Origin: Candidatus Bathyarchaeia archaeon
Lineage (GTDB): Archaea > Thermoproteota > Bathyarchaeia > Bathyarchaeales > Bathycorpusculaceae
Length of the DNA stretch: 21,403 nucleotides
NCBI GenBank assembly: GCA_038883795.1
Contig: JAVZLK010000027.1
Coordinates: 1-21,403, forward strand
Direction: 5' to 3'
In this document: positions 1 to 21,403 of the stretch, in pieces
Numbering within the stretch: the first letter of the stretch is position 1
Layout of the letters: each line of letters begins with the position of its first letter
The notes under the pieces: model-generated
What the model was told of the DNA's origin: nothing
What the model saw: the letters and a program-made list of their open reading frames with translations, nothing else
Database searches by the model: none
Translations under genes and position numbers: made by a program

Positions 1-531
1 TGAGGAAACTGCTAACCTTCAGCATAAACCCATAGTAGTCATCTTTTTTAAAGGCATTTCTAATTGCGCTATCCCATAATGGGAAGAAGTTTGGACAAAG
101 TATGTTTAAAGTTTTCCCAGCAGCCGTTGGTCCCAAGTTTTCCTCAAATTTACCGTAAATCTCCTTAATTTCTTTCTCAAATTGTGCTACATTAACTTTC
201 ACTAAGCTTTCTTTCCTAAAATTATTAAGCATTGAAGAGTATTCTCTAATGAGGTCTTTAAGCTTCTTCTCCCAGTCCTTATACTCTCGTCTACCTAAAA
301 CAAGTCCCATCCCCCATTTAATTAAGAACGGCTTTATGATGCCCTCCACGTCTTGTTTTGTAATACCCTCAGATCTATTCTCTGCATCTGCGCTACGGTA
401 TCCTCATAAACCCTTTCAACATCAGAAGTTTTGGCATAATCTTCAAAATGTTTAACATACGCCTCAATCACATTAGATTTCACCTTTTCATCTAACATTT
501 CTTCAAACCACCACCACAGCCTTCTGCTCAT
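1..531 (-). pseudogene. Frameshifted gene (or sequencing indel) for an HhH-like hypothetical protein, running off the left edge
   Basis: ORF 334..531 stops early, but a second minus-strand frame is open from about 400 to base 1: EGITKQDVEGIIKPFLIKWGMG...FEENLGPTAAGKTLNILCPNFFPLWDSAIRNAF. One missing base at about 370 (ATA GAT CT- GAG GGT) would fuse the frames. G-P-T-x-x-x-K...P-L-W-D resembles the HhH/GPD motif pair. Confidence 0.6.
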
Positions 532-608
532 AACTTTGGCTTAATATAACTTTACATTAACTGTCTATAATACTTGCCAGAACTTCTTAATATAGTAAAG
601 GAATTTAT

Positions 609-855
609 GGAAAGAATAAGCATAAAGGCTACACTAGACGAGAGGAGTTCATATGCCAAGCCACGCGCTTCTTCCTAAAATGGGAGTCAGGAGAATACGA
701 ATACATAGAAATCCCTAAAGAAAAATACGAAAAGCTGAACAAGGCAGTGAAAGAAATGAGAATGCCTTATTATAATGCGATGGAGTTTATTGAAGATCAA
801 ATAGACCCTCGAACAATACGAAAAATTCATCGAAGAAAAAGAAGAAAGAGAATAG
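609..855 (+). pseudogene. Degenerate gene remnant, possibly of an RHH-containing protein
   Basis: A purine-rich, coding-like frame with no start codon reads GYTRREEFICQATRFFLKWESGEYEYIEIPKEKYEKLNKAVKEMRMPYYNAMEFIEDQID. After a shift at about 807 it continues LEQYEKFIEEKEERE-stop (853-855). GYTxxEEFIxxA resembles RHH helix B. Confidence 0.35.
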
Positions 856-860
856 ACTTT

Positions 861-1355
861 TCATTCTTTACTGATTTTTTTAATAATATTTTCTAGGTCA
901 TCAGGATTTATTACAAAGACATTGGAAGCCCCGTGCAATATGCTAAACGCCTTACTTGCTTTGATGGACCTTTTCACGAGGTTCTCAACATTTTTTGTAA
1001 TTATAAATCCATAGTCGCAAAGGCGGGATAAGTTGGAGATATCTCCTAAAATGTATTTTGTCTGTCTATCCGTTAGTTCCAGTTCAAATCCAATAACAAT
1101 TTCCTTCTCTACATCCTTGTAAGGATCTAAAACACCTTGCCCCATAAACATGTTCAAAAATTTTACAAATTTTGGACTAGACCGCTTAAACCAAACAATA
1201 TCAATGCGGGGTATATAAAAATCCTTTTTTGATTTCTTTTTGAGCGTCGAAGGTGTCCATTCTTCTTCAACCTCAAAACCCATAATTATCCCAAGACGCT
1301 TGATTTTCTCCTTAACTTTGACCTCAAAGAGGGAATCAGCAACCATACTTCTCAC
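861..1355 (-). CDS. PD-(D/E)xK superfamily (restriction-endonuclease-like) nuclease
   Basis: 164 aa with GFEVEEEW...PRIDIVW...IGFELE motif order (E..D..ExE variant), followed by KYILGDISNL and a GFII strand. Confidence 0.65.
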   Translation of the reverse strand: MRSMVADSLFEVKVKEKIKRLGIIMGFEVEEEWTPSTLKKKSKKDFYIPRIDIVWFKRSSPKFVKFLNMFMGQGVLDPYKDVEKEIVIGFELELTDRQTKYILGDISNLSRLCDYGFIITKNVENLVKRSIKASKAFSILHGASNVFVINPDDLENIIKKISKE

Positions 1356-1513
1356 TTACACTAGGTTATAGAAAGACGTTAATGAAAGTTTTCCACTCAC
1401 TCTTTATACGAGCATTTTTGCTTAATTAGAAATTTTATTAAGTTCCCCTCATTTGAATTCTGAAGAAGTAAATCTTTTATTACAACTGTGAGTTTTTACA
1501 TTAATGATGCCCC

Positions 1514-2752
1514 TTGCAGGGTAAACAATCAGTTGTTAAGGATTTTCAGACAAAATTTCTCGATTGTTTATCTGATATAGCTTTAAGTCAGTTTTACTCA
1601 GCGTTACAGTCAAGAGACCACATATATTTTATAGTTGACACGGAGGCTCATGATAGTTCTGTATTTGAAGGATATATTGTAAACTTCATTAACTCAAAAA
1701 TTGGAAGGCCATATGTTTTAAGTTACGAAAAAATAGGGAAGGAAACATCATTCGCTAATACTGTCCTCCCATTAATATTCTTAAGGTCGGATTTTAGTGC
1801 TAAAATTGCGGAAAAATGCGGAGACGAAAAAATCACCGTGATTTTGAGGTCATGTATAAAAGGGTCAGGTCATTTATTTTACATTGCAAAAAAGTTTCTT
1901 GAATGCAGGAACTGCTCTCCGACGGAGAGGAGGAAACTAGGACTTGATTATGATCTATCAGATGATGATAATGCCATAGATTTTTTCGAGGAATGCTTGC
2001 GATTATACGAGAAAGCGTATGGCGAAAGACCGGCATTTATCTTTAAGGAGCTAAACCCCAATTTGAGAATTATGAGTTTGAATAGTACTTTAAGTTTTTT
2101 CAAAAGAATAGAAAGACTCCCAACGGTATTTTTCCTGATTATACCGAAACAGTCGGAGTATTGCATAATGCCTTTATGGGATAAGTTTCCGTATATAAAA
2201 TTGAACAAAATTAAACATGATGAAGTAGCAAGACTGATAAAAAGCACGATAAACGATGAATTTGCCTTTACCGACAGAGGTCTTCAATTATTCTGTAGAA
2301 AGATGCGTTCTCTTTACGGAAACGAAATACCATCAACACCCTTAATCACAGCTTTAACTGACTTATTCAGCTTTAAAAAAGCAAATAACTTGAATAAGCT
2401 TGATGTTGATGTTATTTTAAAATTTTTCTCCGTTTCTTTTGTCAAGATAAGACGACCCGTTCCAAGGCCACCTTCAAAATGCAAATCTCCGTATTTTGGA
2501 TCAGAGGTAGAGCGATTAACCAATGAATGTATTAGACTAAAATTAGACCCGCATACGGCGTTGCCGTTTCCATTTCGTTACGTGTTGTGGCATATCAAAA
2601 GAGGAAATATAGAATACAATAAAGAAGGAGACTTTTTTATATCTCGCAGATACATAGGATTAGAATTCAAAAAACTTACAAAAGTTTTGAGTAAACTTGG
2701 CTATAAATATAAGACTGGGACGGGGAAATGGGTTTTCTCTCCAAATACATAA
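1514..2752 (+). CDS. Hypothetical protein, probable inactivated AAA+ ATPase-like domain with basic C-terminal region
   Basis: 412-aa ORF heading the 1514-5970 co-directional cluster. No Walker A. PAFIFKE, YIKLNKIKHDEVARLI and FAFTDRGL occur in the same order as Walker B, the post-arginine-finger strand/helix and the YPFTEEAI/FPFTDDAI segments of the two neighbouring ATPases. TTG start uncertain. Confidence 0.5.
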   Translation: MQGKQSVVKDFQTKFLDCLSDIALSQFYSALQSRDHIYFIVDTEAHDSSVFEGYIVNFINSKIGRPYVLSYEKIGKETSFANTVLPLIFLRSDFSAKIAEKCGDEKITVILRSCIKGSGHLFYIAKKFLECRNCSPTERRKLGLDYDLSDDDNAIDFFEECLRLYEKAYGERPAFIFKELNPNLRIMSLNSTLSFFKRIERLPTVFFLIIPKQSEYCIMPLWDKFPYIKLNKIKHDEVARLIKSTINDEFAFTDRGLQLFCRKMRSLYGNEIPSTPLITALTDLFSFKKANNLNKLDVDVILKFFSVSFVKIRRPVPRPPSKCKSPYFGSEVERLTNECIRLKLDPHTALPFPFRYVLWHIKRGNIEYNKEGDFFISRRYIGLEFKKLTKVLSKLGYKYKTGTGKWVFSPNT

Positions 2753-2815
2753 AATTCGGTTCTAAATTGTAAGAGATTCTGAATTTTGCTTCCAAAAAAT
2801 TAATCTTGTATCATC

Positions 2816-4312
2816 GTGTCTTATATAACGAGGTTTATGGAATCTATAAAGGGGAAATTTTCTCCTGCGATATACATTAAATCCACAAAAGAACTTATAA
2901 TTGATCCAAGAGCTGTTCATGGAAGAAACATTATCTTATGCCAGTCTGAGGAAAAAATCGATAGAGATTCTTTAATTTTCTTAGGTAAAGTCCTGGATCA
3001 TACCCCAGTAGTCGATTTTTTTGGATATAATGTTTGGTTGGATGTTAGCTACCCCTATGTCATTATGGTACCTGGAAGAAGGGGTACCGGAAAGAGTTAT
3101 ACTTTGGGGGTTATAGCTGAAGGATTGGCGCTTACAAAGCATAAATCTCCGGTAACGACTAAATCTAAGAGTCACTGCGTTGTTATAATAGATACGTTAG
3201 GGCAGTTTTGGCAAATGAAATATAAACCCACTCCAAACGATGAGGAAGGAAAAAGACAACTGGAGTTATTAAAATCATGGGATTTAGAACCCACCGCAAT
3301 TGATAATGTACAAGTGTTTGTGCCACGAGGAACCAAACTGATGGATAGTTGGAAAGAATTGTCAATAAACTTTTCCGAAGTAGAGGTCTCGGAATTAGCT
3401 GGGCTTTTAGATGTCGACCTATATCAAGACCGAATGGGACAACTTCTTTTACACGTATACACTAAAACTAAAGAAGAGGGATATTATAGCGCTATAATAT
3501 CTGAACAAACGGGTGAACCAATAAAAAAGGAATTCGTACCGCCTAAACATAACATTGATATCGATTCATTAATAAAATGCATAGATAGCGATTATGATGT
3601 CCTTTCTAGATCTTCTGGATTTGAAATCCAAACGCGTAGGGCTTTAAAAAGTCGTTTAATGGCTATGCGTAAATGGAAAGTATTCGCTGAGAAGGGTACA
3701 CCTATTTCTGAAATATGTAAAGAAGGAATGGTTTCGATCATAAACTTGGAAGGTGTTGATGAAGATCTCAGGAATTTGATTGTAGCTGTTCTCGTAAGGA
3801 AAATTTTCCAAGCCAGAGAGATTACCCGAAAAATGGAAAAACTTTCTGAAGCAAAAGGAGAGCAAATTTCAAGAGATGCGAACGTAAGAATCCCCCCGGT
3901 TTGGTTAATCATAGACGAAGCGCATGAATATTGTCCCGCCACTGGTCGAACCGCTGCAAAGGAACCTTTGATTCGTTTTGCGAAAGAGGGAAGGAGTTTG
4001 GGTTTAGGGTTAGTAATGGCAACACAACAACCGTCTGCTCTTTCTCCCAAAATATCGTCACAAGTAGAAATAATCATAGGTCATGCTTTGGCGTTTTCGC
4101 GTGATATTGAGGCCTTTGAGGATAGGCTAGTTAATATAAAGGTTGATGAATATCAGGGAAAAAGTAGAACTCTGACTTTCGCTGAGCAAATCAGATTGCT
4201 TCCGCCAGGAACAGCTATTGTATCAGCGATGAACGTATCCTCAACTTTCTTGATGACCCTTCGTCCAAGATTAACATTACATGGTGGAAAAGCGCCAAAG
4301 ATGGTTTATTAA
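2816..4312 (+). CDS. HerA/FtsK-superfamily ATPase (DUF87/DUF853-like)
   Basis: Walker A GRRGTGKS, IIDTLGQF, Walker B LIIDEAHEY and the HerA-type KEGRSLGLGLVMATQQPS motif. Confidence 0.9.
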   Translation: MSYITRFMESIKGKFSPAIYIKSTKELIIDPRAVHGRNIILCQSEEKIDRDSLIFLGKVLDHTPVVDFFGYNVWLDVSYPYVIMVPGRRGTGKSYTLGVIAEGLALTKHKSPVTTKSKSHCVVIIDTLGQFWQMKYKPTPNDEEGKRQLELLKSWDLEPTAIDNVQVFVPRGTKLMDSWKELSINFSEVEVSELAGLLDVDLYQDRMGQLLLHVYTKTKEEGYYSAIISEQTGEPIKKEFVPPKHNIDIDSLIKCIDSDYDVLSRSSGFEIQTRRALKSRLMAMRKWKVFAEKGTPISEICKEGMVSIINLEGVDEDLRNLIVAVLVRKIFQAREITRKMEKLSEAKGEQISRDANVRIPPVWLIIDEAHEYCPATGRTAAKEPLIRFAKEGRSLGLGLVMATQQPSALSPKISSQVEIIIGHALAFSRDIEAFEDRLVNIKVDEYQGKSRTLTFAEQIRLLPPGTAIVSAMNVSSTFLMTLRPRLTLHGGKAPKMVY

Positions 4313-4784
4313 ATTGCCCGCTCCAATAATTTATCCCGACCAAATTCTAATTTGGACAGATGATATTCCCCGTCGTTTTGCCGACCTCCTCAGGACATCT
4401 CAACCGACTAATGTGTATATTTCTTCACCATGGATATCCGAATTTCCTAACAGTGCAATAGACTTACGCAAATTATTAATTCAGAAAAATGCAAGCACCA
4501 TAATTCTTACTAGACCGCCCAGAACAGAGGTCGCTAAACGTTTTTTGGAGGATTTAAAAAGGGATACCCGTACAAGAATTTATGTAAACAATAAATTGCA
4601 CGCAAAAATATACATAATTGAAGGCCCCAAGCATAAGTATGTCGTAATCGGATCTTCAAATTTTACTCAAGAATCTAGATTTAACTTAGAATTAGCGGTA
4701 GTTTTCGTAGGAAGTGATATTTTAACAAAAAGAGTAATATATGCATTCCTTGCTTACTTAAAACCAGTATGTAAACTGTGGTGA
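4281..4784 (+). CDS. Phospholipase D-family (single HKD) nuclease, DpdK/Nuc-like
   Basis: ISSPWI, LHAKIYIIE, IGSSNFT and NLE motifs. The real start may be the in-frame TTG at 4314, just after the HerA stop. Confidence 0.85.
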   Translation: MVEKRQRWFIKLPAPIIYPDQILIWTDDIPRRFADLLRTSQPTNVYISSPWISEFPNSAIDLRKLLIQKNASTIILTRPPRTEVAKRFLEDLKRDTRTRIYVNNKLHAKIYIIEGPKHKYVVIGSSNFTQESRFNLELAVVFVGSDILTKRVIYAFLAYLKPVCKLW

Positions 4785-4791
4785 ATTCCAA

Positions 4792-5970
4792 GTGAAAGCC
4801 TCTGATTATGGTTTAAAGCGCCCCTCATTTCAACTTGATCCGGAATTAGATGCAGAAATTTTTGTTGGACGTGACGATGTTAAGGATCGTTTAGAAAATA
4901 GGTTGAGACGTGCTATTGCAACCGGGACAAGTTTGCACACTGTAATATATGGTGACTACGGATCGGGGAAAACACACACACTAAATTATGTTTATAAATT
5001 CTTGCATCAGCAAAAACTTAATGTCATACCCATATTTGTTCGATCACCTCGGATAACAAAAAAGTCTGATCCATCGCACTTATATGCAAGTATAATTAAC
5101 GCGTTATCCATGACGGAAATCTTTGATCTTTTTGTCAAGATATACGATTCTGTTCAAGATAGAATAAAAGATATACCCGACCTATATAAACGGGTTGATA
5201 TATTGCGCTCTCAAATAGGAAATCGAGATCTGGCTTTTGTTGTGTATAGATACGTTACTACACGACCAACAGAAGACTATCTGGTTGTAAAATGGCTATC
5301 TGGAGAAAAACTTTCAGCCAGGGAAAAGGCAACATTAAACGTAATTTCGGATAACTCAGACCCATTTAATGCAGCACAGACGCTTTTAACCCTTTTCAGA
5401 CTATTTAGTAAATTTGCTGGAAAATATGTGTTATTAATGTTGGATGAAATGGAGTCTATTGCAGTTTTAGGCGACCGCCGAAAAGAGCTTGAGTTCCAAG
5501 AGTTCCTACGAATTTTAGTGGACGAAACTAGAAATGTAGGCGTCTTTATAGCATTTACAACGAAGTTAGGGTTGGAAGACGCACCAGAAATATTTAAATC
5601 CACATCGCCGGTTGGAAGCAGAATAGGATACCCGCAAAACTATATATGGTTAAAAGAATTTAACGAAATAGACCTTACCAAAAACTTTGTTAGAGAACTA
5701 ATTAAATCTCTCCGCGACGATAGAATTGACGTTTCCAAATTGGTTAAAAAATATCAAACCGAAACGACAGAAACTCTTAATGTTGATTTTTACCCCTTTA
5801 CCGAAGAGGCTATCGAAGTGATGTTTGAAATGTCCACACAAAGCGGACAAGTTAAACCACTTTTACCTAGAGATATCCAAAAAGCATTGACGGACGCCTT
5901 AGGAGATGCAATGATTCAGAATAAACCATTTGTCGATTCAGAAATTATGACTCGAATAATGTCAACCTAA
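4792..5970 (+). CDS. AAA+ ATPase, BrxD/DUF2791/DpdH-like (paralog 1)
   Basis: FVGRD, Walker A GDYGSGKTHTL, KWLSGE, Walker B LLMLDEME, GSRI, YPFTEEAI, PRDI. Confidence 0.85.
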   Translation: MKASDYGLKRPSFQLDPELDAEIFVGRDDVKDRLENRLRRAIATGTSLHTVIYGDYGSGKTHTLNYVYKFLHQQKLNVIPIFVRSPRITKKSDPSHLYASIINALSMTEIFDLFVKIYDSVQDRIKDIPDLYKRVDILRSQIGNRDLAFVVYRYVTTRPTEDYLVVKWLSGEKLSAREKATLNVISDNSDPFNAAQTLLTLFRLFSKFAGKYVLLMLDEMESIAVLGDRRKELEFQEFLRILVDETRNVGVFIAFTTKLGLEDAPEIFKSTSPVGSRIGYPQNYIWLKEFNEIDLTKNFVRELIKSLRDDRIDVSKLVKKYQTETTETLNVDFYPFTEEAIEVMFEMSTQSGQVKPLLPRDIQKALTDALGDAMIQNKPFVDSEIMTRIMST

Positions 5971-5977
5971 ATTTAGT

Positions 5978-7099
5978 TTAGGCATGTATATACCTTCGGC
6001 CAGGAACGGTAAGCGAATATTTCAGTCCCTTGGATTTAGCTAACCTTTTCACGAATTCCTCATAAGTTTCAAAATCTAAACAACTATAGCTGTTTAAGGC
6101 AAATGCCGCGCACGCCAAAAATACACTCTCATATGGAATAAGGATTAGCCCTATTGATCTAAAAAAATTTAGCACACGGAAGAAAATTTTATCGAATTCT
6201 TCTTCTGATATTTCAGCCAAACCACTATTAAACGATTTTGAAAGCAAGATTGACCATTTTCTTTCTTTTTCGTCTAGCAAAAGTCTCAAATGCTTATCGT
6301 CAGAATCTAAAAATGCTACCTGCAACTTTCTTCCAATATCACTTAATGAGTAACCCGAGTCATTTTTCTTTAGTACTCCCACATCAAGTAAGAAATTTAG
6401 TCGTGGTTCTACCTGCATTTCCTTATGCAAAATTGAAGCTTGCCCATCTACGCTTTTTCTTTTAAACCTCGCGCTTTCTGCTAAATATAGGCTTTTTAGA
6501 GATGAAATGGTTTCTATTTTTGCTTTCCTCTCAAACCATTGGACAACCTTTTCGAAATACTCTCCAACTAGTTCAGATCTCGTTTTGGTTGAGTTGTCAA
6601 AACAACATAATAAAGGAACTATACCGTCAATGTCGGAATACAATAAAGAATCGCAAAAAATTAACCTTTCACCTAAAGAGAGACGTGCAATCAATCCCTT
6701 TGTTTTGAACAAGGTTTCCCGCATCTGGACATCAAGAGATATAGCCCTCCCCTCTGGTGTTGTGTATAAGGCAGATAATATTTGGCCATATGTATCCCAT
6801 GTATTAATGTCTCTTCTAATAAAGTGTAAATTTTGAGCTAATGAAACATGGTTGATCGCTATAAAATCTTCAGAAGCTGGTAAATCTTCTCTTCCTATGC
6901 CTTTCCCTGCTACTTTTTCCCCCGTTTCAGGATCGATGTTCCACTTTTCTTTGTCTCTGTAAGTCTTTACAATTGTCTTATATTTACTGACTAATTGTTG
7001 CGTATATGTAAAGGATGATGGATAGGTAAGGAAAACTATAACTTTTATAAAACCCAATCTCCGTAGATCAGAACTTAAATTTAAATTCCCTCGGATCAA
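5978..7099 (-). CDS. Hypothetical protein with probable winged-helix domains
   Basis: 373-aa ORF. Segments HVSLAQNLHFI..NTWDTYG and EPRLNFLLDVGVLKKNDSGYSLSDIG match the wHTH recognition helix + wing pattern. Confidence 0.55.
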   Translation of the reverse strand: MIRGNLNLSSDLRRLGFIKVIVFLTYPSSFTYTQQLVSKYKTIVKTYRDKEKWNIDPETGEKVAGKGIGREDLPASEDFIAINHVSLAQNLHFIRRDINTWDTYGQILSALYTTPEGRAISLDVQMRETLFKTKGLIARLSLGERLIFCDSLLYSDIDGIVPLLCCFDNSTKTRSELVGEYFEKVVQWFERKAKIETISSLKSLYLAESARFKRKSVDGQASILHKEMQVEPRLNFLLDVGVLKKNDSGYSLSDIGRKLQVAFLDSDDKHLRLLLDEKERKWSILLSKSFNSGLAEISEEEFDKIFFRVLNFFRSIGLILIPYESVFLACAAFALNSYSCLDFETYEEFVKRLAKSKGLKYSLTVPGRRYIHA

Positions 7100-7164
7100 T
7101 TTGCCACCACTATACGTTTCTTTATATTATAATTTATAAACCCTTTTAGATTAGTGAATGGAGG

Positions 7165-7704
7165 CTATTTGTCCCTTTGTGAAAGTATTTCTTCCAATCT
7201 CCTTTTCCTTAATTCGTTGAAAAACCTCCTTGCATCGCTTGGTAGCACAGTTACAACCGGTTTATCTTCTTTCCCTTTCGCCACTTTAACTTTCTCTGCG
7301 AGTTTTTTCTTTTCAGCATTAAAGCTAAAGACGAACTCTTTATTACATGAAGTTTCTTTAAGACAACCTAATCCATTTACGTTAATCTTTATAGCATGTG
7401 ACCCGCTGCCAATATCTTTTAAATTGATTGTATATTCCACTGGGAAAATAGTTTCCTTATTACTGCAGTGAACAATCGGATAAAATGACTTTTTGAGTTC
7501 CCCGTCAAAGTACATGTCAACTCTAATACGTACAAATTTTTCCCTTGAAGATGGTATCTTTATCCCAAATGTAAAAATTAAATTGTTAGCCCAAACTCTT
7601 ACCGCTGGACTAGTTATGATTAATCTTTTAACAACCATCTTTCTCACTAACTTAGAAAGGAATTTAGTTTTAAATGCTTTTACTCGCCAAAACAACATAC
7701 TCAT
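7165..7704 (-). CDS. Hypothetical protein, beta-strand rich (possibly Ig-like)
   Basis: 179-aa ORF co-directional with its neighbours; alternating hydrophobic strands (VDMYFDGEL; INLKDIGSGSHAIKINV). Start uncertain. Confidence 0.5.
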   Translation of the reverse strand: MSMLFWRVKAFKTKFLSKLVRKMVVKRLIITSPAVRVWANNLIFTFGIKIPSSREKFVRIRVDMYFDGELKKSFYPIVHCSNKETIFPVEYTINLKDIGSGSHAIKINVNGLGCLKETSCNKEFVFSFNAEKKKLAEKVKVAKGKEDKPVVTVLPSDARRFFNELRKRRLEEILSQRDK

Positions 7705-7785
7705 TATCTAAAACGAGATAAAGAAAAACTTGCAAAGAGACTACGTTGTTCTATTTGGGACGTTAAGCATTCCACATCCTCTTTT

Positions 7786-8754
7786 TTAATATTTGTTGTT
7801 TAATGGCCAGACTAGTATGTCCCATTCTTTACCAGGCGTTGTTTTTTCGCCTTTGAACATGAAATTTGTTATTTTTGGGCATACTGGTTTGAAGAAGCAG
7901 TTTGGTTGGCATTTTTTGCGTCTGCAGTTTCTGCCAGTTTTCCATATTGGTTCGTCCATTTCTAGTGGTAGTGTTTGCGTGTTTTCAGCTACCAACATCC
8001 AAGCATAATTGAATGGTTCGTTTAGTTCTGTGAAGGATCCTTCAAAATGTCCTTCTACTACCTTTACGAGTCCTAGGGCTATTCCTGCGCTGATGATATT
8101 TTTGTCTATTGGCATTGGAATCTCTGCCAGCTCATGTCTTTTGAAGTTCCACATTCCATTTCCAAGTTCGATTTCTTCACTTTCACACATGGTTCTAAAC
8201 CATAGTTTGATTACTTTATCTCCGTTTGGCAGCCCATTGTATTTTTGATCCTTAAGCCAATTTAGAAAGTCTTTGGCGCTTCGAGTCTTTGAAGAATTCA
8301 GATAGATGTCTAAAATTTTCCGAGGGTCGCCGTCGACTGTTTCCAATAAGTATCTTGCCGATTTATATACGCGAAGCGCCATTTTCTCAGGCGAGGCAGG
8401 CGCACGGTAAATGCCCCTAAAATGTTCCTTGAAAATGGAAACGATACGTTCAGGACCTTTTTTGACCAAATTTTTCGGATACAACTCCTCAAGGTGATTT
8501 TCAAAAAGCTTTCTTGAAGCAGACCATAAGTCATCAGCTATTGTCTTCAAATTGTAATCAATCAAACACGTATATGTCAGGTACAAAGCGTGTTCCAAAC
8601 TGTTCCATTCAACTCCTCTAGGAAGAATATGTTCGGGCCCACAAGCCAAACGCAGAAAATCCTTTTTATGTAAAAGGATACGCTGTGAAACCTTCTCTAT
8701 TTGCTGTAGATCAGCTTCGATGCAAAAAGAACCAATCCAGAAACGTTTAGCCAT
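7786..8754 (-). CDS. HhH-GPD superfamily DNA glycosylase-like protein with C-terminal 4-Cys (Fe-S) motif
   Basis: HhH-like GLPNGDKVIKLW, GPD-like IPMPIDKNI..LGLV, DEPIWKTG and CRRKKCQPNCFFKPVC. Starts 5 bp after the dpdA stop. Confidence 0.7.
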   Translation of the reverse strand: MAKRFWIGSFCIEADLQQIEKVSQRILLHKKDFLRLACGPEHILPRGVEWNSLEHALYLTYTCLIDYNLKTIADDLWSASRKLFENHLEELYPKNLVKKGPERIVSIFKEHFRGIYRAPASPEKMALRVYKSARYLLETVDGDPRKILDIYLNSSKTRSAKDFLNWLKDQKYNGLPNGDKVIKLWFRTMCESEEIELGNGMWNFKRHELAEIPMPIDKNIISAGIALGLVKVVEGHFEGSFTELNEPFNYAWMLVAENTQTLPLEMDEPIWKTGRNCRRKKCQPNCFFKPVCPKITNFMFKGEKTTPGKEWDILVWPLNNKY

Positions 8755-8759
8755 TCACA

Positions 8760-10481
8760 TCACGCAACAAACTCTAAAAGTGATTTTTCTGTCGGGATAG
8801 CTTGCTTGATAATGCTACATAAATCGCCATAACCTTTACTCTTAACTGTTATGAATCGTTCATCCCATAGGTTTCGAAGAGTTTCTCTGTATTTTTCTCC
8901 TGCTATAACTAGGATTGTTTCATACTTACCCAAGATGGGTTTCAATTTTTCCTCAACAATTGGGCGAATTCTTTCTATATCTTCTGAAGTCTGTAATACT
9001 TTCTCGTATCCCTCGATAATTTCATCTGGAAAAACAAGTCCGTATTTTGCAGAAATTATTACGTAGTCAAAGCCCATGCTTTCAGCATACTCCCTGACAG
9101 TTTTGAATAACCTACCTTGGTACATTTTCTTGGCAGGAACTTTTACTGAACTATTGTAGCCGAGTTTTTCTTTTGAGCATTCTGTTATGATTAGGACTTT
9201 TTCCCCCTTTTTAAGGGATGAAAGTTGAAACTCTGTATCTTTGTTGGTTTGATTGATGAAAATCTGCCATTTTTGTGGATCCTTTAGTACTTGATAGAAT
9301 ACGTAAGTGTTGTGGAAACCGCGGCGTCTGTTGCGGTTGTTTCCGCGGAATATTACTACTTCTATGCCGATTTTGCTGCATATTGGGCAACTGCATCTTT
9401 TCCAAGGTTTGTCTTCTAATGTCTTTCTGTAATATGATACTAGTTCAGTTTTTTCGCCTGCAGTTTTATAAAACTGTAAGATGGTGGATAATGCCTGATT
9501 GATTTCGGTTTCGCCTTTATCGTAGAGCCTTAGTTTATTCAAGCATTGCTGCTCTAAATTTTTCAAAAAACTTTCATTTTGTTCTGGTACTAGACTTTCT
9601 ATTACTTTCTCGCGTTTTTTACCTACAAATGGAATGCGAATGGCTGTGTAACCTTTCCCGTCAATTGATAAATAGTTGAGTTGTGATGTTGGAGCAGATA
9701 GCCATGCTTTACGAAGATATGATGCGGAATCAAAACCTACCATAATGCCTAGATCTTCTAATTCTTTAAATTTGGGGAACAGGGCGAATCTGGCTAGACC
9801 GAAAAAGTGAATGTATTCAGGGGATTTCCGATACTCTTTAATTTTCCTCTTTAACTCTTCGATTAAATTAATTATGAAGGACGTGGGTGACCGTGCCAGA
9901 CCGCCGAAACCGATGTGTGAAGCGCCTAAGTCCACATATTTCCTATAAAAGTTTAGATAATCTGAAACATTCCAGCCCTGAACAGCCATGATGAGTTGGA
10001 AGTCATTTTTATATCTTCTTTTCCACTCCTCAAATGACTTAAGAGCGTTTTCGAAGGTGATTTTCATCCTGTAGTCTTTTTGGCGTTCGTGTTTTGGAAC
10101 TACGAGGTGATCTACCGTAACGCCGTAATTAAATCCAAGTTCGTGATAATATTCCAGGGTTTCGATAGGGTCATACCGCGGACTTTCCTCGTCGACGTAT
10201 CCGAAAGCCCCGCAGTCGCCCATTATCTCAAAATTTTTGGGGAGACGTAAGACTTTATGGATGCCTTCCTGCTTGGCAAGCTGATACTTCTTTTTATCTT
10301 GCTCCAATGTTATTCTGGAAACCAAAACTCCATCTATGGGAACTTTATCCACTCCAAAAATATCCCAGATGTAGGCATCATTGTTGAAGGAGTCCAGTTT
10401 GTGCTCTGGGGAATGAGCATCGTTGATAAAGTCATAGCCTGGATCTACACGGTCATTCCATTCAGGTATGAAGTACTTCAC
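8760..10481 (-). CDS. dpdA: DNA 7-deazaguanine transglycosylase DpdA with C-terminal DUF6884/YaaA-like domain
   Basis: DpdA hallmarks: DRVDPGYDF, DGVLVSR, GDCGAFGY, TVDHL, VQGW, GGLA, HFFG, FDSASYLRKAW, YTAIRIP, PWKRCSCPIC and IFRGNNRNRRRGFHN. An extra domain of about 150 aa has IITECSKEK..AKKMYQGRLF..IISAKYGLV..IEGYEK. Confidence 0.92.
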   Translation of the reverse strand: MKYFIPEWNDRVDPGYDFINDAHSPEHKLDSFNNDAYIWDIFGVDKVPIDGVLVSRITLEQDKKKYQLAKQEGIHKVLRLPKNFEIMGDCGAFGYVDEESPRYDPIETLEYYHELGFNYGVTVDHLVVPKHERQKDYRMKITFENALKSFEEWKRRYKNDFQLIMAVQGWNVSDYLNFYRKYVDLGASHIGFGGLARSPTSFIINLIEELKRKIKEYRKSPEYIHFFGLARFALFPKFKELEDLGIMVGFDSASYLRKAWLSAPTSQLNYLSIDGKGYTAIRIPFVGKKREKVIESLVPEQNESFLKNLEQQCLNKLRLYDKGETEINQALSTILQFYKTAGEKTELVSYYRKTLEDKPWKRCSCPICSKIGIEVVIFRGNNRNRRRGFHNTYVFYQVLKDPQKWQIFINQTNKDTEFQLSSLKKGEKVLIITECSKEKLGYNSSVKVPAKKMYQGRLFKTVREYAESMGFDYVIISAKYGLVFPDEIIEGYEKVLQTSEDIERIRPIVEEKLKPILGKYETILVIAGEKYRETLRNLWDERFITVKSKGYGDLCSIIKQAIPTEKSLLEFVA

Positions 10482-10567
10482 TGGAAACCCTGTTTGCGCA
10501 AGTTTTTATTCATTAGTTAGTTATATGGAACGCACTTTTAACGTTTTGACCTGCATGGAAAAGAGGT

Positions 10568-10708
10568 TTAAGTTGTTTTTTCTTTAAAGTAATCAGAAAT
10601 AATAAATCTGATTAGTTCTTGAATCGTTCCTAGTTTCCTTTTTTGGCGTTCTTTTTCGAGGGCTGCGTACATATCGTCCGGCATTGACATAGTGAATTTT
10701 TTAGCCAT
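10568..10708 (-). CDS. Small ribbon-helix-helix (CopG-like) DNA-binding protein, 46 aa, absent from the ORF track
   Basis: Manual translation: MAKKFTMSMPDDMYAALEKERQKRKLGTIQELIRFIISDYFKEKTT-stop. RHH strand-helix-helix pattern; AGGTG Shine-Dalgarno-like sequence just upstream. Confidence 0.85.
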   Translation of the reverse strand: MAKKFTMSMPDDMYAALEKERQKRKLGTIQELIRFIISDYFKEKTT

Positions 10709-10718
10709 CTAAATACAC

Positions 10719-10778
10719 CTTTGGAATTTTATGGATGGAAAAATATTTATACATGATTACTTCTTTAGAATTCCAAAG
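10719..10778. promoter_or_regulatory. Divergent promoter region with an inverted repeat flanking a TATA-like element
   Basis: CTTTGGAATT (10719-10728) and AATTCCAAAG (10769-10778) are perfect reverse complements (12/13 when extended inward) and bracket GGAAAAATATTTATAC (BRE/TATA-like). Confidence 0.55.
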
Positions 10779-10801
10779 AGGTATAAAGAAGGAAGGATGT
10801 T

Positions 10802-11968
10802 ATGTTGGAAGAAAAATTGTTAGATTTTAAAAAAGTTTCCAAAAGCTATAAGGCATACGGCCTTAAACGAAACCCATTCCCGTACGTAGGAGTACCTGAA
10901 GACGCAGTATCGCTTTACGCTGATCGCAAAAAAGAACTGAAGATAATAGAGGAAATCATAAAATCATCGCTGCAAAATGTTTCTTGCCACGCAGCACTTA
11001 TAGGAAGCTATGGCAACGGCAAAACCCACACTTTAAAGTATCTAAAGAGACAAATAGAGAATCAGCTGGAAGATGTCGTTGTCATTTACATATCGAACCC
11101 AGGCGACCGAATACTGTCGCTTTACTCCAACTTCATGTATGAATTCGGCTTTCACCGCCTAGAGGAGTTGGTATGGAAATTTCTAGAATTTGCTACAGGC
11201 GAAAAAAGTCTAAGAAAGAAAGTTAATGAAGGGGAGGTTTTACTGCCAGAAATCCTTGAAATCGGCAAAAGAAGGCTTCTAAACGAAATAAAATATACTG
11301 ATTTTGCAATGGCTTTCCTAAAACTCACCATGGAAGAATGCAAGTTTCTCGCCTGGAAATATCTTTGCGGTGAGCCCATAATTTCAGACTACAGAAGAGA
11401 ACTCGACGTGGTGTCAGCAATAGACAATGACGAAAAAGCCTTACGAGCCTTTATGAGTCTAAAGAGCATTCTTACATTATTAGGTAACAAACTCTTATGC
11501 CTATTAATCGACGAATTTGAGGCCATTGAATATCTTCATCCAATTCTTAAACAGAAAATTCTAAACGGAATAAGACATCTAATAGACTTAAACCCGCAAG
11601 GATTCTGCCTAATTATAGGATGCGCCCCAGAAGTCTGGGTGGACGTTGTCAAGGAATACCACGCCTTCTCTGATAGAATCTTTAGACAAGTAACCTTGAA
11701 AGCCTTAAGCGAAAGGGACATGCGAGATTTTATCGCTGCCTATTTAAGGTCGTCGAGACTGGATGACGCTGATCCGCCAAGCGAAATTTTCCCATTTACT
11801 GATGATGCAATAACGGAGATTCATAAAGTTGCTGAAGGCAATATTCGACGGATGCTTATGGTGTGCAATCAAGCCATAGATGCTGGGGTAGAACATAATG
11901 CACCGGTAATTACCTCCCAAAAACTAAGGGAACTGCTTCCAGATCTATTCGAAACGGTTGAAGCATAA
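10802..11968 (+). CDS. AAA+ ATPase, BrxD/DUF2791/DpdH-like (paralog 2)
   Basis: YGLKRNPF, Walker A GSYGNGKTHTL, KYLCGE, Walker B LLIDEFE, SDRI, FPFTDDAI, GNIRR. Stop overlaps the next start (TAATG). Confidence 0.85.
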   Translation: MLEEKLLDFKKVSKSYKAYGLKRNPFPYVGVPEDAVSLYADRKKELKIIEEIIKSSLQNVSCHAALIGSYGNGKTHTLKYLKRQIENQLEDVVVIYISNPGDRILSLYSNFMYEFGFHRLEELVWKFLEFATGEKSLRKKVNEGEVLLPEILEIGKRRLLNEIKYTDFAMAFLKLTMEECKFLAWKYLCGEPIISDYRRELDVVSAIDNDEKALRAFMSLKSILTLLGNKLLCLLIDEFEAIEYLHPILKQKILNGIRHLIDLNPQGFCLIIGCAPEVWVDVVKEYHAFSDRIFRQVTLKALSERDMRDFIAAYLRSSRLDDADPPSEIFPFTDDAITEIHKVAEGNIRRMLMVCNQAIDAGVEHNAPVITSQKLRELLPDLFETVEA

Positions 11969-13038
11969 TGACGCATGCTTTTGAAGTAGAGCACGAAAAC
12001 GGACTTGCGCGAGTTGGACGGTTGAAAACAAAACATGGCATGCTATCAACACCAGTTCTTTTTCCAGTCCACAATTTAGGCGCAGAAGGCGGGTGGAACA
12101 CCCCAAGATACTGGGAAAAATTTCCCCACATCAACACAGCTATGTTCAACGCCTCACTCTTAGCCCTAAACCGGGGAGGACATTTAGGGACAATTCTACA
12201 AATAGGCGTCCACCGCTTCATAAGATTTTTTGGTGTAGCATTTGTTGACAGCGGCGGTTTCTTATACAAAAAACATAGGCTCGCATTCAAACCTGAAAAG
12301 ATCCTGGAAATCCAAGAAAAAATGGGGGCAGACATCGCCTCAACCCTTGACTATCCAATAAACTGCAAAATTTTATCCGAAAACAGCAATATTCTTCGAA
12401 CAGTTAACAACGCGAAACTAGCCTCTTCTTTGAAGAAAAACCCGGAAATGCTGCTTTTTGCAAGTATAAACGGCTATGACCCTGTTGTTGTCAGAAATAT
12501 AATAAAACATCTTAAAAAACATGGAAAATTTGATGGCTTTGCCATTGGAAGTTTGATGCCAAAATACGGCAGCTACAGTTTCCTTGTTGACACCATACTT
12601 GCTGCGAGATTAGAGGCGGGTAATACTCCAATCCACGTGTACGGGCTAGGAAGCCCGCTCATATCTCATCTTTTAATTTATCTGGGCGTGGACTCCTTTG
12701 ATTCCTCATACTTTATTGTAGCTTCAGGGAAAAGAAATTACGCCATCCCAGGTTTAGGCCGAATAGAATTCAAAGATCTATACAAATACTCCTCGTACAT
12801 AAAATGCGAGTGCCCAATATGCAAAACAATGCCCCTTTCAGAAATAAGGAGAAGTCGAAATCTTATAACATTGCATAATCTATGGGCATTGTGGAATGAA
12901 ATAGATAAAGTTAAAATCGCCATAAAGGAGAACAGAGTTGAAGAATATATCACCGAACGCCTTTCAAAGGCTAAGTGGGCGAAAGCAGCTTTTGAATACG
13001 CAAAACGCAGAGTTCGCTTCCGCTTTCCGGGTGGTTAA
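11968..13038 (+). CDS. Guanine transglycosylase (TGT family), catalytic domain only, archaeosine-TGT-like
   Basis: ARVGRLKTKHG..TPVLFPV, VDSGGF, TLDYP, FAIGSLMP, HVYGLG, GVDSFDSS and Zn site CECPIC...HNL. At 356 aa it lacks the C-terminal C2/PUA tRNA-binding domains. Confidence 0.9.
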   Translation: MTHAFEVEHENGLARVGRLKTKHGMLSTPVLFPVHNLGAEGGWNTPRYWEKFPHINTAMFNASLLALNRGGHLGTILQIGVHRFIRFFGVAFVDSGGFLYKKHRLAFKPEKILEIQEKMGADIASTLDYPINCKILSENSNILRTVNNAKLASSLKKNPEMLLFASINGYDPVVVRNIIKHLKKHGKFDGFAIGSLMPKYGSYSFLVDTILAARLEAGNTPIHVYGLGSPLISHLLIYLGVDSFDSSYFIVASGKRNYAIPGLGRIEFKDLYKYSSYIKCECPICKTMPLSEIRRSRNLITLHNLWALWNEIDKVKIAIKENRVEEYITERLSKAKWAKAAFEYAKRRVRFRFPGG

Positions 13039-13040
13039 TT

Positions 13041-13898
13041 ATGGTTGAAAGAAAAACCATGAGGCCAATAACCCTCAGGAGAGTCATTGAAATATGCAGT
13101 TTATCAACAAAGGATAAAGGGTTAACCGTGGAGACAGTGTCAAAGAGGCTAAATTCAAGCAGGTCAAGGGCTAAAGAGATGCTCCTCGAAGTTGAAAAAA
13201 TGGGCTTACTAGATCATTCCGGAAACTATTGGACAGCAAGCGAGAGAACCAGCAAATTTATAGAATATTTTGAAAAAGAGGAATGGAACAAGATTCACCA
13301 ATACTTTCTAGAAAACTACAAATTTTATAAAGAGTTCATCCAAATACTGCAAGGCCACATTAACGACCCGCAAGGTCTAAGCTTAGACGATATTGTTAAA
13401 GAATCCGTAGACCGTGGGTTACATTTAAACAAGACAGCGGTTGAAGTTTTAGTAGATTGGTGTGAACGACTAGGAGTAATTCAAAGGAATCTTTACACAG
13501 CCAAGGCTTACTTATTAAGAGATAAAATTGAAAACTTTGAATGTTTTCTCAAAATTTTGGTAAAAGTTTACCGCAAACTCGCATTTCCACTTTGGCGCAA
13601 AGAAGTTTATGTCGAAATACCACTAATTAGGGAAAACGTATGTGAAGAACTTAAAATCTCTCGAAAAACCTTTGATGATTTGCTAAAGGAGGCCTATTTA
13701 AAGAATGTTGGAAAAATCGAATTTAGCGGTGCACCTATAACTACTTTTGCCAAAAAAAGCCCGCTTAGCGAGAAAAAAATAACCCCTGTTGGGAAAGAGG
13801 CAATAATGTCGGCAAGATCCACATTAAAAAGGGAAAGAGAAGGCTTAACAATTAATAAAAAATCTTACTACTATCTTGCTATCCATGAAGCAGTCTAA
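13041..13898 (+). CDS. Tandem winged-helix DNA-binding protein
   Basis: Three wHTH-like units: LTVETVSKRLNSSRSRAKEMLLEVEKMGLL; LSLDDIV..LNKTAVEVLVDWCERLGVI; VEIPLIRENVCEELKISRKTFDDLL. Starts 2 bp after the TGT stop. Confidence 0.7.
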   Translation: MVERKTMRPITLRRVIEICSLSTKDKGLTVETVSKRLNSSRSRAKEMLLEVEKMGLLDHSGNYWTASERTSKFIEYFEKEEWNKIHQYFLENYKFYKEFIQILQGHINDPQGLSLDDIVKESVDRGLHLNKTAVEVLVDWCERLGVIQRNLYTAKAYLLRDKIENFECFLKILVKVYRKLAFPLWRKEVYVEIPLIRENVCEELKISRKTFDDLLKEAYLKNVGKIEFSGAPITTFAKKSPLSEKKITPVGKEAIMSARSTLKREREGLTINKKSYYYLAIHEAV

Positions 13899-13925
13899 GC
13901 TATTATTTACAACTAATAGCACGAC

Positions 13926-14597
13926 TCATTCTGTGAAATACTTTGGAAGCACTTTTAGTAAAGAAATGGTCATTGCCGCAGCTCCGACTGTTCCGACAAG
14001 CCTTTCATAAATCATTAGTGGGAGCACTCCGACAAAAACTTGCCATGGAAGGCCGAGTAGATGCACTGCGAATATCATCATCATCCCCTGCTCAGTCATT
14101 GTCGAGATATAAGTGTACAATGGTATCTTTAGATGTGGCGGCGTCATTCTCTTTAATGCGCTTACCACGGCAAAAGCTATAGCTACTGAGTGGGGTACGA
14201 TAAAGTAGGGGAATGGGTAATTTTTGATTAAATAGGATGTGATGGCCCCCACCAGAAAAATTGAAGTCGCCAATGCACCCGGCCTTGCCTTATGATATGT
14301 AAGGCTTCCAAGGGTTGCCCCCACAACTGGCAGCAAAATTGTGTAAGGGCCGAACATCGCCTGAGAGGGTGATACGTAGAGGGCTATGACTCCTCCAAAA
14401 AGTGAAGCGAAAAAGGCTTCTAATGGAGGCAGTAGAACTGCTATAACTGGAGTTATTATGAGGTTTAAAGCGAGAAAACTTGGTGCTCCTATGAACATGC
14501 TTATGGGAACGAGACTTGTAATCACATAGAGCGCAGCAAAAACTCCAATCCGCGATGCTTTAAGAGCATTATCAGATGACGATGTCCCTTGCTTCAT
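13926..14597 (-). CDS. ECF transporter S-component-like membrane protein (substrate unknown)
   Basis: 223 aa with about 6-7 hydrophobic segments. N-terminal IGVFAALYVI and PVIAVLLPPLEAFFASLFGG match the S-component helix-1 and xxLxGPxxG-type patterns. Confidence 0.7.
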   Translation of the reverse strand: MKQGTSSSDNALKASRIGVFAALYVITSLVPISMFIGAPSFLALNLIITPVIAVLLPPLEAFFASLFGGVIALYVSPSQAMFGPYTILLPVVGATLGSLTYHKARPGALATSIFLVGAITSYLIKNYPFPYFIVPHSVAIAFAVVSALKRMTPPHLKIPLYTYISTMTEQGMMMIFAVHLLGLPWQVFVGVLPLMIYERLVGTVGAAAMTISLLKVLPKYFTE

Positions 14598-14917
14598 TTT
14601 TTCACCTTTCCTGCCAGCAAGTCCTCATAAACACGTCTCATATGAAAAACAGCTGTAACAGTCTCTTCAGGCAATCCACAGCCACAAGCACCACACTTGG
14701 GGCATATCATCCAGCTGCATTTAACACAAATCTTAGCTTCAGACGAGTCAAAACGCTCTCCACACTTGAAGCAATAAACATGTGGGTTAACCACAAACTG
14801 CAAAAAGTTTTCAATGAGTCTTGAAAGAGGAATATGCTTTTGGTCTGCGACAATTTTAGCTTTACTTAACACTGTTCCATCCAAAGTTATTGTGAGCTTC
14901 ACTCTAGACGTATTCAT
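14594..14917 (-). CDS. RHH (DUF6364-like) regulator with Cys-rich Zn-binding C-terminus
   Basis: VKLTITLDGTVLSKAKIVADQKHIPLSRLIENFL followed by CFKC, CVKC and CPKCGACGC. 4-bp ATGA overlap with the S-component gene. Confidence 0.75.
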   Translation of the reverse strand: MNTSRVKLTITLDGTVLSKAKIVADQKHIPLSRLIENFLQFVVNPHVYCFKCGERFDSSEAKICVKCSWMICPKCGACGCGLPEETVTAVFHMRRVYEDLLAGKVKK

Positions 14918-14974
14918 ACGTATTCACACTTATTAGCACGACTTAATATGTATATAAAACTTTTTAACACGAAT
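14909..14974 (-). promoter_or_regulatory. Promoter/operator of the RHH-ZnF + S-component operon
   Basis: Minus-strand AAAAAGTTTTATATA (BRE/TATA) is flanked by related boxes TTAGCACGACTT and TTAACACGAATT; a tandem CGTATTCA repeat overlaps the start codon. Confidence 0.5.
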
Positions 14975-15007
14975 TGTTAAAAGTCAAATATTTAGCTAAT
15001 CTAAAAT

Positions 15008-15058
15008 CTAACTGTGGACTTTTTCTGTTATTAGGCTTATGCTTTTTGCGTATTCCAT
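15008..15058 (-). repeat. Copy 1 of the RHH-gene 3' end (17 codons)
   Basis: Minus strand reads MEYAKSISLITEKVHS-TAG, the same peptide as the end of 18549..18713. Confidence 0.9.
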
Positions 15059-15245
15059 TTCTTTCTTGTTATTAAATATGGAGAGGCTTAAGTTGATGAA
15101 GAGGTTATATAGCGAATTTGCCTTAAAAATGTAAATTTTGTCTTTTTTGTGTTTTTCGTGCTGTTACGTTGAAAAATGTGATAGAGGCGAATAAAATCGA
15201 ATAGGGTAACGCTTTTTAGTTCTTGATCATTTATAATTTTAGGCT

Positions 15246-15653
15246 ATGAATGACCAGGAGTGGCATTTTCACAAGGCAAAACAACTCTTGTTTTATTTTG
15301 GGATTTTCATAGATTTCATTTGGGCCTCAGTTTTGGTAATGGTGTTTGCTTTGCATTTCTTAGGCTATAATGTGCCGGAAACGCTAACATCGCTGGATTT
15401 TATGAATTCGGCTGTTGGATACTCTTTTTTAATTCTCTCCATAGCTTATCCAGTTAGGAGAGGCGCAAAGCTTTGGAAGCTAAGTTTAGCCATTAACCTA
15501 ACAATTGGACTTCTTGTGCTCATAGGGGGCGTATACAGCGTCATTTTAATGGAGGCAAACATTTTTACATATCTATGCCTTATCATAGGAGCGTTTACCA
15601 TCATGTTTAATATGAAAAATGCGTCGCATTCAAATGAAAAGTTAACTGTGTAG
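15246..15653 (+). CDS. Small integral membrane protein (about 4 TM)
   Basis: 135 aa with four hydrophobic stretches; TTTATA box shortly upstream (leaderless-type). Confidence 0.7.
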   Translation: MNDQEWHFHKAKQLLFYFGIFIDFIWASVLVMVFALHFLGYNVPETLTSLDFMNSAVGYSFLILSIAYPVRRGAKLWKLSLAINLTIGLLVLIGGVYSVILMEANIFTYLCLIIGAFTIMFNMKNASHSNEKLTV

Positions 15654-15708
15654 ACGTTGACTATAGTTTAGGGCTTACAGTCAATTACGAATCAACTCAA
15701 AACCGTCT

Positions 15709-15780
15709 TCAACTATGGACTTTTTCCGTTATTAGTGATATACTTTTTGTGTATTCCGTTAAGGCTTGGCGTAGAACCTC
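15709..15780 (-). repeat. Copy 2 of the RHH-gene 3' end (24 codons)
   Basis: Minus strand reads EVLRQALTEYTKSISLITEKVHS-TGA. Similarity ends abruptly at 15780 and an in-frame stop lies upstream. Confidence 0.9.
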
Positions 15781-15913
15781 CCTTCCAACATTGTTTCTGT
15801 TTATCGTTTGTAGAATAAGCTGCGATTAGATGCTTGCAAAATTGGATTAGGCTGGCGAAGGTAGATTGCGGCTTTGGTGCGTTAATCTTAAATTTGTTAC
15901 GCCTTAAACTTTA

Positions 15914-16150
15914 ATGTGGGCTTTGTTGACCGAAAAGCATGAAGAGGAAAGGCTTCCAGTTTCTGAGAAAGTGAAAGTTTTGCGTTTCCAAACACTTTTT
16001 AAGGGTGGGCGTTGGTGGGCTGCCGCAGGCCTATTCGAGGCTTTTGGAAGTGGAGACTCATGGAAAAGACGGCAAAAGTTTGTTTTCAGGTCGAAGGACG
16101 AATGGGAGAAGGCCAAAAAAGCCATAGAAAGCCTAGCGGCGGAGCTTTAA
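15914..16150 (+). CDS. Small Trp-rich hypothetical protein (possible PC4-like ssDNA-binding fold)
   Basis: 78 aa ending 4 bp before the helicase start. Aromatic beta-strands then a C-terminal helix (KFVFRSKDEWEKAKKAIE). The fold is a guess. Confidence 0.55.
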   Translation: MWALLTEKHEEERLPVSEKVKVLRFQTLFKGGRWWAAAGLFEAFGSGDSWKRRQKFVFRSKDEWEKAKKAIESLAAEL

Positions 16151-16154
16151 GGGC

Positions 16155-18026
16155 ATGCTGGCCGAGAAACGCTATGTTTGGCACCCGCTGTTAAAGGAGA
16201 AAGCCGTAGAGGATAGGCTTTACCAGAACAGGATTCTGGAAAGAGCCCGCAAATGCAACACTCTTGTTGTCTTGCCGACAGCCCTCGGAAAAACAGTCAT
16301 AGCACTGCTATTAGCGATAGAAAAGGCCGAGGAGGGCAAAATATTCTTTTTAGCGCCCACAAGGCCCCTAGTCCAGCAGCACCACCAAACCTTCCTAGAC
16401 AAAACATGGTTCGACGAAGCCGAACTAGCCCTTGTTACCGGGCGTTATCCGCCAAACCATAGAGCCGCCCTATACAACAGGGCGAAGGTTGTTTTCGCCA
16501 CTCCACAATGCGTTTGGAACGACTTGAAAAGCGGGCTTTTAAGGCTTGATAATGTCGCGCTCATAATTTTTGATGAGGCCCACAGGGCTAGGGGAAACTA
16601 CGCCTACGTTGGCATAGCCACCTACTATTTTAGGCAATGCCGCAAACCCCTAGTTTTGGGTTTAACGGCTTCTCCGGGAGGAAGCGAAGAGAAAATAGCT
16701 GAAGTTTGCAGGAATTTGGGCATAAAAGCCATAGAACACCGAACAGACGAGGACAAGGACGTTAAGCCCTACATCCAACCCATAGAGGTTGAATGGCGCC
16801 GTGTAAAGCCTCCAGAACAGTATTTAGCCGTTAGAGACAAGCTTAGGCAGATGCTGGTTGAGCGTGTCAAGGGCTTGCAGGCTCTCGGCGTTTTAACGGA
16901 CAAGCAGCCAGCCTTCATAACAAGGCGCGATCTAGTAGAGCTTAACGAGGAATTGCAGCGTAGGCTTGGAGGAGGAGAAGGCGGATACCTATACCAGCTT
17001 AAAGTTGAAGCAACAGCAGCCCTAAGCATAGCCCACATGATAGAACTAATAGAGTCGCAGGGGCCAGAAACCCTAGAAGCCTTCATAGAGAAAAGCCTGA
17101 AACGCATGGCCATGGAGGGAAGCAAGGGCCACAAATCAATCCTAAACGATCCACTCTTCATAGAAGCTAGAAAAAACCTTAGAAGCTGCACGGCAACACA
17201 AAACCCGAAAGTAACAGAGCTTGTCAAAGTTTTGGAGGCCCAGCTCCAAGCCAAACCAGACTCGAGGCTTATAATTTTTACGCAGTACCGCGACACAGTA
17301 AACGCCCTAACCAAAGCCCTAAACAACAATTCAAGGCTTAGGGTTGAACGCTTCGTGGGCCAAGGCGAACGTGAAGGCGACCCTGGAATGAGCCAAGAAC
17401 AGCAACGTGAAGTCCTTGAAAAGCTTAGAAATGGCGAAACAAACGTTTTGGTGGCAACAAGCATAGCTGAGGAAGGCTTAGACATTCCAGAAGTGGACCA
17501 CGTAATATTTTATGAGCCTGTTCCAAGCGAGATACGCTACATACAGCGAAGGGGCAGAACAGGAAGACGCGTAGCAGGAAAAGTAACCATCCTAATAGCC
17601 GAAGACACCGTTGACGAAGCCTTCTACTGGTCAAGCATCTCAAGAGCAAGAAAAATGAAGCGCATAATAAGCCAACTAAACAGGAAACTGTCAGAACTGC
17701 TAAAGGAGAAGGCCAAGCCAACCATAACCCTAATGGACTACCAGCCACAAACGACACAAGCCACAACAACAAGCGCCCAAACACAAGCCGCTCCACCTAA
17801 AAAGGAGCTCTGGAAACCACAAACAATACAGACGAAAGGCCTAAGCCAAGCCATAAAGTGGCTGATGGAAAACCTCCCAAACCAAACAATAACAATAGAA
17901 GAAGTCGTCCAACGGGCCTATGAAGATGAAGGCCTAGAAAAGGCAGCCGTTGAAACAGCCATATGGCGCCTAACACAACAAGGCCAAATATACCAGCCAG
18001 AACCGGGAAAAATAAGAAAACTATGA
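16155..18026 (+). CDS. Hef/FANCM(Mph1)-like SF2 DEAH helicase lacking the ERCC4 nuclease, with C-terminal winged helix
   Basis: RLYQ, LPTALGKT, APTRPLVQQH, DEAHRARGNYAY, LTASPG, IIFTQYRDT, FVGQ, ATSIAEEGLDIP, YEPVPSEIRYIQRRGRTGR. Confidence 0.9.
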   Translation: MLAEKRYVWHPLLKEKAVEDRLYQNRILERARKCNTLVVLPTALGKTVIALLLAIEKAEEGKIFFLAPTRPLVQQHHQTFLDKTWFDEAELALVTGRYPPNHRAALYNRAKVVFATPQCVWNDLKSGLLRLDNVALIIFDEAHRARGNYAYVGIATYYFRQCRKPLVLGLTASPGGSEEKIAEVCRNLGIKAIEHRTDEDKDVKPYIQPIEVEWRRVKPPEQYLAVRDKLRQMLVERVKGLQALGVLTDKQPAFITRRDLVELNEELQRRLGGGEGGYLYQLKVEATAALSIAHMIELIESQGPETLEAFIEKSLKRMAMEGSKGHKSILNDPLFIEARKNLRSCTATQNPKVTELVKVLEAQLQAKPDSRLIIFTQYRDTVNALTKALNNNSRLRVERFVGQGEREGDPGMSQEQQREVLEKLRNGETNVLVATSIAEEGLDIPEVDHVIFYEPVPSEIRYIQRRGRTGRRVAGKVTILIAEDTVDEAFYWSSISRARKMKRIISQLNRKLSELLKEKAKPTITLMDYQPQTTQATTTSAQTQAAPPKKELWKPQTIQTKGLSQAIKWLMENLPNQTITIEEVVQRAYEDEGLEKAAVETAIWRLTQQGQIYQPEPGKIRKL

Positions 18027-18148
18027 AAAGGTCCACCAAATCCGCATATCATTAACAAGTAATAAGCTATGAAAAAGATTAAGGCTAAATTTTAACAGCA
18101 TCTGATAAAGGCAGAAAGGGAGGAGACCGTCAGCATAAACCCTTTATA

Positions 18149-18505
18149 TTAGGTTTCTGATGCATCCTCCCTTTTCATTTTCAATGCCAACCTAACCAGT
18201 AGGATAGCTGCCAACGAGAATAGGAGCGAGGCTAAAGCTATCATCATGCCTACCACAATGTTTCTATACGGCGGCGCTGCAGCAAAGCCCACTATGAACC
18301 CGCCTAGAGTCGAACATAGAATTATTAAGAACTCTAAGGTAGCCCTGTATTTCCAAGCGAGTATCCCAGCAATAATTAGGGCTATTACAACAAAAATCGC
18401 AGGCGACACCACAACGCTTGGGGTCTCTTCCGGAGTTGGAGGCGGCGGCTGCTGCATCAACAGCTTGACAAGGCACGTTAACATTGTTCCCACTTTTAAC
18501 CACAC
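18149..18505 (-). CDS. Small membrane protein (Pro-rich stretch + about 3 TM)
   Basis: QQPPPPTPEETPS followed by three hydrophobic segments. Start uncertain. Confidence 0.55.
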   Translation of the reverse strand: MWLKVGTMLTCLVKLLMQQPPPPTPEETPSVVVSPAIFVVIALIIAGILAWKYRATLEFLIILCSTLGGFIVGFAAAPPYRNIVVGMMIALASLLFSLAAILLVRLALKMKREDASET

Positions 18506-18548
18506 TCACGAAAGTAATCAACCAATGCGATAATAAATTTCAAATTTT

Positions 18549-18713
18549 TTAACTGTGAACCTTTTCTGTTATTAGTGATATGCTTTTTGCGTATTCCATG
18601 AAGGCTTGGCGTAAGACTTCGCTTTCTCCTATGCCGAGGCTTTTTGCTATGCGCTCCAACAAATGTTTTTGTTCTTTGCTTAGGTAGACTTTAACCCAGC
18701 TTTTCCTCCGCAT
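18549..18713 (-). CDS. Ribbon-helix-helix transcription regulator, 54 aa, absent from the ORF track
   Basis: Manual translation: MRRKSWVKVYLSKEQKHLLERIAKSLGIGESEVLRQAFMEYAKSISLITEKVHS-stop. Classic CopG/RHH pattern; divergent from the head genes. Confidence 0.9.
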   Translation of the reverse strand: MRRKSWVKVYLSKEQKHLLERIAKSLGIGESEVLRQAFMEYAKSISLITEKVHS

Positions 18714-18724
18714 AACTCTTTAAA

Positions 18725-18780
18725 CCTACATAAGTTCCTACATAGTTACCGTTCAACATTTGAATTTTAAAACTTTTCTT
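18725..18780 (-). promoter_or_regulatory. Promoter and candidate operator of the RHH gene
   Basis: Minus-strand GAAAAAGTTTTAAA (BRE/TATA) at about 18778-18765. Direct repeat CCTACATAAGTT/CCTACATAGTT at 18725-18747 covers the expected transcription start. Confidence 0.55.
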
Positions 18781-18802
18781 CCACCCAAAAGCTTCAAGGT
18801 CT

Positions 18803-20617
18803 GTGGTTGAAATCCCCTGGACAGAAACCGACCAGTATATTCGCAGCGGACACCGCAATCCGGAGGATTTTCAGCTAGACAGTTTCCGCACTATAACACT
18901 CAGCGAGGATGAGGGCATTAAGGCTGTTGTCGGCAAGCCTAAAGGCTCCGACAGGATGGAGGTTCAAAGCTACCTTTTCGACAAGAGTAAGGGTTGGACT
19001 TTAGATAAGGCGAAGGCTTGGTTTGAAGGGCACCGTGAAACACTGGTTAGGGAGCATTTCACGGCCGTTCTCCCCTTCCAGGTTTTGGAGAAAGTTGTTG
19101 ACAAGCCCTTGCGTATCCGCGGCATAGCCATGAAGGTTGGCATGAGCCGAAACCGCAACATTTACACGCCTGAAGAGCTTCACGCCTTCGCTTCTAAACT
19201 GGTTGGGGTTCCTCTTTACATTGAGCATGTGGCTGTCCCAAACGCTATTGGGCGAGTAACAAACGCCTACTTTGACGGCGAAAACCTCTGGTATGAAGCT
19301 GAAATCTATGATGATGAATACGCTGAGAAAATCCGGAAGGGCTTAATCCAGCATGTAAGCGTAGGAGCAGACTATGAAACCATAGACATCCTAGACGGAA
19401 AAGTGCCCCACGGACTGCACAACGCCGAGCTAAGCCTTGTAGCCGTGCCGGGCATACCTGAAACCAACATCCAAATACTCGAGAAGCTCAACCAAGCCAA
19501 CGCCCCGCCCATAGCGGAGCAAAGCGACGTTTTACCCCTACAAGCAGGCGAATACTATTTGGCATATTATCGGGACCCCAACGCCTTCCTACCCCAACAC
19601 TTCACAGCCACGTGGCTAGACAGAGAAAACGGCGTTTTAGCCGTCAAAGGCCGACTGAAGGATAAGCCTGAAGAAACCCGGATTCAAGCCATCCTTTTCG
19701 CCAGGGAAAAATGGGATGAAGCCAAAATCCAGGACTGGCTAAGGCTTCACCCTCAATACATTGTTGAAAAGGCGGAATTCTCAGTCCCGAAAGCATCTGA
19801 GGCGGATACTTCGAAAGGGCTGAAAGAGGTGGTTGAAACGTCTGAAAACAAGCCTAAAACCCTTTCAACCCAGCTTTGGGAAAGGGTTTGGAGCACCCGC
19901 TACAAAAACGAATTGCCAGACGACGCCTTCGCCTTAATACTGCCAGGCGGCGAAAAAGACGAGACGGGCAGAACCAAGCCTAGAAGCCTAAGGCTTTTCC
20001 CATACAAAAACGCTCAGGGCAAGGTGGACCTCCCCCACTTGAGAAACGCCAACGCCAGAGTCAGCCAAATGATCGACGGCAAGATACCGCGTGGACAAGC
20101 CACCGTCGACCAGCTTAAACAAGCCCAAAGAAAACTTGTAGCCGTCAAAAAGAAGCTTGGCATAGGCGCGGCAGCCGAAGAAATGAAACTTTACGAGGAA
20201 ATAAACGCTGAAGAGGAAGTTCCCGAAAAGATTGAGCCCTTGCCTGAGCCAACAAGTGACGAGTTTCTGCAAAGCCTCGAAGACGCGTTAGACGAAATAT
20301 GGAACGCCATAGAAGACCTACAAGGCAGAATCCAAAAACTTGAGCAGACCAAGCCTCAAGTCAAGGGTCAAGACGAAACAGGGAAAGACACAATAACTGA
20401 ACAGCTAACCGTGAAACAGCAGGCAAAGGACCCCAACCTAATAGACAAGAGGAAAATTTTGGAGCTTATACCGCCCGAAAGGGTTGTCCGCTCATGGAGT
20501 TACGGCCCAAGACAGCTTGTTTACAAGATCCGCTACCTGCTTTCACAGTCCTCAAACGGACAGGGAGTAAGCCAGGACGAACTGGCTGAAACCCAAAAAC
20601 AAAGTAGGAGTGACTAA
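18803..20617 (+). CDS. Viral prohead maturation protease/scaffold multidomain protein
   Basis: HK97-type protease core IRGIA..SRNRNIY..PLYIEH..IGRV..HVSVG..ELSLVAVPG, an internal repeated domain, an LPDDAFA..FPY..DLPHLRNA domain and an acidic coiled-coil tail. Lies upstream of cement and capsid genes. Confidence 0.85.
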   Translation: MVEIPWTETDQYIRSGHRNPEDFQLDSFRTITLSEDEGIKAVVGKPKGSDRMEVQSYLFDKSKGWTLDKAKAWFEGHRETLVREHFTAVLPFQVLEKVVDKPLRIRGIAMKVGMSRNRNIYTPEELHAFASKLVGVPLYIEHVAVPNAIGRVTNAYFDGENLWYEAEIYDDEYAEKIRKGLIQHVSVGADYETIDILDGKVPHGLHNAELSLVAVPGIPETNIQILEKLNQANAPPIAEQSDVLPLQAGEYYLAYYRDPNAFLPQHFTATWLDRENGVLAVKGRLKDKPEETRIQAILFAREKWDEAKIQDWLRLHPQYIVEKAEFSVPKASEADTSKGLKEVVETSENKPKTLSTQLWERVWSTRYKNELPDDAFALILPGGEKDETGRTKPRSLRLFPYKNAQGKVDLPHLRNANARVSQMIDGKIPRGQATVDQLKQAQRKLVAVKKKLGIGAAAEEMKLYEEINAEEEVPEKIEPLPEPTSDEFLQSLEDALDEIWNAIEDLQGRIQKLEQTKPQVKGQDETGKDTITEQLTVKQQAKDPNLIDKRKILELIPPERVVRSWSYGPRQLVYKIRYLLSQSSNGQGVSQDELAETQKQSRSD

Positions 20618-20619
20618 GC

Positions 20620-21039
20620 ATGGCAGACCTGTATCCAGACGTAGATGTAGGCGACGCCGTAACAAGCATGGCTGAAACAGAAATACTAAGCTTCACAGCC
20701 GCAGCCGACATAACCAAAGGAGACCCCGTCTACCTCACAGCCGACCTAACCGTAAGCCCGGCAACATCAGCCCAAGACTGCATAGGAATAGCCCTAAAAT
20801 CAACAAAGGCAGGCGAACAGGTTCCAGTCTGCGTTAAAGGCGTCGTCAAAGTCGTCGCCGGCGGAGCCATAACCAGGGGAAAAGCCGTCTACGGCGCAGA
20901 CTCTTCAAAGCGAGTTTTAGCCTTAGCCGACATAAACGAGGGTGGAACAGCAACCCACAGCTGGACACGAAAGCTTGGATTAGCCCTACAAAGCTTCTCA
21001 GCGGCAGGCGACACAGGCCTAATCTACGTGTGCAAGTAG
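20620..21039 (+). CDS. Capsid cement/decoration protein (DUF2190-like)
   Basis: FTAAADITKGDPVYL..IGIAL..AGEQVPVCVKGVVKVVAGGAITRG; positioned between the protease and capsid genes. Confidence 0.8.
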   Translation: MADLYPDVDVGDAVTSMAETEILSFTAAADITKGDPVYLTADLTVSPATSAQDCIGIALKSTKAGEQVPVCVKGVVKVVAGGAITRGKAVYGADSSKRVLALADINEGGTATHSWTRKLGLALQSFSAAGDTGLIYVCK

Positions 21040-21053
21040 AGGAGGGACGGCGT

Positions 21054-21403
21054 ATGCCAAAACTTTTTGAACAGTTGATGAAGGACCCAGCCTTCAACGC
21101 CGAAGTTAAAGAAATGCTAGTGCGGATAAGCCAAAACCCCTTCTACCAACGCTACATCAAAAAGGGCGTTGAAGAAGGATTGTTCAGCGACGCAGCACAG
21201 GCTTTGGGACGCATGCACGACACCGTTGTTGAAGCCGCAAAGCCAAACCTGATAGGCAGAGAAATCATATGGGTCCGACCCACAAAAGAACCTCTTGAAC
21301 GTTTTCCAAAAGCCAAGAAGGGCAAAGCCTACGTCATGGCTGAAGGTGCAGGGGATTCTTCACAAATTGTTAAAGAAATAAAGGAGCGAACAAGATATGA
21401 TGT
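21054..21403 (+). CDS. Major capsid protein (HK97-type), 5' partial
   Basis: Open frame to the window end after a GGAGG SD: MPKLFEQLMKDP...DTVVEAAKPNLIGREIIWVRPTKEPLERFPKAKKGKAYVMAEGA. The E-loop-like region ending in AEG and the gene order support the call. Confidence 0.75.
   Translation, partial: MPKLFEQLMKDPAFNAEVKEMLVRISQNPFYQRYIKKGVEEGLFSDAAQALGRMHDTVVEAAKPNLIGREIIWVRPTKEPLERFPKAKKGKAYVMAEGAGDSSQIVKEIKERTRYD

Follow-up and report, generated by a model that had tools for sequence, protein, structure and literature searches.

The bacterial Dpd system (DpdA-K, Salmonella Montevideo type) is a defence that marks DNA, and its DpdC member is a DUF328 protein, DUF6884 being similar to YaaA/DUF328, according to the parts of two papers that treat these families (PMC11701544, PMC12839542). 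BREX-related capture (BRC) systems have been proposed by their authors, on computational grounds, to mark self DNA with 7-deazaguanine, as stated in the section concerned of PMC12839542. Viruses, too, have known DpdA pathways with preQ0 genes (in the portions of PMC6884629 and PMC10516641 devoted to them), and sets made of HerA/FtsK, an Orc/Cdc6 AAA+ ATPase, a nuclease and a wHTH protein are presented as self-standing in the relevant part of PMC10853773.

We analysed a window of 21,403 nucleotides, which is the entire contig C27 of a MAG (87% complete, 3.4% contamination), and the readable sequence stops at the contig ends. The gene set at 861-14917 is probably an undescribed archaeal variant of the bacterial DNA-marking defence, because it is repeated in many hot-spring contigs; our literature search found no description of such a system. 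In our reading, this mobile island modifies DNA with a 7-deazaguanine in the manner of Dpd, using different parts, and its restriction modules can be exchanged; we give this reading a probability of roughly 0.55. The modification part of the reading is well supported, and we infer a role of TGT2 in the system and, from linkage, the restriction coupling of the HerA module to the mark. The genes are as follows:

861-1355, minus strand: g01, 164 aa; no Pfam, PADLOC or NCBIfam family and no PDB match
1514-2752, plus strand: g02, 412 aa, upstream of HerA; no Pfam, PADLOC or NCBIfam family
2816-4312, plus strand: HerA/FtsK-type translocase ATPase (Pfam DUF87, 1.5e-15)
4281-4784, plus strand: single-domain PLD (HKD) nuclease (PLDc_2, 2.2e-8), overlapping HerA by 32 nt
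4792-5970, plus strand: AAA1 (g05), BrxD/ORC-like AAA+ ATPase of the HerA module (BrxC_BrxD 6.7e-14; BrxD 2e-9)
5978-7099, minus strand: g06, 373 aa; weak Sso10a and HTH_45 matches, Atlas leads
7165-7704, minus strand: g07, 179 aa; no Pfam, PADLOC or NCBIfam family
7786-8754, minus strand: g08, AGOG-like HhH-GPD DNA glycosylase with a C-terminal four-Cys cluster
8760-10481, minus strand: g09, DpdA (residues 1-400) fused to DUF6884 (residues 434-547), from NF041059, 7UI4 and DUF6884
10568-10708, minus strand: RHH gene, 46 aa, upstream of dpdA (open reading frame and tblastn conservation)
10802-11968, plus strand: AAA2 (g10), BrxD/ORC-like AAA+ ATPase, first gene of the triad (BrxC_BrxD 4.8e-10)
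11968-13038, plus strand: TGT2 (g11), TgtA-like catalytic core (Pfam TGT, 1.7e-38), its start overlapping the AAA2 stop
13041-13898, plus strand: g12, 285 aa; sub-threshold wHTH matches at the N- and C-termini
13926-14597, minus strand: g13, ECF-S-component-like membrane protein (Atlas, 0.96 to 'ECF transporter S component' clusters)
14594-14917, minus strand: g14, 107 aa, RHH (DUF6364, 1.9e-9) with a Cys-rich C-terminus

The dpdA operon and the AAA2-TGT2-g12 operon are divergent, as an earlier note, made from the sequence alone, had described, and an intergenic stretch at 10482-10801 lies between them. Regarding the first of them, the dpdA call of that note is confirmed: residues 1-400 of g09 score 339.9 bits against NCBIfam NF041059 (cut-off 200), the PADLOC DpdA profile matches at 8.1e-90 and the solved DNA-guanine transglycosylase 7UI4 matches end to end (E 1.1e-56). 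The fusion to DUF6884, which had been missed, scores 68.6 bits against a Pfam cut-off of 30; its fold is YaaA/DpdC-like, and the region matches the PADLOC DpdC profiles weakly (E 9.5e-8). The catalytic Asp pair and the Zn Cys3His site of DpdA, as well as the CxxxK motif of DUF6884, are kept in all 22 fusions examined. The order of the two domains varies: archaeal loci have DUF6884 at the C-terminus, four cyanobacterial loci at the N-terminus.

The 46-aa RHH gene had been missed too. It was found by tblastn in the same slot in 23 loci (65-98% identity; two copies in L012), its match to RHH_1 (E 0.0055) is below the cut-off, and it is a probable controller or regulator. The product of g08 is indeed an HhH-GPD protein, with 27.8 bits against the Pfam AGOG cut-off of 26.1 and PF09171 in 17/17 homologues found; its family profile matches 1XQO with an E of 0.016, an invariant Asp being aligned with the Asp of the AGOG 'PVD', and four Cys are invariant across the family. 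The g08 gene, which is broken in L009, adjoins DpdA in L008, L107 and L133, and its product would be an accessory partner of DpdA.

The gene set does recur in other places. This genome has a diverged paralogous locus on its contig C10, where HerA, PLD, AAA1, DpdA, AAA2, wHTH and TGT2 are 29-50% identical, and the set is also found in archaeal MAG records (L008, L009, L012, L013, L027). Furthermore, AAA2 (40% identical to its C10 paralogue) has 57 relatives in metagenome contigs, and of the 57 loci anchored on them 47 match strongly. Both flanks reach 3 kb or more in 12 of these, and here AAA2 is accompanied by TGT2 in 12, by the wHTH protein g12 in 12 and by DpdA in 11. The distribution is otherwise narrow: the g12 family is rare, with 52 representatives out of 1.84 billion (E<=1e-30), and the other 400 genomes sampled from the phylum do not have it, and matches of TGT2 type and DpdA type are absent from 20 relatives, four of the same genus among them. 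The nearest public records to the two loci of this genome carry differing phylum labels, and both loci are surrounded by other defence genes. PADLOC and NCBIfam find no DpdB, DpdD or que gene in the window and no canonical dpdB-K set among its reading frames, the earlier note having seen no DpdB or que gene either; neither DpdB nor DpdD was found in the whole genome (87% complete).

The left part of the island is more variable. The HerA gene matches the PADLOC profiles mad8 (1.6e-24), HerA (1.7e-17) and DndH (3.5e-7), and the PLD nuclease reaches 23.7 bits against the NCBIfam DpdK cut-off of 100, with weak PADLOC matches to ZacB, DrmC and DpdK; both calls of the earlier note hold. The identities to the C10 paralogues are 34% for HerA, 31% for the nuclease and 29% for AAA1. 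The fourth member, g06, with Atlas leads to FokI recognition domains (0.89), is a probable DNA-recognition subunit of multi-wHTH type with a FokI/DndG-like lead, as judged from its sequence; its family is present in 7 metagenome loci and in C10. In loci of the window type it is co-directional and transcribed with dpdA, and in those of the C10 type it lies downstream of HerA and is transcribed with it. Regarding the flanking genes, g01 has just one orthologue, in L096, and is probably variable cargo; the PD-(D/E)xK nuclease call made for it is not confirmed, Pfam, PADLOC, NCBIfam and PDB all being without a match. The sole PDB match of g02 has an E of 1.2 and its orthologues are limited to L100 (partial) and L111, and no homologue of g07 was detected in any fetched locus.

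Is this module part of the same system? It occurs with the system in the window, C10, L100, L103, L109, L112, L113 and L118, in three gene orders, and, of the 17 loci that span 10 kb or more, 5 have it and 12 are without it. UvrD-type helicase genes stand in its place in 7 of these long loci, in four of them with a PD-(D/E)xK nuclease too, so the effector is exchangeable, or merely adjacent. An unlikely reading, although one to be reckoned with, is that two unrelated systems share one defence island: a modification-only Dpd-like module, whose role would be epigenetic, anti-restriction or DNA protection, and an independent HerA/ORC-type 'capture' system that is blind to the mark. The self-standing sets cited above fit this, as do the other defence genes around both loci and the absence of the module from those 12 long loci and from L009, the nearest orthologous locus with flanks that are long enough, whose nucleotide synteny with the window stops at about 7805. 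In addition, distant g06 relatives lie next to an N6/N4 DNA methyltransferase in 9/9 loci, and the loci of the C10 type carry such a methyltransferase beside the HerA module, which may read methylation rather than deazaguanine. Nevertheless, the linkage has been kept through the three rearranged gene orders and a divergence to 29-34% identity, g06 is tightly spaced and co-directional with dpdA in L100, L101 and L103, its distant relatives stand directly behind the methyltransferase, as a restriction partner would, and both modules have a paralogous AAA+ logic in common.

Returning to the single Dpd-like system, the two ATPases AAA1 and AAA2 both match Pfam BrxC_BrxD and are 22% identical to each other, and can be called paralogous as before. 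TGT2 is a second and distinct transglycosylase: it scores 166.9 bits against the TgtA model, below the cut-off of 350, and its match to ArcTGT 1IQ8 (E 9.7e-33) is limited to the catalytic domain. The equivalents of D95, D130 and D249 and the Zn ligands are kept in all 32 system TGT2s examined, which makes it catalytically intact; in the pocket Q169 is replaced by N or H (F once) and V197 by L or M (V once). Its neighbour g12 is a probable DNA-binding partner of TGT2 and AAA2 with two or three wHTH domains.

Regarding the precursor, g13 has no Pfam or PDB match, and the S-component call of the earlier note stands on the Atlas lead. We propose that it imports preQ0 or a related 7-deazaguanine. 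Genes of this type occur in the genome at the two TGT loci only, and the slot holds FolE2-QueD-QueC-QueE in four sister loci (L012, L099, L100, L103), where QueE is a radical-SAM QueE-like gene. With L125 (three of these genes) and L126 (two), preQ0 synthesis genes lie beside the system in six sister loci, which supports a 7-deazaguanine substrate. In the genome itself (87% complete) QueD was not found, QueC matched N-terminal PP-loop fragments only and tblastn returned nothing. The genome encodes TgtA, QueT (83.5 bits) and EcfT (on C6), and because it already has QueT, preQ0 uptake does not strictly depend on g13. The gene g14, 59-93% identical in C10, L009 and L012, precedes the S-component in some loci and the preQ0 genes in others, and is a probable regulator heading the precursor-supply operon.

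This host, in which QueT but neither QueC nor QueD was found, would live by salvage, and the nearest relative of TGT2 is the tRNA enzyme ArcTGT, a quick tree grouping it with TgtA and not with DpdA. The triad might thus act on something other than DNA, TGT2 modifying tRNA or another RNA or serving 7-deazaguanine salvage while DpdA alone marks DNA. We regard this as improbable, because the genome has a full-length canonical TgtA (on C3, 567.8 bits) and a search of 20 relatives found one in 17, TGT2 being island-specific; because TGT2 is devoid of the tRNA-binding C1-C3/PUA domains and its pocket residues are unlike those of ArcTGT; and because its gene always shares an operon with those of an AAA+ ATPase and a probable DNA-binding protein, and has DpdA beside it in 11/12 loci.

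Finally, it is hardly likely that the island is part of a virus or plasmid whose transglycosylases hypermodify its own DNA against host restriction, as in phages with DpdA: the sporadic distribution, the known viral pathways and, at 18803-21401, a Phage_cement_2 gene and a 604-aa protein (paralogues on four other contigs) with a GC jump would suit this, but 2.9 million viral contigs held no AAA2 relative (0/116 pattern stretches confirmed) and only 23-33% identical TGTs, the loci include a transporter as well as nuclease and translocase modules, no replication or structural gene lies inside 861-14917, and a gene for a Hef helicase stands between the island and the virus-like genes.

Under the Dpd-like reading, the host would be unable to make preQ0 and would import it, and the DpdA domain would put preQ0 in the place of guanine in DNA. 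The flipped base would be bound by the fused DUF6884 domain, which would probably convert preQ0 to ADG, as DpdC does. AAA2 and g12 would provide the ATP-driven DNA handling and targeting that is the part of DpdB in bacteria, and might bring TGT2 onto DNA, where it would write a second site or a second base. The HerA-PLD-AAA1-g06 module, in which the pair of AAA1 and g06 mirrors AAA2 and g12, would find, translocate and cut unmarked DNA, and g08 would act as an accessory glycosylase.

The gene list of the earlier note stands for the enzymes, ATPases, HerA and PLD, is not confirmed for the PD-(D/E)xK nuclease and is weaker for the S-component and for the two wHTH proteins, g06 and g12, whose matches are all sub-threshold. 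Its interpretation as a distinct restriction-modification architecture is partly supported: the recurrence, the non-canonical gene set and the preQ0-gene linkage favour it, and the restriction half would follow from a linkage that is not constant.

Among the known systems, the viral pathways (DpdA1-DpdA4, phages and archaeal viruses), as far as PMC6884629 and PMC10516641 set them out, likewise cluster a DpdA-family enzyme with FolE, QueD, QueE and QueC, as in our sister loci. However, g09 falls among the bacterial-type DpdA proteins, Pfam does not show TGT2 to be of the DUF6610 (DpdA4) type, and our loci are cellular, with the enzymes beside restriction-type modules and no AAA2 relative on viral contigs. 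The 'capture' systems and DndFGH, in the account that PMC10853773 gives of them, resemble the left module in HerA, the ORC/BrxD-like AAA+ ATPase, the nuclease and the fast-evolving wHTH protein, and also in the FokI/DndG-like lead of g06 and weak PADLOC matches to DndH and DndF; here the nuclease is PLD/HKD and not an REase, no inactive REase insert was recognised, and the module is tied to transglycosylases and not to phosphorothioation. In the same source, the Ssp SspB-SspC logic is that an ORC-clade AAA+ ATPase and a multi-wHTH recognition protein guide a DNA-modifying enzyme; we propose that AAA2 and g12 may be analogous to it, in organisation only. BRC systems share the HerA/FtsK translocase, BrxC/D-type ATPases, multi-wHTH proteins and a TGT, and occur in archaea too; the description in the BRC part of PMC12839542 sets them apart, although a few loci may overlap. 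Pfam detects no PglZ, GNAT, STAND NTPase, DUF4007 or DUF6079 in any reading frame here, and BRC, reportedly without a DpdC homologue in that part, differs from the DpdA::DUF6884 fusion, second TGT and PLD nuclease of our locus.

Compared with bacterial Dpd, our locus is without DpdB, DpdD and DpdE-J, and its PLD nuclease stays below the DpdK cut-off. BrxD-like AAA+ ATPases and wHTH proteins replace the ParB-like DpdB, HerA replaces the SF2 helicases, and a second, TgtA-core transglycosylase, an ECF-S-like importer and archaeal hosts are added differences; the DpdC-like domain is a DUF6884 fused to DpdA. Nevertheless, both have an orthologous DpdA, over the NCBIfam cut-off and end to end with 7UI4, a domain of DpdC-like (YaaA/DUF328) fold, a small PLD nuclease, a link to preQ0 supply, a modification enzyme with an ATPase, and an island-like sporadic spread. 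Because the DpdC-like domain is fused to DpdA, the system is nearer to Dpd than the earlier note held.

The gene set found at 861-14917 is real and non-random. The window makes up all of contig C27 (21,403 bases) of the source genome, an archaeal MAG (2.18 Mb in 81 contigs, 87% complete, 3.4% contamination), which at this place carries 14 tightly packed ORFs, g01 to g14, and one small additional ORF. They were annotated by searches of Pfam, PADLOC, NCBIfam and PDB sequences. The members with an assignment or a lead were the following:

2816-4312, g03: HerA (DUF87, 1.5e-15)
4281-4784, g04: single-domain PLD nuclease (PLDc_2, 2.2e-8)
4792-5970, g05 (AAA1): BrxD-like AAA+ ATPase (BrxC_BrxD, 6.7e-14)
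7786-8754, g08: AGOG-like HhH-GPD protein (27.8 bits against a cut-off of 26.1)
8760-10481, g09: DpdA in residues 1-400 and DUF6884 in residues 434-547 (68.6 bits against 30 for DUF6884)
10568-10708, minus strand: 46-aa ribbon-helix-helix (RHH) ORF, between dpdA and AAA2, upstream of dpdA
10802-11968, g10 (AAA2): second BrxD-like AAA+ ATPase (22% identity with g05)
11968-13038, g11 (TGT2): TGT, best model archaeal TgtA (166.9 bits against a cut-off of 350)
13041-13898, g12: putative wHTH protein (sub-threshold matches only)
13926-14597, g13: S-component-like by a protein Atlas lead only (no family match)
14594-14917, g14: RHH/DUF6364 protein with a Cys-rich tail

No family could be assigned to g01, g02, g06 and g07 with Pfam, PADLOC or NCBIfam, and g01, g02 and g13 found nothing better than E 1.2 among the PDB sequences. 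The gene list of the earlier note stands for DpdA, the second TGT, the two AAA+ ATPases, HerA, the PLD nuclease and the HhH-GPD protein. The PD-(D/E)xK nuclease that it had seen in g01 is unsupported, with no match in Pfam, PADLOC, NCBIfam or PDB sequences, and the 46-aa RHH ORF had been overlooked. This small ORF is kept in the same slot in 23 related loci (65-98% identity), with two copies in L012, and by analogy with restriction-modification systems its product may be controller-like. We found no tRNA in the window and no Rfam match at gathering score; in 14400-16200 there was none at E<=1 either, so no preQ1-type riboswitch was seen.

The right flank of the island contains a 77-nt direct repeat in three intergenic copies (15007-15083, 15708-15784 and 18548-18624), which are 61-83% identical to the reference copy. 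In 16000-21403 the GC content goes up from 0.35-0.42 to about 0.5. A Hef-type helicase is encoded at 16155-18026 (628 bits with the Hef model) and is the cause of the weak DpdF matches. Virus-like proteins lie at 18803-21401 (604-aa protein, Phage_cement_2) and have paralogues on contigs C31, C11, C77 and C26. The GC rise and these paralogues on four contigs suggest that the genome contains several proviruses or elements related to each other.

The recurrence around DpdA genes that the earlier note proposed as a check was found on a second contig of the same genome, in archaeal MAGs and in metagenome contigs. The second contig, C10, has a diverged paralogous set, whose identity to the window is 50% for TGT2, 39% for g12, 40% for AAA2, 36% for DpdA::DUF6884, 31% for PLD, 29% for AAA1, 34% for HerA, 25% for g06, 72-75% for g13 and 62% for g14. 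A scan of species-representative genomes for the DpdA fusion gave 73 loci, mostly bacterial DpdA alone, and the fusion stood together with a TGT2-like gene in six archaeal MAG records (L008, L009, L011, L012, L013 and L027). In L008 the DpdA is 93% identical and the order is kept (g13-g12-g11-g10 / g09-g08), L009 is an 84% identical orthologous locus, and L027 has 94% nucleotide identity with the C10 locus; L011 is a partial locus and the record of L012 is labelled Hadarchaeota.

A metagenome scan anchored on AAA2, and thus independent of the transglycosylases, yielded 57 loci, 47 of them strong. Where a strong locus had at least 3 kb on either side of AAA2 (n=12), TGT2 and the wHTH gene were always present (12/12 each) and DpdA was present in 11/12; the sole miss, L132, is on a contig that stops short of the position of DpdA in its relative L133. 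Over all 47 strong loci the counts were 30 for TGT2, 32 for the wHTH gene and 25 for DpdA, the misses being mostly on contigs of 1-5 kb. With 52 representatives at E<=1e-30 in a set of 1.84 billion, g12 belongs to a rare family, to which 400 other sampled genomes of the phylum gave only partial matches, of at most 39 bits. Because of these low matches, the system is, as judged from sequence searches, a sporadic island. On viral contigs no AAA2 relatives were found, and the TGTs there were of 23-33% identity only.

Regarding the first transglycosylase, dpdA is present as the earlier note had read it: g09 is matched by NF041059 (339.9 bits, cut-off 200), by PADLOC DpdA (8.1e-90) and by 7UI4 (E 1.1e-56), and its catalytic Asp and Zn-site residues are in place. 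In 22/22 DpdA::DUF6884 fusions examined, the DpdA part retains its two Asp residues and its zinc site, and the DUF6884 part its CxxxK motif. There is no separate DpdC gene in the window, and the DUF6884 of g09 matches the PADLOC DpdC profiles weakly, over about 55 residues only (E 9.5e-8 to 0.005). In the portion of PMC11701544 available to us, DUF6884 is described as a distant relative of YaaA (PF03883) having a DNA-binding cleft and a predicted base-flipping model, and in that of PMC12839542 DpdC is a DUF328/PF03883 protein converting preQ0-DNA to ADG-DNA. The order of the fusion varies, DUF6884 being the C-terminal part in the archaeal loci and the N-terminal part in four loci of cyanobacteria; the 969-aa DpdA of L125 likewise has DUF6884 (31.8 bits against 30). 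Since DUF6884 is akin to YaaA, DpdC is a PF03883 protein and the fusion exists in both orders, a DpdC-like second step by the fused DUF6884 is plausible. If true, this would be a natural DpdA-DpdC-type fusion, informative on the coupling of the two steps.

The second transglycosylase, g11, aligns with the TgtA model only at positions 1-331 of 441 and covers the catalytic domain alone (1IQ8 residues 10-338, E 9.7e-33). It has 356 aa against 543 aa for the canonical TgtA of the genome (contig C3, 567.8 bits), and it has neither the TgtA equivalog score nor the C-terminal C1-C3/PUA tRNA-binding domains. Among 20 relatives searched, 17 had one match above the TgtA cut-off and none had a TGT2-type or DpdA-type match. 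A quick tree separated DpdA, archaeal and bacterial, from TGT2 plus TgtA (support 100); TgtA formed its own clade (support 100) and TGT2 fell outside it, with its placement unresolved. Three pairs, window and L099, C10 and L113, and L129 and L133, are seen among the DpdAs of this tree and again among its TGT2s. By its sequence, TGT2 is distinct from the housekeeping TgtA. In an alignment with ArcTGT, 32/32 system-linked TGT2s have retained the Cys3His zinc site and the residues corresponding to D95, D130 and D249, and judging by these residues and by those of the fusion, both enzymes look active. In the same 32 proteins Q169 is replaced by N or H (F once) and V197 by L or M (V once). As V197/V198 of ArcTGT set the preference for preQ0 or preQ1, according to the part of PMC5699537 at hand, the replacement of V197 is a lead to an altered base preference of TGT2.

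With regard to the partners of TGT2, a comparison of the g12 and g06 profiles did not demonstrate homology, as the probability was only 21% and the match was limited to one wHTH wing. No fusion of g12 with TGT or AAA2 was found among the nine longest relatives. A third module, X-wHTH-AAA2, is located at 829-4068 of the C10 locus L006 (G000:C10) and was also found in L136, L137 and L138. Its X, a 386-aa C10 protein in the TGT2 position, was discarded as a TGT (hhalign 0.6%) and has only weak PIN-like PDB matches. As X is no TGT, the AAA2/wHTH pair seems to work with more than one kind of enzyme. If our reading is true, the island clearly poses the question why two active transglycosylases are needed, which is its main point of interest. 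TGT2 and its targeting pair could also be put to use for exchanging bases at chosen sites in DNA.

As for the supply of 7-deazaguanine, L012 has, after its g14 homologue, QueC (235.8 bits), a radical-SAM gene resembling QueE, FolE2 (227.4) and QueD/PTPS (93.9). The same slot holds FolE2 (208.3), QueD (135.5), QueC (207) and a radical-SAM gene in L099, the same preQ0 gene set as L099 in L100 and L103 (by phmmer), and part of the set in L125 and L126. In the window, C10, L008, L009, L027 and seven metagenome loci this slot is occupied by g13. The own genome gave no QueD, and with the QueC model only N-terminal PP-loop fragments of at most 25 bits (1-61, 4-52 and 3-100 of 210, in frames of 516, 517 and 284 aa). 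A tblastn search with QueC, QueD and FolE2 of L012 gave no match in this genome, and no ArcS was above the cut-off. The genome does have a true QueT S-component (83.5 bits; L186, G000:C6:70276-70755) and an EcfT (120.7 bits; L148, G000:C6:48810-49418). With QueT and EcfT present and neither QueC nor QueD found, the gene content makes the organism look dependent on the salvage of 7-deazaguanine, including that for the archaeosine of its tRNA.

Regarding g13, no Pfam match to the QueT/QrtT and YhhQ families (PF06177, PF02592) and no detectable similarity to the QueT of the genome (BLASTP E 0.2) were found. It lies near 'ECF transporter S component' clusters in the protein Atlas (score 0.96, a lead only), and within the genome it is located at the two TGT loci only. 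We infer that g13 is the island's own importer of preQ0 or a close relative, which, if true, makes it a candidate for a new family of transporters of preQ0-like bases.

PF09171 was found in all 17 homologues of the glycosylase g08. A profile of the family matched 1XQO, the 8-oxoguanine glycosylase of Pyrobaculum (E 0.016), with an invariant Asp aligned to the 'PVD' Asp of AGOG. Four C-terminal Cys are invariant as well, which suggests a C-terminal iron-sulfur loop. The gene adjoins DpdA in L008, L107 and L133; in L009 (7689-8548) the orthologue is split into three frames and therefore has probably decayed. Some glycosylases attack 7-deazaguanine DNA, according to the accessible part of the preprint 10.1101/2025.10.29.685425. 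For g08, candidate roles are in editing, in turnover or in an attack on DNA that bears a different mark.

On the effector side, the HerA-PLD-AAA1-g06 module stands beside the modification core in the window, C10, L100, L103, L109, L112, L113 and L118, in three different gene orders. In loci of the window type g06 and dpdA run in the same direction, and they are direct neighbours in L100, L101 and L103; in loci of the C10 type g06 lies downstream of HerA. The Atlas leads for g06 are FokI recognition domains (0.89), RE_AlwI and BpuJI_N, and its wHTH matches are sub-threshold. Distant g06-like proteins of 360-410 aa were found in 32/400 other genomes of the phylum, and in 9/9 fetched loci (L169-L177) an N6/N4 DNA methyltransferase gene is directly ahead of them, a pair that looks like an uncharacterised type II restriction-modification-like cassette. 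These nine loci suggest that g06 is a partner recognising or restricting by a DNA mark. A methyltransferase adjoins the HerA module in C10-type loci too. In L100 the neighbour of the module (680-2416, minus strand) encodes an AAA+ ATPase with a fused PIN domain (PIN 28.5 bits).

HerA was present in only 5/17 strong loci of at least 10 kb, which counts against constant coupling. Nucleotide synteny between the window and L009, which among the orthologues with enough flank is the closest, stops at about 7805 of the window; past g08, L009 has other genes, coding for a wHTH-like protein of 459 aa, two AAA+ ATPases and one Csm6-like protein. A UvrD-type helicase stands instead in 7/17 long loci, four of which have a PD-(D/E)xK nuclease as well. 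The helicase-nuclease is directly downstream of the AAA2-TGT2-wHTH triad in L103 (13286-16476) and in L125 (9596-12856), where both are fused in one protein, and in the Methanobacterium locus L014 of the genome scan (6811-11740) the pair is directly upstream of DpdA. We regard it as a candidate alternative restriction module. Over these loci, then, the modification core is constant and its helicase/translocase-plus-nuclease partner is exchangeable. This exchange of partners is equally compatible with mere adjacency in a defence island, in which the core and the effector modules would be two unrelated systems.

From the sequences we consider it very likely that the island puts 7-deazaguanine into DNA, and we lean slightly towards a full restriction-modification system that includes the HerA module. 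The widest reading, to which we give a probability of about 0.35, is that of the first cellular archaeal 7-deazaguanine restriction-modification system, with two transglycosylases acting on DNA and an S-component family of its own. DpdA::DUF6884 would write one mark and TGT2, guided by the AAA+/wHTH pair, would write a second base or site; alternatively, TGT2 would be a base-flipping reader telling marked from unmarked guanines for the effectors. The effector modules, HerA-PLD or UvrD-nuclease, would be exchangeable, and the new ECF S-component family would import 7-deazaguanine, so that the island could work in hosts unable to make preQ0. DNA 7-deazaguanines have been documented so far in bacterial Dpd islands, phages and archaeal viruses, as far as the available parts of PMC10164549, PMC6884629 and PMC10516641 go. 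If true, a recurrent cellular archaeal system would be a third setting for this chemistry, and one modification core with exchangeable effector modules would give insight into the assembly of restriction-modification-like systems.

Finally, we compared the island with known systems. The neighbourhood is similar to the HerA-Orc/Cdc6 capture neighbourhoods, as outlined in the accessible part of PMC10853773, in its left module, with PLD replacing the REase; no REase, active or inactive, was recognised in the window, and ORC models of g05 and g10 were below their cut-offs. The BRC system, in the available part of PMC12839542, shares the TGT with the island, and its universal HerA/FtsK translocase is represented here by g03 (DUF87). 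Its PglZ effector had no Pfam match in the 20 window ORFs scanned, and neither had DUF6079 (BrxC-like), STAND NTPase, DUF4007 and GNAT at E<=0.01; g05 and g10 match BrxC_BrxD, yet they are proteins of about 390 aa. The viral DpdA1-4 pathways differ from the island in setting and partners. No archaeal system of DpdA::DUF6884 with a TgtA-core TGT is described in the literature parts available, although the supplementary lists of PMC12839542 and PMC10853773 may include such loci. Compared with the canonical Dpd system, the window has DpdA in common and DpdC as a domain-like match only. The earlier note's view that no DpdB or DpdE/F/J is recognisable was borne out: DpdB had no PADLOC or NCBIfam match in any window ORF, and DpdD, DpdE/F/J and DpdG-I had none in g01-g14. 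DpdD (NF041061) was not found in the genome, and DpdB (NF041060) gave no match in the whole genome, 87% complete, nor in the control genomes. As DpdK, g04 was rejected (NF041068 23.7 bits against 100, PADLOC DpdK 6.6e-5), being a PLD nuclease and no equivalog. By analogy, the constant core with an exchangeable partner would match the logic of canonical Dpd, built with non-homologous parts.

Follow-up and report, generated by a model that had tools for sequence, protein, structure and literature searches.

Three tightly coupled genes of a Bathyarchaeia contig, which encode an AAA+ ATPase (ATPase1), a transglycosylase-family protein (TGT2), and a three-winged-helix protein, probably belong to the modifying side of a Dpd-type restriction–modification island of archaea, which would label the host's DNA with a 7-deazaguanine base. 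The window, i.e., the whole stretch of DNA analysed, comprises the 21,403 nucleotides of contig JAVZLK010000027.1. At its conserved core, the island appears to combine this trio with a DpdA–DUF6884 fusion. Precursor supply would accompany this core, in the form of an ECF-S-like importer here and of YhhQ and/or queC/D/E elsewhere, with folE in some loci. The attached nuclease module differs from locus to locus; here, HerA and a PLD nuclease would be joined by a further ATPase and a protein of 373 aa. The features discussed are listed in Table 1.

Table 1. Genes of the island and their positions in the window.
Feature	Position	Strand	Remarks
HerA/FtsK-type ATPase, proposed restriction module	2816..4312	+	PF01935 58.4 bits; PADLOC mad8 and HerA models
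PLD-family nuclease, 167 aa	4281..4784	+	PF13091 34.5 bits; paralogue on contig C10
ATPase2, BrxC/D-like AAA+ paralogue of ATPase1	4792..5970	+	PF10923 52.1 bits
373-aa protein of unknown family	5978..7099	-	travels with the HerA module
AGOG/HhH-GPD-like DNA glycosylase, 322 aa	7786..8754	-	PF09171 27.8 bits (cut-off 26.1); 5 nt downstream of DpdA–DUF6884
DpdA–DpdC fusion, 573 aa	8760..10481	-	DpdA residues 1–400, DUF6884 residues 434–547; divergent from the trio
46-aa ORF between the divergent genes	10568..10708	-	putative ribbon-helix-helix-like regulator, judged by eye from the sequence
ATPase1, AAA+ ATPase with BrxC/BrxD-type domain, 388 aa	10802..11968	+	first gene of the trio; PF10923
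TGT2, catalytic TIM barrel only, 356 aa	11968..13038	+	PF01702; arcTGT-like, separate clade
Three-winged-helix protein with C-terminal beta domain, 285 aa	13041..13898	+	AlphaFold2 model and Foldseek
Membrane protein, ECF-transporter S component-like, 223 aa	13926..14597	-	75% identical to C10 paralogue
DUF6364 protein, 107 aa	14594..14917	-	PF19891 38.3 bits; co-oriented with the membrane protein

The positions given for the trio in the original prediction were confirmed, as was the tight coupling of its genes. The ATPase1 stop codon overlaps the TGT2 start codon (gcaTAATGacg, 11966–11970), and the TGT2 stop codon (TAA, 13036–13038) is followed by “tt” and then by the ATG of the winged-helix gene. 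ATPase1 scored 39.4 bits against BrxC_BrxD (cut-off 22.2) and 28.8 bits against AAA_22 (cut-off 27), with a sub-threshold ORC-CDC6-like match in Pfam, while its score in the BrxD equivalog model, 33 bits, was far under the cut-off of 350. Walker A (GNGKT) and Walker B (LLIDEFE) motifs are visible in its translation. It is 40% identical to a paralogue on contig C10 of the same genome, and matches its counterpart in genome G115 with a BLASTP E-value of 4e-23.

Winged-helix Pfam families matched the third protein only below threshold. Its AlphaFold2 model (pLDDT 85, pTM 0.82) contains three winged-helix units followed by the beta domain, and the best Foldseek matches of the model were tandem-winged-helix structures: the SelB C-terminus (E 3.4e-5), then RPC62 and the recognition domains of BpuJI and FokI. 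Seventy-four homologues were retrieved; the five with an organism name all came from Bathyarchaeia, Bathyarchaeota or Nitrososphaeria MAGs, and haloarchaeal relatives were 28–31% identical. No relative was found when the profile was compared with viral contigs, and hhalign revealed no similarity of the profile to the 373-aa and 412-aa proteins of the window, which gives no indication that these additional proteins of the HerA module are its paralogues. Of 401 genomes searched from the window's phylum, one (G000) was positive in the single-protein search, which missed the diverged version of G115, a 218-aa protein later found by hhalign (probability 97.5%). A 217-aa protein of genome G380 gave no match in a Pfam scan.

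TGT2 scored 133 bits against PF01702 and 166.9 bits against TIGR00432, the arcTGT equivalog model, which is under half of the cut-off of 350. It is not itself a DpdA (NF041059, 21.1 bits at a cut-off of 200; PADLOC DpdA, 19 bits). In agreement with the original prediction, it lacks tRNA-binding domains: TGT2 aligns only to residues 10–338 of the 582-aa P. horikoshii arcTGT (TgtA; PDB 1iq8), has no C1, C2, or PUA domain, and spans about half of the arcTGT target in Foldseek (TMt 0.53). The catalytic TIM barrel, the Zn subdomain, and the catalytic Asp pair are shared with arcTGT, the motifs VDSGGF, GVDSFDS, CxCxxC, and LHNLW are conserved, and the guanine-pocket residues are arcTGT-like. The top fold match of the TGT2 model (pLDDT 87) was the arcTGT catalytic domain (TMq 0.84–0.86). 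Residues D94, D242, D245, C280, C282, and C285 are invariant across 16 family members, and from its sequence TGT2 is predicted to be catalytically intact. A complex prediction for TGT2 and the three-winged-helix protein, run without controls, returned a score of 0.00, which speaks neither for nor against a complex.

The relationship of TGT2 to other transglycosylases was examined with FastTree alone, in a tree of 153 rows that leaves relations between clades unresolved. TGT2 belonged to a clade of 23 rows (support 99) outside the 91-row arcTGT clade (support 100), which includes the window genome's own arcTGT; five short arcTGT-like rows fell inside the arcTGT clade and not with TGT2. Grouping with housekeeping arcTGTs, which the original prediction had named as a result that would speak against it, was thus not observed, and TGT2 lies outside all full-length arcTGTs.

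The gene divergent from the trio, 320 bp away, encodes a DpdA. Its product scored 339.9 bits against NF041059, over the curated NCBIfam cut-off of 200, and 299.6 bits against the PADLOC DpdA model. The C-terminal part matched DUF6884 (PF21818) with 68.6 bits (cut-off 30), a domain described as that of dpdC (10.1101/2025.02.24.639861) and as distantly related to YaaA (PMC11701544), and PADLOC DpdC models matched residues 445–500 (E 9.5e-8). DpdC, the YaaA-like amidohydrolase of Dpd systems, is represented here by this fused domain and not by a separate gene.

The trio proved to be conserved across genomes, from Bathyarchaeia to haloarchaea, and is kept as a unit in both gene orders. TGT2, the three-winged-helix protein, and the ATPase were adjacent in all nine genome loci found by the winged-helix profile, and DpdA was present in 9/9 loci or genomes reached in this way. 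Eighty metagenome loci were also found, of which the three at 34–49% identity (L033–L035) were examined, the other 77, at 22–29%, being probably other TGTs. The trio genes were adjacent in two of these three TGT2-like loci; in L035, DpdA–DUF6884 and YhhQ were present, and the BrxC/D ATPase and the winged-helix protein were not found among the 12 ORFs scanned. In a sample of 301 Halobacteria genomes, DpdA, the winged-helix protein, and TGT2 were each detected in 39; all three occurred together in 38, a single marker in 3, and none in 260, the sampled genomes being related to each other and 3 of the 38 positives being already known through the winged-helix scan. TGT2 scores in this sample were 415–481 bits, while the next TGT class, arcTGT, reached at most 181 bits. 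The winged-helix and DpdA genes shared a contig in 35 of the 38 genomes, mostly 2–10 kb apart. An in-frame stop was present in three of the 39 haloarchaeal TGT2 genes. In the window's phylum, DpdA exceeded the cut-off in 3 of 401 genomes, and in each of the three an AAA+ ATPase and a short TGT adjoined DpdA–DUF6884; comparison confirmed that the G115 trio is homologous to that of the window.

Genes for precursor supply accompany the island in several loci. In haloarchaeal locus L016, the genes immediately upstream of TGT2 are QueC, QueE, QueD, and YhhQ (QueD was read from L019), and ORFs of the same size occupy these positions in five of five haloarchaeal loci. FolE, QueD, QueE, QueC, and a Q_salvage gene are found in L034 beside DpdA–DUF6884 and the trio, and YhhQ is present in G115 as well as in L035. 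The window's genome yielded no QueC, QueD, YhhQ, or DndB/DpdB (PF14072), although at 87% completeness such genes could have been missed, and PADLOC returned no DpdB match among 11 window proteins. We propose that the membrane protein encoded next to the trio imports a 7-deazaguanine precursor as its putative substrate: the Atlas clusters closest to it bear the name “ECF transporter S component” (score 0.96), its C10 paralogue has a weak PF07155 match, and it is kept beside the trio in L011, L012, L014, and L033.

Taken in this way, the island would work as follows. PreQ0 or a related base would be imported, and the three-winged-helix protein and the ATPase would engage DNA and give the ATP-dependent step that is supplied in bacteria by the ParB-like DpdB. 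DpdA and TGT2, two transglycosylases, would then swap guanine for the 7-deaza base, the DUF6884 domain would turn the nitrile into the amide (dADG), and the HerA–PLD module would attack unmodified DNA. In Salmonella, DpdA is described as requiring the ATPase DpdB, with DpdC acting independently (PMC10164549). TGT2 would thus likely be a companion of DpdA that acts on DNA, rather than an enzyme of tRNA or a route in its own right.

TGT2 might instead be a partner subunit of DpdA that mainly holds or positions DNA, in a heterocomplex resembling eukaryotic QTRT1/QTRT2, an analogy that has been raised for Dpd (PMC10164549). The two proteins co-occur almost 1:1, and in both G115 and G380 the short TGT, though still kept beside DpdA, is without the Zn motif CxCxxC and the GGF of VDSGGF, so that the conserved role may not be catalysis. 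The invariance of both Asp and all three Cys residues in 16 TGT2 sequences argues for catalysis, however, and we regard the partner-subunit arrangement as unlikely.

The trio could also belong to the restriction side. Here TGT2 would be a reader or effector and not a writer: the ATPase would deliver it together with the winged-helix protein, and it would flip the target G and react only with unmodified G, which we consider improbable. The ensuing step, in which a covalent enzyme–DNA adduct or an abasic site on foreign DNA would recruit the HerA–PLD nuclease while sites modified by DpdA–DpdC stay inert, is equally improbable; if true, it would amount to a restriction principle built on base-exchange chemistry. 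Consistent with a reader, ATPase2 sits with HerA and PLD, and a third winged-helix–ATPase pair of the same genome has a PIN-like nuclease in the TGT slot, which also fits a chassis with an exchangeable enzyme. Nuclease genes vary between loci, however, while DpdA–DUF6884 and the trio are constant, and in L034 the trio stays with DpdA–DUF6884 and preQ0 genes with no nuclease gene nearby. The constancy of this association places the trio with the writers.

According to the original prediction, ATPase1, TGT2, and the winged-helix protein form a DNA base-exchange route of their own, separate from DpdA. The tight coupling of the trio and its conservation as a unit in both gene orders are in line with such self-sufficiency, as is genome G447, which has TGT2 without DpdA or the winged-helix protein at the thresholds used. 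Against it, DpdA is the trio's divergent neighbour at a distance of only 320 bp, it was found in 38 of 39 TGT2-positive Halobacteria and in every locus or genome reached through the winged-helix protein, and the reverse search from DpdA recovered the ATPase–TGT pair in 3/3 genomes. With TGT2 and the winged-helix protein tracking DpdA almost 1:1, a route that has no need of DpdA is very unlikely, and this part of the original prediction was not supported. Finally, it is highly improbable that TGT2 is a transglycosylase of tRNA or other RNA, a split or extra arcTGT whose place in the island is due to chance or to a shared precursor, because, despite its arcTGT-like guanine pocket and an arcTGT as both its nearest solved structure and its best curated model, it scores under half of the equivalog cut-off and lies outside the arcTGT clade, the genome already has a full-length arcTGT (543 aa, TGT and DUF5591 domains), and TGT2 is patchy (39/301 Halobacteria) and tracks DpdA, with its winged-helix partner in 1/401 phylum genomes. 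No tRNA gene is present in the window.

The preferred reading, a Dpd-type island, can be compared with several known systems. With bacterial Dpd (dpdA–C for modification and dpdD–K for restriction, as in Salmonella Montevideo), as described in PMC10164549 and 10.1101/2025.02.24.639861, it has in common a DpdA, a DpdC-family domain, a PLD nuclease on the restriction side, a link to both preQ0 genes and YhhQ as transporter, and an ATPase next to the transglycosylase, which the bacterial enzyme needs. In contrast to the bacterial system, the island is found in archaeal hosts, showed no ParB/DndB-like DpdB, and carries DpdA and DpdC fused; its additional parts are another TGT-family enzyme, a BrxC/D-like AAA+ ATPase, and the three-winged-helix protein. 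DpdD–K were not found in the window, and HerA–PLD, a BrxC/D-like ATPase, or other modules occur instead; the PLD protein scored 23.7 bits against the DpdK model (cut-off 100). Unlike arcTGT, TGT2 is borne on an island and is always an extra copy beside the housekeeping enzyme.

The predicted BREX/Ssp-like chassis was borne out in part. A BrxC/D-type ATPase domain, a slot for an exchangeable enzyme, and the logic of ATPase, DNA-binding protein, and modifier are shared, but the modification genes PglZ and PglX and those of Ssp/Dnd are absent from the window. PglZ, PglX, BrxA, BrxB, and BrxL were not detected with Pfam (18 window ORFs), NCBIfam, or PADLOC; SspA–D and the DndA–E modification proteins are absent from the window, where PADLOC gave only weak matches to the DndF and DndH ATPase regions. 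Pfam, NCBIfam, PADLOC, and Foldseek gave no support for the supposed homology of the ATPase to SspC or of the winged-helix protein to BrxA or SspB. The chassis idea holds only loosely, and the system belongs with Dpd. BRC (BREX-Related Capture), predicted computationally in archaea and bacteria, resembles the island in its HerA/FtsK ATPase, its AAA+ ATPases of ORC/Cdc6- or BrxC-like type, its DNA-binding protein with multiple winged helices, and a TGT homologue for which a DNA-marking role is proposed (PMC12839542). It is defined there by PglZ, DUF6079, DUF4007, a STAND NTPase, and GNAT; no DpdB/DpdC homologue is reported by its authors (PMC12839542). The window has no Pfam match to PglZ, DUF6079, DUF4007, or GNAT but does have DpdA and a DpdC-like domain, a distinction drawn from the text description of BRC.

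In the accessible texts of the literature searched, 7-deazaguanine in cellular DNA is reported for bacteria, and the base is also reported for viruses; a report for an archaeal chromosome was not found there. Nor did the searches, which lacked most subscription journals, turn up an account of a cellular DpdA from archaea or of a two-TGT system. If the assignment is correct, hypermodification of the organism's own DNA would occur in about 1 in 8 sampled haloarchaeal species (38/301) and in scattered Thermoproteota. The machinery would differ from the bacterial one in having two transglycosylases, a fused DpdA–DpdC, and, in DpdB's place, an AAA+ ATPase with a winged-helix adaptor; within the TGT superfamily, TGT2 would represent a new branch linked to DNA. 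Several carriers are harmless halophiles available from culture collections, among them Halorubrum californiense DSM 19288, Hrr. ezzemoulense DSM 17463, Hrr. distributum JCM 10118, and Halopenitus persicus, which makes the prediction directly testable.

The whole island set is duplicated on contig C10 of the same genome, at 25–75% identity and in another gene order, and the C10 copy of the trio is diverged (39–50% identity). The HerA-type ATPase has a C10 paralogue at 34% identity and also occurs in L013 and L033. ATPase2 is 29% identical to its C10 equivalent, which in turn matches ATPase1 (25% identity, E 1.9e-13), and the 373-aa protein is 25% identical to a 370-aa protein of C10, with a homologue in L013. 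A homologue of the glycosylase is present, in pieces, in L012, and none was found in the C10 copy. The DUF6364 protein is 62.5% identical to its C10 paralogue, and is also found in L012, L013, and L033.

The three coupled genes predicted on the plus strand were borne out at the positions listed in the table. The ATPase gene (ATPase1) and the following gene for a TGT consisting of the catalytic domain only (TGT2) meet at gcaTAATGacg, where stop and start share one base, while TGT2 and the winged-helix gene (wHTH) are joined by TAA, tt and ATG in that order. The ATPase1 product is far below the BrxD equivalog (33 bits against a cut-off of 350). In an AlphaFold2 model (pLDDT 85), the wHTH protein has three winged-helix units with a small beta domain at the C-terminus, and its top structural matches are tandem-winged-helix proteins. 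The original prediction overlooked a divergent gene 320 bp upstream of the trio, which gives a bona fide DpdA match: the NCBIfam DpdA equivalog aligned with its product end to end at 339.9 bits (cut-off 200), and the PADLOC DpdA model scored 299.6 bits. A DUF6884 domain was detected at its C-terminus (68.6 bits). Because this domain is also matched by PADLOC DpdC models, and is named as the dpdC domain in the GATOR-GC preprint (10.1101/2025.02.24.639861), the window locus, as judged from sequence, carries a DpdA–DpdC fusion. DUF6884 is described as related to YaaA in the Pfam 2024 paper (PMC11701544).

Features of the window around the DpdA–DUF6884 gene and the trio
Feature	Position	Strand	Remarks
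AGOG-like glycosylase			near DpdA–DUF6884
HerA ATPase, PLD nuclease, second BrxC/D-like ATPase, 373-aa protein			near DpdA–DUF6884
DpdA–DUF6884	8760–10481	-	573 aa; divergent from trio
46-aa ORF			between DpdA–DUF6884 and ATPase1
TTTATA hexamer	10746–10751		upstream of ATPase1 ATG
Purine-rich stretch	10790–10797		upstream of ATPase1 ATG
ATPase1	10802–11968	+	388 aa; PF10923 BrxC_BrxD 39.4 bits (cut-off 22.2); AAA+ motifs
TGT2	11968–13038	+	356 aa; PF01702 133 bits
wHTH protein	13041–13898	+	285 aa; wHTH Pfam matches sub-threshold only
ECF-S-like membrane protein, DUF6364 protein			far side of trio from DpdA
Hef-like DEAD/Helicase_C protein	16155–18026		past 15.5 kb
Phage cement protein	20620–21039		PF09956; past 15.5 kb

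The G+C content of the window changes from ~37–42% to ~50% near 15.5 kb. A 604-aa protein without a family and an open frame continuing beyond the window end also lie past this point, and the 15500–21403 segment may be a provirus or other element abutting the island.

TGT2 aligns to residues 10–338 of the P. horikoshii archaeosine TGT (arcTGT). The two catalytic Asp motifs, the base-pocket Asp and the Zn site (CxCxxC...H) are all retained, and these positions do not vary in 16 family members. The TGT2 model overlays the catalytic domain of arcTGT (TMq 0.84–0.86) and is without C1, C2 and PUA. A search of 1.84 billion representatives returned 970 matches, of which the best ~20 were all short; lower-ranked matches were mostly long arcTGTs (136 bits or less), plus other short TGTs. 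A FastTree phylogeny covered 153 rows. Of the 150 listed representatives, 138 entered it, the 12 shorter than 300 aa having been left out; the other rows were 11 linked TGT2s, an additional TGT of locus L013, the arcTGT of the window's genome and two DpdA outgroups. All long arcTGTs fell into a single clade (91 rows, support 100), and TGT2s formed a separate clade of 23 rows (support 99), in a quick tree whose deep branches are unsettled. TGT2 thus stands outside the housekeeping arcTGT clade, in line with the original prediction.

The trio is conserved, as that prediction required. Among 74 wHTH homologues, all five with an organism name came from Bathyarchaeia, Bathyarchaeota or Nitrososphaeria MAGs. 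Scanning one genome per species with a wHTH profile yielded nine loci, four from uncultured archaea and five from haloarchaea (Halopenitus persicus, Halorubrum californiense, Hrr. sp. SD626R, Hrr. distributum and Hrr. ezzemoulense). TGT2, wHTH and ATPase were adjacent in 9/9, and DpdA lay inside the fetched locus in six. DpdA exceeded the cut-off somewhere in the genome in all five haloarchaeal carriers, versus 0 of 14 control genomes. Haloferax volcanii, a preQ0 producer, was among these DpdA-negative controls. Two of three metagenome loci found through TGT2 likeness had the full core; the third, L035, combines a TGT2-like gene with DUF5591, YhhQ and DpdA–DUF6884, and neither a BrxC/D ATPase nor wHTH was found among its 12 scanned ORFs. 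HxlR, JAB and MazG genes come after DpdA–DUF6884 in L035.

Co-occurrence was then counted in 301 Halobacteria genomes. Matches to DpdA came from 39 of them (37 over the cut-off), and matches to the wHTH profile from 39. The TGT2 profile separated two clean classes: 39 genomes at 415–481 bits with frames of 344–418 aa, and remaining matches at 181 bits or less with frames of 495–1012 aa, which are arcTGTs. All three markers were present in 38 genomes and none in 260, in a sample of related genomes that included three positives already found before this count. Single markers were seen in G447 (TGT2), G411 (wHTH) and G602 (DpdA, at a contig end), and in 35 triple-positive genomes the contig with wHTH also carried DpdA. 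A DpdA-first search of 401 genomes of the window's phylum gave three over the cut-off, the window's own, G115 and G380. In the latter two, the neighbours of DpdA–DUF6884 are a BrxC/D-like ATPase, a short TGT and a protein of ~217 aa. Comparison of the G115 trio with that of the window (hhalign probability 97.5% and 98%; BLASTP E 4e-23) supports their homology.

Genes for 7-deazaguanine supply accompany the system. In haloarchaeal locus L016, the genes immediately upstream of TGT2 are QueC, QueE, QueD and one for a YhhQ-family transporter (by Pfam; QueD was read from L019), and ORFs of the same size occupy these positions in 5/5 haloarchaeal loci. L019 has an additional QueE, FolE and QueC set; in metagenome locus L034, Q_salvage, QueC, FolE, QueE and QueD adjoin DpdA–DUF6884 and the trio. 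YhhQ is also encoded in G115. The haloarchaeal que genes have the GC3 of the host, whereas that of the trio is lower, and the linkage may therefore partly reflect one insertion beside housekeeping genes. QueC, QueD and YhhQ were not found in the window's genome, which is 87% complete. This absence fits precursor import, and the precursor would enter these cells through the conserved ECF-S-like protein. Since this genome has an arcTGT but QueC, QueD and YhhQ were not found, its tRNA too may depend on salvaged 7-deazaguanine precursors.

The window's genome holds four TGT-family matches: a 543-aa arcTGT (TGT plus DUF5591), the window TGT2 and two proteins on another contig, C10, one of which (560 aa) is the only protein besides the window DpdA matched by DpdA models. 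C10 carries a second full island (8000–27000), whose arrangement differs from the window's: DUF6364, membrane protein, TGT2, wHTH, ATPase, DpdA–DUF6884, methylase, PLD, ATPase2, HerA and 370-aa protein. The ten common genes are 75, 62, 50, 40, 39, 35, 34, 31, 29 and 25% identical to those of the window. This island additionally holds an N6/N4 DNA methylase gene and one for a 354-aa protein, and a serine recombinase gene adjoins it, as do UvrD-like and PD-(D/E)XK genes. The start of C10 (829–4068) bears a partial third cassette, in which the TGT slot is occupied by a 386-aa protein, beside a BrxC/D-like ATPase and a wHTH paralogue of 28% identity; no TGT and no DpdA were found in it. The 386-aa protein has PIN_4 as its nearest Atlas clusters and a weak NCBIfam match (23 bits) to PRK13764, over what we take to be the PIN region of that ATPase. 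The ATPase–wHTH pair appears to carry differing enzymes.

DpdA–DUF6884, the trio and precursor supply are constant across loci, whereas nuclease modules differ: the window has HerA–PLD, some haloarchaea have genes of SMC-like and helicase types, and L034 has none nearby. On this ground the trio is grouped with the writers. For Salmonella, PMC10164549 describes preQ0 insertion by DpdA that depends on the ATPase DpdB, after which DpdC yields dADG. DpdB was not found by PADLOC among 11 window proteins or with PF14072 in the 87%-complete genome. Given the DpdB requirement and this result, we propose that the AAA+ ATPase and winged-helix protein would supply the function of DpdB. TGT2 would act on DNA alongside DpdA, and may write a second site or second strand. 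That TGT2 is instead a partner subunit of DpdA, as the short TGTs of G115 and G380, which are degenerate, could suggest, appears unlikely. Still less probable is a role as reader of unmodified guanine or effector, which draws on the third cassette, where a PIN protein occupies the TGT position.

Among described systems, bacterial Dpd and BREX-Related Capture (BRC), which was defined computationally, come nearest. Two Dpd markers were found, DpdA and, as a fusion, DpdC. BRC, too, unites a TGT with HerA, with BrxC-like ATPases and with a tripartite winged-helix protein; its description gives PglZ, DUF6079, DUF4007 and GNAT as the core, with no DpdC according to its authors (PMC12839542). The tests applied argued against assignment to BREX, Ssp, BRC or arcTGT. 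The GATOR-GC survey required dpdAB and covers bacterial phyla only (10.1101/2025.02.24.639861), and the literature searched did not describe any cellular archaeal DpdA or two-TGT system. Carriers in culture include Halorubrum californiense DSM 19288, Hrr. ezzemoulense DSM 17463, Hrr. distributum JCM 10118 and Halopenitus persicus. Since the island is common in culturable haloarchaea, the prediction is directly testable.

Several further features were observed. Blocks of ~285-aa, ~290-aa and 1025–1123-aa proteins (the last with coiled-coil or AAA matches) lie 3' of three haloarchaeal trios (L015, L017 and L018), with a 911-aa DEAD helicase in L015 and a Csa3-like regulator downstream of the trio in L017 and L018; the block may be a local restriction module. 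Signs of decay include a single in-frame stop in TGT2 of haloarchaea G476, G619 and G624, an AGOG-like gene in three pieces in L012 and a TGT2 shortened to 314 aa in L013. L013, on a Bathyarchaeota chromosome, has a further, weakly matching BrxC/D-like ATPase together with a 380-aa TGT-like protein that is highly divergent and long-branched (15494–18688), ~7 kb from the main system. The same island, with TGT2 95% and wHTH 90% identical to the window's, occurs in JAWBPV010000078.1, labelled Candidatus Aenigmatarchaeota, which suggests recent transfer or a binning error. More short-only TGT-like clades (~310–395 aa; 18, 7, 3 and 2 rows) lie outside arcTGT in the tree, as does a 5-row clade of four short members and one 598-aa member; these may be further nucleic-acid-modifying families. 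Short TGTs have defence-like surroundings in L035 and in locus L127 (G394:C19:5000–19397), which encodes NurA, HerA, a 1407-aa AAA/STAND protein, a 343-aa TGT and a standalone DUF5591 protein; in the arcTGT of the window's genome, a DUF5591 domain comes after the TGT domain.

Follow-up and report, generated by a model that had tools for sequence, protein, structure and literature searches.

Introduction

Integrative elements described in other archaea target the 3′-distal part of a protein-coding gene, with the same kind of anatomy as the locus reported here; crenarchaeal attachment (att) sites measure 29-69 bp, one site can be re-used to give arrays, and elements can lie inside other elements (PMC6563490). 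The window analyzed here, a stretch of 21,403 nucleotides from a Candidatus Bathyarchaeia archaeon (assembly GCA_038883795.1, contig JAVZLK010000027.1), resembles those elements in its direct repeats of tens of base pairs, in a target frame that element-borne sequence would restore with another stop codon, and in a site whose apparent re-use yields arrays and nested elements; one target reported in that source is a small transcription regulator. The window differs in that the target is a 54-aa RHH gene, virus-borne beside a head module and also chromosomal, that at least three virus backbones carry the repeated core, that no cognate recombinase is known, and that the inserts measure 0.65 and 2.8 kb and carry no integrase.

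Integron arrays are similar in that small units holding one to three genes, each ending in a recombination sequence of its own, are stacked behind a fixed anchor, but the window has no adjacent IntI-type integrase or attI, its site belongs to the coding sequence at a gene's 3′ end and forms no hairpin, and its cassette genes lie in both orientations. In Xer-dependent modules and IMEX arrays (CTX/TLC at dif, pdif), integrase-less elements stack at one short site by means of a recombinase acting in trans. Tandem stacking of integrase-less elements at one short site, with a recombinase that would act in trans, is the feature shared with the window, although its core is not dif-like, has no inverted-repeat arms and was found in 3 of 401 genomes searched rather than once per chromosome. 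Defense or cargo hotspots of temperate phages and satellites (P2/P4-type hotspots) have conserved core genes on both flanks, and the viruses related to the window likewise share wHTH and RHH flanks and carry Dnd-like, pAgo, restriction-modification and Dpd-like cargo. On the other hand, the boundary here consists of repeated, sharply bounded gene 3′ ends that also mark provirus-host junctions, and such boundary marks are, to our knowledge, not part of the P2/P4-type hotspot concept. The literature searched (including passages of PMC11705971, PMC10848311 and PMC6563490) contained no account of Bathyarchaeia viruses in which an RHH 3′ end serves for attachment, which does not prove that none is in print.

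Results

The intact RHH gene (18549..18713, minus strand) encodes a CopG-type protein of 54 aa, the Type I allele, and is transcribed divergently from the head gene; over residues 7-42 the translation matches RHH_1 (PF01402) in Pfam with 28.4 bits, the cut-off being 20.5, which places it in the CopG family. A first-pass annotation of this DNA had reported three same-orientation copies of the gene's 3′ end, all ending at the stop codon, and translation, alignment and genome search confirmed that they are real. All lie on the minus strand and end in TAA, TGA and TAG, as claimed, and similarity among them ceases at the stop codon or a few bases from it, each copy being followed by DNA of its own. 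Copy 1 (18549..18606), a candidate att core, is the last ~16-19 codons and stop of the intact gene. Copy 3 (15008..15058), a TAG-ending majority allele, encodes MEYAKSISLITEKVHS and a stop, identical to residues 39-54 of the intact protein; it matches the intact gene at 45 of 51 bases, and the differences (TCA/AGC, AAG/AAA and GTT/GTC, plus the stop) are exactly the synonymous codon changes that had been described. Copy 2 (15709..15784) is a decayed pseudogene fragment covering residues ~27/32-54 and ending in TGA, whose 15709-15780 portion encodes EVLRQALTEYTKSISLITEKVHS and a stop, with three residue changes and 60 of 72 bases matching the intact gene. It had been described as a plain 5′ truncation, but it is not simply cut at residue 31/32, being longer and more decayed: weak homology goes on past a ~33-nt internal gap to ~15815 (RHH residues ~13-20), with a score reached by 10 of 300 shuffles. 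A metagenome locus (L165) has a copy-2-like fragment together with ~19 nt of copy 2's downstream flank. Searching the whole 2.18-Mb genome recovered the two partial copies at E = 1.2e-16 and 7.2e-13 and no further one.

Read in the RHH sense, the order is virus head module, intact RHH gene, cargo block A, fragment 2, cargo block B, fragment 3, and then an Arc-like gene and a Dpd-like defense island. The start of the head module (18803..21401, plus strand) encodes a protein of 604 aa that weakly matches a head-maturation protease, together with a cement protein and the N-terminal portion of the major capsid protein, and is 87.7% identical in nucleotides to the related provirus C31, whose counterpart of the last open reading frame (ORF) matches Phage_capsid. 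Block A (15785..18548, ~2.77 kb, GC ~50%) holds a 118-aa membrane protein (18149-18505, minus strand), an SF2 helicase (16155-18026, plus strand) and a 78-aa ORF (15914-16150, plus strand), while block B (15059..15708, 650 bp) holds a single 135-aa multi-pass membrane protein (15246-15653, plus strand). PHROGs returned nothing for the RHH, 118-aa, 135-aa or 78-aa proteins. The helicase was found once in its own genome, in only 3 of 25 relatives and in 0 of 4 same-genus genomes, and these counts led us to reject it as a host core gene that would make block A chromosomal. The first genes 3′ of the last fragment (13926..14917, minus strand) encode a 107-aa DUF6364/Arc-like RHH protein (PF19891, 1.9e-9; phrog_3180, Arc-like repressor) and a 223-aa ORF. 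Beyond them lies the Dpd-like island (861..13898, GC ~37%; Pfam and PADLOC), with DpdA fused to DUF6884 (8760-10481, minus strand; PADLOC DpdA E = 8.1e-90), a TGT-family protein (11968-13038), two BrxD-like ATPases (4792-5970 and 10802-11968), a HerA-like ATPase (2816-4312) and a PLD nuclease (4281-4784). A remnant at 612..855 (plus strand) derives from a 141-176-aa gene conserved in the related proviruses C31, C38 and C77; it is 80% identical in nucleotides to C38 5732-5501 and has matches in 12 related loci.

Direct repeats of the RHH 3′ end therefore bracket two cargo blocks with the intact gene at one end, as expected of an attachment site, and the same arrangement recurs in L099, L112, L165, L167 and L180/L184. 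Since ARAGORN found no tRNA in the window, Rfam gave no match at E up to 1 over 14500-19000, and the core folded no better than shuffles on either strand (minimum free energy -0.7 to -3 kcal/mol; z-scores +0.3 to +1.3), we rejected a tRNA-like site, an RNA gene or a hairpin site. The core also contains no inverted repeat.

Metagenome loci were fetched with a 35-nt core pattern (window 18562-18596), which itself partly imposes the near-invariance of those 35 nt. The 40 loci comprise 24 with only a 5′-truncated copy, 12 with a full gene and 4 with an incomplete gene, and L165, L180 and L184 have a full RHH gene plus a fragment 500-650 bp downstream. What the sites share is part of a sharply bounded core of ~44-54 nt, with identity running from 0-12 nt upstream of GAATAC through the stop. 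The fragments fall into ~20 junction families, whose 5′ homology limits cluster at 0-3 nt (four), 9-12 nt (nine) and 28-30 nt (four) before GAATAC rather than spreading over the 117 nt available; 3′ flanks diverge at the stop or just before it. Flank pairing is combinatorial, in that 11 different 3′ clusters follow the full-gene class, 6 follow a single virus-end 5′ cluster, and several 3′ clusters each pair with 2-3 different 5′ clusters. Some full genes are chimeric, joining a Type II or other N-terminus to a Type I 3′ end (L171/L192, L180/L184, L164 and L186), and solitary cores sit amid host genes (L178, L191/L197 and G008:C6). At least three backbones carry the core, namely the window-type head module, a portal_3/Linocin-like one (L170) and a TerL-portal one (G265), always at the boundary of a structural or packaging module, adjoining a head gene, portal or TerL. 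In many loci the core lies a few to tens of nucleotides from the ends of large convergent beta-helix/PKD/CARDB genes. The core is rare, occurring in 3 of the 401 Bathyarchaeia species genomes searched (G000 included), and its pattern had 0 matches in IMG/VR. The genomes reached via L112, L099, L124, G008 and G265 have scattered single cores only, and neither G008:C73 nor G265:C18, both examined as extended contigs, carries a second one. Intervals between intact gene and fragment are all small (0.1-2.8 kb), a size that whole integrated elements do not predict.

To complement these loci, we considered a head-gene-anchored set, which was not selected for the core. A full-length RHH homologue lies just 5′ of the head gene in 58 of its 137 related loci; 50 of the 58 are Type III, clear fragments are of Type I only, and truncated Type I fragments stand behind intact Type II genes in two of the 58 (L099 and L112). 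Block B with fragment 3 (window 15015-15656) is 95.8% identical to L112 2723-3366, whereas the head genes of L112 are only 78% and 66% identical to those of the window and a different RHH allele precedes its block B. The fragment-3 junction is thus common to the window and an independent metagenome-assembled genome (MAG) contig. Fragment 3 also carries the majority allele at most metagenome sites, and both observations uphold the earlier view that the fragments are selected, diverged alleles rather than decay after local duplication. As that view anticipated, what follows the RHH stop is variable, differing in all related elements examined (C31, C26, C38, C11, C77, L110, L112 and G265). In C31, C38 and C26, cargo lies between the conserved wHTH gene and RHH without fragments, and consists of Dnd-like genes, ParB/radical-SAM genes, and pAgo with a dCTP deaminase; in G265 an identical RHH protein is followed by GIY-YIG and restriction-modification genes. 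With the DpdA of the window, these four elements show the conserved flanks and varying cargo, defense systems included, of a virus-borne hotspot.

Four kinds of junction, in loci that come from different samples and not from one strain, illustrate the core with and without a virus. At the empty site (L197/L191), the core stands between a host ECF-S gene and host SBP_bac_11/ABC genes. In the occupied L170, the portal-proximal end of a provirus precedes the core and an L191/L197-type host flank follows it; this 3′ flank is 92.0% identical to that of L191/L197 over 1498 nt from 3 nt past the pattern, while the 5′ flanks are unrelated. In L163, a virus-only junction, an L170-type virus end (83.2% identical over 315 nt) directly adjoins the core, which is followed by the 3′ terminus of a fibre-like gene. 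The opposite junction is seen in L176, which has an L191-type host 5′ flank (84.1% over 157 nt), the core and a CARDB fibre-like gene. Since empty, occupied, virus-only and opposite junctions all occur in relatives, the core behaves as an attachment site.

No recombinase was found among 202 ORFs of at least 70 aa within 6 kb of the cores (124 plus 78, the second set being 119 listed less 41, made up of nine L192 ORFs duplicating L171 and of short ORFs), and Pfam detected none in blocks A and B and no integrase in the entire 21.4-kb window. A 155-aa integrase-like piece, below cut-offs, lies 4.4 kb from the G008:C73 core. In related proviruses, integrases adjoin tRNA genes (tRNA-Glu in C31 and C38, tRNA-Ser in C59), so these integrases probably use tRNA sites and the RHH region is probably internal to those proviruses. 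A site-specific recombinase acting in trans and the same entry route for blocks A and B are inferred. Counter-points to a model of attachment are the absence of a nearby recombinase, the integrases beside tRNA genes in relatives, the different samples behind the four kinds of junction, the partly imposed near-invariance of the 35 nt, the small gene-to-fragment intervals, the lack of a clean excised or empty form of the window's own blocks in contig data, a helicase unit that is not core-bounded and the rarity of the core (3/401).

Discussion

The likeliest reading of the repeated RHH 3′ end is a landing site for recombination, at which relatives insert whole viruses and small cargo, and the window most likely reflects tandem accretion of small integrase-less cargo at an att-like site in an RHH gene that is both virus-borne and chromosomal, a known type of site in an unusual place. 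In its specific form, we lean towards a model in which the gene's final ~44-54 nt, running to the stop from GAATAC at codon 40 and often extended upstream by another 9-12 nt, are an attachment-type core used by mobile DNA of this Bathyarchaeia clade, repeated use of which stacks elements. An incoming element would bring its own truncated RHH 3′ end, and recombination within the core would place it directly behind the intact gene, with the reading frame rebuilt, possibly with a new stop, and the element's own RHH fragment left at its far end. Re-use of the site would then stack elements, and the Arc-like gene and Dpd island would be older downstream DNA.

The first-pass annotation had proposed an att site or cassette-array anchor at this 3′ end. 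The bounded core, the combinatorial flanks and the empty and occupied sites in relatives support an att-like site; no recombinase linked to the core was found, and an integron-like reading lacks two integron features, the hairpin site and the adjacent integrase. The annotation had also suggested that the defense island may have become linked to the head module by this route, a plausible link for which no evidence was found: the Dpd island lies 3′ of the last fragment and, in the attachment model, would be original downstream DNA, not an inserted cassette. A bolder version, in which archaeal viruses perform integron-like cassette capture, seems doubtful to us. Here the RHH 3′ end beside the head module would be a landing pad for integrase-less units (membrane proteins, a helicase operon, perhaps defense genes), each with a truncated RHH 3′ end, and a trans-acting recombinase, supplied by the host or by another virus resident in it, would insert these units, stack them and move them among chromosomes and virus backbones that are not related. 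Should the core prove to be a genuine recombination site, uncultured Bathyarchaeia and their viruses would have a defined att sequence that can be searched for, useful for mapping provirus borders, linking viruses to hosts and hunting for the recombinase that acts on it, and it could explain accessory and defense genes beside the structural module. One such sequence would be common to several virus backbones and chromosomes, making virus-in-virus insertion possible. If it is only a recombination scar, the window would be one more ordinary case of viruses exchanging cargo in mosaic fashion.

Alternatively, the copies could be scars left at a cargo hotspot by general or illegitimate recombination, in our judgment a somewhat unlikely explanation. 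The stretch from the RHH 3′ end to the next conserved viral gene would be open to any insertion, related co-infecting viruses would swap cargo with RHH and the head module as one homologous arm, and occasional imprecise joins would leave RHH 3′ pieces, with no dedicated site or enzyme. This would account for the fragment-free cargo between wHTH and RHH in three relatives, the varying fragment lengths, the chimeric full genes, the helicase operon unit without core boundaries and the lack of a recombinase near any core. However, random joins do not predict 5′ limits clustered within a few nucleotides in ~20 junction families, nor solitary cores amid host genes, nor a provirus-host boundary inside a core whose site is empty elsewhere, and they leave the restriction of clear fragments to Type I at odds with the prevalence of Type III. 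It is quite improbable that another function keeps or spreads the core, whether as a terminator of convergent genes through antisense T5 tracts or as a signal for binding or packaging where the late operon begins. Oligo-T terminates archaeal transcription, and the core is A-rich in the RHH sense, so its complement carries TTTTT twice; the nearby ends of convergent beta-helix/PKD/CARDB genes and the constant position at a module boundary also agree with such a role. What it leaves unexplained is the differing DNA on both sides of the core and the empty and occupied host site, and the core shows neither predicted structure nor an Rfam match.

It is highly improbable that the array is an assembly chimera, with the assembler having strung together strain variants that each had RHH and a downstream block of their own. 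In favor of a chimera, the genome, a MAG, consists of 81 contigs, has 3.4% contamination and contains several related proviruses, and GC steps from ~37% to ~50% near 15850. Across 18 public runs, at most 43% of the sampled words of 14700-18900 occurred in any one, so the whole array is not independently reproduced. Against a chimera, the RHH copies are only 83-90% identical and their longest shared exact words are 14, 21 and 11 nt, which makes a repeat-induced misjoin unlikely; the fragment-3/block-B junction recurs in the independent L112 contig; contigs of run X8 span that junction and the one between the RHH stop and the 118-aa gene; and an intact gene with a fragment recurs in five other loci or locus pairs. 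The attachment-site reading had invited a look for reads joining two copies, and the public-run contigs contained no excision, circle or clean empty form of blocks A and B. The helicase operon reached 20-30 times the depth of its flanks in four runs, a figure not used as copy number since it sums all contigs of all organisms, and the bounds of the abundant unit (~15877-18027) do not coincide with cores. In run X1, one contig connects 18656 with 15796, a joint best explained by a copy-2 variant that lacks the ~33-nt deletion.

The 3′ end of the RHH gene recurs in the window

The intact RHH gene (18549–18713, minus strand) has a 54-aa translation that matches Pfam RHH_1 above the curated cut-off. 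We found that parts of its 3′ end recur on the same strand at 15709–15780 (copy 2; 60 of 72 bases match, with three residue changes) and at 15008–15058 (copy 3; 45 of 51 bases match, and all differences are synonymous). These partial copies were recovered with E = 1.2e-16 and 7.2e-13 in a search of the whole MAG (G000; 2.18 Mb in 81 contigs, the window being the entirety of contig C27), and the search returned no further ones. The longest exact words common to the copies are at most 21 nt, and the stop codons across the three are TAA, TGA, and TAG. Our findings confirm the three same-strand repeats of the 3′ end reported in the first-pass annotation, including the purely synonymous changes of copy 3 and the three different stops. 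Copy 2, which had been described as a simple 5′ truncation, is indeed a repeat of the 3′ end, but weaker homology reaches deeper into the gene past an internal gap of ~33 nt (10 of 300 shuffles attain the score). A contig from metagenome run X1, in which 18656 is joined to 15796, looks like the undeleted form of this copy.

The head module adjoins the RHH gene on the right and is transcribed divergently; it comprises a 604-aa protein that weakly matches a protease, a cement protein, and the beginning of a capsid protein. The interval between the intact gene and copy 2 (block A, 15785–18548) encodes a 118-aa membrane protein, an SF2 helicase, and a 78-aa ORF, and that between copies 2 and 3 (block B, 15059–15708) encodes one 135-aa membrane protein. 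Left of copy 3, an Arc-like/DUF6364 gene is followed by a 13-kb island with DpdA (PADLOC E = 8.1e-90), a TGT-family protein, two BrxD-like ATPases, a HerA-like ATPase, and a PLD nuclease. GC content is ~37% left of ~15850 and ~50% right of it, the genome mean being 40.6%. At the far left end of the island, 612–855 is a piece of a 141–176-aa gene that is conserved in related proviruses and adjoins RHH in contig C77 of the same MAG; its orientation is opposite to that in contigs C31 and C38, which points to a leftover of a second element or to rearrangement.

A short core is found between unrelated flanks

A 35-nt pattern derived from the three window copies was used to search for the core, the last ~44–54 nt of the gene, which run from GAATAC at codon 40, often together with 9–12 nt preceding it, to the stop. 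The pattern had no match in IMG/VR and matched 40 metagenome loci, which by HMM coordinates comprise 12 full genes, 4 incomplete genes (one of which ends at a contig end), and 24 fragments alone, starting at profile positions 30–40; some places were sampled repeatedly (e.g., L161/L193/L195, L171/L192, L180/L184, and L191/L197). The core is rare in species genomes: among 401 from Bathyarchaeia that were searched, it was found in three, the window's own included, and all belong to one family. Identity between loci extends from 0–12 nt, sometimes 28–30 nt, ahead of GAATAC up to the stop or just short of it, and both flanks are unrelated between loci. By our own count there are 20 junction families, of which 4 start 0–3 nt, 9 start 9–12 nt, and 4 start 28–30 nt before the core. 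The near-identity within the 35 nt is partly imposed by the search pattern; the clustering of the 5′ boundaries does not result from the search, because every boundary upstream of the pattern was equally detectable.

A full gene is followed by a fragment 500–650 bp downstream in L165, L180, and L184, and a partial gene of allelic Type II by a Type I fragment (the window's type) ~300 bp downstream in L167. Several full genes are chimeras that combine another N-terminal type with a Type I 3′ end. The ~450-bp interval between gene and fragment in L184/L180 encodes a 103-aa ORF whose only match is the allosteric domain of the aspartate carbamoyltransferase regulatory chain (PyrI), which is unusual for such a small cargo block. 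In L161, L163, L170, L174, L175, L196, L198, and L202, a conserved segment of ~130–190 nt (75–88% identical) lies ~40–223 nt upstream of the core, just ahead of the fragment, and is retained even where the loci share nothing further upstream; it could be the promoter region of the late operon or belong to an attachment site longer than the core.

Viral and host flanks occur in different combinations at the core

When 5′ and 3′ flanks were clustered separately, one 5′ class occurred with many 3′ classes, and vice versa. In the clearest case, L191/L197 carry a solitary fragment amid host genes, preceded by genes for an ECF-S component and a 111-aa ORF and followed by those for SBP_bac_11 and ABC-2 permeases. 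The same 3′ flank is present in L170 (92.0% over 1,498 nt, from 3 nt past the pattern), where a head-tail provirus (portal_3, DUF2213, a cement protein, and a Linocin-like capsid protein) instead supplies the 5′ flank with its portal-proximal end. In L163, this type of virus end abuts the core (83.2% over 315 nt) and is combined with the 3′ end of a convergent Flg_new_2/Ig/PKD gene, and in L176, a host 5′ flank of the L191 type (84.1% over 157 nt) is combined with a convergent CARDB gene. L191/L197, L170, L163, and L176 have the four configurations that would be expected of attB, attR, attP, and attL; since they come from different samples, they are comparative evidence and not the reconstruction of a single event.

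The L170-type virus end also occurs in L174, L175, and L202 (75–82% identical over 1.1–1.5 kb), whose 3′ flanks match neither one another nor that of L170. In many loci, the core is followed by large convergent genes of the beta-helix/PKD/CARDB kind, which we infer to be the last, fibre-like genes of the late operon. The fibre-like gene that abuts the core in L161, L168, L195, and L198 is separated from it in L196 by an insertion of ~650 nt (6058–6661) with two small ORFs (131 and 79 aa), and no second core was noticed there.

The core also occurs in other contexts: full chimeric RHH genes adjoin a YjeF-type gene in L169 and L180/L184, and solitary fragments stand amid housekeeping genes in L178 and in contig C6 of genome G008. 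In L171/L192 (5246–6051), a full chimeric gene directly follows rpoB-rpoA-L30e-nusA, and in L175 (5949–8743), a fragment and a truncated portal gene immediately precede rps12-rps7; insertions may recur at the nusA/rps12 junction of this conserved operon.

A small block is shared between different viruses

Named relatives of the window's head gene are nearly all Bathyarchaeia MAGs. Anchoring on this gene gave 137 loci (57 from IMG/VR and 80 genome contigs), 58 of which have a full RHH gene directly upstream; from their translations, we assigned 2 to Type I, 6 to Type II, and 50 to Type III. In L099 and L112, an intact Type II gene is followed, 125 bp and ~2 kb downstream, respectively, by a truncated Type I fragment, and L150 has a weak, decayed Type II-like piece. 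Positions 2723–3366 of L112 are 95.8% identical to window positions 15015–15656, which hold fragment 3 (copy 3) and the 135-aa gene, and the similarity is confined to the stretch from the fragment's stop codon to slightly beyond the membrane gene. Since the head genes of the two contigs share just 78% and 66% identity, the small block with fragment 3 has moved between different viruses. Genome G265 encodes an RHH protein identical to the window's (DNA 91.8% over 233 nt) on a different backbone (aspartyl protease, TerL, and portal), with a GIY-YIG nuclease and then restriction-modification genes downstream. Defence cargo behind RHH is common among the relatives.

Recombination at the core as a proposed mechanism

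We propose that elements with a truncated RHH 3′ end would recombine with a core, whether it lies in an RHH gene or in a solitary fragment. This would rebuild the RHH gene and leave the element's own fragment to mark the far end, and elements would stack through re-use of the site. The resulting order in the window would be head module, RHH, block A, fragment 2, block B, fragment 3, and older downstream DNA, and the Dpd island would be DNA already present behind RHH before blocks B and A arrived. Because the island predates both blocks in this scheme, the array itself lends no support to the earlier suggestion that the island became linked to the head module via this site.

The present case fits with archaeal elements that integrate into the 3′ ends of protein-coding genes (PMC6563490). 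In other archaea, integration is described in the 3′-distal part of protein-coding genes, a small regulator being among the targets; the frame is rebuilt with another stop, crenarchaeal att sites measure 29–69 bp, arrays arise via site re-use, and elements are found integrated inside other elements (PMC6563490). The present case differs in three ways: the RHH target gene is virus-borne, its core is common to several virus backbones and to chromosomes, and the units that are stacked are tiny and encode no integrase. Integrons and Xer-dependent modules resemble the array in outline only, and their defining features are absent from it.

Several observations count against a dedicated site. Neither blocks A and B nor 202 ORFs near cores (41 listed ORFs lay outside that search) yielded a recombinase, and the sole nearby hint is a 155-aa integrase-like piece, below cut-offs, 4.4 kb from the core in contig C73 of G008. 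The core has no hairpin, inverted repeat, or Rfam match, and contig-level read data yielded neither a clean empty form nor a clean circle for the blocks of the window. The operon of the 78-aa ORF and helicase (~15877–18027) has loose ends at ~15877 and 18019–18027 in contig data, and its summed contig depth is 20–30x that of its flanks in four metagenome runs. It stands as a unit of its own that the cores do not bound, which was likewise counted against a dedicated site. Because the helicase was found only sporadically among relatives (3 of 25), the two genes look like a widespread mobile or viral unit.

Related proviruses in the same MAG carry different cargo

Besides the window, G000 has seven other full-length RHH paralogues and at least five related head-tail (pro)viruses, on C31 (L016), C38 (L020), C26 (L019), C11 (L017), and C77 (L018). 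RHH is again the divergent neighbour of the head gene in C31, C11, and C26, and the head module of C31 is 87.7% identical to the window's. As had been proposed from the window, the DNA past the RHH stop differs from element to element: C31 has a radical-SAM gene and Dnd-like genes, C26 a dCTP deaminase and a Piwi protein, C38 ParB and radical-SAM genes, and C11 and C77 two small ORFs. A conserved wHTH gene closes the cargo in C31, C38, and C26. The Dnd-like cluster of C31 comprises a PAPS reductase, an SMC-like ATPase, and radical SAM, while in C26, the Piwi-domain protein has partners and the RHH gene contains an in-frame TAA. A PF16795 integrase adjoins tRNA-Glu 12–13 kb from RHH in C31 and C38, and a PF00589 integrase adjoins tRNA-Ser in C59; therefore, these proviruses most likely integrate at tRNA genes, with the RHH cargo region internal to them. 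C59 (L021, 742–7416) is a small element with two tandem RHH genes, the first of Type II and the next Type I-like with a C-terminus that diverges inside the core, followed by a primase-polymerase, a Cdc6-like ATPase, and the tyrosine integrase at tRNA-Ser.
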